61,905 nucleotides of DNA, taken from positions 1 through 61,905 of the forward strand of contig CAZKAW010000002.1 of NCBI GenBank assembly GCA_964551255.1, read 5' to 3'. Under the pieces are notes generated by a model, which was not told the origin of the DNA, searched no databases, and saw nothing but the letters and a program-made list of their open reading frames with translations. A program made the translations under genes and the position numbers. This document shows positions 1-61,905 of this stretch, piece by piece. How positions within the stretch are numbered: position 1 is the first letter of the stretch; each line of letters begins with the position of its first letter. This stretch comes from an uncultured Gammaproteobacteria bacterium (GTDB lineage Bacteria; Patescibacteriota; Microgenomatia; Daviesbacterales; UBA10151).

Positions 1-181
1 AGTTATGCAGGAATTTTATGGGTCAAAATGGATGGGAGATTTTACAGAGTCAGAACAAGAATGAAGATAGTAGCTCTAAAGCTAGTTCGATTCCCTTTAG
101 GGTGTAAGTTTATAAGCTTAAATTTTGGCAACTTTCGGCAACTTTCTGAGGCTAAAATCCACGAGTTCGATAAAAATCCTA

Positions 182-255
182 TGGAGCGGGATACGAGAAT
201 CGAACTCGCATCTCTACCTTGGGAAGGTAGCGTTCTACCACTGAACCAATCCCGC
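182..255 (-). tRNA. tRNA-Gly (anticodon CCC), CCA encoded
   Basis: The reverse complement folds as a cloverleaf: acceptor GCGGGAT/ATCCCGC, D arm GTTC-AGTGGTA-GAAC, anticodon arm CTACC-TTCCCAA-GGTAG, T arm GCGAG-TTCGATT-CTCGT, then T-CCA. Length is 74 nt. Confidence 0.9.
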
Positions 256-329
256 ATAAGTGTATTTTACCATGGAATTTACCTTGGAATTGATTTATAC
301 TGAATCCAGATAAAAGTAGTAATTAAATC

Positions 330-1055
330 ATGTCTTACAGAAGCCGCCGTTCAGTCAGGAGATTGGCAAAAAAAAGCAGAAGAAATTTTCTTGTCACTTT
401 AATTCTAATTATATTTATTCTATATGTGACTATTACTTGGGTGCTGCCATTTTTTATTACCGGACTGGGTTTTATTACCGGCATATTTAAACCTCAACAA
501 AAAGTTACTACTAGAATAAGTGAGAACACCTCTCTTGCTCCTCCGGTTTTAAATATTCCCTATGAGGCCACCAATACTGCCCAAATTAACATTCAAGGTT
601 ATGCTACTCCCAACTCCAAAGTTAAACTGTATATAGATGACGAATCCAAACAAACAATAGACGTTTCTACAGAAGGAAAATTTATTTTTTCAGATGTAAT
701 GTTAAGTTTGGGGACAAATAATATTTATGCTAAAACTTTGGATGAAAAAGATCGGGAAAGTCTTCCTTCCAAACTTATCAAAATTATGTATGACAATGAG
801 AAACCTTTTTTAACCTTAGCTGAACCACAGGATAACAAAAAAATACAGGGAGGTGATAAAAAAGTAAAACTTTCCGGTAATACCGAAGCAGGCGCACAGA
901 TATTTATTAATGGCACTCAAGTAATAGTAGATCAATCCGGAAACTTTCAAGCCGAACGCGAGTTAAATGAAGGAGACAATAATTTTGACATTAAAGCATT
1001 GGACCAAGCTTCAAACACTACAGAAATTTCCAGAAAAGTAAGCTACGAACCTTAA
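330..1055 (+). CDS. membrane-anchored surface protein with Ig-like beta repeats
   Basis: Basic N-terminus (RSRRSVRRLAKKSRR) followed by one TM helix. Two beta-rich modules end in similar NNIYAKTLD and NNFDIKALD motifs. The family was not recognised more precisely. Confidence 0.5.
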   Translation: MSYRSRRSVRRLAKKSRRNFLVTLILIIFILYVTITWVLPFFITGLGFITGIFKPQQKVTTRISENTSLAPPVLNIPYEATNTAQINIQGYATPNSKVKLYIDDESKQTIDVSTEGKFIFSDVMLSLGTNNIYAKTLDEKDRESLPSKLIKIMYDNEKPFLTLAEPQDNKKIQGGDKKVKLSGNTEAGAQIFINGTQVIVDQSGNFQAERELNEGDNNFDIKALDQASNTTEISRKVSYEP

Positions 1056-1072
1056 GAAAGTAAAGGTCCCTT

Positions 1073-2212
1073 ATGAAACTTCCAAGTTTAATCCTGACAT
1101 TAGCTATAGTAAGCGGCCAATTAATAAGAATACCTCTGGGACAGGGTGGCTTAACTTTACTGGACATCACAGTTATTATTTTAACTTTTTACGGCCTGGT
1201 CAAAATTAAATTTCGTTTGAAGAGTGCGCCTCTTTTTATCAAGCTGGCCTTCACATTTGCCGTGATAGGCCTTATTTCTTTGATCCTCACCCCCCTTAAG
1301 CTTAATTTTTGGGAATTTTTTATTAGTATTTCCTATATCATTAGATTTATCCTTTATGTTTTGCTTGCCTGGGTAATTTATAGCCGGGAGAGCGATTTTA
1401 AAAAACAAATCAATGTGTTCCTTTTATATTCCGGGGTCATTTTGGCAATTTTAGGATTAAGTCAGTTTATATTGTTACCTGATCTAAGGTTTTTAGAAAA
1501 AGGGGGCTGGGACCCTCATTATTTTAGAACTGTTTCCGCTTTTTTGGACCCTAATTTTGCAGGAGCTTATTTTGTTTTAACACTGATTTTACTGATCCGG
1601 AAATTTTCCCCGGCAAAAAAAAGTCTAATTTTTTTTATAGTTGTATTCGCAGCCCTTATGACAACCTTTTCCAGAAGCAGCTATTTAATGTTTTTAAGTG
1701 GCGGATTAGTATTTTCTTTCCTTAAAAAATCCTGGAAACTTGCCACAACTACAGTGATCCTTTTCATATTACTTTTTTACAGTTTCCAACTCTACACCAA
1801 ATCAGTAGCAGAACCAAGAAAAATTGAAAGGGGTAAATCTGCCTCATACCGTTTAGGCACTTGGCAGCAAGGACTGGCTATTTTCCAATCTTCACCAATT
1901 TTAGGGGTAGGCTTTAACACCTACAGATATGCCCTCAAACAATATCATTTAGGTGACGGACAGTTTCTAAAAAGCCATGGGGCTTCCGGTAATGATTCCA
2001 GCCTGCTTTTTGTAGCAGCTACCACCGGCAGTGTTGGAGTTTTAGTTTATATTTTATTTTTGATTTCACTAATAAGGCGGGGTTTTAGAACAAACTTAGC
2101 TTTATCAGCAGGAATTGGTGGTCTATTACTACACTCCTTTTTCGCCAACAGCCTTTTCTATCCACCTATACTTATCTGGATTTTACTCATCTCAGTAACT
2201 TCCAAAAAGTAA
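1073..2212 (+). CDS. O-antigen ligase / Wzy_C family polytopic membrane protein
   Basis: About 10 TM helices. Contains TTFSRSSYL and a periplasmic loop GVGFNTYRY...SHGASGNDSSLLFVAATTG, typical of the Wzy_C/WaaL-like family. Confidence 0.7.
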   Translation: MKLPSLILTLAIVSGQLIRIPLGQGGLTLLDITVIILTFYGLVKIKFRLKSAPLFIKLAFTFAVIGLISLILTPLKLNFWEFFISISYIIRFILYVLLAWVIYSRESDFKKQINVFLLYSGVILAILGLSQFILLPDLRFLEKGGWDPHYFRTVSAFLDPNFAGAYFVLTLILLIRKFSPAKKSLIFFIVVFAALMTTFSRSSYLMFLSGGLVFSFLKKSWKLATTTVILFILLFYSFQLYTKSVAEPRKIERGKSASYRLGTWQQGLAIFQSSPILGVGFNTYRYALKQYHLGDGQFLKSHGASGNDSSLLFVAATTGSVGVLVYILFLISLIRRGFRTNLALSAGIGGLLLHSFFANSLFYPPILIWILLISVTSKK

Positions 2213-2528
2213 TTTTTTTAGGCTGAAGAAAGCTTTCCAGATAATCATCGGGTATCTTTTTCATACTTTGCACTTTTGTTCTTTCCCTAAGAAGATGAGG
2301 AAGATGCATTAGCAGCCATCCGGTTGCAAGAATCGGTGGCCAAAAATAACCTTTTTTTAACTGGTAAAGACAGGTATTAAAAAAAACAAGTATAATTTTA
2401 AGCCACCGGAAATTTTTAAATAAAAGCGTGGGCGGAAAATCCTTAAAAGTCTGTTTGGTTAAAGACGATAGACAATCTTTTAATAAACTCACTCCATTCC
2501 AGTTGGGGATAATAACTGAAGCTTTCAT
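2187..2528 (-). pseudogene. internally deleted GT2 glycosyltransferase remnant
   Basis: The first 31 aa (MKASVIIPNWNGVSLLKDCLSSLTKQTFKDF) are a GT2 N-terminus. They join directly to a GT2-type C-terminal tail (LFKNFRWL...LRERTKVQSMKKIPDDYL). The DxD catalytic core is missing. The 3' end overlaps the convergent Wzy_C gene. Confidence 0.5.
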
Positions 2529-2929
2529 CTCACTTTACCAAGCGCCACTTTCTGAATTAATATATAGAAAATTATAAAAGATAGGATATCTGAAACAACG
2601 GTTATCCACGATGCTGCGATGTAGCCGTATAAGGGAATAAACAATAAGTTTGCAACTATGTTAAATAAAACAGTGCTAAACGATAAGGGTATAACCTGCT
2701 TTAAGAACTTATCAGAAGATAACAAAAGAGAAACTGCGCTTGTTTGCATTAATATAAATGGTATTGCCAAAGATAAAATATTCACGGCAGGAATAGCCGG
2801 AAGAAATTGGGGGAGAAAAACCTTTATAATTGGGGGCAAAATCAGTAGATAGCTGAAGGTTATAATTAGCCCTAAGCTTCCCAGTAATTTTAAAGATTTA
2901 AAATAGAGCTTTTTCGTATCGGCAGGATT
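2525..2929 (-). pseudogene. C-terminal remnant of a Wzx/MOP-family polysaccharide flippase
   Basis: The frame is open from 2929 down to 2525 and encodes only about 4 TM helices (..LGSLGLIITFSYLLILPPIIKVFLPQFLPAIPAVNILSLAIPFILMQTS..). There is no ATG start. It is truncated 18 nt from the 3' end of tRNA-Val. It keeps a 4-nt overlap with the GT2 remnant. Confidence 0.5.
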
Positions 2930-2947
2930 TCAGAAAATCCCGGTCTG

Positions 2948-3019
2948 TGGACACTGTAGGATTTGAACCTACGGCCTTCTCGATGTGAACGAGACGCTCT
3001 ACCGCTGAGCTAAGTGTCC
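2948..3019 (-). tRNA. tRNA-Val (anticodon CAC), CCA not encoded
   Basis: The reverse complement is GGACACT-TA-GCTCAGCGGTAGAGC-G-TCTCG-TTCACAT-CGAGA-AGGCC-GTAGG-TTCAAAT-CCTAC-AGTGTCC-A. Length is 72 nt. Confidence 0.9.
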
Positions 3020-3083
3020 TACCCACACATTCTAGCATTCATGCTATTGCATCTCAAGCTAAAGATTTGCGATAATTGGGAAT

Positions 3084-3668
3084 GTGGATCCAAATGATTT
3101 AAACTATACCCCGGATAAGGGGTTTTTTGAAAATTTAGGCACCCATATTATTGACTTTATTGAAACCTTGGTAGTATTTGGGGCTATTTTTGCCCTGCTC
3201 TACCTTTTTGTAGCCCAATTTCACAAAGTTTCCGGAAGCTCCATGTTTCCTATTCTTCATGACGGGGATTATTTAATCACCGAAAAAATAAGCTACAGGC
3301 TGGGGGATCCAAATAGGGGAGAGATTATTGTTCTAAAAAATCCCAAAGATGAATCCCAGGATTTTATCAAAAGGATTATTGCTGTACCCGGTGATACTAT
3401 TAAAATAGAAAATAGCCAGGTTTTTGTAAATGGAGGTGCAGTTAGTGAGTCCTACCTTCCACCAAATACCCCAACTCATTCCGGATCCTTCTTAACAGAA
3501 AAAAATACTATCAAAGCAGGTCCCAATCAATATTTTGTTTTGGGGGATAACAGAAATCACTCATCCGACTCCAGAGAATGGGGGGCAATCACTAAACAGG
3601 AAATTGTAGGCAAGGCTTTTTTCAGATACTGGCCTCCGCAGGATATGGGGTTGCTTACCCGAAAGTAA
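3084..3668 (+). CDS. lepB: signal peptidase I
   Basis: S26 family motifs are present: SGSSMFPIL (catalytic Ser), FIKRIIAVPGDTI (Lys box) and VLGDNRNHSSDSR. It has an N-terminal TM helix and a GTG start. Confidence 0.9.
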   Translation: MDPNDLNYTPDKGFFENLGTHIIDFIETLVVFGAIFALLYLFVAQFHKVSGSSMFPILHDGDYLITEKISYRLGDPNRGEIIVLKNPKDESQDFIKRIIAVPGDTIKIENSQVFVNGGAVSESYLPPNTPTHSGSFLTEKNTIKAGPNQYFVLGDNRNHSSDSREWGAITKQEIVGKAFFRYWPPQDMGLLTRK

Positions 3669-3670
3669 CG

Positions 3671-4516
3671 TTACATCAAATTAAAGTGATCTACAATTGC
3701 CTGACGGATATCCTCTAAAATAGCAGTAGTTTTACTTGGCTCACCTTCTATCATCAGTTCCACTTTAGCTTTTTTACCTGTTTGGGAACACTTAACGTGC
3801 AGCTTATCCGCTTTTCTGGAAAGAGCTGTACTCAAATCATTTTGTACCCTGTCCAACTCCTCGGAGACAATATGCATACTAACCACATCTGCACCTCTTT
3901 TAGGGCCTATGTCGCTTTTGGCTCTGAATCTTCTGACCATTTCCTCAGTTCCCCTTACCGATAAATTTCTTTTTAACACCTCTTTATAAGCGGCAATTAT
4001 CAGGTGCGGGTCCTCCAGGGCGGACAAGGCTCTGGCGTGACCTTCCGTAGTAGCACCTGACATGAGGGCGTCTTTTAAGGCATCAGGCAAAGTTAAAAGT
4101 CTAATGGTGTTGGAGATATAAGATGGACTTTTTGAAACTCTTTCGGCAATTTCAGCATTGGTCAAACCAAATTCTTCCATGAGCCTTTTATAAGCCTGTG
4201 CCCTTTCCAGCGGGTTTAGATCAATTCTTTGGACATTTTCCACTATGGCCATCTCCAGCATGCCTTGGGGAGAAGTTTCCCGTATAATTACCGGAACTTT
4301 ACTCAGACCCACCAATTTGGAGGCTCTCCATCGTCTTTCACCGGCTATAATTTGGTACCCGGCCGGAGTTTTAGCTACTACCAAAGGCTCCAAAATCCCA
4401 TGAGCTCTAATAGATTCAGCCAGTTCAGATAACGACTCCGGCGTTATCAAACCACGGGGTTGCAAAGGGTTAGGTTGCAGTAAATCATGTTCCAGTTCGT
4501 AAATTTGATCTTCCAT
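3671..4516 (-). CDS. parB: ParB/Spo0J-family partition protein
   Basis: Contains the ParB box IIAGERRWRA, LNPLERA and the HTH segment LTNAEIAERVSKSPSYISNTIRLL. Confidence 0.85.
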   Translation of the reverse strand: MEDQIYELEHDLLQPNPLQPRGLITPESLSELAESIRAHGILEPLVVAKTPAGYQIIAGERRWRASKLVGLSKVPVIIRETSPQGMLEMAIVENVQRIDLNPLERAQAYKRLMEEFGLTNAEIAERVSKSPSYISNTIRLLTLPDALKDALMSGATTEGHARALSALEDPHLIIAAYKEVLKRNLSVRGTEEMVRRFRAKSDIGPKRGADVVSMHIVSEELDRVQNDLSTALSRKADKLHVKCSQTGKKAKVELMIEGEPSKTTAILEDIRQAIVDHFNLM

Positions 4517-4521
4517 TTTAT

Positions 4522-4767
4522 TCAGGATACGTGAACATAAGTTTTATCCAATTTCTTTTTAAATTCAACATTTCCACCTACAGTTGCAAAGATAGTATAA
4601 TCGTTACCTTGTTTGGTGCCTATCCCCGGATAAAATTTGTTCCCTTTTTGCCTGATAATGATATTACCGGAAAGAACTATTCCTCCACCATATACCTTAA
4701 CCCCCAGACGCTTGGAAATTGAATCCCTATTCTTTTTGGTAGTTGATCCACCTTTTTTATGTGCCAT
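4522..4767 (-). CDS. rpmA: 50S ribosomal protein L27
   Basis: MAHKKGGSTTKKNRDSISKRLGVKVYGG.. is the canonical L27 N-terminus. Confidence 0.95.
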   Translation of the reverse strand: MAHKKGGSTTKKNRDSISKRLGVKVYGGGIVLSGNIIIRQKGNKFYPGIGTKQGNDYTIFATVGGNVEFKKKLDKTYVHVS

Positions 4768-4804
4768 ATCAGTATTTGGATTTTAAGTCTTGTGAAAATA
4801 TAAG

Positions 4805-5116
4805 TCAAGTAAATTTTTTCACAGCATAAACTATTTTGGTTTTTTTGGGTCTGATGCCGGTAACTTTTCGAAAATTAGCCTTGGCATGAAATTTGGCTAC
4901 CCTAATTTTTTCTGTCTTGATATTTTCCAAAATCTCCAAGATCAGCTTTTCTTTTAAAAATGGGGTACCAAACTTAACCTTCCCAGCTTCGGAAAGAAGC
5001 AGAACCTCCGCTTCGACTTTTTCATCTTTATCCCCTAATAAATCCACCAGGAAAGGCTGGTTAGGGATTACTTTGTATTGTTTTCCACTAATTTCACAAA
5101 CTGCAAAATCAAACAT
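4805..5116 (-). CDS. rplU: 50S ribosomal protein L21
   Basis: Contains FAVCEISGKQYKV.. and ..KFHAKANFRKVTGIRPKKTKI. It lies immediately upstream of rpmA, the conserved arrangement. Confidence 0.9.
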   Translation of the reverse strand: MFDFAVCEISGKQYKVIPNQPFLVDLLGDKDEKVEAEVLLLSEAGKVKFGTPFLKEKLILEILENIKTEKIRVAKFHAKANFRKVTGIRPKKTKIVYAVKKFT

Positions 5117-5161
5117 GGGCTAAATTTTACATTTTCCTAAACTATAATGCAAGGCTCCGGC

Positions 5162-6226
5162 TTAATCCGGATTAATTCTCTTTACGGACTTAGATACCGA
5201 TGATACCAAACCTAGACAAATAATGGTTGCCACCAGGGAGCTTCCGCCATAAGAAATAAGAGGCAAAGTAATACCGGTAATAGGTAAGATTCCCATATTC
5301 ATCCCCATGTTGACAAAAATTTGAAAAGAAATTTGCGAAAAAACTCCCAACACTAACAGATAACTAAACCTATCTTCGGTTTTTCCGGCCACCCTTAAAA
5401 TATAAATAAGCAGGTATAAATAGAGGACCAGAATAACCACAGAGCCTAAAAACCCCATTTCCTCGGCAATGGAAGCAAAGATAAAATCAGTTCTAAACTC
5501 GGGTAAGAATTGCAACCGGGATTGTGTTCCTCTACCCAGCCCCCGACCCCAAAGCTGTCCGGATCCCACAGCTATAGTGGACTGGATTAAATTATAACCC
5601 CTGCCCAGTGGATCAGATTCAGGCGATAAAAAACCGGTTATTCTTTGTCTTTGATAGTCTTTTAGAAAAACCCAGCTAAGGGGAATTATTATCAAGGCAA
5701 CAAGGGTTAAAATTAATATCTTTTTTAGGGAAATTTTGGAAGCAAATAACATTCCTGTCCAAATAGCCACCAAGGTCAAAGAAGATCCCAAGTCAGGTTG
5801 CTTAAATATTAATAAAATAACAGGCGCTGCCCAAAATAGGCTTTTAAAAACATTTCTCCAACCGGGAACATTTTTACTCCAGAAAGCAGCTAAAAATAAG
5901 ATTAACACCGGTTTGGCAAATTCTGAAGGCTGAATATTAATTAACCCCAGAGGTATCCACCTGATTGATCCTCTTGTCTCTATACCTAAGATTAAAACTG
6001 CTATTAAAAGAAAGATGATAAAAAAATAGAGTGGCTTAACAAATCTTTTCAGAGAATGCGTATCCAGCTGCAAAATCAATACATAAAATAAGCATCCAAT
6101 AACAACATAAAGGAGTTGCCCAATAGCCAGCTCTTTAGACGAGGAATAAATTACCAAAATCCCCACTGAAAGAAGTAGTAAGCTTGACAGCGTAATTGGC
6201 CAGTTAAATATTTGAGGAACTTTCAT
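5162..6226 (-). CDS. rodA: SEDS-family (FtsW/RodA/SpoVE) peptidoglycan polymerase, RodA-like
   Basis: About 10 TM helices with SEDS motifs QPSEFAKP, FKQPDLGS, EFRTDFIFA and PLISYGGSS. It lies outside the division cluster, so RodA-like is an inference. Confidence 0.75.
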   Translation of the reverse strand: MKVPQIFNWPITLSSLLLLSVGILVIYSSSKELAIGQLLYVVIGCLFYVLILQLDTHSLKRFVKPLYFFIIFLLIAVLILGIETRGSIRWIPLGLINIQPSEFAKPVLILFLAAFWSKNVPGWRNVFKSLFWAAPVILLIFKQPDLGSSLTLVAIWTGMLFASKISLKKILILTLVALIIIPLSWVFLKDYQRQRITGFLSPESDPLGRGYNLIQSTIAVGSGQLWGRGLGRGTQSRLQFLPEFRTDFIFASIAEEMGFLGSVVILVLYLYLLIYILRVAGKTEDRFSYLLVLGVFSQISFQIFVNMGMNMGILPITGITLPLISYGGSSLVATIICLGLVSSVSKSVKRINPD

Positions 6227-9113
6227 CTTCAGCTTTTAAAACCTGCAGCTGCTCACCTTTGATAAGAGAAATAGAGGCTGTTGATGCTAAAATTTGCTTT
6301 TCAAAAACCTTTGGCCAGGTTGGGGCAACAATTTTAGTTTTGTCTGCTAAAGTCAGGTTTTGTTCTTTTCTTAACTGCTGAATTTCCCTAATCAAATCCC
6401 TTGCCTCACCTTCCTCTTTAAGGATAGGAGTAATATTTGTATCCAATTTTATCTCAGGCTTTTTATTTGAGGACTGCTCGTACTCAACTTTCTTAACATT
6501 TAGTTCCGCCTTCAGAAGTTGTTCTAAATCTTTACTCAATTGCTCTTTACCTAAGTAAATGAGAGATGCCAGGGGTTGACGCAGTTTAATATTTTCCTCC
6601 TTCCTTTTGGCATGAGCCATTTCCGCTACCTTCCTTACAGTCTCCATATCTTTTGTAAGAACTTCATCTAACAAAGCCTTATTACTTTCCGGATAATCTA
6701 CGAGATGAACAGATTCATCTCCGGTTAAATTCCTGTACATTTCTTCTGTTATAAACGGAATAAAAGGTGCCAAAAGTTTAGAAAGTGTTATTAAAATTTC
6801 ATAAATAACTGAAAGAGTAGTATTTCGCTCCTGTTCTGAAGCCTCCGGCCCAACTCTATCTCTTGATCTTCTGATATACCAGGTGGAAAAATCATTAACT
6901 ATGAAACCTTCAATAGCTTTGGAAGAAGTAGCTGCGTCAAATTTGGGCAGTTTCTGGTTAGTAAGGAAAACTAATTTTGCCAACCTTGCTAAAATCCATT
7001 TGTCCAGAATTGTTAATTCTCCCCCTTCTTTCGTACTATCCCACTCAGAAAACCTTGCATAATCAACAAAAAATTTATATGAGTTCCACAAAATTAAATA
7101 AAATCTTCTTCGAATTTCATCAGCAACACTGAAACCAAAATGTAAATTGTACTCCGGGTTTTGAGTTACATACAACCACCTCATTACATCAACTCCGATT
7201 TTATCTGCAGCTTCATTAAACTCAATGGCGTTACCTTTTGATTTGTGCATCTCCTCACCTTTTTCATCCACCACGTTAGCAAAACCCAATAAATTATTGA
7301 AAGGATTAGTATTTCTTAAAGCCGTGCTCATCGCGATTAAGGAATAAAACCAATTTTTAAACTGCCCCGGAAAACCTTCGGTCACAAAATCCGCCGGAAA
7401 CCAATCATCCGGCATGGTGGAAAAAGGCACAATTCCGGCATCAAGCCAGGGATTTCCTACATCAGGAATTCTGCTAATCAATTCTTTGCATTTTGAACAC
7501 TTTATTTTTATTTGATCAACCCAAGGCCGGTGAGGAGAATTGCCTTCAAACTGATCCCACCCTTCTGCTGTTTTCTCCTCTAATTCTTCTTTACTTCCCA
7601 CGGTCTCGAAATTACCGCATTTATGACATTCCCAGATGGGCAAAGCCAACCCCCAGTACCTTTTTTTGGAAATTAACCAGTCATTCATATTTTTTAGCCA
7701 GTCCAGTTCCCGATCCAAACCCCACTTAGGAATCCAGTTGATTTTTTTGGCCACCTCTATCATCTGTTCTCTGTAAGTTTTATCGCTTTTATCGGCTTTA
7801 TCCATAGCAATATACCACTCATCAACCACTCTCCAAACAAGTTCCGTTTTACATCTCCAGCAAGTTGGGTATCTATGGGTGTAATTTTTGGTAGTTAGTA
7901 AAAACTTTCCTACTTCATGATTTTTCAAGTAATCAATGATTATTTGAGGAACAAGCTTGGCATTGTTACCGCTAAACTCTCCCATATTATCCATATAGGT
8001 TGCCTCTTCATCGATCATTTCTATTACAGGCAAATCTAGTTTTTTACCCAACTGAAAATCTTCAGTACCGGCACCTGGAGCAACATGTACTAACCCTGTT
8101 CCTTCCTCAGTAGATACAGGCAAAATTTGTTCTTCGCCGGCTACTACCCGATGGGAATAACCCTCTAAAGATTTTTTTACTCTTTCTAGCTGATCAAATG
8201 GCCCTTGATATTCCCAATCCACCATCTCAGAGCCCTTTTTCTTCTCTTCCCTCTTTCCCTCCTCATCCTTCAAAACCCCATCTTGAATTAACCTTTCTAC
8301 TACTTTTTCCATTACCCATACTTTCCCACCTTCCACAGGATAAGCGACATATTCCTCATCCGAATTTACAGCTACCGCCACATTACCCGGGATAGTCCAG
8401 GGAGTAGTTGTCCAAACCAACAGATATTCATTCTCCCGGCCTAAAATAGGCAATTTAAAATAAATTGATTCATGAGTTAATTCTTTATACTCTTCTGTTA
8501 AAATTTCATGTTGAGAGATGGCAGTACCACACCTCGGACACCAGGGCACTGAATCCCGACCCTTATAAAGCCAGCCTTTATCATTAACTACTTTCAAAAA
8601 ATTCCAGATGGCATAATTATTCTTATCGGATGAGGTATGATAAGAATTTTCCCAATCCATAAAATATCCGAGTCTTTTACTTTGCCGTGTTTGAACCGCA
8701 GAATATTTTTTAACCCTCTCTTTACAAAGATTAATAAATTTTTCCAGACTTTTGAATTTATCCCCGGGAATTAAATTCTCAATATCCTTTTTGCTTTTCA
8801 ATCCCAACTCCTTTTCCACTTCCACTTCTACCCAAAGCCCCTGTTCATCAAAGCCGTTTTGAAATCTTTGTCTGTATCCACTCATATTAAAAAATCTTTG
8901 CCAGACGTCTTTGTAGGTCCTGCCCCAGCCATGATGAACACCCATTGGATTATTGGCAGTAATTGGCCCGTCCAAAAAAGAAAATTTCTGTGCGGACTTT
9001 TGATTTCTTTTTAAATACTTCTCAACAATGCCTTTGTTATACCAATAATCCAAAAGCTCCCTCTCAAGAGCCGGAAAATCAACCTGTGAAGAAACTTGTT
9101 TAAATTTAGCCAT
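6204..9113 (-). CDS. ileS: isoleucine--tRNA ligase
   Basis: Class I signatures are present: GPITANNPMGVHHGWG (HIGH-like) and HKSKGN (KMSKS-like). The editing-domain motif WTTTPWTIPGN is present. Cys knuckles CPRCGT, CWRCKT, CHKCG and CSKCK are present. Confidence 0.85.
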   Translation of the reverse strand: MAKFKQVSSQVDFPALERELLDYWYNKGIVEKYLKRNQKSAQKFSFLDGPITANNPMGVHHGWGRTYKDVWQRFFNMSGYRQRFQNGFDEQGLWVEVEVEKELGLKSKKDIENLIPGDKFKSLEKFINLCKERVKKYSAVQTRQSKRLGYFMDWENSYHTSSDKNNYAIWNFLKVVNDKGWLYKGRDSVPWCPRCGTAISQHEILTEEYKELTHESIYFKLPILGRENEYLLVWTTTPWTIPGNVAVAVNSDEEYVAYPVEGGKVWVMEKVVERLIQDGVLKDEEGKREEKKKGSEMVDWEYQGPFDQLERVKKSLEGYSHRVVAGEEQILPVSTEEGTGLVHVAPGAGTEDFQLGKKLDLPVIEMIDEEATYMDNMGEFSGNNAKLVPQIIIDYLKNHEVGKFLLTTKNYTHRYPTCWRCKTELVWRVVDEWYIAMDKADKSDKTYREQMIEVAKKINWIPKWGLDRELDWLKNMNDWLISKKRYWGLALPIWECHKCGNFETVGSKEELEEKTAEGWDQFEGNSPHRPWVDQIKIKCSKCKELISRIPDVGNPWLDAGIVPFSTMPDDWFPADFVTEGFPGQFKNWFYSLIAMSTALRNTNPFNNLLGFANVVDEKGEEMHKSKGNAIEFNEAADKIGVDVMRWLYVTQNPEYNLHFGFSVADEIRRRFYLILWNSYKFFVDYARFSEWDSTKEGGELTILDKWILARLAKLVFLTNQKLPKFDAATSSKAIEGFIVNDFSTWYIRRSRDRVGPEASEQERNTTLSVIYEILITLSKLLAPFIPFITEEMYRNLTGDESVHLVDYPESNKALLDEVLTKDMETVRKVAEMAHAKRKEENIKLRQPLASLIYLGKEQLSKDLEQLLKAELNVKKVEYEQSSNKKPEIKLDTNITPILKEEGEARDLIREIQQLRKEQNLTLADKTKIVAPTWPKVFEKQILASTASISLIKGEQLQVLKAEDESSSNI

Positions 9114-9145
9114 GATGGAATTTTAACAGAAAATTCAGGTATAGA

Positions 9146-10294
9146 CTAGCGGTTTGAGCGAAGGAATGCGGGGATCTCTAGGTCTTCATCTTCCTCTGTT
9201 TCTCTTTCCTCTATCGGCGGTTCAACTGTCTGAGGGGGACTTTCATCTACCACTGTTTGGTCAGAAGCCCAAGATTGGGGCTGGGTACCTAAGGAGGCTG
9301 ATCCTATTCCAGTACCAATATACTCTCTAAGCCTCCTCCTGCTTTCATCAAATCCTGTAGCTATAACTGAAATCTTCACCTGATCCAGCTGATCTTCTTT
9401 TATGGTAGCACCAAAAATAATATTGGCATCGGGGTCTGCAGCCTGAGCAATAATTTGGGCTGCCTCATTTACTTCTGTCATGGACAAATCAGATCCACCC
9501 ACGATATTAAACAACACTCCTTTGGCCCCCTCAATTGATATTTCCAAAAGAGGTGAGGCAATAGCCATTCTGGCTGCCGCAGCTGCTCTGTTTTCTCCCC
9601 CTGCCACCCCAATCCCCATCAAAGCGGAGCCTGCATTAGACATAATGGTTTTAACATCGGCAAAATCCACATTAATAAGTCCCGGCATGGTAATTAAATC
9701 TGAAATACCTTGGACGCCTTGGCCTAACACTGAATCTGCCAGTTTAAACGCTTCCTGCAAAGTCATGTTTTTTTCCACTGTTTCCAAAAGTCTTTGGTTG
9801 GGGATAGTAATTAAAGCGTCAACTTTATCCTTTAGTTTTTCTACCCCTTCTTCTGCTACCACCATTCTTCTGGTACCCTCAAAAGCAAAGGGCTTGGTGA
9901 CAACTGCCACGGTTAAAGCTCCAATATTTTTGGCAATTTGAGCTACAATCGGAATAGACCCGGTACCGGTTCCTCCTCCCATTCCCGCTGTTAAAAAAAC
10001 CATATCTGCATCCTGAAGCACGTCCTCCAACTTTTGGGTGGATTCTTCTGCCGCCTGTCTGCCCACTTCCGGATCCCCTCCCGAACCCAAACCCCGGGTT
10101 AAAGTTTCTCCAATTTGGACTTTGGTGGGAGATTGGTTACTCATTAAAGCTTGAGCATCAGTATTAACTGCCACAAATTCCACCCCTTGAATTTGTTGTA
10201 AGGAAATCATGGAGTTTAAGGAGTTTGAACCGCCACCGCCAAGGCCCATTACTTTGATCTTGGCAAATCTTTGAACATCGGGTTTAATTAACAT
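9146..10294 (-). CDS. ftsZ: cell division GTPase FtsZ
   Basis: Contains GLGGGGSN, the tubulin signature GGGTGTGS and the conserved C-terminal peptide DLEIPAFLR. Confidence 0.97.
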
Positions 10295-10357
10295 AGTCTC
10301 TTTAGGGCAGAATATAGCAGATTTTTACTCAAAATAGCAATACCCCCTTAGCCTAGC

Positions 10358-11665
10358 CTAAGGCAAAAATGATTTTATCAGGGATATCCCTTTTTGAATC
10401 ATTCCCTTAATAGGTATATTTGCAGATAATACAGGCAGGTGAATCTCTCCACCGGACCCCTTAGCCGATCCATATAATATTAATCCCGCAGCAGAAGCAA
10501 AGGATGGAGAGTCAATCTCTTCCACTAAACCGGATAAACCTTCTATCTGGCCGAGTCTTGCCGGAAAACCTAAGACATATTTCGCCTGATCCAGTACTCC
10601 AATAGTTTGAGCGCCGCCTCCACAAACCACCAGTCCGGAAGGGATTTGAGTCCCAAAGCCACTCTTTTTAATTTCTTTACCTACAAACTTAAATATTTCC
10701 TGAAGCCGGGGCCTGATGATACCGTCCACTACACTCTTTTTGGAAATTTTTTGGATATCCTCTTCAATAGCTAAAGATTTAATATCCAAAACTTCCTCCT
10801 CCTTCTTTTTGGCAGTTGACCTAGTGTTCTCTTCAATCCCTTGTGCTAACGCAGGCGTTTTAATCACTTTGCCTAAAGACAGTTTGATCTTTTCAGCTGA
10901 CTCCAAAGAAACCCGTAGCCCCACCGCCATGTCAGAAGTAATATGGCGTGCCCCGATAGGAATAACCGAAGAATAAGCCACAGAACCGTCTATGAAAATT
11001 ACCACCTCGGTGGTTTCTCCGCCAATATCTACCAATACTACCCCCAATTCCTTTTCAGTATCGGTTAATGTTGCTAGAGACGCGGCAATGCCCGAAAAAA
11101 CCAATTCAGTCACATCAATTCCTACCTCTGAGACACATTTGACCAAATTTTTCATCGAGGTGGTGGAGCCGGTAATAATGTGTGTTTCTGTTTCTAACCT
11201 TACTCCCGTCATGCCAATCGGATCTTTGATTCCTTCTTGTCCGTCGACCGTGAAAGTTCTGGGAATTACATGAAGGATTTCCCGAGAAGAAGGCAAAGGA
11301 ATGGCCCGGGCTGCGTCATTTACCCTTTGGATATCACTCATTTTTATTTCCCCTTCGGGCTCTGACACGGCCACTACCGCATGTTGATTGATGCTTTCAA
11401 TTTGCGGTCCACCCAGTGAGACAAAACTTGAGGATATAGAGTAGCCTGCCATTCTTTCAGCCGCTTCCACTGATTCGGTAATGGCTTTGACTGCCTCATC
11501 AATATCTACCACCTGATTTTTTCTGACTCCTCTTGACGGTGTAGATGAAACACCAATCAAATTTATCTTTCCTCCACCGGGGGCGGCTTCGTCCACTGAA
11601 GCAATCAGGGTGGCAATTTTTGAAGAGCCAACATCTATTCCGCAAATAATTTTGTCTTTAGCCAT
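10358..11665 (-). CDS. ftsA: cell division protein FtsA
   Basis: Actin-fold motifs GIDVGSSKI, VLVDIGGETTE and VVCGGGAQ are present. It lies directly upstream of ftsZ. Confidence 0.9.
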   Translation of the reverse strand: MAKDKIICGIDVGSSKIATLIASVDEAAPGGGKINLIGVSSTPSRGVRKNQVVDIDEAVKAITESVEAAERMAGYSISSSFVSLGGPQIESINQHAVVAVSEPEGEIKMSDIQRVNDAARAIPLPSSREILHVIPRTFTVDGQEGIKDPIGMTGVRLETETHIITGSTTSMKNLVKCVSEVGIDVTELVFSGIAASLATLTDTEKELGVVLVDIGGETTEVVIFIDGSVAYSSVIPIGARHITSDMAVGLRVSLESAEKIKLSLGKVIKTPALAQGIEENTRSTAKKKEEEVLDIKSLAIEEDIQKISKKSVVDGIIRPRLQEIFKFVGKEIKKSGFGTQIPSGLVVCGGGAQTIGVLDQAKYVLGFPARLGQIEGLSGLVEEIDSPSFASAAGLILYGSAKGSGGEIHLPVLSANIPIKGMIQKGISLIKSFLP

Positions 11666-11668
11666 AAA

Positions 11669-12457
11669 CTATCTCTTTTTGGGGGCAAATTTGGCGACGG
11701 GTTTATCAAATCGCAAATCGATAAAATCCATATTTACATCGTCTATTTTAGCTTTGTTTAGAATCAATTGTAAAGATGCAATTTGGGTATCAATGGACCG
11801 ACTCAAATTTATGATCACCTTCGGAGTCCCGTCAATAACTAAAAAATTATCTATCAAAGTCATTCCAGAAGGATTTATCCCCATTCTTTTTAACCCGGAA
11901 AGTGTTTTTAATGAACTTATTATAAAATCATTAACTTTCATACCAAGTGACAAGTTTCCGTTTACAACGTTGATTTTGGTAATATCCATGAAATCTTTGG
12001 AAAAAATTATCCCTTCATCATCTACTAAAAAAGTCTCCCCAAATTGTTGCGCCGACGGAGTGGCTGTGGCGTCTATTAAAGAGGAGGCACTGGCTTCCCA
12101 ATTTAACAAAACGAGTTTAGCCACTGCTTCCCGACCTTTTACATCTATTTTTATACTGTCAGGAATATTTCTAGAAATGTTGATATTTTTAATACAGAAA
12201 AAATTATCTTTTAAAAATTTTTCTAAGTATTTTTTATTGATAAAAAAAATGTTTTGTCCCCAAATTTTAGATGAATCTTTAATTTGTTCGGATGTGGTGC
12301 AGTTTATCTTATCCATTAAAATTTGGATATTTTTGACTGAAAAAAAGCCGGATTTCCAAAAAAATAGTAAAGTAAACAGTAAAAAAGTAACAAAACCACC
12401 CAAGATAAAAAGTAACCTGGATTTTTTTTTCTTGTGTTTAAACCTTCGTAGTTTCAT
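11669..12457 (-). CDS. ftsQ: cell division protein FtsQ/DivIB (POTRA)
   Basis: Basic N-terminus, a single TM helix and a POTRA-like segment (VKNIQI...ISRNIPDSIKIDVKGREAVA). It sits between murG and ftsA. Confidence 0.7.
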   Translation of the reverse strand: MKLRRFKHKKKKSRLLFILGGFVTFLLFTLLFFWKSGFFSVKNIQILMDKINCTTSEQIKDSSKIWGQNIFFINKKYLEKFLKDNFFCIKNINISRNIPDSIKIDVKGREAVAKLVLLNWEASASSLIDATATPSAQQFGETFLVDDEGIIFSKDFMDITKINVVNGNLSLGMKVNDFIISSLKTLSGLKRMGINPSGMTLIDNFLVIDGTPKVIINLSRSIDTQIASLQLILNKAKIDDVNMDFIDLRFDKPVAKFAPKKR

Positions 12458-13592
12458 ATAACAATACCGTCTCCAAAGCTAGTCTTTTGGCAGCATCGGG
12501 GATTACTATTTTTCTGGCTGTTATTGCTGACTTTTTCCACTGCTCTAAATTTTTTAACATATCTGTTATATTTTCCAATAAAACTCTACTTGAAAGTTTA
12601 GACTGAGAGAGGGTTTTCACCAGACCTAAGTTTTGGAATAGGTGAGCGTTTTGATTTTGTTCATCCTGATAAAGGTAAGGAAGAGGAATTACCAAAGCAG
12701 GCTTACCAATCCAGGCCAGTTCCGTCAAAGTATTTATTCCTGCCCGGGATATTGCCAAGTCTATTTTGTGTAAAATCCTTCCCCACTCCTGCCCAATCCA
12801 TTTCATTACTACATATCTTCCTTCAAATTCTCCTAATCCTTTTAATTTTTCAAAATCATTAAACTTATTATCCCCGGTGACGTGAATAATACAAGCAATA
12901 TTAATAAGTTTAGCCAGACAACTTTTTACTGCCATATTAATTGTGTGAGACCCCTGGTTTCCCCCGGTGATTAGAACTACCGGTAGTTTTTCTTTACGCG
13001 CCACATTAAAAATTCTCGTGTGCCAATCTAATTCACCTTCCAGGTGGTCTAGCTTGGCACCTTCGAGAACGTCTCTACGTATCGGATTACCGGTTATAAT
13101 CATAGGCTTATCATAGGATTGATTTCCCTTAAAAGATAATGCAATTTTGTCAGCAAAGAAAGCGCTTATTCTATTTGCTAATCCGGAAACTAAAGTTTGC
13201 TCATGAACCATAATAGGTATTGAAAATAACCATCCGGCAAATACTACCGGAACCGCCACGTATCCTCCAAAAGATAATATAACATCAGGTTTTTGAGAAA
13301 AAATAATATGCAAAGACTGCAAAAAACCTATGGGAATTTTTAAAAGTGAGGGGATAGTATAGATGGTAAAAGACCTTTGTAGTCTGCCTGCAGTTATGGG
13401 GATAAATTTTGTTCCAAGTTTTGGTAAGATTTGTGATTCTTGAGAAGGAGATTTGTCTCCTTCCAGAGTAGTTTTCCTGCCAACATAAATAATTTCGGTA
13501 CCTTTATATTTTTTTAACTGCTCAATTGTGGCAACAGCCGGAGTAAACTGTGCGCCTGTTATAAGAACCCTCATTAATAAATTATACTTCAA
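12438..13592 (-). CDS. murG: UDP-GlcNAc:lipid I GlcNAc transferase MurG
   Basis: Contains VLITGAQFTPAVA, FGGYVAVPVV and ITGGNQGSHTIN. Its position in the dcw cluster is conserved. Confidence 0.85.
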   Translation of the reverse strand: MKYNLLMRVLITGAQFTPAVATIEQLKKYKGTEIIYVGRKTTLEGDKSPSQESQILPKLGTKFIPITAGRLQRSFTIYTIPSLLKIPIGFLQSLHIIFSQKPDVILSFGGYVAVPVVFAGWLFSIPIMVHEQTLVSGLANRISAFFADKIALSFKGNQSYDKPMIITGNPIRRDVLEGAKLDHLEGELDWHTRIFNVARKEKLPVVLITGGNQGSHTINMAVKSCLAKLINIACIIHVTGDNKFNDFEKLKGLGEFEGRYVVMKWIGQEWGRILHKIDLAISRAGINTLTELAWIGKPALVIPLPYLYQDEQNQNAHLFQNLGLVKTLSQSKLSSRVLLENITDMLKNLEQWKKSAITARKIVIPDAAKRLALETVLLYETTKV

Positions 13593-14713
13593 GAGGAAGC
13601 ATTTTGTTTGGAAATATTAAGTAAAATTCCAACTGCGGTAAGATTAGCAACTAAGGCTGATCCTCCGTATGAAATAAAAGGAAGCGGCACGCCGGTTAAA
13701 GGCAAAAGGGCTATCATGGAGGATAAGTTAACTACTGCTTGAACAGCTAACCAGCTAGTTAATCCTAATGCTAATATTTTTCCAAAATTATCTTCACAAT
13801 TTTGAGCAATTTTAAGTCCCCTTAAGGTAAGGAGTACAAACAAGCCAATCAGAAAGAGAGATCCGGCAAAGCCCAACTCTTCTCCGATTATTCCGAAAAT
13901 TGAATCTGTAGTAACTTGGGGGATATATTCAAACTTTTGTCTGGAATGTCCTAAGCCTAAGCCAAACAAACCTCCGGACCCCAATGCAATCAAAACTTGT
14001 AAAATATGGTAGGTAAATCCTTGGGGATCGGTAAAAGGATCCAAAAAAGCCAGTACTCTTTTACTTCTATAGCTTGAGGTTAAAATCAAGCCAAACAAAG
14101 CGGCTATCCCAAAAGGGAAACTAACTAAAAAGTGCCAAAGTGGAGCGCCGCTGGCAAAGTACATCAAGGTAGCAACAGCCACAAAGACAACAGTTGATCC
14201 TAAATCTTTTTGCAAGACCGCCGTAACTACCGCTACGGCAATAACAAAAATCAAAAACGGAAGTAACCTGGTTTTCTTTTCAAATATGGTAGCCAAATAA
14301 ATAACACCGGTAAGCTTAATGATTTCAGCCGGTTGAGCGGTTATAAACCCCAATTTTAACCACCGATGAGCTCCTCCCCCTGACATCCCGAGTCCGGGAA
14401 TAAAAACCGCCAAAAGCAATAAAAATGAGGATAAAACAGCCACAAAAGAGAAGGATTTAAATTTTTTATAGTCAAACTGAGTAAAGAAAATCATGGAGAG
14501 AAATCCCAATCCCGCCCAAATTAATTGTTGCCTGATGTAATAATAACTGTCCTTAAATTCTTTTAATCCCTGCACTACTGAAGCATCGTAAACCATGATC
14601 AGGCCGAAGATTACTAAAGTTATGACCGCACCAAAGAGATGAAAATCTACACCACTTTTTTGTAATCTGAAAGCGCTTCTTTTTTTTCTCATCTTGACAG
14701 TAGTGCTATCCAA
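13589..14713 (-). CDS. ftsW: SEDS-family lipid II polymerase/flippase-like FtsW
   Basis: SEDS motifs AQPAEIIKL, LQKDLGS, QVTTDSIFG and PFISYGGSA are present. An alternative ATG at 14692 would give an ATGA overlap with the mraY stop. Confidence 0.85.
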   Translation of the reverse strand: MDSTTVKMRKKRSAFRLQKSGVDFHLFGAVITLVIFGLIMVYDASVVQGLKEFKDSYYYIRQQLIWAGLGFLSMIFFTQFDYKKFKSFSFVAVLSSFLLLLAVFIPGLGMSGGGAHRWLKLGFITAQPAEIIKLTGVIYLATIFEKKTRLLPFLIFVIAVAVVTAVLQKDLGSTVVFVAVATLMYFASGAPLWHFLVSFPFGIAALFGLILTSSYRSKRVLAFLDPFTDPQGFTYHILQVLIALGSGGLFGLGLGHSRQKFEYIPQVTTDSIFGIIGEELGFAGSLFLIGLFVLLTLRGLKIAQNCEDNFGKILALGLTSWLAVQAVVNLSSMIALLPLTGVPLPFISYGGSALVANLTAVGILLNISKQNASS

Positions 14714-15696
14714 AGACCGAAAAGAGCAAATAGTCCTTGAGCCAACCAGAACCTGGTAACAATTTTTGGTTCCTCCCAGCCGATATATTTGAAATACATA
14801 TGAATCGGCGCAATAGGCAAAACCTTTTTATGAAAGAAGCGCTTTGAGAGAATTTGTATCAGAGAAGATAAAATGATAATCACAAACATTCCTCCGATAA
14901 TTGGTAAGGCAAAAATTTTTCCGGTTAAAAGCCCGACAACTGCCAAGGTCGCTCCAAAAGCAAAAGAGCCGGCGTCTCCTAAAAAAATTCGGGCCGGCCA
15001 GATATTAAAATACAAAAATGAGAAAAGTGAACCAATCCAGATGCCGATAAAAGAGGCCTGTGTTAAATCAAGTGATCTTGAGGTAAGGGCTAAAAACGCA
15101 AATAAACAAATTAGCAGCAACCCTGCGGAAAGTCCGTCTAACCCGTCGGAAATGTTGTATGCGTTTGCAAAAGAGACAATCATAAATGTAGCAAGCGGAA
15201 TATACCATCCGCCTAGCAGAAAATTTCCCAGACCTGAAATATAAATGTTATTCAGCCCACCGATAAAAAAGAGCATCCCCGAAATAGCCAAAGCTAATAG
15301 CGTCTGAATAAGGAGCATTTTACTTCTGCCTAATCCCAAAAATTTTCCCGCTCTTTTGGTAATAAGAAGCTTAATATCATCAATCAGTCCCAAAAGCCCA
15401 AACGAAATTAAAGTAAACAGTAAAATCTTTAAACTGTTTTTATCTGCAAATGGGACAAATACTTCTAAACCCAAACTCAAAAATATCAAAATTAGAATAA
15501 TTAAAACTCCTCCACCGGAAGGTGTAGTAAGGTCAGCTTTCATAAGCTTATCGTGAATAGGAGTATCTGATTCTTTTGAGGTTTGTAAGTTTTTTTGCAG
15601 CCGGCGTTTAAGATAATAAAGAAAGTCAATAAAGGGCACCATGCAAATCGAAGTGATAGTAAACGACAATAATACTAAACCCAACAGTTGTGTCAT
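14689..15696 (-). CDS. mraY: phospho-N-acetylmuramoyl-pentapeptide transferase MraY
   Basis: Contains LIDDIKL, NAYNISDGLDGLS and GDAGSFAFG, on a polytopic membrane protein. Confidence 0.9.
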   Translation of the reverse strand: MTQLLGLVLLSFTITSICMVPFIDFLYYLKRRLQKNLQTSKESDTPIHDKLMKADLTTPSGGGVLIILILIFLSLGLEVFVPFADKNSLKILLFTLISFGLLGLIDDIKLLITKRAGKFLGLGRSKMLLIQTLLALAISGMLFFIGGLNNIYISGLGNFLLGGWYIPLATFMIVSFANAYNISDGLDGLSAGLLLICLFAFLALTSRSLDLTQASFIGIWIGSLFSFLYFNIWPARIFLGDAGSFAFGATLAVVGLLTGKIFALPIIGGMFVIIILSSLIQILSKRFFHKKVLPIAPIHMYFKYIGWEEPKIVTRFWLAQGLFALFGLWIALLSR

Positions 15697-16889
15697 CTTT
15701 TTGCTATCCTTTTGACTATCTCATCCAGTCTAATGGCCCGGGAACCTTTAATTAAAACTGCATCTCCCTTACTTAAGGTTTTAAGCAGTTTACTCACAAT
15801 TTGACCATTTTGTAAATTAGCCTCTACTCTTTCTTCCCAAAACCCCAAGTCTTTTAACTCGGAAGCTATAATTTGAGCATCACCCTGGCCCAAAAAGACA
15901 AAATCCAACTTCTCCTTAAATATTTTTTGAGCTACTTGGCGATGCAGCATATCAGAATAATTACCAAGCTCCCTCATCTCACCCAAAACTACTATTCTTC
16001 TTCTGGCATTAACTTGCAGCAATGTATCTATGGCTGCTTCTACTGCCTGGGGGGAAGAATTATAAGTATCATCCAAAATAACAGAACCGTTAGGACCGTT
16101 TACCACCTGCATCCGGTGTTCTAACGGCTCAATAGATTCCAGGGCCAGTTTAATTTTAGTTAGTGCAACTTTGTTTATAATCCCTAAAGTAGCTGCAGCC
16201 AAGGCCGGATAAACTTGATGCACCCCAAGTAACTTAAAGTTAACTTTTACTCTTTCTACCCCCAAGTTTAACTCAAAAGTAGTTTTGAAATTTTCTATCT
16301 TAATATTACCTGCCCAAACTGTACAGTTTTGTGGGTCTGTTCCAAAATAAATCACCGAACCCGGGCATTTTTTAACAAGCTGCTTGGAGAAAGGATCATC
16401 AAAATTTAGAATGGCTATCCCGTCTTTATCCAACTGTTCTATCAGCTTCCCTTTTTCTTGAAGTATTTCTTCCAGACTTCCCAAATACTCGCTATGGGCA
16501 AAAGATAGCTTGGTAATAATTACTGTTTTAGGCCTGACTAGAGATAGATAAAAATCCATTTCTCCTTTGTATTCAATCCCCATTTCTAAAATAACCTTTT
16601 TAACGGAAGGTGTTATTTTCAAAATAGTTGAGGGGATATTTAAGATTGGGTCTAAGTTGGGTATGGTAGCTGTTGTTTTAAACTTCTGTGACAAAACAGC
16701 TTTGCAGGCCTCCACGCAAGTCGTTTTCCCTACAGATCCACTTACTCCGATAAAAATTTCCTTCGGATAAAATCGGGCATACTGTCTGGCCAAGTAAATC
16801 CTCAGAAGATGAAAGGGTTTTTTAAAGGGAGGGATTTTAGTTTTATAAGGGGTCACCTGACTCCAAATAGGATGAGAAATAATGTCCAC
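15693..16889 (-). CDS. murF: UDP-MurNAc-tripeptide--D-Ala-D-Ala ligase MurF (short N-terminus)
   Basis: Has the Mur ligase P-loop GVSGSVGKTT, plus DDTYNSSP, VLGEMRELG and KGSRAIRLDEIV. The P-loop starts near residue 50, so most of the usual domain 1 is absent. Confidence 0.75.
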   Translation of the reverse strand: MDIISHPIWSQVTPYKTKIPPFKKPFHLLRIYLARQYARFYPKEIFIGVSGSVGKTTCVEACKAVLSQKFKTTATIPNLDPILNIPSTILKITPSVKKVILEMGIEYKGEMDFYLSLVRPKTVIITKLSFAHSEYLGSLEEILQEKGKLIEQLDKDGIAILNFDDPFSKQLVKKCPGSVIYFGTDPQNCTVWAGNIKIENFKTTFELNLGVERVKVNFKLLGVHQVYPALAAATLGIINKVALTKIKLALESIEPLEHRMQVVNGPNGSVILDDTYNSSPQAVEAAIDTLLQVNARRRIVVLGEMRELGNYSDMLHRQVAQKIFKEKLDFVFLGQGDAQIIASELKDLGFWEERVEANLQNGQIVSKLLKTLSKGDAVLIKGSRAIRLDEIVKRIAKR

Positions 16890-16897
16890 GGAAGCTA

Positions 16898-18166
16898 TTA
16901 TAATACATCCACGTAGTTGATTTCAGCACCAAGTCTTTTTAACTTTCTCACTACATCTTCATATCCTCTCTCAATCAACTCTGCTTGATTAATAACACTT
17001 TTACCTTTGGCTATCAAAGCAGCTAAAACTAAAGCCATTCCCGCTCTAATATCAGGAGTATCGAGTTGATGGGAAGTTAACTTGGAAGCTCCATAAACCA
17101 ACACTTTTTGGGGATTAACCAGATTAATTCTGGCTCCCATTAAAATCAACTTATCCACAAAAAACATCCTGGATTCATACATCCAATCATAACAGAGTGT
17201 TACTCCTTTACTTTGAGTAGCTAAAACTATACCCACACTCATAAGATCAGTGGGGAATCCCGGCCAAATATTTGTCTGAAGCTGTGAAACGGCCTTTAAC
17301 TTATTTACACCAACCTCCATTTGCCTCCCTCTCCTTTTAAATTCCAATCCAAAGCTTTTAAGCGGCAAGATAACCGGATCCAAATTTGTATCATCTAAAT
17401 TAGTAAAAATAATCTTGCCGTAAGTTATAGCAGCTGCCACTGCATAAGTAGCTACCTCAATATAATCAATCCCTATTTTAAATCTGGCTCCATGTAATTT
17501 ATTAACTCCTTTAATGATTAAGGTATCACTGCCAATGCCCTCAATATCGGCACCCATCAACTTAAGTAATTTACAAAGGTCAACCACATGAGGTTCTTTA
17601 GCGCAATTTTTCAGGGTAACTACCTTGTCTAATAAAACAGTGCTCAAAATTAGATTCTCCGTAGCTGTTACGGAAGCCTCATCTAAACATATCTGAAGAA
17701 TTCTTTTTCCAAACCCACCTCTTGAAAGTGTCAAACTATAATCCAACCTAACCTTTTTTATTTTAGCACCTAAGGCCTGAAAACCATTTAGATGTGTATC
17801 AATGCTCCTTTTGCCAATGATGTCCCCGCCCGGATGGTGAAAATTAACCTTGCCAAATCTTCCCAGCAGAGCTCCAGCCAGTACTATCGAGCCTCGTAGT
17901 TTAACTACCAATTCCTTCGGCAAGGTATATTTATTAATTTTGTCGGCTTTAATATAAAAGAGCCCCTTTTCTTTTTTAACTTTAACGCCTAACCTTTTGA
18001 CAATTTGAGTTAAAACTTCTGTATCTTTTAAATTGGGAATATTTTCTAAAATTACTTCTTCATCCGTTAAAAGTGCTGCAGCCATAACAGGAAATACCGA
18101 GTTTTTATTGCCGGATATTCTCATTTCACCCACTAACTTTTTTCTGCCTTCAATAATATATTTCAC
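16898..18166 (-). CDS. murA: UDP-GlcNAc 1-carboxyvinyltransferase MurA (Asp at the fosfomycin-target position)
   Basis: Contains ISGNKNS, LRGSIVLAGALLGR, PGGDIIGKRSIDTH and FPTDLMS. Residue 115 is Asp (codon 17822-17824) rather than Cys. Confidence 0.9.
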   Translation of the reverse strand: MKYIIEGRKKLVGEMRISGNKNSVFPVMAAALLTDEEVILENIPNLKDTEVLTQIVKRLGVKVKKEKGLFYIKADKINKYTLPKELVVKLRGSIVLAGALLGRFGKVNFHHPGGDIIGKRSIDTHLNGFQALGAKIKKVRLDYSLTLSRGGFGKRILQICLDEASVTATENLILSTVLLDKVVTLKNCAKEPHVVDLCKLLKLMGADIEGIGSDTLIIKGVNKLHGARFKIGIDYIEVATYAVAAAITYGKIIFTNLDDTNLDPVILPLKSFGLEFKRRGRQMEVGVNKLKAVSQLQTNIWPGFPTDLMSVGIVLATQSKGVTLCYDWMYESRMFFVDKLILMGARINLVNPQKVLVYGASKLTSHQLDTPDIRAGMALVLAALIAKGKSVINQAELIERGYEDVVRKLKRLGAEINYVDVL

Positions 18167-18167
18167 T

Positions 18168-18752
18168 TTAGGATTTGGCTTTTAAACGGAAAACGGCAGA
18201 TAAAATAATATGTTTTTTAGGATTTAGATTTTGAGCCTGAATCTCCTCTATTTCAGACGACCAATCTAATACTTTAATACTTTTAACTTTGCTTTGCAAA
18301 AATCTACTTAAAAAAAGATTGCCTCCGATGCTGCCGGGGATTTTTGAAAATTCTCTATTTTCCAGCCCTTGTGAATCCAAGTATTCACAAAATTTATTGA
18401 TGCTGACTCCGGATTCTACTTCTATCAAAGCTTCATCTACCCCAATTCCAAATTTGGTCACTTTGCCCTTCACTGAAATAGTTTGAATATTTTTGGTTCT
18501 GTTTTTTATTACCAGTCCTTCAAAACCTGAATCAGAAATCATAATTTTACTGCCGGTGCCGAAAAGGAAAAAAGGCAATTTTAATTCTCTGCACATTTTG
18601 ATGATCTTAATGCATTCTGTGGAGGTAAAGGCGATAAAAAATAATTTGGCAGGACCTCCTGAATTTAAGGTAGTATAATCCTTAATCGGTTCATTAAACT
18701 TAAATCTGTCTCTGCCAAAGGAATCTACAATCAGTTTAAATTTACTATCCAT
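18168..18752 (-). CDS. MurB-like protein, FAD-binding domain only (194 aa)
   Basis: Contains EPIKDYTTLNSGGPAKLF, FGTGSKIMISD and IPGSIGGN, which match the MurB N-terminal FAD domain. The ORF stops 1 nt before murA, so no C-terminal substrate domain is encoded. Confidence 0.6.
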   Translation of the reverse strand: MDSKFKLIVDSFGRDRFKFNEPIKDYTTLNSGGPAKLFFIAFTSTECIKIIKMCRELKLPFFLFGTGSKIMISDSGFEGLVIKNRTKNIQTISVKGKVTKFGIGVDEALIEVESGVSINKFCEYLDSQGLENREFSKIPGSIGGNLFLSRFLQSKVKSIKVLDWSSEIEEIQAQNLNPKKHIILSAVFRLKAKS

Positions 18753-18753
18753 A

Positions 18754-19947
18754 TCAAAAGAGGGCTTTTTTTACTGCTTCAAAATCTGACCATGGTATCT
18801 CTCTTTTGCCATCTAAATTCATAGATTTCTCATGCCCTTTACCAAAAATTCCTACCGTGTCTCCTTTTTTTGCAAAAGATATCGCCAGTTTAATGGCTTC
18901 CGCCCTATTTCCTTCTACAAAATAATTAACCTCCCTTTTAAACCCCTTCTTTTCTAAACCTGCTGCAATTTGCTGATTGATCGTTTGCAATTCACCTCTG
19001 GGGTCTTCTGCAGTTATTACTGCCATATCAGCTAAATCTCCAGCCACTTTTCCCATTAAAAATCTTTTTTCCTCATCTCTTTTTCCGGCTGATCCAAAAA
19101 CAGCAATCAGCTTTCCACCTCGGGTGTGTAATCGTAAACTCCTCAAAGCTTGTTCCAACCCATTAGGTGTATGGGCAAAATCAATAAAAATCCTGATCCC
19201 TTTATTGTTTTTAATCTCCTCCATTCTTCCGTCAACCGAGGTAAAGTTTCCCAAAGTCTTTACAGCCACTTTGTTATCAATTCCCAGACAAAAAGCCACT
19301 GCCAAAGAGGCTAAAGCATTTTCCAGGTTATAACCGCCAGCCATCTTCAACTTTAACCTATATTTTTTTTGACTGAAATCTCCCTGATTTTTTCCAAATA
19401 ACAAAACGTTGGACGACCGTCTAATAGTTTGTGATAAATCACTGTTAACAACTGACCATTTTGCCTCTTTTAAGAGTTTTAATTTTGCATTTTGATAATT
19501 TTCAAAAGTCTTATGGTAATCAAGATGTTCATGAGTAATATTAGTTATCACCCCTACCTCAAACTTAATTCCCCAAAATCTGTATTGATCCAATCCGTGG
19601 GAGGTAACTTCTAAAACCATATACTCATCGCCGGATTTTACAGATTCACTAATAAATTTTTGTAACATCATAGGGTCCGGGCTGGTAACATGAAGCCCGG
19701 TATCATAAGCTTTCTTAGCAACTACCGCGTTTATTGTGGATATCATTGATGCTTTTTTGCCTGCCGCTTTTAAAATCCGGTAAATCATGTTAACTGTCGT
19801 AGTTTTACCATCTGTCCCGGTAACTCCAATAACCTTTAAGTTTCTGGAGGGAAATCCGTATATCAGGTTGGCTAGCGCAGCTTGCGGCAGATGCCAAAAA
19901 TTATTAATAGCCCACTGTGGTATTAAAATACGTAAAATTTTCTTCAT
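18754..19947 (-). CDS. murE: Mur ligase, MurE-like (short N-terminus)
   Basis: Contains GVTGTDGKTTT, GGYNLENALASLAVA, DFAHTPNGLEQAL, GSAGKRDEEKR and the TAEDPRGE (DNPR-like) motif. The P-loop is at about residue 42. Confidence 0.7.
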   Translation of the reverse strand: MKKILRILIPQWAINNFWHLPQAALANLIYGFPSRNLKVIGVTGTDGKTTTVNMIYRILKAAGKKASMISTINAVVAKKAYDTGLHVTSPDPMMLQKFISESVKSGDEYMVLEVTSHGLDQYRFWGIKFEVGVITNITHEHLDYHKTFENYQNAKLKLLKEAKWSVVNSDLSQTIRRSSNVLLFGKNQGDFSQKKYRLKLKMAGGYNLENALASLAVAFCLGIDNKVAVKTLGNFTSVDGRMEEIKNNKGIRIFIDFAHTPNGLEQALRSLRLHTRGGKLIAVFGSAGKRDEEKRFLMGKVAGDLADMAVITAEDPRGELQTINQQIAAGLEKKGFKREVNYFVEGNRAEAIKLAISFAKKGDTVGIFGKGHEKSMNLDGKREIPWSDFEAVKKALF

Positions 19948-19975
19948 TGAAGCTAATTATATCAGAGAATTCCTT

Positions 19976-21673
19976 TCATTCTGTTGGAGCAATATTGTAA
20001 TAAGTGAAAAGCTGTTTGGCGATTTCAAAAAAGATCGGAGCCGCTGTTTCTGCTCCAAAGACAGAGGAGGACGGTTCATCAAACCGTACCAGCATCACAA
20101 ATTTTGGGTCATCGGCAGGAGCAAAACCAACAAACGAGGCAATAGTTTTATCGGGATCATAATGTCCGGCCACCGGAATTTGAGCAGTCCCTGTTTTTCC
20201 GGCAATTCTAAAACCCTTTGGCTTGGCAAATTTAGCCTCACCTTCATCCACTGCAGCTACCATCATTTCTTTGACAGTTTGGGCTGTTCCCTCTTTAATT
20301 ATTTCCCTTACAATTTTTGGCTTGATTTCAAAAGTTCCCTTTTCATCCCTAATTTCTTTAACCAGGTGGGGTTCCATCAGCTTCCCGCCATTGGCAATTG
20401 CCCCAATTGCCCGCACCATTTGTATGGGGGTGACTGCAATTCCCTGACCAAAAGAAGCAGTAGCTAAATCTATCTCCCTCCACTCGCTTTTTGATCTGAT
20501 ATCAGGAGCAGATTCATCCTGTAAATCTATATCCGTAGCCTTTCCAAAACCGTAATTTTGTAAGTAGGAATAGAACTTATCCATTCCCAATTTCTTGCCC
20601 ACAAATACCATACCGGTATTGTCTGAATGAATAATTATCTCTTTTAAGTTAGTCTCGGGATAATATTTATTATTCCAGGTTCTAATTGAAAAACCTCCCA
20701 AAGAAATAGGCCCAGAACAAATATCACAAATAGTATCGGGCTTAACTAAATCTTCGTTTAAAGCTGCGGACATTACCAAAACTTTAAATGTGGATCCTGG
20801 CTCGTACTGATCTGCCACCACCGGATTTTTGTAATACTGTTTGGGAAAGTCAAAATAATTCAGGGGATCATAATCGGGATATGATGCCAGGGCTAAAATT
20901 GCCCCGGATTTTGGATCCATTACCACTGCCGAGGCGGCTTTAGCTCCATATTTTTCCAAGCCTGATCTTAAACTTTGCTCCACGATATATTGAACAGCCT
21001 GGTCAACATTTAATATTAAGTCCTTGCCATTTTTAGCTTGACTGGTAAGAAAATTACCAATCAAAATAGGTAAGCCCAAAGCATCTTTTTCATGTCTTAT
21101 CAGTCCGGATAATCCCTTAAGCTCTCCATCATAATACCCTTCCAACCCAAAATAGCCTTTATTTTCACCTTTAGCATCTGAGCCTACAAACCCTAAAAGA
21201 TGAGCTGAAGATGATCCTTCAGGATAAAACCTGCTGCTGGTGGTATCAAAACCTATACCTGTTAAATTTAAACTCTCAATCTGTTTCTTATCTTCCAGGG
21301 AAATATTTTTCTTAAGTATTACCCAATATAAATCCTGGGAAAGTTTACCGATCAATTCCTTGGCTAGAAAATCTCTCTCTCCCCCTTCTTTAACTAAAAC
21401 TTTAGCCAGCAAATATCCGGCATTTTTTTTCTGCTCGCTGCCAAGCAGCTTGGGTTGACCAAATAAAGTAAAAGTGGGATTTGATGAGGCTAAAATAGCT
21501 CCATTGCTGAAAAAAATGTTACCCCGGAGTGCGCCAATTTTGACGTCTGTGAAATGCTGGCTCTCTGCTTGAGCCTGTAAATACTCTGCCTTTACCACCT
21601 GCCAGTAAAAAAGCCTGGCAATGATGGCCAAAAAAAGCATCAGAAAGAAAACTTTAATCCAAATAATTCGCAT
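19976..21673 (-). CDS. ftsI: class B penicillin-binding protein (FtsI/PBP2 type transpeptidase)
   Basis: N-terminal TM helix, with the STFK, SDN (HSDNTG) and KTGTA active-site triad motifs. Confidence 0.85.
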   Translation of the reverse strand: MRIIWIKVFFLMLFLAIIARLFYWQVVKAEYLQAQAESQHFTDVKIGALRGNIFFSNGAILASSNPTFTLFGQPKLLGSEQKKNAGYLLAKVLVKEGGERDFLAKELIGKLSQDLYWVILKKNISLEDKKQIESLNLTGIGFDTTSSRFYPEGSSSAHLLGFVGSDAKGENKGYFGLEGYYDGELKGLSGLIRHEKDALGLPILIGNFLTSQAKNGKDLILNVDQAVQYIVEQSLRSGLEKYGAKAASAVVMDPKSGAILALASYPDYDPLNYFDFPKQYYKNPVVADQYEPGSTFKVLVMSAALNEDLVKPDTICDICSGPISLGGFSIRTWNNKYYPETNLKEIIIHSDNTGMVFVGKKLGMDKFYSYLQNYGFGKATDIDLQDESAPDIRSKSEWREIDLATASFGQGIAVTPIQMVRAIGAIANGGKLMEPHLVKEIRDEKGTFEIKPKIVREIIKEGTAQTVKEMMVAAVDEGEAKFAKPKGFRIAGKTGTAQIPVAGHYDPDKTIASFVGFAPADDPKFVMLVRFDEPSSSVFGAETAAPIFFEIAKQLFTYYNIAPTE

Positions 21674-21969
21674 CAGCGAATATATTGTATACTTGAAACA
21701 GGATAAAAACCAAGAGCTGCTGATTTTGAAGCAATGCTTTTTAAAGAAGAATTTTGAGCAATTTCATTTTCCAAAACCTGATTTTCCATTTTTAAGCTTT
21801 TTTCCACAGTAATCAGTTTGTCAAATTTTTCTCCGAAAGCTACCACAGTATTACTGGCCCAAATCTCAATTAATGTTAGGATTATTAAGTTCAAAACTGC
21901 CAAGGCCACGAATTTTTTGTTGACTTTCTTTTTCTCTTCGTCCGTATCAAATGTTTTAATAATAGTCAT
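21673..21969 (-). CDS. ftsL: FtsL-like small bitopic division protein
   Basis: 98 aa with one TM helix followed by a coiled-coil-like segment. It lies between rsmH and ftsI. The call rests on position and architecture only. Confidence 0.5.
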   Translation of the reverse strand: MTIIKTFDTDEEKKKVNKKFVALAVLNLIILTLIEIWASNTVVAFGEKFDKLITVEKSLKMENQVLENEIAQNSSLKSIASKSAALGFYPVSSIQYIR

Positions 21970-22931
21970 AGTACCTTAAATACCCTCATCTTGGCTGATC
22001 TGGAGCTTGGATTAACTTTTAGCTCTTTCTCAGAGGGCGTCACCGGCTTCTTGGTTAAAACCTGACCCAATCCTTGATCTTGCCACGAAAAAAATATGTT
22101 TTTAACAATTCTGTCTTCGAGTGAGTGAAAACTGATAACCACCATATGTCCATTTTTTTCTACAACCTCCTTAACTTGAGCTAAACCCTCCTTTAAAGCG
22201 TTTAACTCATCATTAACGGCAATTCTCAGGGCCTGAAAAACTTTAGTAGCAGGGTGGATTTTCCCGTATTTTCCTAAAGTTTTCTCCACCAGGTAAGCTA
22301 AGTCTCTGGTTGATTTTATCCCTCTTACTTGACGGGCGCCGACCAAAGCTTTAGCCAGCTTCCTAGAATGTTTTTCATTACCCAGTTTAAAAAATAATTC
22401 ACTAAGTTCTCCTTCATTTAAAGCATTTATCAAATCCAGTGCCTTGACCTGTAAAGCAGGATCCATTCTCATATCCAGAGGGCCTTCTTTGCCAAAAGAA
22501 AAACCCCTTTGGGGGGTCTCAAGCTGCAAACTGGAAACCCCAAGATCAAAAATCGCTCCGGCGAATTTCAATCCCCTGGTGTCCGTCTGCTCGCCTCGCT
22601 TCGACCCGCCTAGACGCGAGGCTGGCGAAGCGGGCTGCAATATTAAATTTTTCAAATCCCTAAAATTTCCTCTTATCAAAACAAACTGCCCGCTATACCC
22701 TGCGCCCTGTAACCTTTTTCTTGCTCTCTCCAAGGCCTGGGGGTCCACATCTATTCCAACTACTCTTCCACCCAGCTTCAAAATTTCCAAAGAGTGTCCC
22801 CCGTCTCCTAATGTGCAATCTAAATACCGGTTATTCTTTTTGATATTTAAGATATCCCCAGCTTCTTTTACCAGGACACTCTTATGATAGGTTCCTCCTA
22901 TCAGAGGCTTTGCCTCATGATATCCTTCCAT
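21966..22931 (-). CDS. rsmH: 16S rRNA (cytosine1402-N4)-methyltransferase RsmH/MraW, with internal insertion
   Basis: Contains HKSVLVKE, LDCTLGDGGHS, FDLGVSSLQLE, RGFSF, LDMRMD and SFHSLEDR. There is an extra segment of about 20 aa before FDLGVSS. Confidence 0.9.
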   Translation of the reverse strand: MEGYHEAKPLIGGTYHKSVLVKEAGDILNIKKNNRYLDCTLGDGGHSLEILKLGGRVVGIDVDPQALERARKRLQGAGYSGQFVLIRGNFRDLKNLILQPASPASRLGGSKRGEQTDTRGLKFAGAIFDLGVSSLQLETPQRGFSFGKEGPLDMRMDPALQVKALDLINALNEGELSELFFKLGNEKHSRKLAKALVGARQVRGIKSTRDLAYLVEKTLGKYGKIHPATKVFQALRIAVNDELNALKEGLAQVKEVVEKNGHMVVISFHSLEDRIVKNIFFSWQDQGLGQVLTKKPVTPSEKELKVNPSSRSAKMRVFKVL

Positions 22932-23328
22932 GTTCCTTTTCCAGCTTTTGATATTGTTTCTGCCAAAGATTTACATCCCAAACTTCAAAATGATCCCCGG
23001 CTCCAATTATCTGGACTTCACTTTTGAAATCCAGATTCTCCACAAACTCCTGAGGCAGAATAAATCTTCCCTGGCCATCCAGAGTACACTCTTCTGCCCT
23101 GGGAAAAAGCCCTAACCTCTTTACTCTTCCCTCCTCTGCTGAAAGGGGAAACTTTAAGATACTTTCAGTCAGTTTAAACCAGTTTTTAGGATCAAAACCC
23201 CAAATTTCCCCATTTTGCCCCAAAAGTATGTAAAACTTATCCTCATTACCCAATTCTTTCCTAAATCTCTTTGGTAGGATTAACCTATTCTTGCCGCTGA
23301 AAAAAGTTTTAAAGCTGCCCAAAAACAT
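22915..23328 (-). CDS. mraZ: transcriptional regulator MraZ
   Basis: Two SpoVT/AbrB-like halves are present (GKNRLILPKRFRKEL and GQGRFILPQEFVENL). It is the first gene of the dcw cluster. Confidence 0.9.
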   Translation of the reverse strand: MFLGSFKTFFSGKNRLILPKRFRKELGNEDKFYILLGQNGEIWGFDPKNWFKLTESILKFPLSAEEGRVKRLGLFPRAEECTLDGQGRFILPQEFVENLDFKSEVQIIGAGDHFEVWDVNLWQKQYQKLEKEHGRIS

Positions 23329-23438
23329 ATCTTTTGGACAGATTCACCATCTATAACTATTTTCTGCCATTTTAATACCACTTGTCAAGGGGCAAAAAGA
23401 GAATTACTCAGGAGGAATTAATACCGCAAATATGCCGG

Positions 23439-23472
23439 TCTACCCATAACTCTACCCATACCGGGTATGGGT
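23439..23472. promoter_or_regulatory. candidate operator: TCTACCCATA x2 (12-nt period) plus inverted TATGGGT
   Basis: Direct repeats lie at 23439-23448 and 23451-23460. The second copy forms ACCCATA-N5-TATGGGT with 23466-23472. The site is 111-144 nt upstream of the mraZ ATG. Confidence 0.3.
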
Positions 23473-23492
23473 TGGTTTTACACCCAAGGATC

Positions 23493-23631
23493 TTAGGATT
23501 TTTCCATTCCATTGACAATTTTCCGCTCGAGCGGGTTTTTGTCAAAATTCAACGAGAGAAAAAGCAATCCGATAGATCCATAAAGAAGTATAATTTGTGG
23601 CTCAAGTCTCGATTGAAAAAATCCCAATACC
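23493..23631 (-). pseudogene. displaced or alternative 3' coding remnant of the 23698..24588 gene
   Basis: Reading on from repeat copy 23632-23681 in the repeat's coding frame stays open for 46 codons: RVLGFFQSRLEPQIILLYGSIGLLFLSLNFDKNPLERKIVNGMEKS, ending at TAA 23495-23493. The stretch contains a hydrophobic segment. Confidence 0.35.
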
Positions 23632-23681
23632 CTGGAGGGATTTTTCGCTAATTCCAAAGTTACATCACCTGCAAGAAGTTC
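23632..23681. repeat. 50-bp exact direct repeat, copy 1 (just downstream of the stop of the 23698..24588 gene)
   Basis: The sequence ctggagggatttttcgctaattccaaagttacatcacctgcaagaagttc is identical to 23825-23874. Confidence 0.95.
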
Positions 23682-23697
23682 TTTTGATGATTTGTCA

Positions 23698-24588
23698 TTA
23701 CTTTTTGTTAACTAAAACTGCAAAAATTCCTGCACCGGAGGCTTGGGAGGATAATTTAGATCCTTCTATTTTAGTATCCAACTCCATCCATTCACTACCA
23801 TCATGGTGATAAAGTTTAGCCTCACTGGAGGGATTTTTCGCTAATTCCAAAGTTACATCACCTGCAAGAAGTTCCTTGGCAATTGGCACATTAAGCGAGT
23901 AAACTTTACCTAGCACAATTTTGCCAGAAGGTAATTTAGGCACACCTGTTAAATCATTAATTATAGAAAACCCAATATTGGAAAGTTCCTGCCTGTCCCC
24001 TTCTATCTTGTAAACCAAATGACCATCACCGGAGATTAAACTGCCCAAAGCCACATCCGGTTTTTGCAAATGCCATTGGGTAATCATTCTGTATGCTTTG
24101 TTCCCTTTTTTAATATGCAAAGCCAAAGTACCATTTTCTACTCCCTGATCATACTTGCAGACATTTTTGGAACAAGTCCCAAACAAAACCTCCTGTTCGT
24201 ATTCTCCCTTTTTATCCTTAGTATCAATGGTCCCCTGCACTCCCCTATCTATACTTCCTCCACTGCTTACCCCATCTTCATTGTCCAAAATTTTGTTACC
24301 TAAAACAGCTGTCTCCTCAACCGTACTGGTATAAGCCAGTTCATAAGTAATTGAATCATAAGAGGTTGTTCTTTTTAAGCTTAGAATTAAAGCATTTCCA
24401 TCACGTCTGGGGTAGAGCAAAGCATAAGGACCTTCTGCCTCAAAAAATAAATCTGCTTCCTCAACTGAACTTTTATTTTGGGTAAATTTTTGGGAAAAAG
24501 AAAAACCTCCAAGAAGAAGTAAAATTAAAGCCCCTACTAAAATGACAGTCTTTTTGTGGACTGTCAGAAAAAGTTTCAATTTTTCCAC
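23698..24588 (-). CDS. hypothetical membrane-anchored extracytoplasmic protein
   Basis: N-terminal TM helix (TVILVGALILLLLGGFSF), a beta-rich body and a short hydrophobic C-terminal tail. No family was recognised. Confidence 0.6.
   Translation of the reverse strand: MEKLKLFLTVHKKTVILVGALILLLLGGFSFSQKFTQNKSSVEEADLFFEAEGPYALLYPRRDGNALILSLKRTTSYDSITYELAYTSTVEETAVLGNKILDNEDGVSSGGSIDRGVQGTIDTKDKKGEYEQEVLFGTCSKNVCKYDQGVENGTLALHIKKGNKAYRMITQWHLQKPDVALGSLISGDGHLVYKIEGDRQELSNIGFSIINDLTGVPKLPSGKIVLGKVYSLNVPIAKELLAGDVTLELAKNPSSEAKLYHHDGSEWMELDTKIEGSKLSSQASGAGIFAVLVNKK
23825..23874. repeat. 50-bp exact direct repeat, copy 2 (inside the CDS, encodes ELLAGDVTLELAKNPS)
   Basis: Identical to 23632-23681, at an offset of 193 bp. 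Confidence 0.95.
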
Positions 24589-25899
24589 TTATTCTATCTT
24601 ATCACTAAGATAAGAGTTCAAGTCAACTATTTTTACTCTGTCCTGTTTAGTACTATCTCTATCTCTCACTGTTACAGATTGATCTTTCAAACTGTCAAAA
24701 TCTACCGTGATACAAAAGGGGGTGCCAATCTCATCTTGCGAGGCATATCTTCCTCCGATATTGCCCCTATCATCAAAAGCCACCATAAATTCTTGTTTCA
24801 AATCTTCATAAATTTGCCGAGCTAATTTCACCAGTTCCGGTTTGTTAGCAAGAAGCGGGAAAACAGCAGCTTTGTATGGAGCAATTTTAGGAGAAAGCTT
24901 AAGAAATACCCTCCCCTCTTCTTCAGTATAAGCATCTATTAAAAGAAAGAGTGTTGATCTATCAACTCCCGCTGATGTTTCTATATCCCATGGAATATAC
25001 TCCTCACCAGTTTCCGGATCTCGATACTTCATATCCTGACCGCTATATTCTTCATGCCTTGATAAATCCCAATCACCTCTATGGTGAATTCCCATAAATT
25101 CAGACCATCCAAAGGGAGCTTTATATTCAATATCACAGGCAGCTTTGGCATAATGAGCCCTTTCTGTATCTGCATGATCCCGAAACCTTAAATTTTCTTT
25201 TTTCATCCCCAAAGACAGATACCAGTCCATCCTGTTTTGTTTCCAATACTCAAACCACTTTTCCCCCTCTTCTTTGTTGGGCCTTATATAAAATTGAACT
25301 TCCATTTGTTCAAATTCCCTTGAACGGAAAGTAAAATTTCCGGGTGTTATCTCATTTCTAAAAGCTTTTCCGATTTGGGCAATTCCAAAAGGAATCCTGA
25401 CTCTAGTGGAATCCAGAACATTTTTAAAATTAACATGCACTCCATTGGTAATCTCCCCTCTCAAATATATTTCAGACTGTTTACCCTCTAAAACTCCTAA
25501 GTATGCTTTGACTAAAAGATTAAACTGCTGGGGCTCCGTCCATTCTGCTTTCTTATCTTTATGAGTCGCCTGATGAACTTCAATTTCATCTATTTTATCT
25601 GCTCTAAATCTGAGGTTGCAAATTTTGCACTCAACCAGTGGATCTGAAAAAGCCTCTACATGACCTGATGCTACCCAGGCCCTTGGATTCATCATGATAG
25701 CGCCGTCCACTCCAACTATATCTTCCCGCAACTGCACCATTTCTTTCCACCATAAATCCTTTAGGCTCTTTTTCAAAAGAGATCCTGTCGGACCATAATC
25801 CCAGATTCCACCAAGTCCTCCATATATTTCAGAACCTGGAAATATAAATCCCCGGCGCTTACACAAAGCTACAATTTTTTGCATTAAATCCTGATCCAT
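24589..25899 (-). CDS. glyQS: glycine--tRNA ligase (dimeric alpha2 type)
   Basis: The N-terminus is KRRGFIFPGSEIYGGLGGIWDYGPTG. Class II motifs FRNEITPGNFTFRSREFEQME and GADRS-like GVDRS are present. Confidence 0.9.
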   Translation of the reverse strand: MDQDLMQKIVALCKRRGFIFPGSEIYGGLGGIWDYGPTGSLLKKSLKDLWWKEMVQLREDIVGVDGAIMMNPRAWVASGHVEAFSDPLVECKICNLRFRADKIDEIEVHQATHKDKKAEWTEPQQFNLLVKAYLGVLEGKQSEIYLRGEITNGVHVNFKNVLDSTRVRIPFGIAQIGKAFRNEITPGNFTFRSREFEQMEVQFYIRPNKEEGEKWFEYWKQNRMDWYLSLGMKKENLRFRDHADTERAHYAKAACDIEYKAPFGWSEFMGIHHRGDWDLSRHEEYSGQDMKYRDPETGEEYIPWDIETSAGVDRSTLFLLIDAYTEEEGRVFLKLSPKIAPYKAAVFPLLANKPELVKLARQIYEDLKQEFMVAFDDRGNIGGRYASQDEIGTPFCITVDFDSLKDQSVTVRDRDSTKQDRVKIVDLNSYLSDKIE

Positions 25900-25902
25900 A
25901 TA

Positions 25903-26553
25903 TTAAATTTTTTTTAAAAGCCTTCTACTTTTAAGCTGACCTTCAATTACGCTTTCTACATGATACCTTAAGATTCTTTCAAGTTCTAGAGCCTGCTTTT
26001 TCTTAATCTCCATCTTTTCAATCCCATCCCAGGGTAGTTTTTCCAAATCCTCTAGTATTTTTCTAATTCGAATTGACACCCCAAGGGTGGAGGTATAACT
26101 TTTAAAAGCAAAATTCATAAATCCTAAGGCTGATAGTGTTTTGACTTCAAAAGCCCTAACCAAGATTTGTCTTGGCCTGCTTTCCAATCTTTTTAAAACT
26201 TGAACCAAGTGTTCATACAAAATCCTATTTTCCTGATTTTCTGCTGCCAGTTTATCTGCCAGTTCCATTATATGGAAGGCATAAGTAGAAAGGGTTAAAT
26301 CCTCTTTAAGTTTGGAATAAGTATCCAAAGACTGAGCCTCGGTTAAAATAAAAAAGTTTTTTCCCGGATGTAAAAACATAGAAACTTTGTTAAGTAGTTC
26401 CACATTCCCAGCCCTTCTTGAGGTAATCCTTCTTACTCCTTTTGCCAATATTGAAAGTTTTCCCCTTTGCAAAGTAAAAACAGTTAAAATCCGGTCAGCC
26501 TCCCCCAAATTTTTTCTTCTTAAAATAATCCCTTCAGCCTTAAACCCTCTCAT
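25903..26553 (-). CDS. recO: DNA repair protein RecO
   Basis: The N-terminal OB-fold signature AEGIILRRKNLGEADRILTVFT is present. Size is 216 aa. Confidence 0.8.
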   Translation of the reverse strand: MRGFKAEGIILRRKNLGEADRILTVFTLQRGKLSILAKGVRRITSRRAGNVELLNKVSMFLHPGKNFFILTEAQSLDTYSKLKEDLTLSTYAFHIMELADKLAAENQENRILYEHLVQVLKRLESRPRQILVRAFEVKTLSALGFMNFAFKSYTSTLGVSIRIRKILEDLEKLPWDGIEKMEIKKKQALELERILRYHVESVIEGQLKSRRLLKKI

Positions 26554-26582
26554 GGAGGAAGTTTAACCTAAGAAAAGTGGAT

Positions 26583-28466
26583 TTACAACTTAAATTTGAA
26601 CTCTTTATCCATATCTAATTTAAAATCTTCCACTTGTCTGCCGTTTAACTTAACTTTGTAACGAAAATCTTTGGCTCCCGGTTGCTTTTGAATTAGGAGC
26701 TTATATTCTCCTTTTGGATTATAAGAAATCTCATACTCTATCTCCATCTTTCTGCTATTTTGAGGCCTGACAGTAATAAAGGTCTCAAACACGCTTTTAT
26801 CAAGCTCATCCTCAATTTGTCTAACACTCTCTTCTGCTCCCTTCCCAGAAATTAATTTGCTGGCTTTGGGTACATAAAACCTGACATAATCTCTATTTAT
26901 TCCATTCAGCCAAATATTAAAGGGTTGGGGATTTTTATATTCTATGGTGATTTTCTTTCTAACTCCTTCGGGTTTGACATTTATTTCTTGTGTGACAGTT
27001 TGTTCAACATACAGATTAGATTTTCCTCCGGCAAAATTGGAATCATTAATATGTAAATAATCTCCCTCAAAATTATTAATTTGTCCGGTCCAATTTAGCA
27101 AAGATAAAGACTCCTGCAACTTATTATCATGCATATAAAACATGACATGTTTGTGACTAGCAAGTCTGGCCAAAGTCTCCAGCAGTTGAGGCAACTTTTC
27201 TACATCTGCTCCCACACTTCTTGCCAAAATTTGCTGCATTAGCACTCCTAGGATGGCCTTTCTGTCTTTTTCACCCTTGGCGGCAATCTCCGCATAATTT
27301 TCCAATTCAAAAATGACATTGGGACAATTGCATCTTTTATCCACTTCGGCGGAATACTTAGTTCCAAAAACATCAATTGGCCCTGTCACCTCTATCATCT
27401 CTTCCACCACTTGTGAATCAATAAATATTATTCCTTCAAAAGGCAGTCCTTCTCCCAAAAGCTGATACATTCTTTCAAACTCTTTGGCAGAAGTGGGTAC
27501 GTCAGGAGATATATTTGAATCCCTCATACTCCAAGCTGACCTTGGTTTTCCGGTTACTTCCGGCAAATACCTGACAATAGGGGATGGGGGAGAAAGAGGA
27601 CAAATTTTGGATAGACATACATTTAATAACTTTTCATCCAGCCGATAAATATCATCTGAGGTAGTAGCGTTAACTTGGCCGTTATCTATAGTTAAGGTGG
27701 CAAAGGCGGTCATAAATCCTCCGGTCGGTCTTATCTCCTTATCGTTTTGGAAAAGCAGCAAATAATTTTTGGCAGAAGGAATTCCTAAAGCAATGGGAGC
27801 TTGTTCCAAAGCCGGTTTTCCCTCTTTAACAGCCGTTGCTGCTCCTATCATAAAGTTTTTCAACACTTGTAAATTTCTCCTTATTTCCTTACCTTTAAAA
27901 CTGGAAGGGTATTTATCGGTATCGATATTTTTTACGGAATCCGCAGCCTTAACCAAATTACTTTCCACCTTGTCTAAAAAAGGAATGCTCTTTTCTAAAA
28001 GTTTAACCGCCTGGCTTACTCTGTCAGGTCCGCTTTTGGGGTAGCCGTCAAATCTAAGCTCTTGCTGGCCGGGAGCTAAATTTTCTAAAATAGTTTCCAA
28101 AGCAGTCAGTTCTTCTACACCTGCCTGAGAAAAACCTTTAAGGTCGGCGTAGTAGCCTCCCAGAAAAGGAATTATCTTAAGCCAAAAGAGAAAATTTAAT
28201 GAAATATTTACCTTCTGTAAACTATCTTTAATTTTGCGGCTTTCCTGTCTTAACTGATCAAAATTCTGATTTTTATAGGCGGAAGTTAAAGCCTGACCGT
28301 GAGAAGAAACTTCTTTTAATCCAAAATAAATAAATACGGAGGGAAGAACTAAGGCAACCAGTAAAATGACCAAAAGCACTGTTAACCTTCTGCCAAACCT
28401 ATTTTTTTTGTTAGCATAGTTTCCGCTATAAAGATTTATTTTTTTATTTAAGTTGGCAAATGCCAT
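26583..28466 (-). CDS. DUF4012-type membrane-anchored extracytoplasmic protein
   Basis: N-terminal TM helix and a large external domain. The motif NYLLLFQNDKEIRPTGGFMTAFATLTIDNGQV resembles the DUF4012 core as I remember it. Confidence 0.6.
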   Translation of the reverse strand: MAFANLNKKINLYSGNYANKKNRFGRRLTVLLVILLVALVLPSVFIYFGLKEVSSHGQALTSAYKNQNFDQLRQESRKIKDSLQKVNISLNFLFWLKIIPFLGGYYADLKGFSQAGVEELTALETILENLAPGQQELRFDGYPKSGPDRVSQAVKLLEKSIPFLDKVESNLVKAADSVKNIDTDKYPSSFKGKEIRRNLQVLKNFMIGAATAVKEGKPALEQAPIALGIPSAKNYLLLFQNDKEIRPTGGFMTAFATLTIDNGQVNATTSDDIYRLDEKLLNVCLSKICPLSPPSPIVRYLPEVTGKPRSAWSMRDSNISPDVPTSAKEFERMYQLLGEGLPFEGIIFIDSQVVEEMIEVTGPIDVFGTKYSAEVDKRCNCPNVIFELENYAEIAAKGEKDRKAILGVLMQQILARSVGADVEKLPQLLETLARLASHKHVMFYMHDNKLQESLSLLNWTGQINNFEGDYLHINDSNFAGGKSNLYVEQTVTQEINVKPEGVRKKITIEYKNPQPFNIWLNGINRDYVRFYVPKASKLISGKGAEESVRQIEDELDKSVFETFITVRPQNSRKMEIEYEISYNPKGEYKLLIQKQPGAKDFRYKVKLNGRQVEDFKLDMDKEFKFKL

Positions 28467-28467
28467 T

Positions 28468-29097
28468 TTAAACAGCTCCTTTTCCTGACAAAACAGCCGG
28501 AATGGTTTTTAATATAATCCAAAAATCATAAAGTAGTGATCTTTTTTTAACATACTGGGCATCCATTTTTACTCTTTTATCAAAGTTTATTTGAGACCTG
28601 CCAGTGACTTGCCAAAGACCTGTTAAACCCGGTTTTCCGGATAAGATTATCTTAACAAATTTTTTAGAATTAGGGTATTTTTCCTGTTGTTCCTCCAACT
28701 CATAGGGATAATATGCTCTTGGCCCCACAACACTCATATCACCTTTTAGGATATTAAAAAATTGAGGAAATTCATCAATGGAGAATCTGCGCAAAAACCT
28801 GCCGACCTTGGTGGTCCGGGGATCATTAAATATTTTGTAGCTATTTTTTTTATATTCTGCCAAAAGTTTGGGATTATTGTCTAAAACCTGCTGGGCATTT
28901 TGGACCATAGAACGAAACTTATGTATTTTAAAAAGTTTGCCTCCTTTACCGGCCCTCATCGGGGTATTGGCTAAAATCGGCCCGGGCGAGTCTAACTTAA
29001 TGGCCAGTGCCACCAGCAAAAGAAGAGGCGATAGTATAATTAGGGCAAAAATAGAACCCAAAATATCTACCAGTCTTTTAGAAAAAGCGTACATCAT
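28468..29097 (-). CDS. small monotopic phosphoglycosyl transferase (bacterial sugar transferase, PglC/WbaP C-terminal type)
   Basis: Has an N-terminal re-entrant helix. Also contains KFRSM, SIDEFPQFFNILKGDMSVVGPRA and GLTGLWQV. Confidence 0.85.
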   Translation of the reverse strand: MMYAFSKRLVDILGSIFALIILSPLLLLVALAIKLDSPGPILANTPMRAGKGGKLFKIHKFRSMVQNAQQVLDNNPKLLAEYKKNSYKIFNDPRTTKVGRFLRRFSIDEFPQFFNILKGDMSVVGPRAYYPYELEEQQEKYPNSKKFVKIILSGKPGLTGLWQVTGRSQINFDKRVKMDAQYVKKRSLLYDFWIILKTIPAVLSGKGAV

Positions 29098-29103
29098 CTT
29101 TTA

Positions 29104-30114
29104 TTAGTTTACCAAAGATACAACTACACTGGCAAAATCTTTTTTAAAAGCTTCTTTGCTAAAGCGTCTTGCACTCAATCGACAATCTAGCGGGTTAATA
29201 TTAGCAGACTCCAATTTTTTAATCGCCGCTACTAAAGATTCTACTTTCTGATCTTCAAAAAATATTCCGGTTTTACCCTCTATCACTGTTTCTAAAACTC
29301 CTCCTGCTTTGTAGGCAATTACCGGTTTACCCAAAGCCTGTATTTCCAAAGAAGACAAACCGAAATCTTCAATTCCGGGAATAAGCAGGGCTCTGGCTCC
29401 GGCCAAAATTGACATAACTATCTCATCCTCCAATTCTCCGCTGATTATTTTAAGCGGAATATTAAGATAATCGCATGCTGCTTGAGCTAAGTCCACTCTT
29501 TTGTATTTAGTGGGTCTGGCTGCTATTACCAAGTAACCTCCATCAAAAATTTCAATATCATCAAATCTATTAAGATCTACAAATGGATAAACAACTCGGG
29601 AGTCTCGAGCGTAGATTTTTTTAATTCTTTTTTTGGCATTTTCGGATCCGGCAATAAAATAATCTACTCTTCTGGCAGAAATTTGATCATATATTCTTAA
29701 TTTGCTCATTAGTATCTCTGCTGCTTCGTAGCTTTTCTCACCCGATAAATGCCAAAGGAATCTTGGGGGAGTGTGACAATAACAGAGATGCTTAGTTTGA
29801 GGTTTAGTAATAATAGATTTGGCAAATCTGGTAGTTTGGGAAATCACCAGATCGAACTTATCAAAATTAAACTGCTCAAAGGCTACAGGATAGAAGGGAA
29901 GCAAGGTTTTATAAAGGGATCTCCAGCCGGGAATATTTTGTAAAAAAGAAGTGATAATCTGCTTAGAGCTAAACTGTTTCGCCAGTACGGTGTTAGTAGA
30001 ATCATAAACAGAAGTAAAAATGGGAGCCCGGGGAAACATCTCACAAAGACCCAAAAGCACCCTCTCTGCTCCACCCCACTGCACCAAATCATCATGCACT
30101 AAAGCTATCCGCAT
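29104..30114 (-). CDS. GT4-family (GT-B) glycosyltransferase
   Basis: Contains MRIALVHDDLVQWGGAERV and the C-terminal EDFGLSSLEIQALGKPVIA (E-x7-E-like). Confidence 0.75.
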   Translation of the reverse strand: MRIALVHDDLVQWGGAERVLLGLCEMFPRAPIFTSVYDSTNTVLAKQFSSKQIITSFLQNIPGWRSLYKTLLPFYPVAFEQFNFDKFDLVISQTTRFAKSIITKPQTKHLCYCHTPPRFLWHLSGEKSYEAAEILMSKLRIYDQISARRVDYFIAGSENAKKRIKKIYARDSRVVYPFVDLNRFDDIEIFDGGYLVIAARPTKYKRVDLAQAACDYLNIPLKIISGELEDEIVMSILAGARALLIPGIEDFGLSSLEIQALGKPVIAYKAGGVLETVIEGKTGIFFEDQKVESLVAAIKKLESANINPLDCRLSARRFSKEAFKKDFASVVVSLVN

Positions 30115-31223
30115 GTTTTGTAAACCTCCAAAGTTTGTCCGGCCAACTTTTCCCAGCTGAATAATTTTATTCTTCGTTTGCCCTTTTTAATAAGTTGTTT
30201 TCTTAACTGCCCTGAATTTAAAACTTGTTTTATTTTATCTGCCATATCTTCCAGGTTATGAGGATTAAAATATAACGGGGCTTTTCCCCCCACTTCTTGT
30301 AAGGAGCCGGAATTTGAGGAAACATCGGGACAAGAACAAGCCATTGCCTCAAGCAGGGGAATTCCAAACCCTTCTTCAAAAGACGGCAGTACGAACATTT
30401 GAGCATTTTTATAAAAGGCTACCAGCTCGCTATCCGAAACAAAACCGGTATAAATTATATTCTTCTGTTGATTCTCTTTTTTTAATCTTTCCCAAAAATA
30501 GTGATCATATCCGCAAAGGACTAAGTTCAAATCCTTATATTTAGTTTTCAACCTTAGAAATACTTTAATCAACCCTTCGACATTTTTGTGAGGATGTGCA
30601 TTACCAACATAAAAAATATACGGGTATTCTATATTAAATTTCTTAATTGCCTGATAACTCTCTTTTGGGGACATACGAGTATTAATGGACAAAATATTAT
30701 CATCCACTGCCTCCGGTGTAACGGTAATTTTTTCTTCATTTACTTTCCACTCTGAAGTCAAAAGGCTTTGAACATATTTTGAAGGAGTTAAGATTTGGCA
30801 GGACCTGGTAACAGCATTTCTAAAAACTCTTCTATAACCTATTTGTTTTATCTTAAAAGCAAAGGGGCTTAAGGTAGTAGCTCTTTTCATTGAGTGATGC
30901 TGATGTATTAAATCATGTATAGTGACAACAAATTTTCCTCCATAGAAAATGGGGACATTGAAATGGGGAAAGTGAACCAAATCAAGTTTATAAAAGTCTA
31001 ATAGTTTGGGAAGGTTAAATTGTTCGGTAAAGGAATACCAGCTAAAATCGGCCAAGACTTTTGTAAAATTTTTGCTTTCACTAAATTCTTTAAAATCTTT
31101 AGGCAATAAAAAAATAAAATACTGATTTTTGCTATCTAAAACTTTTAAATTTTTAATTAGATTTCTTAAATATCTGCCTACTCCGGACTCATTGTAAAAT
31201 CTGGCGTCAATTCCAATCTTCAT
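30105..31223 (-). CDS. GT4-family glycosyltransferase
   Basis: Contains PSFEEGFGIPLLEAMACSCPDV (E-x7-E) and a typical GT-B two-domain length. Confidence 0.8.
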   Translation of the reverse strand: MKIGIDARFYNESGVGRYLRNLIKNLKVLDSKNQYFIFLLPKDFKEFSESKNFTKVLADFSWYSFTEQFNLPKLLDFYKLDLVHFPHFNVPIFYGGKFVVTIHDLIHQHHSMKRATTLSPFAFKIKQIGYRRVFRNAVTRSCQILTPSKYVQSLLTSEWKVNEEKITVTPEAVDDNILSINTRMSPKESYQAIKKFNIEYPYIFYVGNAHPHKNVEGLIKVFLRLKTKYKDLNLVLCGYDHYFWERLKKENQQKNIIYTGFVSDSELVAFYKNAQMFVLPSFEEGFGIPLLEAMACSCPDVSSNSGSLQEVGGKAPLYFNPHNLEDMADKIKQVLNSGQLRKQLIKKGKRRIKLFSWEKLAGQTLEVYKTCG

Positions 31224-32413
31224 CCTCCGCCTCTCCCTACATCTTCATAAATTCGGCTTAATTTTTCTGCTATGGCATCCCAGGCATATTTTTCCCGGAC
31301 CAACTTTTTAGCATTTCGGGCAATCTTTTTGGAAAGATCACGGTTTTTAATCAGTTCAACAGCGGCAAGGGCAATCTCCTCCGGACTATCCCTGATGATA
31401 ACATCAACTCCATCTTTGGCGTCTGTTCCCCTGATACCTATTGAAGTCGTGACCACCGGAAGACCGGAAGCAAAGGCTTCAAAATTTTTGTAGCGCGTTC
31501 CTCCGCCTCCGTAAATTGGCGCCACCAGTACACTTGCCTGTTGATAAACCTCTCTGACATCGGTAACTTCCTTAACAATAATTCTCTCTGAAGCCAACTT
31601 GGGAAAAAATTTACCGGCATCCTTGCCAATTATCCAAAGCTTAGCTGAGGAAATTTGTGAATTTATGACAGGCCAAACTTTGTCTATTAATATTTTTACT
31701 GCTTCTCTATTTTGCAACCAGGTAAAGTTACCCAAATATAAAATAATGGCTTTCTTTGGACGAGCTTTTATTTTTTTGCTAAAATATTTACTGTCAACTC
31801 CATTAGGAACAATGTCTACATCCAGTAATGGAGTTTGAAGATGCATAATCTGCTTATCTTCCCAGGACATAGCCACTACTCTGCTGGCTCTACTCCAAAA
31901 ATTTCTCTCCCAGTATTTCATCTTTAAAACATCAAGGTACAAAAGGGGCCTTAATGGCAATAGCGGGTGACTTTCCGCATAATGCCTATAAACTAAGTAC
32001 TCAATAGTTTGTTCTACCAGCAGTATGGGAATTTTAGTTTCCGGGATGTGAGGCATGACATAAAAAGTCTCTGCATGAATCAGGTCAAAATTTTCCTCTT
32101 TTAGCTTTTTTTCAATTGCACTCTTTTCTCCTGTAGCCCAATTTCTAACAACCAAAAAAGGGAAAAAACTAAGACCTGTTCTTAGAATATTAATAAATGT
32201 CCAAGGCTTCTCAGACCTGTTAAAAACCTGTACTTCACTGCAGTATTTTTCCAGCTCTCCCACATACTTTCTCTCCGCATCATTTTTAACCAGACAAAAT
32301 AAAGCAACTTTGTGACCTAAAGATGATAGTCTTTTGATTAAATTATAAGAGCGGGTTTGTCCACCGGTTAAAAGCGGGTAAGGTAAGTATGGAGTAAGCA
32401 TCAAAACTCTCAT
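31220..32413 (-). CDS. GT4-family glycosyltransferase
   Basis: The N-terminus MRVLMLTPYLPYPLLTGGQTRSYNL is typical. The C-terminal domain carries GGGGTRYKNFEAFASGLPVV. Confidence 0.8.
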   Translation of the reverse strand: MRVLMLTPYLPYPLLTGGQTRSYNLIKRLSSLGHKVALFCLVKNDAERKYVGELEKYCSEVQVFNRSEKPWTFINILRTGLSFFPFLVVRNWATGEKSAIEKKLKEENFDLIHAETFYVMPHIPETKIPILLVEQTIEYLVYRHYAESHPLLPLRPLLYLDVLKMKYWERNFWSRASRVVAMSWEDKQIMHLQTPLLDVDIVPNGVDSKYFSKKIKARPKKAIILYLGNFTWLQNREAVKILIDKVWPVINSQISSAKLWIIGKDAGKFFPKLASERIIVKEVTDVREVYQQASVLVAPIYGGGGTRYKNFEAFASGLPVVTTSIGIRGTDAKDGVDVIIRDSPEEIALAAVELIKNRDLSKKIARNAKKLVREKYAWDAIAEKLSRIYEDVGRGGG

Positions 32414-32415
32414 AA

Positions 32416-33873
32416 TTAAGGCTCCGGATCTAATCTACTAAAATCCTTTTTTAATCTGGTTAAATCCGCAATTACATAATCTGAAGTTTGCCAAATGGGA
32501 TAGAAGTGTCTTAAAACCCAATTAGTCCTGCCGTCATAACTGGTTGATACATAGTAGTTTACTCCATAGTCCGCAATTAAATCTCGAATTGAAGTTGGAA
32601 CATAAGCCCATCCGGCCCTGTTGGTCTGGTATAAAAAGGCAGTATCACCTCCGTATGGGGCTAAAACTATGGCATTTTTGGGTACCATCTCATCTACTTT
32701 CTTTCCTGCCTCAACCATTGAAGGGTTATTCACTTTATAAAATTCACTTACTGTTTTATATCCAAAATAGATAGCAAGAATGTATAGTAGAAGTGCCAAA
32801 AAAATAGTAAATATTCTGGGAACAAAAAATTTTTCTCCTTTAATTAAAGCTGCAAATCCTAAGGATACAAAAGCAGATGCAACCGGCACAAATATCAGCT
32901 GGTAATAATTATGCCTGACATTTCCTGTTGCAAAAACAATAAAATATAAAAACAATGATAAAGTCCAAAGATGCAGAAAATAATTTCCATTTTTAGGTTT
33001 TAATACCAGTCCCAGGAAAAATAAAACTAAACCCGTTGCTCCTAAGACTTCCCTACCCATCCTTTCCGAAACAATCCACCACCAAAATGAGGGACGAAAA
33101 CGGATATTGTCGCCGTTAGCTAACCAGGAAGAAGCCGGAATCCCGGAGGGCATTTGTTGTATCCAAAGCCGCCAGAAAATAAATGGGAATACTGCAAATA
33201 TAGACAATATGAGAAAAACCTTAAACTTTTTATTTTTAAGGGCTAAATATAAAAGCGGCAGATAGAAAAAAATTGCCCAGGGTTTTATTAAAAAAGCTAT
33301 CGAGGTAAATATATATCCCAAAAGCATAAACCTCTTCCCCTTTTTTTCCAGCCACTCTCCCACAAAATACATCATTCCCAGAGCAAAGAAAATAAAGGTA
33401 GGTTCCGGCAAAGTTGACCGAGAAAAGAAAACATTAAAAGGCAGTATGGTAAAAGTTAGCGCAGCAAATGCGGCGACAAATTTGGAAGAATACTTTTTAA
33501 TTATAAAGTATAAAAACACCGTACTTCCTAAGGAAAAAAGTATTGACACTAATCGGTGATATTTTTCGTCAATCCCAAAAATTAAATAAAAAGGATAAAC
33601 CGCGATATTGTAAATAGGGAACTCTACAAAACGATACCTTGCCGGGTTGGCTACGGGCCGCTCGGCAACAGGAGACATATCATCATATTTTGGTTTGAGA
33701 GGATTAAAGCCTTCCTTAATAAAATTTCTGGTGACGGCTGCCGTATCTGCTTGTCTCCAGGAATGCCAGTCAGCAATAGGTGAATCTATTTTATAAAGCC
33801 TCAGAAGAAAACCAATAATTAACAGTAAAGCAAGCCAAAAATATGTTTTTCTGAAAATTTTTATAATTATCAT
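32416..33873 (-). CDS. GT-C fold membrane glycosyltransferase (ArnT/PMT, COG1807-like)
   Basis: About 11 TM helices. The first external loop carries ADWHSWRQADTAAVTRNF. A C-terminal soluble domain is present. Confidence 0.65.
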   Translation of the reverse strand: MIIIKIFRKTYFWLALLLIIGFLLRLYKIDSPIADWHSWRQADTAAVTRNFIKEGFNPLKPKYDDMSPVAERPVANPARYRFVEFPIYNIAVYPFYLIFGIDEKYHRLVSILFSLGSTVFLYFIIKKYSSKFVAAFAALTFTILPFNVFFSRSTLPEPTFIFFALGMMYFVGEWLEKKGKRFMLLGYIFTSIAFLIKPWAIFFYLPLLYLALKNKKFKVFLILSIFAVFPFIFWRLWIQQMPSGIPASSWLANGDNIRFRPSFWWWIVSERMGREVLGATGLVLFFLGLVLKPKNGNYFLHLWTLSLFLYFIVFATGNVRHNYYQLIFVPVASAFVSLGFAALIKGEKFFVPRIFTIFLALLLYILAIYFGYKTVSEFYKVNNPSMVEAGKKVDEMVPKNAIVLAPYGGDTAFLYQTNRAGWAYVPTSIRDLIADYGVNYYVSTSYDGRTNWVLRHFYPIWQTSDYVIADLTRLKKDFSRLDPEP

Positions 33874-35303
33874 TTATTTTTTAATATGCCAATATTTAAC
33901 CCGAGAATCATCCAAAATAAAGATGCTACTTTTGAAGCCTCAAATACGTCAATAAAAACTCCGTTTACTAAAAATACAATTATTATAGAAAGAGTCCCTG
34001 CAGAGAAAAATCTGATTAGCCTATCTTCTGCTTTTATACCCGGATAAATTCTTTTCCAAATTGCCAGTAAAACTAAAAAGAAAGAAATTGTACCCAAAAT
34101 CCCTACCTCACCTAAAGATCTTAAGAAATCGTTATCAGTTGCTATCCCTAAAGACGAATATCCTGTTCCCAAAAGAGGATTTTTGAAAAAGGCATTTATC
34201 GCTCTGGGCCACTCAATATTAAGCCTTATCTCAAAAGATCTGTAAACAGCCAGTTCAGTTTCATCAATTGGTTCTCCGGGAGCTATGTCAACCGGTATAC
34301 CGGCCGAAGGGCTGACAAAAGCGGTACCGGAGGCTGAGCGGCTGGCAATTCTGTAGTAGAGTGTTGGAATATTCAGTTTATTTTCTAACCTTTGGTTTAT
34401 ATTTCTTCCCTCATATCTTTGTCCTAAATTCAGTAAGTTTACTGTGATGGTAGATAGGAGCCTGTCTCTAAGTTGAGAGGGATAAAAAGCAATAAGAAGA
34501 ACAGCAGTAAAAAGTAATAAGAGATATTTTTTCTTTTTGGAGAATATTAAGGAAAATACTAACCCGACAAAAGCTGCTACAAACGAGACCCTGGCTGCTG
34601 TCATTACTAAAACAATTGTAGAAACCGTACCCAAAATTAAAATTACTGGCAAAACTCTCTTCCTGAAGGCAAACAGTAATGTTGACAGTAATATTAAAAC
34701 TATATTTAAAAAGACGGCTAAATCATAATGCCCAGCAAAAGTTGAGTTAACCCTGGCCCCGGGGGTTAGCTTAAGGGGAAGCCCCTTAGCAAACTCCGAA
34801 TTAGTGGTAGAGACAACGGGCCACTCCAAATATTTCTGTCCTAATGCGTATAAATTGACCGCTATCACCGTTAATAACAAAACTAAAAGAGCAAGCATCA
34901 ATCTTTTGCGGGTAGTAAAAATCGTGGCAACAACTGGAAGAAGCAGTATAAACTCAATCCTTCTTAAAAAGTGCAGAATGCCTAAATGAGGGGTAATGGT
35001 ATGTGTCAAAAAAACTGCTGAAAAAAGGGAAATGCTTCCTATAAAGAAAAGGGTTATCAGGGATTTACCAATATTATTTTTGGTAAAAAATGAAAACTGC
35101 TTATTCATAATTACATAGACTATCCACCCTCCGATGGCTGCGGCCACCAGTAAATCTTCCAATCTTACTGCAACGAAAGTTCCTGAAACGGCCAAAAGCG
35201 GAAACTTAGGGTAAAGAGGGATAAAGGCAAATAAAAACAAGGTAAGAAACAATAAAGTTTTGTCTAATACTTTTATAATTTTTTCCTTATTCATTTCTGA
35301 CAA
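33870..35303 (-). CDS. O-antigen ligase / Wzy_C family polytopic membrane protein
   Basis: Polytopic membrane protein. Contains MTAARVSF and the loop LLGTGYSSLGIATDNDFLRSLGEVGILG, characteristic of Wzy_C. Confidence 0.65.
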   Translation of the reverse strand: MSEMNKEKIIKVLDKTLLFLTLFLFAFIPLYPKFPLLAVSGTFVAVRLEDLLVAAAIGGWIVYVIMNKQFSFFTKNNIGKSLITLFFIGSISLFSAVFLTHTITPHLGILHFLRRIEFILLLPVVATIFTTRKRLMLALLVLLLTVIAVNLYALGQKYLEWPVVSTTNSEFAKGLPLKLTPGARVNSTFAGHYDLAVFLNIVLILLSTLLFAFRKRVLPVILILGTVSTIVLVMTAARVSFVAAFVGLVFSLIFSKKKKYLLLLFTAVLLIAFYPSQLRDRLLSTITVNLLNLGQRYEGRNINQRLENKLNIPTLYYRIASRSASGTAFVSPSAGIPVDIAPGEPIDETELAVYRSFEIRLNIEWPRAINAFFKNPLLGTGYSSLGIATDNDFLRSLGEVGILGTISFFLVLLAIWKRIYPGIKAEDRLIRFFSAGTLSIIIVFLVNGVFIDVFEASKVASLFWMILGLNIGILKNK

Positions 35304-35838
35304 TACTCCTTCCCAATTTCCAAAGCTGCTGTATGGAAATGATTATCCCAAACCACATCAGCACTCTAACAACTAAGTTGGAGGTATATAACCTTAGGGT
35401 GGTTTTTGTATACCAGATTTTATCTCCTTCATTCAGCTTGGGCGCGCCCCAAAATACCGGGGTGCCGTTAGGATGATAATTTTCAAACCCATTTACATAA
35501 AGGGAGTCTCTCAAGGGATAAACAAATTCTTCAAGATATGTAGTATCTGTAGGTTTTTTTATTACTGTCCAGGAATATTCGGGAGGATGGTTTAGTCTTA
35601 TCGGCGGAAAAGGAAAATGAGAATTTTCTTGATAGTTTTTATAATAAAAAGGTACCACAAAATTTCTAAAATTGTTTGAAAAATAAGCCGACACATTGGG
35701 AATTTGAACGGTATCTCCCGAAAGAGTAGATTTGGCAGAGTTTGGTAAAGGTTTAAGATCGGAAATTTCTCCCGGTCCCGGCCAAATCATGTAAATAAAA
35801 AGGATTACGGAAAATAGAATGAAAATTTTTTTAATCAT
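35287..35838 (-). CDS. hypothetical bitopic membrane protein
   Basis: N- and C-terminal TM helices flank a domain of about 130 aa rich in aromatic residues. No family was recognised. Confidence 0.4.
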   Translation of the reverse strand: MIKKIFILFSVILFIYMIWPGPGEISDLKPLPNSAKSTLSGDTVQIPNVSAYFSNNFRNFVVPFYYKNYQENSHFPFPPIRLNHPPEYSWTVIKKPTDTTYLEEFVYPLRDSLYVNGFENYHPNGTPVFWGAPKLNEGDKIWYTKTTLRLYTSNLVVRVLMWFGIIISIQQLWKLGRSIVRNE

Positions 35839-36437
35839 TGAAATAATCTGGCTCGACCAAGTCTGTAGTGAAGGTTTTCTATTTTTCTCTTCCCGATAAC
35901 TTGCGCCGGAACTCCGCCTACTATCTTAGATTCCTCAACATCCTTTGTCACTACTGCTCCTGCTGCTACTATAGCTCCTTTCCCGATTTTGACACCGGGC
36001 AAGATAATTGCTCTCGGGCCAATAAAAACATAATCCCCTATTTCAACAGGAGCAGTTGTCGCATGGAAATCTTCCGAGTTTATATCATGCTCGCTGTTTA
36101 GAATTATTACGTCCGAGGCAATATCAACATGATTTCCAATAATCAGTTTATCCCTGCCGTCTAAAAAGGCGTTTTGGCCAATGATCGTACCCTCACCAAT
36201 ATCAACCTGAGCCGGATTAAAAAATTGAGCTCCCATGTGTATTCTTGAACCTTTTCCTATAATTACCCCGGCCGCTTTGTAAACAAACAGACGAAAGAGG
36301 TGAGAAGGTACTAAACCAGACAGTCTCACAACCAGCAGTTCAAAATCCAAAAACCAATTGGAAAATCTATCAACTATCTTTTGGAAAGCCTCATCGGCAC
36401 TCAATGACTTTCCCATTCTATCGTGAAATAATGCCAT
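35835..36437 (-). CDS. left-handed beta-helix (hexapeptide repeat) O-acetyltransferase
   Basis: Hexapeptide repeats run through IGEGTIIGQNAFLDGRDKLIIGNHVDIASDVIIL...IGDYVFIGPRAIILPGVKIGKGAIVAAGAVV. Confidence 0.8.
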   Translation of the reverse strand: MALFHDRMGKSLSADEAFQKIVDRFSNWFLDFELLVVRLSGLVPSHLFRLFVYKAAGVIIGKGSRIHMGAQFFNPAQVDIGEGTIIGQNAFLDGRDKLIIGNHVDIASDVIILNSEHDINSEDFHATTAPVEIGDYVFIGPRAIILPGVKIGKGAIVAAGAVVTKDVEESKIVGGVPAQVIGKRKIENLHYRLGRARLFQ

Positions 36438-36449
36438 AAATAAATTATA

Positions 36450-37586
36450 TCATTCAGCACTGCTTAATTGATTAAACACTTTAAGGACCTCTCTGGCCAT
36501 TTTTTCCCAGGAGAATTTCTGAGCCTGTACTAAACCTGCTTTGGCATATTTTTGTCTTAATTTTTTATCTGTAACAACCGTTCTTATGGCCTGTTCTATT
36601 TGATCCACTGAATATGGGTCAACTAAAATACCAGCTTTCCCTACTATTTCCGGCAAGGATGAAACATTGGATACAATCACCGGTACTCCACAAGCCATTG
36701 CCTCCACAACGGATAAACCAAACCCCTCCCAAAGAGACGGTTGTACTAAGGCATAACTTGCCGATAAAAGATACGGCAAATCCTCAGCAGGAACAAAGCC
36801 ACTGAATTTTACTCTCTCTTCTATTACTAATTTTTTCGGCAACTCCAAAATATCTTCATACATCCAGCCTTCCCTGCCCTTACCGCTGCTTTTTCCCGCT
36901 ATCACAAGTTGTAAAGCGGATTCCTTAACCAGCCGGCCAAAGGCTTCTATTAACCGGGTTAAGTTTTTTCTAGGCTGGATGGTCCCTATATATACAACGA
37001 AGTTATCCTCTATTCTATATTTTTTCAATACTTTAGCAATGTTCACTTTATCATCGACTGGATGCCAAATGTTTTTATCAAAACCTGGATAAGCTACAGT
37101 TATTTTGTTTTTATTTACTTTATATTGGGAAACAATATCCTGCTTGGTAGAATTGGAAATAGCAATAATGTGGTTTGCATTTTGTATGGAAAACCTGGTC
37201 CAGTTAGTTAACTGCCATAGATCTCTTTTAAGAAAACTTCGAGGGAAATGCAAAAAAGATAGATCAAAAATAGTTACTACCCTTTTTATGGGAGAAAACC
37301 TGGGTATATAGTGGGTAGGGGAGAAGATCAAATCGGGTTTGGCTTTGCTTGTATATAAATAAAGAGGAAGGGAAATTCTAGTCCAAAGGCTTTTAGGTTT
37401 TAAAATTTTATAGCTCCATCCGGCCCTTTCTTTTGGCAAATCCTCCCGCGCAGGTCCGGGTAATAAAATTACATATTCATTTTCTCTGTCAATTTTTTCT
37501 AAATTCCTCAGAAGCTCAAAAGCCACCTGAGAAGATCCCAGTCTTTGCGGCACATTGGCTTCATACCCGTCAACTGCAATTTTCAT
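36450..37586 (-). CDS. GT4-family glycosyltransferase
   Basis: Contains PSLWEGFGLSVVEAMACGVPVIVSNVSSLPEIVG. Confidence 0.85.
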   Translation of the reverse strand: MKIAVDGYEANVPQRLGSSQVAFELLRNLEKIDRENEYVILLPGPAREDLPKERAGWSYKILKPKSLWTRISLPLYLYTSKAKPDLIFSPTHYIPRFSPIKRVVTIFDLSFLHFPRSFLKRDLWQLTNWTRFSIQNANHIIAISNSTKQDIVSQYKVNKNKITVAYPGFDKNIWHPVDDKVNIAKVLKKYRIEDNFVVYIGTIQPRKNLTRLIEAFGRLVKESALQLVIAGKSSGKGREGWMYEDILELPKKLVIEERVKFSGFVPAEDLPYLLSASYALVQPSLWEGFGLSVVEAMACGVPVIVSNVSSLPEIVGKAGILVDPYSVDQIEQAIRTVVTDKKLRQKYAKAGLVQAQKFSWEKMAREVLKVFNQLSSAE

Positions 37587-38602
37587 CTACTCGCCAACTT
37601 TCTGTAAGCTTGATATGTCTCCAAAGCTGCTTTTTCCCAGGAAAATTTTCTTACCTGCTCAAATCCTTTTTGTATCAACCCTTTCCTCAGGCCTTCATCA
37701 CCAATCACAGCTTCTAATTTCTTTTTAATGTCTCCGGGGTCCATAGGGTCAACATAAATCGCTGCCTGTCCCCCAACTTCCGGCATTGAGGACACATTTG
37801 AGGTTATAACGGGAGTGCCACAAGCCATTGCCTCCAAAATCGGCAACCCGAAGCCTTCATATAATGAAGGGTAAAGTAAAACTTGTGCCGCATTATATAA
37901 AAATGGTAGCTCCTCATAAGAAAGCTTAGTGAGGGTCTCTCCGGCAATAACCAGTTCCAAACCCCGGCATACTTCTTTTACTCTTTCCAAATTTCTTCTC
38001 TTTCCTACTCCCCCTATTGCCAGGACAAACTTTTCAGGCAATCTCATCTTTCTTCTAAAAACTTCTACCTCGCTTTTTGGCAGTGGCTTAAATATTGTAC
38101 TTACCCCTTCATAAATTACTACCACCTTTCCTTCGGGAATATTAGATATTTCCAAAATATCTTTCTTGGTAGATTTTGAAACAGCTATTATTAAATCAAT
38201 TTCTTTTTCGACAAGCCTTAATCTTCTTTTGTGGACGGCTACTATTTTTGGGTGAGACCACCGGGGGTATTTTAAAGGTATCACATCATGGTAAGTGGTC
38301 ACTTTTTTTGCTTTTGTAGGAGGTTGGGTCCAGTCGCTTGAATGGAATATGTCTACAGGACCGATAAATTTTTCTATTCCAACATTTCTCCACTTGTTAA
38401 ACAGCATCTCAAAAATTGTGGGTGGCAGCCTGTATGATTTAACATTTTTTAAATCACCTTTGTAGGGCTTTCTGAAAGAGGAATAAAAATAGATCATTTC
38501 CAAATTTTTAATTTTTCGCAAATGCTTTGCTAACTCCCCGGTATAAACTGCTACTCCCCCGCTAAAGGCTGCCTGGGAAATATCAAAACCTGCTTTGATC
38601 AT
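37583..38602 (-). CDS. GT4-family glycosyltransferase
   Basis: Contains [34 protein letters not shown]. Confidence 0.85.
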
Positions 38603-38608
38603 TATTCT

Positions 38609-40444
38609 TTATTGTACCAAACGCGGATCAGCTTGGAAAACATTTAATAATTGCATCCCGGTTAAAATAATCAGTGCTCCAATTAATATCCTGCTAAATT
38701 TTGTTGGTAATTTAGCTATTAAATAACCTCCCCCTAAGCCCAGTAAAATATGCAAAAGAGGATACACTATCAGCGATAAATATAAATTGTCCCAAATTTT
38801 ATTAAAGTCGAAACGAAGTAGCGCAGAAGAAACAGCAGGAGAAAAATTCCGGCTTACAATTTCTACATTGAAAGGGGTAGTAAATGAAAAACCAAAAAAT
38901 CTTAAAGGATCCAGGGCAACACCAAAATAATATTTTCCGAAAATAAAGGAAAATCTAAAAGCTTGGATGATAAAATCCAGTCCAAATGATAAAGGAATAA
39001 ACCATAAGGTTAACCGGTTTTTATTTAGGATAGTACTCCCAGAGAGTAACCATATAATAATGTAGGAAACTAAAATGAGAATTATCTGTGCAGGAATTAA
39101 ATAAGGGATCAAGAAACCATAAAACACTTGCCAGCCGAATTGATAGTTTGACTTTAAAATTAGACCAAAAGAACCAAAAGCAAACAGGGTTGCTATTACC
39201 CAAAGTTTGAAAGTTTTTTTAAATAGAGCCAACACCCCGTAAAGAAAAATAACTATAATGAAATAAGGAAAATAGGATAATTCAGTTTTGGAACTAAGTT
39301 TGTCTAAGTTACGATCCAGGAAATTACCTTTATCAGCTATGAAAAAGTCATTAAAAGCTATTTCCGGCTGGTATTTGATATATTCTCCTAACTGAGAGTT
39401 GCCCCTTGAATCGGTTGTCATAATCCATTTAGAGCTGCCGCTTTTTACCTCAAATTGTTTTGGAAATTCTGGAAAAACTTTGTAAAATTTGTCTGTGAAC
39501 TGCCTCATGGTTGCAAAATTCAGGTTGGGTATAGAAGATAAATATTTAAGCTGATTTCCGTATTCATCAATGTAACCTACGCTTTCGATTCCAGTTTCCA
39601 AACCAACTGTTACTTGCCCTATTGGATTTTTGCAGTCCAGATAAATATTTACTAAGTTTTTGAAATAGTCCGTATCTTTTCCCTGCCGGATATAATCATT
39701 TGCCTGCAAAGAGTAATTAGAATATGCCGGCCCCTTCCCTACTGCCAAATCCGGATCCCGCTGGGCCCACTGGATAATTAATACATCCTGCTTGTTTAAT
39801 AAACTGCTTGTCGGAGTCAGAATATTTGCCTTAGAAGGATAATAAGGCATACCCCACCAGGCCCCCCATACTCCATAATTATCAGTTATTTTTTGGTCTG
39901 CTACTATGAGGGCTGCTGCAATATCATATTTATTCCTCATGTAATTTAAAGAATAAGAGTCTATCCACCATGCTCCGACAGATTTCGGGTAGTAGCCAAA
40001 AACACTTTTGAATTTTTCAAAAAATTCATCTATTAATTTACGCCTCTCGGATTGGGTATAACCTGAAAGGAAAACAGCATTCGGATCAAACCAGGCAGCA
40101 TCATAAGGATAAATAACTCTAGCCTGCTCTGCCAGGATAGGGGATATTTCTAAAAAAACTCCTTTTTCCTGATTACTATCAAATTCATTAATCTCATCAA
40201 GCAGTTCTTGGTCAGTTAAAACATCATATTGCATTAACCAAGTAGCTGAAAAACCGTGCCGTTTTATCAAACTATATTGTTCCTTTAAGGGATTTAAACT
40301 TTTATCAGTCCAAAGGTCTCTGCTTCGTACTGGATTAACTAGGGTGACAAAACGATTATCACAATCTTTTTCTCCTTTGGCCCAAACATGGCTAGTATTT
40401 AAAAGGGAGAGAACTAGGATTATTATAAAGGAGATTGTTTTCAT
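38609..40444 (-). CDS. fusion protein: secreted carbohydrate-enzyme-like domain plus C-terminal polytopic membrane domain
   Basis: Signal peptide MKTISFIIILVLSLLNTSHVWA. A soluble domain of about 370 aa follows (RHGFSATWLMQYDVL, GVFLEISP, AWWIDSY), vaguely like a NodB or glycoside-hydrolase barrel. About 7 TM helices follow that. Confidence 0.45.
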   Translation of the reverse strand: MKTISFIIILVLSLLNTSHVWAKGEKDCDNRFVTLVNPVRSRDLWTDKSLNPLKEQYSLIKRHGFSATWLMQYDVLTDQELLDEINEFDSNQEKGVFLEISPILAEQARVIYPYDAAWFDPNAVFLSGYTQSERRKLIDEFFEKFKSVFGYYPKSVGAWWIDSYSLNYMRNKYDIAAALIVADQKITDNYGVWGAWWGMPYYPSKANILTPTSSLLNKQDVLIIQWAQRDPDLAVGKGPAYSNYSLQANDYIRQGKDTDYFKNLVNIYLDCKNPIGQVTVGLETGIESVGYIDEYGNQLKYLSSIPNLNFATMRQFTDKFYKVFPEFPKQFEVKSGSSKWIMTTDSRGNSQLGEYIKYQPEIAFNDFFIADKGNFLDRNLDKLSSKTELSYFPYFIIVIFLYGVLALFKKTFKLWVIATLFAFGSFGLILKSNYQFGWQVFYGFLIPYLIPAQIILILVSYIIIWLLSGSTILNKNRLTLWFIPLSFGLDFIIQAFRFSFIFGKYYFGVALDPLRFFGFSFTTPFNVEIVSRNFSPAVSSALLRFDFNKIWDNLYLSLIVYPLLHILLGLGGGYLIAKLPTKFSRILIGALIILTGMQLLNVFQADPRLVQ

Positions 40445-40446
40445 CT

Positions 40447-42021
40447 CTATCTAAAAAATATATCCTTAATTAAATAAGGATTAGGTTCTACCTTAATTTC
40501 CTCATCAGTCAGTTGATATTTTTCTATAACAAAACCATTTTCAAAAAGAATTATATCTTGCGGTTTTTTATTTAACCTCACATCATTACTTTTCCAAGAG
40601 GTACTATTAATATTTTTTTGATACCAAATACTGTTTGGATCTTTACCATAATATGGGGGAGGGGCAATAACAAGATATGTTATGGCTTTTTTTTCATAGG
40701 GCTTAACCTTTTTATTCTTAAATCTTTTTTGGTAGAAATCTAATGCGTAGCGAGGGGAGTAACCGTATAAATCAGGAGTAAAAATAAAATAGCCAAATTC
40801 ACTTTCATTACCAGAAAAAACTTTTTCCGCCACTAATTTATTAAACTTCCACACACTGACATCTTGTTTTGTGGGATCCGGATTGTAGGAAAATATATCT
40901 TTCAGTCCGACTTGTAAATTAACTGCGTAAATTAATATAAAAAGAGCATAAAAAATGATCTTATTTATCTGTCTAAAAGAAACAAATATTAAAACTAGCA
41001 GGGGAATAAAAGGTAAAGAATAATATCCCCATACCGGCCCTTTAAAAAATATGGCCAAAAACCAAAATCCGCCGTATAAAATAACAAATAATAGGTAAGT
41101 TTGCTTTTGTTTCTGATCAGCGTATTTAAAAATTCTATATAGGGCAAAAATAAAAAAAAGCAATAAAAAAATTGTTAAATAAGCATTACCCCCAGTAAGC
41201 AGTCCTAAACCATCAATTACTGATTCCTTTAACCTAAGCGTGATGACCCGGTCATAACCAAGAACTAATTTACCATGTGTTTCACTCCCCCAAAGGTAAT
41301 TGATAACGGACCTCACCTGAAGAAAATTATTTCTTAAATCAAATAATATAAAGGTTGATAAAGGCACTGTCAGTATTAAAAAAGCAGATAGATGAGAAAC
41401 GGTTTTCATTTTGATTATCCAATATATCAGATAAACAGTACTCAAAATTAGAATTGGCACACCAAAGGCCATCTGGAACTGAATAATAAGACCCAAAACA
41501 AATAAAGCCGTAAAGAGAGTTTTAATGCTTTTATTTTTTAGATAAAGAGTAAACAGGTAAAAGTAAAGCGGGGCCAAAATTAATGCCCCGTAAGGGTTGA
41601 ATAAAGTTCGCACATTTAAAACCGTCACTGAAGATAAGAGTAAAGCGCTCAGTAACCCTTCCTCCGCACCAAACAGTTTTTTTCCAACATAATAGGTAAT
41701 CAAAATACTTAAGATATAAATCATTACCCAAAACCAGCCAACAATAACAGGATCTCCATTCCCAATCATAAAGCTGGGAAGATTTAAATAAAGCCAAAGC
41801 GGACCGTGGAATAAACCGGGGATAGCTCCGGATCTTGGTCCAATCAGTGTTGGATGTTTATTTTCCACAATATCTTCCATTAAAAGAAAATCCCGGGCGA
41901 TATCTGTATGGAAAAAAATATTACCGTCACTTACCCATCTGGAAGCCAGGAAAACATTAAATATAATTAAGGGGAAAATTATATATCTTAATTTTATTCC
42001 CGAAAGGAAGAATTTATTCAT
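40447..42021 (-). CDS. GT-C-like polytopic membrane glycosyltransferase (paralog of 42018..43526)
   Basis: The first loop is FHTDIARDFLLMEDI..LIGPRSGAIPGLFHGPLWLY, parallel to FGFDQARDAF..ITGPPTATGIINHGVLYYY in the neighbouring gene. It has a C-terminal soluble domain. Confidence 0.55.
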   Translation of the reverse strand: MNKFFLSGIKLRYIIFPLIIFNVFLASRWVSDGNIFFHTDIARDFLLMEDIVENKHPTLIGPRSGAIPGLFHGPLWLYLNLPSFMIGNGDPVIVGWFWVMIYILSILITYYVGKKLFGAEEGLLSALLLSSVTVLNVRTLFNPYGALILAPLYFYLFTLYLKNKSIKTLFTALFVLGLIIQFQMAFGVPILILSTVYLIYWIIKMKTVSHLSAFLILTVPLSTFILFDLRNNFLQVRSVINYLWGSETHGKLVLGYDRVITLRLKESVIDGLGLLTGGNAYLTIFLLLFFIFALYRIFKYADQKQKQTYLLFVILYGGFWFLAIFFKGPVWGYYSLPFIPLLVLIFVSFRQINKIIFYALFILIYAVNLQVGLKDIFSYNPDPTKQDVSVWKFNKLVAEKVFSGNESEFGYFIFTPDLYGYSPRYALDFYQKRFKNKKVKPYEKKAITYLVIAPPPYYGKDPNSIWYQKNINSTSWKSNDVRLNKKPQDIILFENGFVIEKYQLTDEEIKVEPNPYLIKDIFFR

Positions 42022-43526
42022 TTTGGCTGCTGTACCCAGATCTCCATTGTCCCTATTTTCCTTTTTTCGCTTGTCTTTGCATAATTTTCTTCATTGTCTA
42101 TAAAACTATTAATAAGGTACGGGGGTATACCATCAAGTGGTTCTATGATTAAGAAACGTGTGTTTGGTAATTTACTTCTTGCCTTTTCTACTTTTAATTT
42201 TCCGGGAAAACCCGCTGCCGCATCTCCTCCCCAAAGGGGAACATACCCATATTTTTTTCTTCCATACCACTCAAATAAATAACTCCAGGTAGTATTAACA
42301 TTGTACGGCATCGTCAAAGCATTTACAGCAAAGTCCCCTCCTGCGGCAGTTTGGTAAATAAAATCCAGTATTTTTTTCTCATCTCTTAACAGCAAACCTA
42401 CCTGCGGATTAATTTTTTGATTAGGACCCACGGGATTATTTTTTGTAATTAAGCTTATGTTGGAAAACAATATCAAAAGTAAAATAAAAAGTGCTAAACT
42501 TTTACTCTTAGAAAATAATTTCGATATTAGGAAGGCTGAAAATATTAAAAGAGAGATGGACGTACCCGTATTGTAAAAGTATGCGTCGTTACTCATGACA
42601 AAATAGACAAGGAAACCTCCGAAAAACCAAAGAATTAAAAAAGTAAGTTGATGTCTAAATTCTCCTTTAGTAATTAATTTGGCAAGGATAATAATAAAGC
42701 CTATCGCCAAAACAGCAGGAGCAATTGAATTTCCGGCAAGATTATCATGAAAATGGCGGTTTATAATATGAAGAATTTGCGGTAAGCTGCTGCTCCCTCC
42801 AAAGCCTGATGAATTAAAAAAATTTGATAACTGTTTAGTAATTAGAAAATTGTTTTTTATCTCGGAAAGCAGATAAGAAGAAAGCGGAAGCAATAGAGCT
42901 ATCAGGGCAAAGGTTACATTCTTAAAATTAATTTCTGGAACTTCTTTTCTAAAAATGAGCGCAAATAATATAAAAACCCCTATTAGCTGTATTTCCACAA
43001 ATTCAAATTGGATAGATAGTCCCAGTCCGAAAAGAGCCAGGGGTAACCCCCAGGCTTTTTTTCTGAAAACCCAAATTGACAATCCTAAGTAAAAAAATAA
43101 AACAGATATTACAGCTAAAGAAGGGTGGTTTAAGAAAAGTGAAAATTGAGTTTGTTCATAAGATATGGCAAAGAGAAAGGCTGCTAAAAAAGCAGACAAT
43201 TTTCCGAACATCGGATAAGCTATCAAAAATACTAAAAATATTCCTGTAGCGTTAAAAAATCTTAAAAATGCCGAAACACTGGCAGGATCTCCTCCGCTAA
43301 TAAAATAGAATGGAGTAAAGATGTAGTAATACAAAACCCCATGATTAATGATTCCAGTGGCTGTGGGCGGGCCGGTGATTTTAAGATTGCCGGAAATAAT
43401 CTCCGCTACTGCAAACGCATCTCTGGCCTGATCAAAACCAAAATAAGTATTTTGCGGAAAATATAAAAAACGAAGGATTAATGCCAATATAAAAATAAGG
43501 CACAAGTAAACTGAGTTATTTTTCAT
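42018..43526 (-). CDS. GT-C-like polytopic membrane glycosyltransferase
   Basis: An acidic motif, FGFDQARDA, lies in the first external loop. About 12 TM helices and a C-terminal soluble domain are present. Confidence 0.6.
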   Translation of the reverse strand: MKNNSVYLCLIFILALILRFLYFPQNTYFGFDQARDAFAVAEIISGNLKITGPPTATGIINHGVLYYYIFTPFYFISGGDPASVSAFLRFFNATGIFLVFLIAYPMFGKLSAFLAAFLFAISYEQTQFSLFLNHPSLAVISVLFFYLGLSIWVFRKKAWGLPLALFGLGLSIQFEFVEIQLIGVFILFALIFRKEVPEINFKNVTFALIALLLPLSSYLLSEIKNNFLITKQLSNFFNSSGFGGSSSLPQILHIINRHFHDNLAGNSIAPAVLAIGFIIILAKLITKGEFRHQLTFLILWFFGGFLVYFVMSNDAYFYNTGTSISLLIFSAFLISKLFSKSKSLALFILLLILFSNISLITKNNPVGPNQKINPQVGLLLRDEKKILDFIYQTAAGGDFAVNALTMPYNVNTTWSYLFEWYGRKKYGYVPLWGGDAAAGFPGKLKVEKARSKLPNTRFLIIEPLDGIPPYLINSFIDNEENYAKTSEKRKIGTMEIWVQQPK

Positions 43527-44907
43527 AAAGCTTCACAAATCCTATCCCTCTAAAATTATAAACCTTGGTGTTAACAAAATTAAGATTTTTAAGTTTCTTT
43601 TCAACTGTCCTTTTTGGGTCATATATATCTGCCAAATATTCAAAAAGGAAAGCTTTGTATTTATTTTCCAAAGCAGTTTCCAGATTTTCAGAAAGCCCCG
43701 ATTGAAAACTTGACAAATCTTTGGCATAATACCTAACAGGTGCCGGAATTTCCGGGTATTCAAAAATTACCGGTGACTCATCATTCTGTTTGGAAACAAA
43801 ACTTACCGCTTCTTTCCAGTCTTCGCGGTGAAATTCAGGGTTAAAAAGATAGAGGGAGCTTGTGATAAGTGCTGACACTACCAAAAGTGTTGCCAAAATA
43901 TTTGACAGCTTAGTACTAAATTTTAATAGTCCTGCCGCTGTTAATAAATAAAACGCCGGCAGGATAAAAATAAACCTAAAATAAGAAAAAACAGGGATAA
44001 AAAAGGAGATCAAAAAAGAAACAACGGGCGGAAAAACTAGCCATAACCAGAGCAGAGATATTTTCAAATCAAATTTTGATTTTAATAATTTAACCAAGCT
44101 GAAGACAAACGGAAAACCTAAGGCGGAGGAAAAAAGAATGTACGCTAAGTTGTTGTCAAAACTTACTCTACCAGTAAGTATCTTAACCGGTAGCAACAAA
44201 ATCTCTTTTATACCCGCTCCCCCTACCACTTCCTGCCATCCGGTAAGTGAGAAGGCTGTAAATTGACCTCCTGTTAATTGCTCAGGAAAAATTAGAAGCC
44301 AGGGTAACACAAAAATAATCCCACCACCGAGAGTTAAGATATAAGATAAAAAAATTTTTTTATCATTAAGAATAATCCATATCAAATGAACCGGCAAAAT
44401 AAAATAAGCCAAATAATCAGAATACAAAAGCAACCCGACTGATAAAAGGTATCCAATTCTACTCCATCTTTTCCCTTTTAGAAATTTAATAAGAAAAAGG
44501 GTGGCCAGAGTTGCGGTGAATGCAGCAAAAGAATACATTCTTGCCTCCTGGGAATAATAGATATGAAGAGGCGCCACAGTTAAAAGTAGTGCTGCCAAAA
44601 GCCCCGTCTTTTTACCCAGCAGTTCTTTTCCTATTAAGAAAGTTATAAAAATTGTAAGCACGCCAAAAATTAACGAGGGCAATCTGACTGATAATTCGGA
44701 AAAGCCAAAGAGATGACCCCAAATCCAAAGAATTGCAAAATATCCGGGGGGATGAAAATCTCCTATTGGATATTCGGTTACAAACCACCAAAAGGAGGAA
44801 GTACCGGCATATACCACATTAATTGCCTCATCCCACCATAAACTCTGATTTAAACTCATAAACCTTATCAGTAACGCCCAAACCAGTATTAACCAGACCA
44901 TACTCAT
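43516..44907 (-). CDS. GT39/GT83-type (ArnT/PMT family) membrane glycosyltransferase
   Basis: Classical N-terminal signatures are present: LNQSLWWDEAINV, DFHPPGYF, VRLPSLIFG and PLHIYYSQEARMY. Confidence 0.8.
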   Translation of the reverse strand: MSMVWLILVWALLIRFMSLNQSLWWDEAINVVYAGTSSFWWFVTEYPIGDFHPPGYFAILWIWGHLFGFSELSVRLPSLIFGVLTIFITFLIGKELLGKKTGLLAALLLTVAPLHIYYSQEARMYSFAAFTATLATLFLIKFLKGKRWSRIGYLLSVGLLLYSDYLAYFILPVHLIWIILNDKKIFLSYILTLGGGIIFVLPWLLIFPEQLTGGQFTAFSLTGWQEVVGGAGIKEILLLPVKILTGRVSFDNNLAYILFSSALGFPFVFSLVKLLKSKFDLKISLLWLWLVFPPVVSFLISFFIPVFSYFRFIFILPAFYLLTAAGLLKFSTKLSNILATLLVVSALITSSLYLFNPEFHREDWKEAVSFVSKQNDESPVIFEYPEIPAPVRYYAKDLSSFQSGLSENLETALENKYKAFLFEYLADIYDPKRTVEKKLKNLNFVNTKVYNFRGIGFVKLYEK

Positions 44908-44910
44908 AGT

Positions 44911-46023
44911 TTATGATACAAAATACCCTCTTGAAAATAGCATTAACAATATAAAAAGTAAGGTGGATGAAATAATAATATAGAAAAATTTAAGGGGTTT
45001 ATTTTTTATTAAAGCTAAAGCTATAAAAATGGGAAATATAGTCAATATGTAACGAGGTAAAGCGGAAAAAGTGCCCGTTGAAGTAATAATAAGAAAATTT
45101 ATTAAAGCAAACACTAAATAGCTTGTCCTAACCTTTCTCTTCCAGGCAATATAAAGAAAGATTACGGTAAACAGAAATGAAATTAGTTCTAATATCGCTA
45201 TACCCCAATCGTGAGAATTTACAGGTACTGTGGTCAAAATTTTAGAATATCTGAAAATCGTCTGAGGAAAAAATACTATCTCCGTGACACTTCTATTATT
45301 ACCTACTTCCCCTTGTGCCAGAATGAAGTATAAAAAATTATGCCACTTATAGTAATTAAATACCGAGTATGTGATAAGTCCTAAAGGAATAATTAAAAAA
45401 AGTGCTAATTTTCTATTTATCTTTTCGGATTTGGCAAACTCATACAATAGTGCGGGTAAAATAGCAATACCTACCACCCTAGTTACCATCAGCAAAGCTC
45501 CACAAACAATGGATAATAGCCATTTCCTCTTTCTGGCAAAATAAAATGCCAAAACTGTAAGCAGCAAAAATAGCCCCTCTGAATAAATACTAATAAAGAA
45601 AAAGGATGTTGGGAAAAGTAAGAGATAGATTATACTTTGTGTTGATACTTGAATGGAAAAATCTAACTCAATCAGTTTTTTTAAAAAAAACAGGGCCAGA
45701 AAGAAAATAGCGGAAACTGTCACTATAGCCAGCAATAACGAGCCTAACGTAAACTTTAGAATAAGTGGAAATAAGGGAAAGAATCTCGCTTGATTTGTGT
45801 AACCATATTGAGCAATATTCAAATAATGAATGCCGTCAAAATTAGCCCAGGGGAATAAAAAAATAGAGTTGAAATTTAAATTTGAGTTAATATAATTATA
45901 TACATAAGTTGTAGGAACAGGCAGATTATAAGAGATAAAATAAGCCCCGAATATTAAGGGAACAAACAAAACTACCCGCCAGGTTAAAAAAACTGGAATT
46001 AGAAATTTCATTACTCCTTCCAA
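44911..46023 (-). CDS. PIG-V/GT76-like mannosyltransferase-family membrane protein
   Basis: Polytopic membrane protein. The first-loop motif FPWANFDGIHYLNIAQYGY resembles the W-DG-Y-IA-GY signature of the Mannosyl_trans2 family. Confidence 0.6.
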   Translation of the reverse strand: MEGVMKFLIPVFLTWRVVLFVPLIFGAYFISYNLPVPTTYVYNYINSNLNFNSIFLFPWANFDGIHYLNIAQYGYTNQARFFPLFPLILKFTLGSLLLAIVTVSAIFFLALFFLKKLIELDFSIQVSTQSIIYLLLFPTSFFFISIYSEGLFLLLTVLAFYFARKRKWLLSIVCGALLMVTRVVGIAILPALLYEFAKSEKINRKLALFLIIPLGLITYSVFNYYKWHNFLYFILAQGEVGNNRSVTEIVFFPQTIFRYSKILTTVPVNSHDWGIAILELISFLFTVIFLYIAWKRKVRTSYLVFALINFLIITSTGTFSALPRYILTIFPIFIALALIKNKPLKFFYIIISSTLLFILLMLFSRGYFVS

Positions 46024-47024
46024 CCCTGAGGATGCGCTTTATACCAAACAACTAAACTTTTTATGGAATCTTCCAGGCTTCTTTGGGGTTCCCAACCCAG
46101 CACTTTTTTTGCCTTTCCAATTGAGGCAATCAGTTTGTCCGGATCCCCCTCTCTTAACTTTCCCTTCTCAACCTTAAAACTGTTATCAACTACCCTTTGA
46201 ACTGTTTCTACTACTTCTAATACGGAATTACCCCTGCCTGTCCCTATATTTATAATCTCACTTTGACCCCCTTTTAATAAATATTCCACTGCTTTTTTGT
46301 GTGCTAAATTTAAATCCACTACATTTACGTAATCTCTTATCGGACTTTCATCTTCTGTTTCTACCTCAGGATAAGTTAAGAAAAAGTCTTCAATTCCTAA
46401 AGCGCCTCTTATTGCATTTTGCACCAAAAGCATGGAAGGCTTTTTTGAATCCCCTATTAAACCATCGTCAGAAGCACCACAAACATTAAAGTATCTTAAA
46501 ATAACATAATTTAGTCTCATTAATTTAGCAAACCACAAAATGATATCTTCCACCATCTTTTTAGACTCACCATAGGGGCTGATAGGTTTTCTGGGATGAT
46601 TTTCATCCATAGGAACATAATTGGATTGACCATACACAGCACAAGTTGAGGAAAAAACCAAATTTTTAATGCCTGCTGCAAGCATAGCTGTGATAAGGTT
46701 TAATGAGCCGTCAATATTATTAGCAAAGTATTTCTCTGGCTCCTTCATTGACTCATCAACCAAACAATGAGCTCCATAGTGGATAACAACCTCTATTTCT
46801 TTTTCTGTTTCCAAAAGCGAGATGATATTTTCTTTTTTAGTTAAATCTAGCTCATAAAAACGTAATTTTCTTTCGCCAAATTTTTCTTTCAGCAACCTTA
46901 AAGGCTCTTTATATCCTGTCGAAAAATTATCAAGTGCCACAACTTCAAACCCCTCCTGAAGAAAAATATAGGTAGCAACGGAGCCTATGTACCCCCCGGC
47001 ACCTGTAATTAAGATTTTACTCAT
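46011..47024 (-). CDS. galE: UDP-glucose 4-epimerase
   Basis: Contains the SDR Rossmann motif ILITGAGGYIGS and the catalytic SPYGESKK. Length is 337 aa. Confidence 0.85.
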   Translation of the reverse strand: MSKILITGAGGYIGSVATYIFLQEGFEVVALDNFSTGYKEPLRLLKEKFGERKLRFYELDLTKKENIISLLETEKEIEVVIHYGAHCLVDESMKEPEKYFANNIDGSLNLITAMLAAGIKNLVFSSTCAVYGQSNYVPMDENHPRKPISPYGESKKMVEDIILWFAKLMRLNYVILRYFNVCGASDDGLIGDSKKPSMLLVQNAIRGALGIEDFFLTYPEVETEDESPIRDYVNVVDLNLAHKKAVEYLLKGGQSEIINIGTGRGNSVLEVVETVQRVVDNSFKVEKGKLREGDPDKLIASIGKAKKVLGWEPQRSLEDSIKSLVVWYKAHPQGWKE

Positions 47025-47033
47025 AATTTTATC

Positions 47034-48683
47034 TCACTTTTGTTTTAGTCTTACTCTATATATATTACATTGTTCATAGCATCCTGACAAAACCAGCTGA
47101 GTATCAAATTCTTTAACGATTGCATTAAAATCTCTATTTGTGTAACCCTCATTACCCAACCCCGCTCTTGATACATATAAGTCATATCCCCCATACAGAT
47201 ACTTTTTATACAAAGCAGGAAGATTTGAATAATCATTTGGACCCCAAACTATCTCTTTGTAATGCCTGAATTCCTGATCGTAAGACAATGGAAGAAGAGT
47301 GTAATTCCCATTTGAGTAATAATCAATCAGAAATGGCGGTAAAGCAGAAATCAAAACAGGCTTTTTGGCATATTTCACGGATGATAAAGTGAAATATTCA
47401 TTCATTTTTAAAACCGAAACATAGTACCAGGGAGTTTCAGCATATTTTAAATTCAAACTAATCTGACTCTTAATCCTTATTACATTTGTTAAGAGGTATG
47501 AACAGAGAAAAATAGAAATTAAAATGTTCAGTAAAAACTTTTTGTGGAAAATTTTGTTCCCCACATTTTGTAAGAATAATGCGAATCCCATAAGCTGTAC
47601 AGGAATAGCAATATAAATGTATCTGGCATCAAATGAATAAAATATAGACATAAAGGCAATTAAACTAAGTATGAACAATAAAAGAGTTAAAGCTAGAAAG
47701 CGTGTATTTTTTATCAGCAGACTTGAGACTAATCCGATTAGAGCCGGTATTGCTACAAAATTCGGCACTAGGGGGGTAAAGTCCCAGAGAAACCTGTTGG
47801 GACTTCCGAATAGTGACCTTAGATACCCAGGTAAATTTTTACTGATATATTCAACGCCAAACCATGAGGAGGAATAAGTACTTTGTGCTGTTTCGTTACT
47901 ACCTAAAGAAGGGTTACTCTGAGTAATACTGTGATAAATCCGTAAAATATGCTCATAAATCTGATTGAAAATATTGTTACCCTTAGTCATCCATTCTACT
48001 ATGGCTAAAATCGAATAAAATACCGCTGTGGCAACAATAAAATACATAACTCTTTTAACCTTATAAGAGCTGCTAAACCAGATTCTGATCAAATACAACA
48101 TAATTATCAAAATTGAAATTGGAAGTGAGGCAAATTTTGTTGCATATAGTCCAACTGCTATCAGTGAGATAACCGTTAAATTAACCAAGGTTATTTCTAA
48201 AGGCAAAAAATAAATTGCTATTAATGATAAGGTAAGTATTAGATTTTCTGCAATAACTATTGAAGGAACCCAGAAGATAAAATAATTTGTAATATAAAGA
48301 ATAAGTGTCGTATATATAATCCACCTATTATCAGAAATTTTCTTTAAAATTGCCCAAAAGAAAAATAAAGAAATAAAGGCTAAAACTACATTTGTATAAT
48401 AAGACATACGAGGATCCTGCTTAATGATAAAAACAGGAACTAAACTCAAAGAATATAGCGGGGGAACATTTGGCTTGACTCCTTTATCCCCCCGGTTCAT
48501 ATTAAAACCTTTGCCCCCAACCAAATTTAGGGCAGGAGTAAGATAGTTGAATGTATCGGGATAAGGCTCAAGATTAGGAATCAAGGATCTTTGAGAAAAA
48601 GGATCTTTATAAAGTAAGAGGGCAAATAAGACAATCACAGGCAGGTTTAAAAAGAATGCTATATTTTTTTGTTTAAGCAGCAT
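47034..48683 (-). CDS. GT-C-like polytopic membrane glycosyltransferase
   Basis: The first loop, PYPDTFNYLTPALNLVGGKGF, resembles the PMT_2-type D-x-Y..A..L..G motif. About 12 TM helices and a C-terminal soluble domain are present. Confidence 0.55.
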   Translation of the reverse strand: MLLKQKNIAFFLNLPVIVLFALLLYKDPFSQRSLIPNLEPYPDTFNYLTPALNLVGGKGFNMNRGDKGVKPNVPPLYSLSLVPVFIIKQDPRMSYYTNVVLAFISLFFFWAILKKISDNRWIIYTTLILYITNYFIFWVPSIVIAENLILTLSLIAIYFLPLEITLVNLTVISLIAVGLYATKFASLPISILIIMLYLIRIWFSSSYKVKRVMYFIVATAVFYSILAIVEWMTKGNNIFNQIYEHILRIYHSITQSNPSLGSNETAQSTYSSSWFGVEYISKNLPGYLRSLFGSPNRFLWDFTPLVPNFVAIPALIGLVSSLLIKNTRFLALTLLLFILSLIAFMSIFYSFDARYIYIAIPVQLMGFALFLQNVGNKIFHKKFLLNILISIFLCSYLLTNVIRIKSQISLNLKYAETPWYYVSVLKMNEYFTLSSVKYAKKPVLISALPPFLIDYYSNGNYTLLPLSYDQEFRHYKEIVWGPNDYSNLPALYKKYLYGGYDLYVSRAGLGNEGYTNRDFNAIVKEFDTQLVLSGCYEQCNIYRVRLKQK

Positions 48684-48775
48684 AACTATTATTTTAACAC
48701 TGTTTCAATATTTTAAATTAAGTTTCTTTATGATATAAACAAGTTTGCGAACTATTCGCTTTGAAACAAGTTAAT

Positions 48776-49507
48776 ATGAAAACCCTTTCAATTGTCATAC
48801 CCGTATACAATGAAGAAAAATATATAGCTCAAACTTTATCAGCTATTTGTGTTGCGGACTCAATGAATCTTAAGAAAGAAGTTATAGTGGTAGATGACGG
48901 ATCTACTGATAACACAACCTCTGCTATCAAGAAAGCTTTGAAATATCTGAGAGCAAAATATAAAAATACTTCATTTAAAACCATATTTAAAACTAAAAAT
49001 GAAGGTAAAGGAACCGCAGTAAGAGATGGCTTCAAAATTTCTAGTGGTGACATAGTTTTGAGTCAAGATGCGGATTTAGAATATAATCCCCAGGATTATC
49101 CAATATTGCTTGAACCATTCCTAAAAAATGATGCCGATGTAGTATATGGGTCCAGGTTTATTTCCAATCGTCCTCACAGAGTCTTATATTTTTGGCATTA
49201 TCAGATCAATATATTCTTAACCACTTTATCTAATATCCTAACAAATTTGAACTTAACAGATATGGAAACAGGATACAAAGTTTTTAAAGGAGAATTAATC
49301 AGAAACATCTCCATTAAGCTGGAAAGTAATCGATTTGGCTCTGAACCGGAAATAACTGCCAGAATAGCCAAAATTAAAGGTTTAAAAATTTATGAAGTCG
49401 GGATATCTTATTCCGGAAGAACATATGAAGAGGGTAAAAAAATAGGATGGAAGGACGGAGTTAAAGCAATTTGGGAAATAATTAAATTTAATCTGCTGAA
49501 GAATTAA
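48776..49507 (+). CDS. GT2 polyprenyl-phosphate sugar synthase (DPM1/GtrB/ArnC class)
   Basis: Contains LSIVIPVYNEE, VVDDGSTDNT, QDADLEY (DxD) and YGSRF...LTDMETGYKVF, typical of polyisoprenyl-P glycosyltransferases. The ATG at 48776 is preferred over the TTG at 48761. Confidence 0.8.
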   Translation: MKTLSIVIPVYNEEKYIAQTLSAICVADSMNLKKEVIVVDDGSTDNTTSAIKKALKYLRAKYKNTSFKTIFKTKNEGKGTAVRDGFKISSGDIVLSQDADLEYNPQDYPILLEPFLKNDADVVYGSRFISNRPHRVLYFWHYQINIFLTTLSNILTNLNLTDMETGYKVFKGELIRNISIKLESNRFGSEPEITARIAKIKGLKIYEVGISYSGRTYEEGKKIGWKDGVKAIWEIIKFNLLKN

Positions 49508-49508
49508 A

Positions 49509-51242
49509 ATGTCCAGAAAATTCCTATTTTACTTAAGTCTTTATGTTTTAATTCTACTATTTGTTTTTAGGAATATTATCTTTAATATCTCAACTAATCT
49601 TTTGGATTGGCGGGATTACCCATTTTATATTTGGCAGATGTATCAAAATGTCTTCCACATTAGTAATCTAGACTTTATTAATTTTTTTGAAACAAATGCT
49701 TTCTACCCTCATAGACTAACACTTCTGTTCCTAGATACCATGTTGCCTCAATCATTGATCTTTTTACCATTCTTTTCTTTAACAAAAAACCTGATATTAA
49801 GTCTAAATCTAACATTTATAATAACTTTTGTTTTAAATTTTGTATCTGTTTATTTATTCTGGAAGCAAATCTTCAAGAAGGAATTACTTGCTTTTTTTGG
49901 CAGTCTATTTTTTATCTTTTCCCCTTTTTTTCATTCAGAATTTCCTCATTTCACTATTCTGTCATATTGGCCTTTCTTCTTTGGATTGTATTTTTTCTTG
50001 AAAGGTGAGGCGGCTAGAAGAATAAAATACTTCATAACTGTTGGATTATTCCTAACTATCCAGTTTCTTGCCAGCGTATATTTATCTGTATTTATGATAT
50101 TTGCAATTTTAGTCTTTTATTTAGTTCTTTATATTTTTAACCCAACTAATAGCAGCTTTAAACGGACAATCTTAGGAGTTTTAATTATCTTTTCTGTTTT
50201 TCTTGCAACCAGTGGCATTTTTATAAAGGGTTATATTGATATGAAACATACCTATAATGCAAAACGTGATATAAGAGAATTTATTGCATATTCTGCGCAT
50301 TTAAGTGATTACTTCTTTACCACAGAAATTAATTCTGTAATTCATCAATCCACTCTTTTGAAATTATGGAATAAATTAGATAAGAATCTATATTCTCCCA
50401 GTGCATTCCCTGGCTTTTTAATATTCACCCTTTCTCTTCTAGCACTATTTAAAATCTCAAGGAACAAGCAACTAGCTGAACTAAAATTAGAACTTAATAA
50501 AGAAAGAGCTTATTACCTTATCCTAACTATCATTGGATTTATTTTCTCGCTGGGGCCTAAACTAAATTTCAATGGTTACTATACTTATATTAACCTTCCA
50601 TATAACTTTATTATGAAATTTATACCAATGTTAGAGGCAATCAGAGCTCCTATTCGATGGAGTTTTCTTTTTTACTTTGGGTTAATTTATTTTTCTTTAA
50701 GTTTTCTAAGTAAATTTGATAATAAACAATACGCAAAGGCTCGTTATAAATTCATTTTTGTCTTGATTTTTATTATCTTTATTTTTGAATATCTTCCTTT
50801 TAATTTAGAAAGCAGTAGGGAGTCTTATTTGACCAATGATCATCAGATTTTAAAAAAAATTTGTACAAAAGAGAGAAAAGTTTTATTAGAACTTCCAGTA
50901 ACTCACCTTAATGCCGCTCCTAATATACGTGAAGGACTAAAATATATCACAACAACCGTTCAACTTTCTTCTGTCTACCACGGATGTTTTCTTATAAATG
51001 GTTATAGTGGGTACGATCTACCTGATAATTTTGTTTTGGCAGATACTCTTAATAATTATATTATCAATGGAGACGTATCAGGATTTATTAGTGAATTAAG
51101 AAAAAGGGATATTAATTTTGTTAAATTTAATAGTAAATATTTTTCTAAAGAACTTCAAAAACCCCTTAATTCATTCTTGAAAGGGATAATTTACGAAAAA
51201 GGTGTAGAGAAAATAGGTCAAGATATATATAAAATAATATGA
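49509..51242 (+). CDS. polytopic membrane protein, predicted GT-C-like glycosyltransferase (tandem paralog A)
   Basis: About 11 TM helices. The first loop is DWRDYPFYIW...ETNAFYPHRLTLLFLDTMLPQS. A C-terminal soluble domain is present. It lies 1 nt after the GT2 gene. Confidence 0.55.
   Translation: MSRKFLFYLSLYVLILLFVFRNIIFNISTNLLDWRDYPFYIWQMYQNVFHISNLDFINFFETNAFYPHRLTLLFLDTMLPQSLIFLPFFSLTKNLILSLNLTFIITFVLNFVSVYLFWKQIFKKELLAFFGSLFFIFSPFFHSEFPHFTILSYWPFFFGLYFFLKGEAARRIKYFITVGLFLTIQFLASVYLSVFMIFAILVFYLVLYIFNPTNSSFKRTILGVLIIFSVFLATSGIFIKGYIDMKHTYNAKRDIREFIAYSAHLSDYFFTTEINSVIHQSTLLKLWNKLDKNLYSPSAFPGFLIFTLSLLALFKISRNKQLAELKLELNKERAYYLILTIIGFIFSLGPKLNFNGYYTYINLPYNFIMKFIPMLEAIRAPIRWSFLFYFGLIYFSLSFLSKFDNKQYAKARYKFIFVLIFIIFIFEYLPFNLESSRESYLTNDHQILKKICTKERKVLLELPVTHLNAAPNIREGLKYITTTVQLSSVYHGCFLINGYSGYDLPDNFVLADTLNNYIINGDVSGFISELRKRDINFVKFNSKYFSKELQKPLNSFLKGIIYEKGVEKIGQDIYKII
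50995..51236. repeat. 242-bp near-identical repeat, copy 1 (3' end of paralog A)
   Basis: Matches 52707-52948 with one mismatch (c at 51014, t at 52726). The offset is 1712 bp. Confidence 0.95.
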
Positions 51243-52957
51243 GGCTACTAGAAAATAAAATTTCACATTTTATAATATTTCTTTCGGTTTTATTATTTGT
51301 CTTCCGGGATCTATTTTTTAGCTTAAAAACCAATCTTATAGATTTGAGAGATTATCCACTTATGCTTTGGATAATTTCACAAAATGTTTTAAAAATTCAA
51401 AGCCTAAATTTTGTTAATTACTTTGATACTACCGCCTTCTTTCCACACAAATATACGTTGTTATTTTCAGATTTATTACTTCCCCAATCCCTTATTGCCT
51501 TACCCTTTTTCCTATTTTCAGATAATCTTACGCTAATCTTTAACTTAGTTTTTCTACTTACTTTTATTCTCAATTTTATAGCCCTGTATTTATTTTGGAA
51601 AATATTATTCAAAAATAATCTCATTTCTTTTTTTGGTAGTCTTTTTGTTATCTTTTCCCCTTATTTCCATTTAGAGCTACCTCATTTCCAAATGCTAAGC
51701 TACTGGCCGTTTTTCCTAGGTTTATACTTTTTATTTAAATCAGAAGATGGAAGTATTAGAAATGTTTTTTTCTGTGGCCTTTTTTTAGCAATCCAATTTC
51801 TGGCAAGTGTTTACTTGTCAGTTTATCTCATTTTTTCAATAGTATTTTATTTAATCTCTAGGGTAATTTTTTCTGGCAAACTTAAGAACATTCTTAAGAT
51901 ATTTTTGATTATCTTCATTACCTTCTTGATAATTGATGGAGTGTTTATAAAAGGTTACACAGATATCAAAGACTACTATAGCATCCAGAGAGGTATGAAT
52001 GAGTATATAAACTACTCTGCACACCTAAGTGATTATGTATTTACTTCTACTATTCGTTCGCTCTTTCATCAATCTAATATTATGGATTTTTGGAATCGGG
52101 ACGATAAAAATAATTCATTAGGTAAGGCTTCTTTTCCTGGCTTTCTTATCACCTTCCTAGCTTTTTATTCCTTGATCAAATTTGTTAAAAATAGGGAGAA
52201 GGTCGTTTTCACAATCCAGCTAGATAAAACCCGATTTTTCTTTATTGTAATTATTATTGCTGGGCTTATTTTCTCTCTTGGTCCCAGACTCAATTTTAAC
52301 GGGAATTATGTTAATATTCCTCTTCCATATAGTTTGATGTTAGAAGTTGTTCCCTTTCTAGATGCAGTCAGAAGTCCTGCTAGATGGAGCTTCATCTTTT
52401 ACATTGGAGTAATTTATTTTGCCCTACTAACTTTAAAAAAATTAAAAAAAAATAAATATTATCTATTTTTTTTCGTATTTTTTTTCCTCATATTTGTGTT
52501 GGAATATATACCTACAAAGCTGGTTGCCGAAAAAGGATATGGTATAGGTGCTGAATACAATATATTAAAAGATATCTGTATTAAAGAAAAAAAAGTTTTG
52601 CTGGAAATACCAATAACTCATTTAAATGCTGCTCCTGATGTTGCTACTGGATTAACATATATCAATCAAGTTCAGCTATCATCCATTTTTCATCAATGTA
52701 ACTTAGTAAATGGTTATAGTGGGTATGATCTACCTGATAATTTTGTTTTGGCAGATACTCTTAATAATTATATTATCAATGGAGACGTATCAGGATTTAT
52801 TAGTGAATTAAGAAAAAGGGATATTAATTTTGTTAAATTTAATAGTAAATATTTTTCTAAAGAACTTCAAAAACCCCTTAATTCATTCTTGAAAGGGATA
52901 ATTTACGAAAAAGGTGTAGAGAAAATAGGTCAAGATATATATAAAATATCAAACTAA
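51239..52957 (+). CDS. polytopic membrane protein, predicted GT-C-like glycosyltransferase (tandem paralog B)
   Basis: Colinear with paralog A (DLRDYPLMLW...DTTAFFPHKYTLLFSDLLLPQS). The start overlaps the stop of A by 4 nt. The stop overlaps the stop of the convergent gene. Confidence 0.55.
   Translation: MRLLENKISHFIIFLSVLLFVFRDLFFSLKTNLIDLRDYPLMLWIISQNVLKIQSLNFVNYFDTTAFFPHKYTLLFSDLLLPQSLIALPFFLFSDNLTLIFNLVFLLTFILNFIALYLFWKILFKNNLISFFGSLFVIFSPYFHLELPHFQMLSYWPFFLGLYFLFKSEDGSIRNVFFCGLFLAIQFLASVYLSVYLIFSIVFYLISRVIFSGKLKNILKIFLIIFITFLIIDGVFIKGYTDIKDYYSIQRGMNEYINYSAHLSDYVFTSTIRSLFHQSNIMDFWNRDDKNNSLGKASFPGFLITFLAFYSLIKFVKNREKVVFTIQLDKTRFFFIVIIIAGLIFSLGPRLNFNGNYVNIPLPYSLMLEVVPFLDAVRSPARWSFIFYIGVIYFALLTLKKLKKNKYYLFFFVFFFLIFVLEYIPTKLVAEKGYGIGAEYNILKDICIKEKKVLLEIPITHLNAAPDVATGLTYINQVQLSSIFHQCNLVNGYSGYDLPDNFVLADTLNNYIINGDVSGFISELRKRDINFVKFNSKYFSKELQKPLNSFLKGIIYEKGVEKIGQDIYKISN
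52707..52948. repeat. 242-bp near-identical repeat, copy 2 (3' end of paralog B)
   Basis: See copy 1. Confidence 0.95.
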
Positions 52958-53991
52958 TCAGTGGGTATTACCTTTTGTAGATTTTCTTTGAATGCTTGTA
53001 CGGAAAAATTCTTTTCTAGCTGGTCAAATAATTTACCCCAGTCAGTAATAGGATAATCCACAAAATATCTTGTATTTTCAACTAATTGGTCAATTTTTGA
53101 AAATAGATGTTTTTCTTTATCTAATAAAGTTTTGTCAATAATTTCCGGTAAGCCGCCACCGTCGTAAAGTAACGGAATACACCCTGCGCTTATAGCCTCT
53201 ACAGGAGCAATTCCAAAGTGCTCAAAGAGTATTGGTTTATTTTCTGCATTTTCACCAAATCCTGTAGCATGCCAATATATTTTTGATGTACGATAGAGTA
53301 ACTCTAACTGCCTCCTGGAAATATTCAGATGAAAAAAAATAGGATAGCCATCTGATAATTCTCTCAATTCATTAACATAAATAATATTGCTCGGATCATT
53401 TGCCAAACCACCTACCAGATGTAACTCCCAATTGCTATTACCTAAGTCGTAGAATTTTTTAAAAGCCTTTATCAAAATTTCCTGTTTTTTTCCATGACCA
53501 AGAGTAAAAAATCTTCCTACAGAACATATCCAGTTCTTTTTTTTGCTAAAATCTATACTTCTCTTTTTAAAAATTAAATCAACAGGCGGGAAACAAACCC
53601 TGGATTTTACTTTCCAATATTTATTAATCCAATAAGAGGTAAATTCTGAATTACTCAAAATAATAGAATAAGTACTTAGTCTTTGATTAATATTCACAAA
53701 CAAACCCGCTCTTAGGCGGGTAGTGATTTTTTGACTAAACGTTTGATATATATTTTCAAGCATAATGTTATTTGTTATCTCTGAAACCAAAACTTTTGGG
53801 AATATTAAAAATAACCGATCAGGTGATAAAAAGTGTAAATGCAGTTTCTTATAATTTAGATTTAAATTTATAGTTTCTGAAAGGGCCTGAATTTTATAGG
53901 TAAACCTTATCTCGTTTCTATGATGATCTACATAAGTATTGATAGCGATTATTTTTGCTTCATCAAAGGAAATTTTAAAAGACTCTAGCAA
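52954..53991 (-). CDS. GT4-family glycosyltransferase, C-terminal portion (possibly the distal half of a split gene)
   Basis: Contains NSEFTSYWINKYW..VCFPPVDL and EHFGIAPVEAISAGCIPLL (GT-B C-domain). There is no ATG start, only a TTG at 53991. It is in the same frame as the 54088..54561 ORF. Confidence 0.6.
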   Translation of the reverse strand: MLESFKISFDEAKIIAINTYVDHHRNEIRFTYKIQALSETINLNLNYKKLHLHFLSPDRLFLIFPKVLVSEITNNIMLENIYQTFSQKITTRLRAGLFVNINQRLSTYSIILSNSEFTSYWINKYWKVKSRVCFPPVDLIFKKRSIDFSKKKNWICSVGRFFTLGHGKKQEILIKAFKKFYDLGNSNWELHLVGGLANDPSNIIYVNELRELSDGYPIFFHLNISRRQLELLYRTSKIYWHATGFGENAENKPILFEHFGIAPVEAISAGCIPLLYDGGGLPEIIDKTLLDKEKHLFSKIDQLVENTRYFVDYPITDWGKLFDQLEKNFSVQAFKENLQKVIPTD

Positions 53992-54045
53992 TGATTTATA
54001 GAAATTTTCAAAGAAAATTTTAAAAAAAACATTATAAACCTTACC

Positions 54046-54059
54046 TTTTTTTTTTTTTT
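54046..54059. repeat. T14 homopolymer (A14 on the coding strand)
   Basis: Counted directly. It lies between the two GT4 ORF pieces. Confidence 0.9.
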
Positions 54060-54087
54060 AAATAGCAATTTTAGTATGGGGTTGTAA

Positions 54088-54561
54088 TTAGTATGCTGGT
54101 CTTCCATTATGAATAGTATCGTCTTTAATATCATCTATCAACTCTACTGGTTTAAAAAGTTTTGCTGCAAAAGGCAGAATAAGATTGTTAAAAACAAAAC
54201 CTTTAAAATTATCATAAGACGAGGTTGGAAAATGAGTATAATAGATATTTTTTTTTGCATAACCAAATGAGTAATCCATGAAAGAAGTATTAAAAAAAAT
54301 GTCACTTCCTTCAACAATTTCTTTCATTTTGGGTTCGTTATTCCAATTTTGAATCATTTTTATTCCTTTCAGATCGATCCCTAGTTTTTTCATCACAAGT
54401 GAGTTTGTTATTTTCTTTCCTGTTATTAACACTACTTCATAACCCAAATCTCTAAAGGCAGTTGCAGCGATACAAGCAACCATCTCTCCCCCACCCAGCG
54501 AAGCTAACCATTTGCTATAAACCACTGCTTTTTTAGTTCTTTTCAAAATACCACCTTCCAC
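54088..54561 (-). CDS. GT4-family glycosyltransferase, N-terminal portion (ALG11_N-like)
   Basis: Contains VVYSKWLASLGGGEMVACIAATAFRDLGYEVVLITG and NIYYTHFP, which resemble the N-domain of ALG11-like GT4 enzymes. It ends at a TAA stop in the same frame as the downstream piece. Confidence 0.5.
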   Translation of the reverse strand: MEGGILKRTKKAVVYSKWLASLGGGEMVACIAATAFRDLGYEVVLITGKKITNSLVMKKLGIDLKGIKMIQNWNNEPKMKEIVEGSDIFFNTSFMDYSFGYAKKNIYYTHFPTSSYDNFKGFVFNNLILPFAAKLFKPVELIDDIKDDTIHNGRPAY

Positions 54562-55912
54562 AAAGTATATTGTTTAAATTTTCAGTCAATTTTTCAGAAG
54601 GAATATTTGAACGCCTTCTCATTGCAGAGGATATCAGTTTTGGAAAACTACATATAAAGTACCAAACCAGCCTTAAATATTGTAAATTATAAACTTGATT
54701 TTTCTTGTTGGAATTTAATACCAGTCTAGCTATTCCATTAAAGAGTAGCCTAAAAAAGCCAATTACAAAAAGATAAGTAGGGTAAGGAAAATAAAATAAC
54801 AAATGTAGATATCTTCCTTTTTCAGCATTAAAAATAAAAAAGGGGGACCATTCTTTGCTTGACAGGGCGTGTAAGTGACGAACGTACGCTTTGGGATTAT
54901 AAAAACATTTGTATCCATACATTCTAGCGCGTTCTGAGATTTCAACATCTTCATAATACATAAAAAAATTTTCATCGAGATATCCTATTTTGTCGAGAGC
55001 ATCCTTACGGTATAAAGTTGCTACAGCACAAGCTGCATAAATCTCTCTCTTCATATCAAATTGCCCTCTATCAAATTCATAATATTGTTTATGGTATCTA
55101 ACTACTGCGCCTATATCTCGGCCTGATCCCTCTTGGAATACCATTATGCCGGCATTTTGAACCTTGTCAAATTTATTCTCCTCTGAAATGTTTCCAATGT
55201 TGATTTTTAATATTGCCTTGAAAATTGTATTCTCAATAATTTCGTAAGATACTTCAATCTTATCGCGGTTTCTTCCTATAAGTTTTAGGGGAGGAGATTT
55301 TTTTTGAGAAAAATCTCCTCTAAGCAGGTTAATTTGGCAAATTACAAAATCATCAAAGATTTTATCAAAAGGAATTTCCAATGTAGCAATTCTATTATTG
55401 GGATCTTCAGGCCAAATAACATCAATAGGGATTTGTTTATTAGCATATCTAAGTAGGTTTGAGCCTACCAAAAAAATGTCTTTGATTACAAAATCTTGGC
55501 TAACTCTAATTTTAGGATATATAAAACTTGGATAAAGAAATACTTTTGGATTAACTGCGAATATTCTATCGTCTTTTTCGCAGGTTAAAATAAGCTCTTT
55601 TAGCCACCTTTTATCAACAAAACAGTCATTATTTAATAAAGCTATATATTTACCTTTTGCTGCTTGAATACCAACATTATTCCCCTTTGAGAAACCCAAA
55701 TTTTTATTCAGAAAGATTGATTGGATATTTTTATACTTCGAAGAATATTTATTAATTATCTTCTTACTTGAATCTTTGGAATCATTATCAACAACAATAA
55801 TCTCATATTTATTTGAAGGGTAATCTAAGTCTAGTAATTTATCTAAAACCACTTTAAGGGTTTTTTCGCCAAAATAATTTAAAACAATAATGGAGCAATC
55901 TATACTATTCAT
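54533..55912 (-). CDS. GT2-family glycosyltransferase with internal insertion
   Basis: Contains CSIIVLNYFGEKT, EIIVVDNDSKDSS, ALLNNDCFV (DxD-like) and FFMYYEDVEISERARMYGYK. The ATG at 55912 is preferred because the longer ORF would overlap the upstream gene by 95 nt. Confidence 0.75.
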   Translation of the reverse strand: MNSIDCSIIVLNYFGEKTLKVVLDKLLDLDYPSNKYEIIVVDNDSKDSSKKIINKYSSKYKNIQSIFLNKNLGFSKGNNVGIQAAKGKYIALLNNDCFVDKRWLKELILTCEKDDRIFAVNPKVFLYPSFIYPKIRVSQDFVIKDIFLVGSNLLRYANKQIPIDVIWPEDPNNRIATLEIPFDKIFDDFVICQINLLRGDFSQKKSPPLKLIGRNRDKIEVSYEIIENTIFKAILKINIGNISEENKFDKVQNAGIMVFQEGSGRDIGAVVRYHKQYYEFDRGQFDMKREIYAACAVATLYRKDALDKIGYLDENFFMYYEDVEISERARMYGYKCFYNPKAYVRHLHALSSKEWSPFFIFNAEKGRYLHLLFYFPYPTYLFVIGFFRLLFNGIARLVLNSNKKNQVYNLQYLRLVWYFICSFPKLISSAMRRRSNIPSEKLTENLNNILCGRWYFEKN

Positions 55913-55916
55913 AAAT

Positions 55917-56888
55917 CTAATCTTCAGATCTGACAATCCAAATTGAGCCACCTTTAAAATACGGGGATTTAGGAAATGTCTTCTTGAGATCCTCAAGATA
56001 ATTAGCAGCAATGTAACTATTTGAATATAGGACCTTAAATTTACTATTAAAAATTAGGAAAGCTTGTAGTAAATATTGCTCTGCCCAAAATCTATGCTCT
56101 TTTAAAACCCATTCCTCTGGGTAGTCAAAAGGGAAAAATATATCGTGAATATGTACTAATACTCCCTTTTTAAGTCTTGGCAAGACTTCTAAAAATAGAT
56201 AATTTACATCACCGCCAGTTTTAACTGTATGGGAAGAATCTATAAAGAGAATATCATTTTCTTCTAATTTAGAAAAAAAACTAATCGGTAGTTTTTGAAC
56301 ATCTTTGTCATATAATTTTGTTAGCCCCAGATATCCTTTCTTCATAAATTCCTGGGGGAATGGTTCAATGCAAGTCAATTTGCTAGAACCATTTTTGATT
56401 GCTGCCAATGCTGCTATTTTACTGGACCATCCTGATCCTACCTCTATAATATTTTTGCTCTTAAAATGTCTAATTATAGAATAATAAACTAGTGCATCTA
56501 CTCCATCAAACGCTAAATTGTGAAAATGAAATTCATAATCTCTACCTGTTGGAGTATGGGGAATCAAATTATATTCATTTTTAAATTTAGAGAATTTTTC
56601 TAAAAATCCTGATTGCATTTTGTCATCAAAATTTATGCCGGGAAGTTGCGACTTTCTCTTAAAGAAATTCTTACTTAGCTTAGATGGATCAGGTATTGGC
56701 TGATAAAAATGGTTTGGTATTACAAAGAAGCCATTCCTAAGCCAAAAATCAAAAAAATCATAATGAATAAAATCTCCATGTCCTATTCTAAAACTGTTTA
56801 GGATTTTTGCAACCAATTTTGCCTTAGCAAATCTGAACTTCTTATTTATCTTGGAATTGGCAATTTTTATTTTAATATCTTTTGTCAT
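55917..56888 (-). CDS. class I SAM-dependent methyltransferase (Methyltransf_24-like)
   Basis: Contains IIEVGSGWSSKI (motif I) and ILFIDSSHTVKTGGDVNYLFLEVLPRLKKGVLVHIHDIFFPFDYP. Confidence 0.7.
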   Translation of the reverse strand: MTKDIKIKIANSKINKKFRFAKAKLVAKILNSFRIGHGDFIHYDFFDFWLRNGFFVIPNHFYQPIPDPSKLSKNFFKRKSQLPGINFDDKMQSGFLEKFSKFKNEYNLIPHTPTGRDYEFHFHNLAFDGVDALVYYSIIRHFKSKNIIEVGSGWSSKIAALAAIKNGSSKLTCIEPFPQEFMKKGYLGLTKLYDKDVQKLPISFFSKLEENDILFIDSSHTVKTGGDVNYLFLEVLPRLKKGVLVHIHDIFFPFDYPEEWVLKEHRFWAEQYLLQAFLIFNSKFKVLYSNSYIAANYLEDLKKTFPKSPYFKGGSIWIVRSED

Positions 56889-57868
56889 TTTAAATTAACC
56901 TTTTTTAATAGGTTATCCCGAATCCCACAATAAAATTGCCAAAATTGATAGAATTTAGATGATTGTATTTTTCTTAAATCCTCTTCTAATTTCTCTATCT
57001 TATCCCTAAAATAATTTTCATTGTAGGATCCTTGGCTGTAATGGTCTTCTACTGCTTCTTTTAATTCAATTGAGTCAAACATTTCTTTATAACCCTTTCT
57101 CTCCCAATATTTCGCAACCTCTAGTAATCTATAAACATTCATAAACTTAGCCAAAATAAATCCATGCATTCCATCAAGATAACCTTGATGCTCAAAATAT
57201 CTCCATTTAAATTCTTTCTCAAAATATGTCACAAATTCTCCAGCACTCATTTTTTTTGATTGGAAAACCTTCTCATAAGTACTGTATCGATCTATCATCT
57301 CTAAAAGCTCTCTAATATCCGCAATGTTATAATGCACAACAGCATTTTCTTCGACAGGAGGTAAGTTAAGGATTGTTCCGTCAAATACCGGGTCTTTATG
57401 AATTTGAACTGGCCAGTCTAAATGACCTGTTTTAAAAAGTCTTAGACGGTAATCTGGCCACCATATCCCATGTTCAATCCACTTTCCCAACAGAATATTT
57501 TTAATAGGAAATTTATACCCATCATATTTTGCCTCTTTAACTATGTTTTTTATCTTTTTTAGAAGAATTTTAGTGAATCGCTCGTCGGTATCAATAATTA
57601 GAGTCCATGGCATGGTTATTTTATTTAATGCAAAATTTCGAGCAGGCTCTACATAACCATAATCCTTGATTTTATAAATTTTAGCTCCTAATTTTTCAGC
57701 CAACTCTACAGTCCTGTCAGTACTTTGCATATCAACCACAATAATTTCATCAACAATAGATTTTGCAGAATTTATGCACTCTGTAATGTTTTTTTCCTCG
57801 TTTTTAGTATTTATCATTAAACCTATTTTATTTCTATAAAACCATCTTTTGTCATTATTTTTATTCAT
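56885..57868 (-). CDS. GT2-family glycosyltransferase with C-terminal helical extension
   Basis: Contains IGLMINTKNEEKNI, EIIVVDMQSTDRT and LIIDTDER (DxD). The tail is coiled-coil-like and ends in SSKFYQFWQFY. Confidence 0.75.
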   Translation of the reverse strand: MNKNNDKRWFYRNKIGLMINTKNEEKNITECINSAKSIVDEIIVVDMQSTDRTVELAEKLGAKIYKIKDYGYVEPARNFALNKITMPWTLIIDTDERFTKILLKKIKNIVKEAKYDGYKFPIKNILLGKWIEHGIWWPDYRLRLFKTGHLDWPVQIHKDPVFDGTILNLPPVEENAVVHYNIADIRELLEMIDRYSTYEKVFQSKKMSAGEFVTYFEKEFKWRYFEHQGYLDGMHGFILAKFMNVYRLLEVAKYWERKGYKEMFDSIELKEAVEDHYSQGSYNENYFRDKIEKLEEDLRKIQSSKFYQFWQFYCGIRDNLLKKVNLK

Positions 57869-57876
57869 GAGAATTT

Positions 57877-58596
57877 TTAAGGTTTTACCGCTTCAACTAC
57901 AAAAGTTTCTAAACGATTGAACTGCTCTCCTATCGATTTACTATGAGACTCTAATCCTTTCAAGTTTGGATCTTGACTTTGCCCTGGCGTATACCTTTTA
58001 ACATTAACAAATCTTACCCTTTCGAGTAGAAATTTAAGAGTCTTAAAATCGTATATGAACTGATGTCCCCAAGCTCTGACGAAGTTATTGATAATGAAAG
58101 TATCTGTAGCTTTTCCCCATTCCTTCAGAAACTCTCCGCTTGCCCAATTAATATATTCTTGTTGCAGAGATGACTTTTTGTCTTTGTATAAATCAATCAA
58201 AAATTTTAAATCTGGAGTTGCTAATCTAACCTTGCCCTTAGGCTTAAGTACCCGATAGATTTCTCTAAGTATTATTTCTCCTTGAGCAAAACTGAAATGT
58301 TCAATTGTATGCTCACAAAAAACATAATGGAAGGAAACATCTTTAATGGGAAAAGGGTTGGTTATATCAATTGGTATAACTTTATCCGCTGCATGTAAAT
58401 CTGAATTAAGCCAGGAGTCTAAAGGGAATGGCCAACAACCTAGTTGTAGCTTTTTTATTTTATGGGACTTTAAATAATCTTCAATTATTTTATTACGATT
58501 GAAATAGATTTTATACTGATAAGAATGCCATTTCAATTTTTCTATCAGTTTTTTAGTCGCCGTTAAGACTCCAAACATAACCTTGATTATATCCAA
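57877..58596 (-). CDS. class I SAM-dependent methyltransferase (Methyltransf_11-like)
   Basis: Contains LQLGCWPFPL and FCEHTIEHFSFAQGEIILREIYRVLKPKGKVRLATPD. Confidence 0.7.
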   Translation of the reverse strand: MDIIKVMFGVLTATKKLIEKLKWHSYQYKIYFNRNKIIEDYLKSHKIKKLQLGCWPFPLDSWLNSDLHAADKVIPIDITNPFPIKDVSFHYVFCEHTIEHFSFAQGEIILREIYRVLKPKGKVRLATPDLKFLIDLYKDKKSSLQQEYINWASGEFLKEWGKATDTFIINNFVRAWGHQFIYDFKTLKFLLERVRFVNVKRYTPGQSQDPNLKGLESHSKSIGEQFNRLETFVVEAVKP

Positions 58597-58625
58597 TATG
58601 TATGTACAATTAAAGGTACTCTCAA

Positions 58626-60740
58626 ATGAGGTTAAAGCTTTTTATATACTTTTTATTTTTGTTTTTCTTGCTTTCTTTTTTTGCATCAGGAGTAGTTGAC
58701 TCTCAAGACGGTTTTTTATACCTCTCTGTTGCCAGAAGTATTTATTATAAGGGAGATTTCACAGCACCTATTAATGAATATGATTATGAAAAAAATACAG
58801 GGAAAAATATTATTTTAGGGACATATATTGGAAGAAATGGCAAAACCTATAGTCATACCGGAATTGGTTATTCTGTTGCGCTGCTACCTGCAGTTTTTAT
58901 AGCAGATACGGTATATAAAATATATAATATCTCTCCTGCTATTCATTTTCCTTTGGAAAGCGATTGGCTTATTTTACTTCTTGCCTCTTTTACTAATGCT
59001 TTTTTTGGCAGCATTTTGGGTGTAATTATGTTCCTTTATTTAAAAGAGCTTCATTTGTCAGTAAAACAAGCCTTTTTTATCAGCTTGGCAACTATATTAG
59101 GAACAAATCTTTGGGTTTATACAAAACATTCACTAGCCCATATGATGTTTATCGTCTTCTTAATGCTTTCTTTCTATCTTTTGAAAAGATATTCCCGCTC
59201 TTCCAAATTACTCTATTTAATGTTTTCTGCTATTAGCTTTGGGGTATTAATAATTACCTATAATCAGACCTTTATGTTGGCAATATTACCTTTCACTGTT
59301 TATTATTTACTCCTGCATAATATCAAATTTAACAGATATCATTTTCAAAAAATTGTCAAGGATTTATTTGTATTTTTGGTGGCAGTTGTCCCTTTTATTT
59401 TGCTTTATCTCATAATTGAAAATACGAGAGCTGAAAAAATTACGTCCCTAGAAATTAACTATGCTAACCCGTTAGCAGTTATTACTCTAGCATTAAAACC
59501 CTTCATAACTCTACCCATTGGTGTAATCTTTGAGGGAGTCTGGGGACAACTATTGAGTCCAGGTAGAAGCATTTTTCTATATTCTCCAATATTGTTAATA
59601 CCAATTTTCTTCTGGCATAAGATCAAAGTGACGGTTAAAGCAGAGCTGGTGGTGTTTATATTACTGGGCATTCTATATGTTCTTTTTATTGCTACCCAAT
59701 ATCGAGTGGGACTGGAAAAAGATGGTTTATTTCTTGTCTGGCATGGTGAATCTAGTTGGGGACCTAGATATTTAACACCACTTATTCCTTTTGGCATGCT
59801 TTTAGTAGGAGGCATCTTTAGGCAACTAAGTAACTGGCAAAGATATGTCGTCTTTTATCCTCTTCTATTGGTAGGTATTATTGTAAATTTTCTGGGTATT
59901 ATCATGCCTTATCAATTAAAGTTTCATAATCTAGAAAAGGAATTTCATATCAATGGCCAACAATATACTAATTCTTCATATATAAACCTCCTTCCTAGAT
60001 ATACACCAATCATCTCTATGTCTAAGAATCTAGTAAAACTGATACAAGATTTTCCCCAAACTTTAGCTCATGGAATATATAAAGTTAAATTCTATGATGG
60101 GATAGATTTTCCTTTCAATGTAGGCCCTGAAAGATGGAGAGTTATTGAAGGCAAAGGATACATATCTTTTGATAATAGTCTAAGTAGTCCTGTAAAAGAA
60201 TTAACTTTTGGGTTAATTAATCATCCTCTTGCGGAAGCAAGTGAATCTGCAGCTTTGGTGAACTTTTATCTAAACAAAGAAAAACTTAATCAGTCTGCTA
60301 CAATCATAGCCAAGGAGAGATCTTTAATATCCGTTCCAATTAAATCATCTGTTTTACAAGAAAAAGGCAATAATCTCATTATTGATGTTCAATATGATGA
60401 TCCAACCGTTTTTCCGCAAAAAAAACAAATCTTAGGATTGATATCCATGACTATCAACAATGCTCCAATAAATTTAGAAACTTTGAATTTCCCGTTTATT
60501 TCAGATCTTGGTCCTGCCATGGGTTTCAAATATCAAAATTATGGAAATATCATATCTACGCCCTGGAAAGCTTGGGATATTCATACCCAAATTTATGAGA
60601 GGACACCTGATTTTTGGTGGATCAAACCACTCTACTATTGGGATCTACCAAAAAATTTATTCCTAGGAATGTTTATTTTAAACATTGCTAGTCTTATATT
60701 TTTTGCAGCTAAAACCTTTAATTGGATAAAAAGATCATAA
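58626..60740 (+). CDS. large GT-C-like polytopic membrane glycosyltransferase with C-terminal soluble domain and terminal TM helix
   Basis: The first loop is VVDSQDGFLYLSVARSIYYKGDF. About 12 TM helices are followed by a soluble region of about 230 aa and a final TM helix. Confidence 0.55.
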   Translation: MRLKLFIYFLFLFFLLSFFASGVVDSQDGFLYLSVARSIYYKGDFTAPINEYDYEKNTGKNIILGTYIGRNGKTYSHTGIGYSVALLPAVFIADTVYKIYNISPAIHFPLESDWLILLLASFTNAFFGSILGVIMFLYLKELHLSVKQAFFISLATILGTNLWVYTKHSLAHMMFIVFLMLSFYLLKRYSRSSKLLYLMFSAISFGVLIITYNQTFMLAILPFTVYYLLLHNIKFNRYHFQKIVKDLFVFLVAVVPFILLYLIIENTRAEKITSLEINYANPLAVITLALKPFITLPIGVIFEGVWGQLLSPGRSIFLYSPILLIPIFFWHKIKVTVKAELVVFILLGILYVLFIATQYRVGLEKDGLFLVWHGESSWGPRYLTPLIPFGMLLVGGIFRQLSNWQRYVVFYPLLLVGIIVNFLGIIMPYQLKFHNLEKEFHINGQQYTNSSYINLLPRYTPIISMSKNLVKLIQDFPQTLAHGIYKVKFYDGIDFPFNVGPERWRVIEGKGYISFDNSLSSPVKELTFGLINHPLAEASESAALVNFYLNKEKLNQSATIIAKERSLISVPIKSSVLQEKGNNLIIDVQYDDPTVFPQKKQILGLISMTINNAPINLETLNFPFISDLGPAMGFKYQNYGNIISTPWKAWDIHTQIYERTPDFWWIKPLYYWDLPKNLFLGMFILNIASLIFFAAKTFNWIKRS

Positions 60741-60747
60741 AAGATAA

Positions 60748-61060
60748 ATGATAAATAAACAAAAGAGAAATTTTTGTATAAAAGAAGGATATCAGATTCA
60801 ACTTAATCCAAATTATTTTTTGGATGAAGAAAGTGGAGTTATTTGGCAAGAAAAAATATATGATTTAGCATATTTTTATAGAAATTGTTCCAACTAACGT
60901 CATAGAACTTCTAAAAAGAATAACGGAACAGACACAACTAATTTTGAGGTACAAAAATAAGCTTAAAAGGATAATGTCTGCCAAAACATATAAAGTTTGG
61001 CAATTTTATAACCGCTCCTTAAAAAGTAGGATATTCAAGGTTGGGGTTCAAAGAGAATAA
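60748..61060 (+). pseudogene. decayed gene fragments (49-codon N-terminal ORF plus frame-shifted C-terminal tail)
   Basis: 60748-60897 encodes MINKQKRNFCIKEGYQIQLNPNYFLDEESGVIWQEKIYDLAYFYRNCSN. A frame shifted by +1 (60869-61060) encodes ..ELLKRITEQTQLILRYKNKLKRIMSAKTYKVWQFYNRSLK... That tail resembles the SSKFYQFWQFY tail of 56885..57868. Confidence 0.3.
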
Positions 61061-61082
61061 GTTAGTGATATACTAAAGTGAT

Positions 61083-61865
61083 ATGTTAAGGAAATTGATT
61101 CTTCCTTTTATTGCTTACAAATATTTACTTTTTCAATTAGTTCAGCGCGAAATCAAAGCAAGGTACAAACAATCTATAATTGGCTTTGTCTGGATTATTT
61201 TCAACCCATTAATACAGTTAATGATTTATTCCTTTGTTTTTTCTATAATATTTAGATTTCCAACTGGTGGTGTTCCTTATTCAATATTTCTTTTTGTTGG
61301 TTTGCTTCCCTGGATATATTTACAAACTTCTCTCTCTTCTTCTACTTTAGTTCTGGTAGATAATGCAAATCTAATAAAGAAGGTTAATTTTCCCAGAGAA
61401 GTGCTGCCTTATTCTGTAATCTTGGCAAAAAGCATTGATTTATTTTTTTCTTTAGTATTGCTTTTTGTACTCATGTTGTTTTATAAAATAGCTATTCCTT
61501 TAACAGTAATTGTTGTTATTCCACTTCTTTTTATTCAAGTCTTACTAATGACCGGTCTGGCCCTATTTTTATCGGCAGCCAATCTTTTTTATCGGGATAT
61601 TCAGTATTTAACTAACTTAATTCTTCTTGTATGGCTTTATGTTACACCAGTAGTATATCCTCTCTCGCTTGTACCAAAGGAGTATGTTTGGCTTTATAAA
61701 TTGAACCCCATGGTAGGAATTACCGAGGGTTATAGGTCGGCCCTGCTGAATCTTCCTTTTGATATCGGCACTATTGTATGGTCTGCTATATCTGCAATGG
61801 TAATATTTATAGTTGGTTTTTGGGTCTTTAAAAGGGGAGAAAAAGTTTTCGCAGATATTGTCTAA
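61083..61865 (+). CDS. ABC-2 type polysaccharide/teichoic-acid export permease (Wzm/TagG)
   Basis: Contains REIKARYKQSIIGFVWIIFNPL, six TM helices and the length typical of ABC-2 permeases. Confidence 0.85.
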   Translation: MLRKLILPFIAYKYLLFQLVQREIKARYKQSIIGFVWIIFNPLIQLMIYSFVFSIIFRFPTGGVPYSIFLFVGLLPWIYLQTSLSSSTLVLVDNANLIKKVNFPREVLPYSVILAKSIDLFFSLVLLFVLMLFYKIAIPLTVIVVIPLLFIQVLLMTGLALFLSAANLFYRDIQYLTNLILLVWLYVTPVVYPLSLVPKEYVWLYKLNPMVGITEGYRSALLNLPFDIGTIVWSAISAMVIFIVGFWVFKRGEKVFADIV

Positions 61866-61866
61866 T

Positions 61867-61905
61867 ATGAGCAGTCCAGTTATCATTTGTAAAAATATTT
61901 CTAAA
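61867..61905 (+). CDS. start of the probable ABC exporter ATP-binding subunit (Wzt/TagH), truncated by the window edge
   Basis: An ATG lies 1 nt after the permease stop. MSSPVIICKNISK resembles the first beta-strand of ABC ATPases. Only 13 codons are visible. Confidence 0.4.
   Translation, partial: MSSPVIICKNISK

What the first reader, a model, noticed from the sequence alone, without database searches (positions are those of the whole stretch)
26583..61905. 35-kb envelope-glycan locus built around eleven GT-C/Wzy_C-type membrane enzymes, with no Wzx flippase, Wzy polymerase or PCP
Seen in sequence:
- One initiating phosphoglycosyl transferase (28468).
- Six GT4 and three GT2 enzymes.
- Two methyltransferases, one acetyltransferase and galE.
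- A Wzm/Wzt exporter at the right edge.
- Eleven large polytopic proteins: 32416, 33870, 38609, 40447, 42018, 43516, 44911, 47034, 49509, 51239 and 58626.
- At least seven of these carry ArnT/PMT/PIG-V-type first-loop acidic motifs. One is Wzy_C.

Established knowledge: GT-C enzymes act outside the membrane and use polyprenyl-phosphate sugars. Characterised ABC-dependent glycan loci usually carry none or one or two of them. Runs of many GT-C enzymes are known mainly from mycobacterial arabinogalactan/LAM assembly.

Inference: this organism performs an unusually long series of extracytoplasmic glycosyl transfers onto a lipid-linked glycan or onto surface proteins. That pathway architecture has not been described for small-genome, probably monoderm, bacteria.
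Basis: partly seen in the sequence, partly recalled or inferred. Interest (0 to 1): 0.7.

Follow-up and report, generated by a model that had tools for sequence, protein, structure and literature searches.

The report
GT-C-rich envelope glycan locus, Patescibacteria
A tiny-genome candidate-phyla-radiation bacterium devotes 35 kb next to its cell-division genes to a surface-sugar assembly line with nine membrane enzymes that probably add sugars outside the cell; the layout is conserved in its relatives and has not been described or studied.

Summary
The genes are real and sit at the stated coordinates. The counts hold: one Bac_transf initiating enzyme, six GT4, three GT2, two methyltransferases, one hexapeptide acyltransferase and GalE. 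Two corrections apply. Only Wzm lies in the window; Wzt is off the contig end and is inferred from nine related loci. Of the eleven polytopic proteins, nine are GT-C-type, one is Wzy_C, and 38609 is not a glycosyltransferase. Its outer domain folds like a glycoside hydrolase/deacetylase.

New findings: the contig comes from a Daviesbacteria-like member of the Patescibacteria. The locus order is conserved in Daviesbacteria, and a smaller core recurs across the wider group. The small GT2 at 48761 resembles dolichol-phosphate-mannose synthase. In seven other organisms a homologue of it is fused to a 47034-type GT-C, which suggests a donor-synthase/transferase pair.

Best reading: a lipid-linked glycan is made in the cytoplasm, exported by the ABC transporter, elaborated outside by the GT-C enzymes, and then handed on by the Wzy_C enzyme.

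Lacking Wzx, Wzy and PCP is normal for ABC-dependent pathways. Each half of the design has precedents: S-layer glycan clusters and mycobacterial arabinogalactan. I rate it a new variant of a known kind, of moderate to good interest.

The parts
26583..28466 (-). DUF4012 protein with one N-terminal membrane helix; last gene of the long minus-strand operon
   Evidence: Pfam DUF4012, 85.7 bits. One hydrophobic segment at residues 22-54. The family is enriched in CPR bacteria and linked to EPS clusters (PMC6744442).
28468..29097 (-). Small initiating phosphoglycosyl transferase (Bac_transf)
   Evidence: Pfam Bac_transf, E 5e-61, covering profile positions 1-178 of 179.
29104..32413 (-). Three GT4 Leloir glycosyltransferases (29104-30114, 30105-31223, 31220-32413)
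   Evidence: Pfam Glycos_transf_1 and Glyco_transf_4 above threshold. No hydrophobic segments.
32416..33873 (-). GT-C enzyme, PMT_2 type
   Evidence: Pfam PMT_2, 46.8 bits (cut-off 26.1). hhalign 98.5% against the 43516 family. D35 and D43 in the first loop are conserved, though in only 3 sequences.
33870..35303 (-). Wzy_C-domain protein: candidate ligase or O-oligosaccharyltransferase; a polymerase is not excluded
   Evidence: Pfam Wzy_C, 33.1 bits (cut-off 31.7). About 12 hydrophobic segments and a 118-aa loop. No profile link to the GT-C families, all <=1.2%.
35287..35838 (-). Conserved 183-aa protein with hydrophobic N- and C-terminal segments; function unknown
   Evidence: No Pfam hit. 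Orthologues sit next to the acyltransferase in many related loci.
35835..36437 (-). Hexapeptide-repeat acyltransferase
   Evidence: Pfam Hexapep, 65 bits.
36450..38602 (-). Two GT4 glycosyltransferases (36450-37586, 37583-38602); part of the core conserved across Patescibacteria
   Evidence: Pfam Glycos_transf_1, 138 and 80 bits. The pair is conserved in most related loci.
38609..40444 (-). NOT a GT-C. Signal/anchor helix, an extracytoplasmic domain of about 360 aa with the glycoside hydrolase/deacetylase fold, and a C-terminal membrane domain of about 220 aa
   Evidence: Model pLDDT 87.5, pTM 0.87. Foldseek: 3lm3 at E 3e-11, then CE4/NodB deacetylases. 5 of 10 orthologues give weak DUF3863 hits. 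There is no invariant His in the outer domain.
40447..43526 (-). Two related GT-C enzymes (40447-42021, 42018-43526)
   Evidence: Pfam PMT_2 at 23.2 and 22 bits, just under the 26.1 cut-off. hhalign 99.6% to each other, and 96.3% and 98.0% to the 43516 family. First-loop D40/D44 and D36 are conserved.
43516..44907 (-). GT-C enzyme, PMT_2 type, with a WWDE first-loop motif; core gene across Patescibacteria
   Evidence: Pfam PMT_2, 64.3 bits. NCBIfam Agl23 hit at 54.9 bits, sub-threshold. D26 and E27 are invariant in 36 sequences.
44911..46023 (-). Small GT-C enzyme of PIG-V (GT76-like) type
   Evidence: 6 of 14 orthologues hit Pfam Mannosyl_trans2, best E 1.7e-9. Invariant W59-x-N-F-D63-G-x-H-Y motif. 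The window protein itself gives only weak hits.
46011..47024 (-). UDP-glucose 4-epimerase (GalE)
   Evidence: PDB 8wxk, E 1e-69, and E. coli GalE, E 1e-54. Pfam Epimerase.
47034..48683 (-). GT-C-like core enzyme with no Pfam family; first gene of the long minus-strand operon, divergent from 48761
   Evidence: hhalign 96-97% to the 42018 family over 350-394 columns and 94% to the 43516 family. E39 and D43 are invariant in 64 sequences. Seven family members carry an N-terminal GT2 domain. The family has 636 clusters at 50% identity.
48761..49507 (+). Small GT2: candidate polyprenyl-phosphate-sugar synthase that makes the donor for the GT-C enzymes
   Evidence: Best PDB match is P. furiosus dolichol-phosphate-mannose synthase 5mlz, E 1.5e-17. 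ArnC and GtrB follow further down the list, after a chondroitin synthase match at 57 bits. It is homologous over its full length to the GT2 domains fused to 47034-type proteins. It lies within 1.5 kb of the 47034 homologue in 20 of 43 loci.
49509..52957 (+). Tandem GT-C paralogues (49509-51242, 51239-52957), 57% identical, with a 222-bp identical 3' end
   Evidence: Model of 49509: pLDDT 90.1, pTM 0.91. Foldseek top 22 hits are all GT-C enzymes. D36 is invariant in 40 sequences. Repeat shown.
52954..54561 (-). GT4 gene split in two ORFs (54088-54561 is the N-terminal part, 52954-53991 the GT4 part); a single protein of 510-535 aa in relatives
   Evidence: BLASTP of both halves against single proteins in L003 and L008. 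An A15 tract lies in the 96-bp gap. Pfam Glycos_transf_1.
54533..56011 (-). GT2 glycosyltransferase with a C-terminal extension; always paired with the GT4 above in relatives
   Evidence: Pfam Glycos_transf_2, 93 bits. Synteny.
55917..58596 (-). Methyltransferase (55917-56888), GT2 (56885-57868) and methyltransferase (57877-58596)
   Evidence: Pfam Methyltransf_24, Glycos_transf_2 and Methyltransf_11.
58626..60740 (+). Large GT-C-like enzyme next to the ABC exporter; core gene across Patescibacteria
   Evidence: NCBIfam LA_3751/LA_3752 putative glycosyltransferase, E 3.5e-8, sub-threshold. hhalign 94-95% to the 43516 family. D28 is conserved in 22 of 23 sequences. A homologue lies within 1.5 kb of wzm in 11 of 16 loci.
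61083..61865 (+). Wzm, the ABC-2 permease; its partner Wzt lies beyond the contig end
   Evidence: Pfam ABC2_membrane, 72.9 bits. A Walker-A ORF follows wzm in 9 of 9 related loci inspected.

Best explanation
This is a conserved envelope-glycan assembly line of a Daviesbacteria-like member of the Patescibacteria. It works in two compartments.

Inside the cell (inferred from family membership):
- The small Bac_transf enzyme (28468) primes a polyprenyl phosphate.
- The six GT4 and two of the GT2 enzymes extend the chain from nucleotide sugars. GalE supplies UDP-Gal.
- The acyltransferase and the two methyltransferases modify the chain or cap it.
- Wzm, with an off-contig Wzt, exports the lipid-linked glycan.

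Outside the cell:
- The small GT2 at 48761 loads a sugar onto polyprenyl monophosphate.
- Nine GT-C enzymes use such lipid-linked donors to add further residues or branches to the exported glycan.
- The hydrolase/deacetylase-fold protein 38609 trims or edits the glycan.
- The Wzy_C protein 33870 transfers the product to its final acceptor: a surface protein, a lipid or the cell wall.

Shown here: the folds and families, the gene neighbourhood, its conservation, and the GT2::GT-C fusions.

Inferred: the order of steps, the sugars, the acceptor, and how the lipid-linked donor crosses the membrane. No flippase gene is present.
For: - Families and counts.
- GT-C fold of 49509.
- Profile-profile links of 32416, 40447, 42018, 47034, 49509 and 58626 to the PMT_2 anchor family 43516 at 94-98.5%. 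The polytopic negative control Wzy_C stays at or below 1.2%; 38609 is <=4% against all but the 49509 family (36%).
- PIG-V hits in 6 of 14 orthologues of 44911.
- Invariant or nearly invariant (>=90%) acidic residues in the first loop of all nine families.
- 48761 is closest to dolichol-phosphate-mannose synthase among solved structures, with ArnC and GtrB further down the list. Homologues are fused to 47034-type proteins in seven cluster representatives.
- GalE is embedded among the GT-C genes.
- Wzm is in the window and Wzt follows it in relatives.
- The block is tightly packed and operon-like.
- One-to-one orthologues of each GT-C occur in the same order in four Daviesbacteria genomes at 50-72% identity. 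This argues for distinct, non-redundant steps.
- A core of 58626, wzm, a 49509-like gene, 54533, 52954, 47034, 33870, an epimerase, 43516, 37583, 36450 and 35835 recurs across Microgenomates and Paceibacterota.
Against: - No biochemical data exist for any of these proteins.
- GT-C status of 47034 and 58626 rests on profile-profile scores, not on a Pfam hit or a model. None of 36 members of the 47034 family hits any GT-C Pfam family.
- No GtrA, MATE, SMR or Wzx-type flippase for the lipid-linked donor is present in the locus or elsewhere in the window.
- One synthase for nine GT-C enzymes implies either a single donor sugar or donors made elsewhere in the genome.
- No LCP-type wall ligase and no obvious acceptor gene are in the window.
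- My crude hydrophobicity analysis could not settle the topology.
- The GT4 at 52954/54088 is split, so one step may be inactive in this genome.
Confidence: 0.55

Rival explanations
1. The locus is mainly a protein O-glycosylation system, like the S-layer glycan (slg) clusters of Geobacillus and Paenibacillus or pilin glycosylation. The ABC-exported, methyl-capped glycan is transferred en bloc to an S-layer protein or pilin by the Wzy_C enzyme acting as an O-oligosaccharyltransferase. Some PMT_2-type GT-C enzymes add sugars directly to proteins.
For: The set Bac_transf + Leloir GTs + methyltransferase + Wzm/Wzt + Wzy_C matches the slg cluster model point by point, including the lower G+C (PMC2943079; G+C). 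No LCP wall ligase is in the window. PMT_2 is the family of protein mannosyltransferase relatives. CPR cells carry abundant pili (PMC6744442) and, from my own recollection of published cryo-EM work, S-layers.
Against: No S-layer or pilin gene is adjacent to the locus. slg clusters do not contain runs of GT-C enzymes. None of the GT-C proteins has the MIR domains of true protein O-mannosyltransferases (no such Pfam hit).
Confidence: 0.3
2. The block is a juxtaposition of separate systems, not one pathway. An ABC-dependent polymer module lies on the right and a Bac_transf/GT4/Wzy_C module on the left. Between them is a collection of independent GT-C enzymes, each adding an optional side-chain decoration (antigenic variation), as in Shigella/Salmonella Gtr or streptococcal side-chain systems.
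For: There are three transcription units with different orientation. G+C drops from about 0.37 to 0.30 over 48-60 kb. The number of GT-C genes per related 21-kb locus varies from 1 to 7. The 49509/51239 pair is duplicated, with a 222-bp converted end, and copy number and orientation vary among relatives. One GT4 is split at an A15 tract.
Against: Gene order from 36450 to 54533 is kept in four Daviesbacteria genomes, with one-to-one orthologues at 50-72% identity. That is not the behaviour of hypervariable decoration genes. The left and right modules stay linked in distant relatives (L011, L014, L024, L027). There is only one candidate donor synthase and no flippase, whereas independent Gtr-type systems each carry their own.
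Confidence: 0.2
3. Some of the GT-C-like proteins are not transferases. In particular, 47034 could be the membrane anchor and/or flippase partner of the soluble synthase 48761, as DPM3 anchors DPM1. This would explain the missing flippase.
For: 48761 has no transmembrane segment. It is fused to, or divergently paired with, 47034-type proteins. No flippase gene is present. Three PMT_2-type proteins here give sub-threshold hits to the NCBIfam family named 'flippase activity-associated protein Agl23'.
Against: 47034 keeps invariant E39 and D43 in the first loop in all 64 sequences, and it has a conserved C-terminal soluble domain of about 150 aa. These are features of a catalytic GT-C rather than a passive anchor.
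Confidence: 0.15

Closest known systems
Mycobacterial/corynebacterial arabinogalactan and lipoarabinomannan assembly (Emb, Aft and Mpt GT-C enzymes with a Wzm/Wzt-like exporter); comparison from my own knowledge of the field
   Same: The lipid-linked primer and backbone are made in the cytoplasm by Leloir enzymes and exported by an ABC-2 transporter. Several GT-C enzymes then extend the glycan outside the membrane from polyprenyl-phosphate sugars. Several GT-C genes are clustered. AftD and AftA are among the best structural matches of the 49509 model.
   Different: No decaprenyl-phospho-arabinose pathway genes (UbiA-type synthase, DprE1/2), no GtrA-like flippase and no LCP ligase are in the window. 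The donor synthase here is a DPMS-like GT2. A Wzy_C protein is present. The organism is a roughly 1-Mb Patescibacterium with no evidence of a mycolate outer membrane. The GT-C proteins are PMT_2/PIG-V-like, not Emb/Aft orthologues.
S-layer glycan (slg) clusters of Geobacillus stearothermophilus and Paenibacillus alvei (PMC2943079)
   Same: A monoderm, ABC-transporter-dependent glycan with a Bac_transf (WsaP-type) initiating enzyme, soluble GTs, a methyltransferase thought to cap the chain, Wzm/Wzt, and a Wzy_C-domain transferase (WsaB). G+C is lower than the surroundings.
   Different: slg clusters have no run of GT-C enzymes and no polyprenyl-phosphate-sugar synthase/GT-C couple. An S-layer gene is nearby there, but none is seen here.
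Three-component extracytoplasmic glycosylation systems (polyprenyl-phosphate-sugar synthase + flippase + GT-C: Gtr, ArnC/ArnT, streptococcal side-chain systems, GT136; PMC11127046) and Rhizobium RgtA-E (from my own knowledge)
   Same: A GT2 synthase related to DPMS/ArnC/GtrB works with GT-C transferases that modify a glycan after export. In Rhizobium, one synthase serves four PMT_2-type GT-C enzymes.
   Different: No flippase component was found. There are nine GT-C enzymes rather than one to four. In some relatives the synthase is fused to a GT-C-like protein. The GT-C set is conserved as a fixed series rather than as an optional add-on.

Membership tests
GT-C fold glycosyltransferases (nine candidates) | Significant match to a curated GT-C family profile | tested here: inconclusive
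   Above Pfam threshold for 32416 and 43516 only. Just below threshold for 40447 and 42018. No hit for 44911, 47034, 49509, 51239 or 58626 themselves. Orthologues of 44911 hit PIG-V. 58626 hits an NCBIfam putative-GT family below its cut-off.
GT-C fold glycosyltransferases (nine candidates) | Three-dimensional fold matching solved GT-C enzymes | tested here: met
   Met for 49509. By 57% identity this extends to 51239, which was not itself modelled. pLDDT 90; Foldseek top hits are DPY19, STT3, PglB, AglB, AftD, AftA, Pmt4 and ArnT.
GT-C fold glycosyltransferases (nine candidates) | N-terminal membrane helix followed by a long first loop carrying a conserved acidic residue | tested here: met
   First loops are 44-91 aa long. 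Each of the nine families keeps an invariant or nearly invariant (>=90%) Asp/Glu there.
GT-C fold glycosyltransferases (nine candidates) | Homology between the unassigned families and an assigned GT-C family | tested here: met
   hhalign against the 43516 (PMT_2) family gives 94-98.5% for 32416, 40447, 42018, 47034, 49509 and 58626. The Wzy_C control is <=1.2% and the 38609 control is <=4% against all but the 49509 family (36%). 44911 is not linked this way, at 23% or less.
GT-C fold glycosyltransferases (nine candidates) | First loop faces outward, and the donor is a polyprenyl-phosphate sugar | not testable with these tools
   A crude hydropathy and K/R count was inconclusive. Topology is inferred from homology only, and donor use needs biochemistry.
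ABC-transporter-dependent glycan pathway | Wzm permease and Wzt ATPase | tested here: inconclusive
   Wzm is present. Wzt lies outside the window but follows wzm in 9 of 9 related loci inspected.
ABC-transporter-dependent glycan pathway | Lipid-phosphate initiating enzyme plus cytoplasmic GTs, with no Wzx flippase or chain-length regulator | tested here: met
   Bac_transf, six GT4 and three GT2 are present. No MOP/Wzx or Wzz family hit occurs in any ORF.
Three-component glycosylation system | Polyprenyl-phosphate-sugar synthase of GT2 type | tested here: met
   For 48761 the best solved relative is DPMS 5mlz (E 1.5e-17), with ArnC and GtrB further down the list. It is fused to 47034-type proteins elsewhere. 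Activity was not tested.
Three-component glycosylation system | Dedicated flippase (GtrA, MATE or SMR type) | tested here: not met
   No such family is found in any ORF of the locus or the rest of the window. No hidden small hydrophobic ORF lies in the gaps.
Mycobacterial arabinogalactan-type pathway | Decaprenyl-phospho-arabinose synthesis genes and an LCP ligase near the GT-C genes | tested here: not met
   No UbiA, DprE or LytR_cpsA_psr hits anywhere in the window.
S-layer glycan (slg) cluster | Bac_transf initiating enzyme, Wzm/Wzt, methyltransferase and Wzy_C transferase | tested here: met
   All are present, with Wzt by inference. Compared with PMC2943079.
S-layer glycan (slg) cluster | Linked S-layer structural gene or demonstrated protein acceptor | tested here: not met
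   No S-layer-like gene is found in the 61.9-kb window. The acceptor cannot be determined from sequence.
CE4/NodB polysaccharide deacetylase (for 38609) | NodB-type fold | tested here: met
   Foldseek: 3lm3 at E 3e-11, HP0310, PdaC and other CE4 enzymes.
CE4/NodB polysaccharide deacetylase (for 38609) | Asp-His-His metal-binding triad | tested here: not met
   There is no invariant or nearly invariant His in residues 1-380 among 40 homologues. The invariant residues are mainly Asp, Glu, Arg, Trp, Gln, Tyr and Ser. I therefore do not file it as a canonical deacetylase. It may be a hydrolase or transglycosylase of the same superfamily.
Wzy_C (O-antigen ligase/polymerase/O-OTase) for 33870 | Pfam Wzy_C above threshold and a large outer loop late in the protein | tested here: met
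   33.1 bits against a 31.7 cut-off. A 118-aa loop lies between hydrophobic segments 9 and 10. Whether it is a ligase, OTase or polymerase cannot be told from sequence.

The most novel reading that the evidence does not exclude
Patescibacteria as a group build a major, possibly essential, arabinogalactan-like secondary envelope heteropolysaccharide (or a heavily glycosylated surface layer) largely outside the membrane. They do so with a conserved series of five to nine GT-C enzymes fed by a soluble DPMS-like synthase. That synthase docks on, or is fused to, a GT-C-like membrane partner (the 47034 family), which replaces the usual dedicated flippase. This would be an unrecognised core feature of the CPR cell envelope and an independent second origin of the 'many GT-C' strategy known from mycobacteria.
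Probability: 0.2. Interest if true: 0.8.

Novelty: new variant of a known kind. Interest (0 to 1): 0.55.

Why it matters
The composition of the cell envelope of candidate-phyla-radiation bacteria is essentially unknown. Published genome surveys tend to describe these organisms as depleted in polysaccharide metabolism (PMC7137472).

This locus shows a roughly 1-Mb-genome lineage spending 35 kb on a surface glycan, placed directly beside the division and cell-wall cluster. About 40% of the locus encodes GT-C enzymes, and the design is kept across the group.

If the model holds, three things follow. It gives named candidate genes for the glycan that mediates attachment to hosts and phage recognition. 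It adds several unannotated GT-C families; the 47034 family alone has about 640 clusters at 50% identity. It also offers a fused synthase::GT-C protein as a simple system for studying how lipid-linked donors are handed across the membrane.

Tried and rejected
- Single-sequence searches of 47034, 49509, 58626 and 38609 against PDB sequences found nothing.
- Profile searches of the 47034, 38609 and 44911 families against PDB sequences also found nothing useful.
- Scanning 36 members of the 47034 family against Pfam gave no GT-C hit. Its assignment therefore rests on profile-profile comparison and on the fusions.
- Looking up the Wzm protein to extend the contig returned only a 1.25-kb fragment.
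- Cluster look-up gave no source names.
- My hydropathy-based helix calling was too crude for a positive-inside test of topology.
- I suspected that the 104-aa hydrophobic ORF at 2525-2839 is the tail of a Wzx-type flippase. Pfam gave no hit, so this stays an unverified impression.
- The N-terminal PMT_2 part of the fusion protein P0340 is not a clear orthologue of 40447 (E 0.011). That fusion is only weak support for a 40447/38609 partnership.
- I considered filing 38609 as a CE4 deacetylase and rejected it because the His-His site is missing.
- I considered 'no Wzy polymerase' as a finding and rejected it, because Wzy_C proteins can be polymerases.
- Rfam found only two tRNAs and no regulatory RNA in the locus.

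Full report
**What is there.** The interval 26583-61905 holds 29 tightly packed ORFs. It is 98.8% coding, with only three gaps over 30 bp. There are four transcription units:
- a long minus-strand operon from 48683 down to 26583;
- a divergent plus-strand unit, 48761-52957;
- a minus-strand unit, 58596-52954;
- a plus-strand unit, 58626 to the contig end.

- a small Bac_transf initiating enzyme (28468);
- six GT4 (29104, 30105, 31220, 36450, 37583, 52954);
- three GT2 (48761, 54533, 56885);
- two methyltransferases (55917, 57877);
- a hexapeptide acyltransferase (35835);
- an epimerase (46011), a genuine GalE by its PDB relatives (E 1e-69);
- an ABC-2 permease, Wzm (61083).

Wzt is not in the window. 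In nine related loci I inspected, a Walker-A ORF of 243-282 aa always follows wzm, so Wzt almost certainly lies just beyond the contig end.

**Where it comes from.** The window is a whole 61,905-bp NCBI contig. Its proteins are closest to Candidatus Daviesbacteria; 47034 is 72% identical to a protein on JACOXI010000006.1. The left 26 kb of the window is the division and cell-wall cluster: MraW, FtsI, Mur ligases, MurA, MraY, FtsW, MurG and FtsQ/A/Z. It also carries IleRS, RodA, ParB and signal peptidase. The organism therefore makes peptidoglycan, and the glycan locus directly adjoins that cluster.

**The eleven polytopic proteins.** All eleven are real, and hydropathy confirms they are polytopic.

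*Assigned by Pfam.* Two pass the PMT_2 threshold: 32416 at 46.8 bits and 43516 at 64.3 bits. Two fall just under it: 40447 at 23.2 and 42018 at 22.0, against a cut-off of 26.1. 33870 passes Wzy_C narrowly, at 33.1 against 31.7. Six had no Pfam hit.

*Profile-profile comparison.* I built family alignments from 68 related genome loci and compared the profiles. The PMT_2 anchor family (43516) matched:

| Family | hhalign probability |
|---|---|
| 32416 | 98.5% |
| 42018 | 98.0% |
| 40447 | 96.3% |
| 49509/51239 | 95.9% |
| 47034 | 94.3% |
| 58626 | 94.1% |

Two polytopic families served as internal negative controls. Wzy_C (33870) stayed at or below 1.2% against every GT-C family. The membrane part of 38609 stayed at or below 4% against all but the 49509 family (36%). 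The 47034-42018 alignment runs over 350-394 columns, including the C-terminal soluble domain.

*Structure of 49509.* A prediction from 36 homologues was confident (pLDDT 90.1, pTM 0.91). Its 22 best PDB matches are all GT-C enzymes: the C-mannosyltransferase DPY19, STT3/PglB/AglB, AftD and AftA. Pmt4 and ArnT follow. 51239 is 57% identical to 49509 but was not itself modelled.

*44911.* This family has no profile link to the PMT_2 group. However, 6 of 14 orthologues hit Pfam PIG-V (best E 1.7e-9), and the family keeps a W-x-N-F-D-G-x-H-Y motif in the first loop.

*Acidic first-loop residues.* Every one of the nine families has an invariant or nearly invariant (>=90%) acidic residue in the long loop after the first helix. 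Examples are D26/E27 in 43516, E39/D43 in 47034, D36 in 49509, D63 in 44911 and D28 in 58626.

*38609 is different.* It has a signal/anchor helix, a soluble domain of about 360 aa and a C-terminal membrane domain. Its model (pLDDT 87.5) matches a putative glycoside hydrolase/deacetylase (3lm3, E 3e-11) and then NodB/CE4 deacetylases. It lacks any conserved His for the usual metal site. I call it a glycan-processing enzyme of that superfamily, not a deacetylase and not a GT-C.

*Tally.* Nine are GT-C-type, one is Wzy_C and one is a hydrolase/deacetylase-fold protein. The GT-C genes occupy 14.3 of 35.3 kb.

**The donor side.** The 248-aa GT2 at 48761 has no membrane segment. Its best solved relative is dolichol-phosphate-mannose synthase from Pyrococcus furiosus (E 1.5e-17). 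ArnC and GtrB, the enzymes that load sugars onto undecaprenyl phosphate, appear further down the same list. The gene is divergently paired with 47034 here. A homologue lies within 1.5 kb of the 47034 homologue in 20 of 43 related loci.

A profile search of 1.84 billion representatives found 636 clusters of the 47034 family. Seven of the listed members are 729-780 aa long and carry an N-terminal GT2 domain. That domain aligns with 48761 over its whole length at 27-31% identity (E 2e-20 and 6e-18). This gene fusion is the strongest functional clue in the locus: the small GT2 and the 47034-type membrane protein work together. GalE sits between two GT-C genes, which suggests a hexose donor derived from UDP-Glc or UDP-Gal. 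That last point is inference.

**Conservation.** In four Daviesbacteria genomes (L002, L003, L004, L033) the order 36450-37583-38609-40447-42018-43516-44911-47034-48761-49509-...-52954-54533 is kept, wholly or in large part, with one-to-one orthologues at roughly 50-72% identity.

A smaller core recurs in Woesebacteria, Roizmanbacteria, Paceibacterota and other Patescibacteria. It comprises wzt-wzm, 58626, a 49509-like gene, 54533, 52954, 47034, often 33870, an epimerase, 43516, 37583, 36450 and 35835. Related 21-kb loci carry one to seven GT-C-family ORFs, most often three.

The GT-C-rich design is therefore a lineage trait, expanded in Daviesbacteria, and not a peculiarity of this contig. 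Distinct, stable orthologue groups argue that each enzyme has its own step.

**How it most likely works.**
- Cytoplasmic stage (inferred from families): Bac_transf primes a polyprenyl phosphate, and the GT4 and GT2 enzymes extend the chain. The acyltransferase and methyltransferases modify or cap it, as terminal methylation does in other ABC-dependent systems. Wzm/Wzt then export it.
- Outer stage: 48761 makes a polyprenyl-phosphate sugar and the nine GT-C enzymes add residues or branches. 38609 edits the glycan. The Wzy_C protein hands the product to a protein, lipid or wall acceptor.

Shown here are the folds, the neighbourhood, the conservation and the fusion. Not shown are the sugars, the order of steps and the acceptor.

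One real hole is the flippase for the lipid-linked donor. No GtrA, MATE, SMR or Wzx family is found in the locus or elsewhere in the window, and the gaps hide no small hydrophobic ORF. Either the flippase is encoded elsewhere or one of the GT-C-like proteins does the job. 47034 is the obvious candidate.

**Comparison with what is known.** The absence of Wzx, Wzy and a chain-length regulator is expected in an ABC-dependent pathway and is not a curiosity.

The cytoplasmic half, together with the Wzy_C enzyme, matches the S-layer glycan clusters of Geobacillus and Paenibacillus. Those are monoderm organisms with a Bac_transf initiating enzyme, a methyl cap, Wzm/Wzt and the Wzy_C transferase WsaB, and their clusters also have a lower G+C (PMC2943079).

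The outer half follows the logic of three-component glycosylation systems (PMC11127046) and, from my own knowledge, of Rhizobium RgtA-E. In the number of GT-C enzymes it comes closest to mycobacterial arabinogalactan/lipoarabinomannan assembly.

The locus differs from each precedent:
- there are no arabinose-donor genes and no LCP ligase (mycobacterial model);
- there is no linked S-layer gene (slg model);
- there is no flippase, and there are far more GT-C enzymes (three-component model).

Literature searches found no description of such loci in CPR bacteria. Méheust et al. 2019 mention only DUF4012 as a CPR-enriched, EPS-linked family. A recent perspective on Patescibacteria does not mention glycans at all.

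**Verdict.** The claim of a wholly undescribed architecture is too strong. This is a new, expanded and conserved variant that combines two known designs in a group whose envelope is unknown. I score interest at 0.55.

Noticed in passing
window 51015-51236 and 52727-52948: A 222-bp stretch is exactly identical at the 3' ends of the tandem paralogues 49509 and 51239. Elsewhere the two genes are too diverged for blastn, and the proteins are 57% identical. This is either recent gene conversion or an assembly artefact.
   Followed up: partly
window 53992-54087 (A15 at 54045-54059): The GT4 that is a single protein of 510-535 aa in relatives is split here into 54088-54561 and 52954-53991. The 96-bp gap contains stop codons and a run of 15 A. 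This could be a phase-variation site, a pseudogene or a homopolymer sequencing error.
   Followed up: partly
window 330-2839: A second, stronger Wzy_C protein (1073-2212, 56.7 bits) follows a 241-aa protein with Ig-like/glucodextranase-B domains (330-1055). After it come a 113-aa ORF that looks like the first 30 residues of a GT2, and a 104-aa very hydrophobic ORF with no Pfam hit. These may be remnants of another glycan module, or an acceptor/transferase pair.
   Followed up: partly
window 48000-60000: G+C falls from about 0.36-0.40 to 0.28-0.32 across the right third of the locus. The same pattern is reported for S-layer glycan and O-antigen clusters.
   Followed up: no
window 5162-22931: A complete division/cell-wall cluster (MraW, FtsI, two Mur ligases, MurA, MraY, FtsW, MurG, FtsQ, FtsA, FtsZ), IleRS and a second SEDS protein (RodA) lie immediately left of the glycan locus. 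Only RecO, a class II aminoacyl-tRNA synthetase and a 296-aa unannotated membrane-anchored protein (23698-24588) lie in between.
   Followed up: partly
proteins P0475, P0476, P0481, P0492, P0497, P0505, P0511 and P0340 (from other organisms): These are natural fusions. Seven proteins join a 48761-like GT2 to a 47034-like membrane protein. One 1064-aa protein joins a PMT_2-type GT-C to a 38609-like protein, although its GT-C part is not a clear orthologue of 40447.
   Followed up: partly
loci L005-L012, L016-L018, L020, L021, L024, L025, L028, L029 and others: Many public metagenome-assembled genomes that carry this Patescibacteria-type locus are titled 'uncultured Gammaproteobacteria' or 'Pseudomonadales'. 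Their gene content and nearest relatives indicate that the record titles are wrong.
   Followed up: no
window 55917-56011: ORF 54533-56011 (TTG start) overlaps the end of the methyltransferase gene by 95 nt. Relatives are about 470 aa against 492 aa here, so the real start is probably further downstream.
   Followed up: no
L030:2416-6709; L015 and L044 (same genome, JBAZXP010000001.1): Copy number of the core GT-C genes varies. One Woesebacteria genome has two tandem 58626-like genes. One Microgenomates genome has two 47034-like genes about 400 kb apart.
   Followed up: no
window 33870-35303, residues 389-404: In the Wzy_C protein family the conserved motif reads T-D-N-(D/N)-x-L-R-x-L-G-E-x-G. 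As I recall, O-antigen ligases have H-N at the position of D-N. If so, the presumed catalytic His is replaced by Asp. This rests on memory of the family consensus and was not tested.
   Followed up: no
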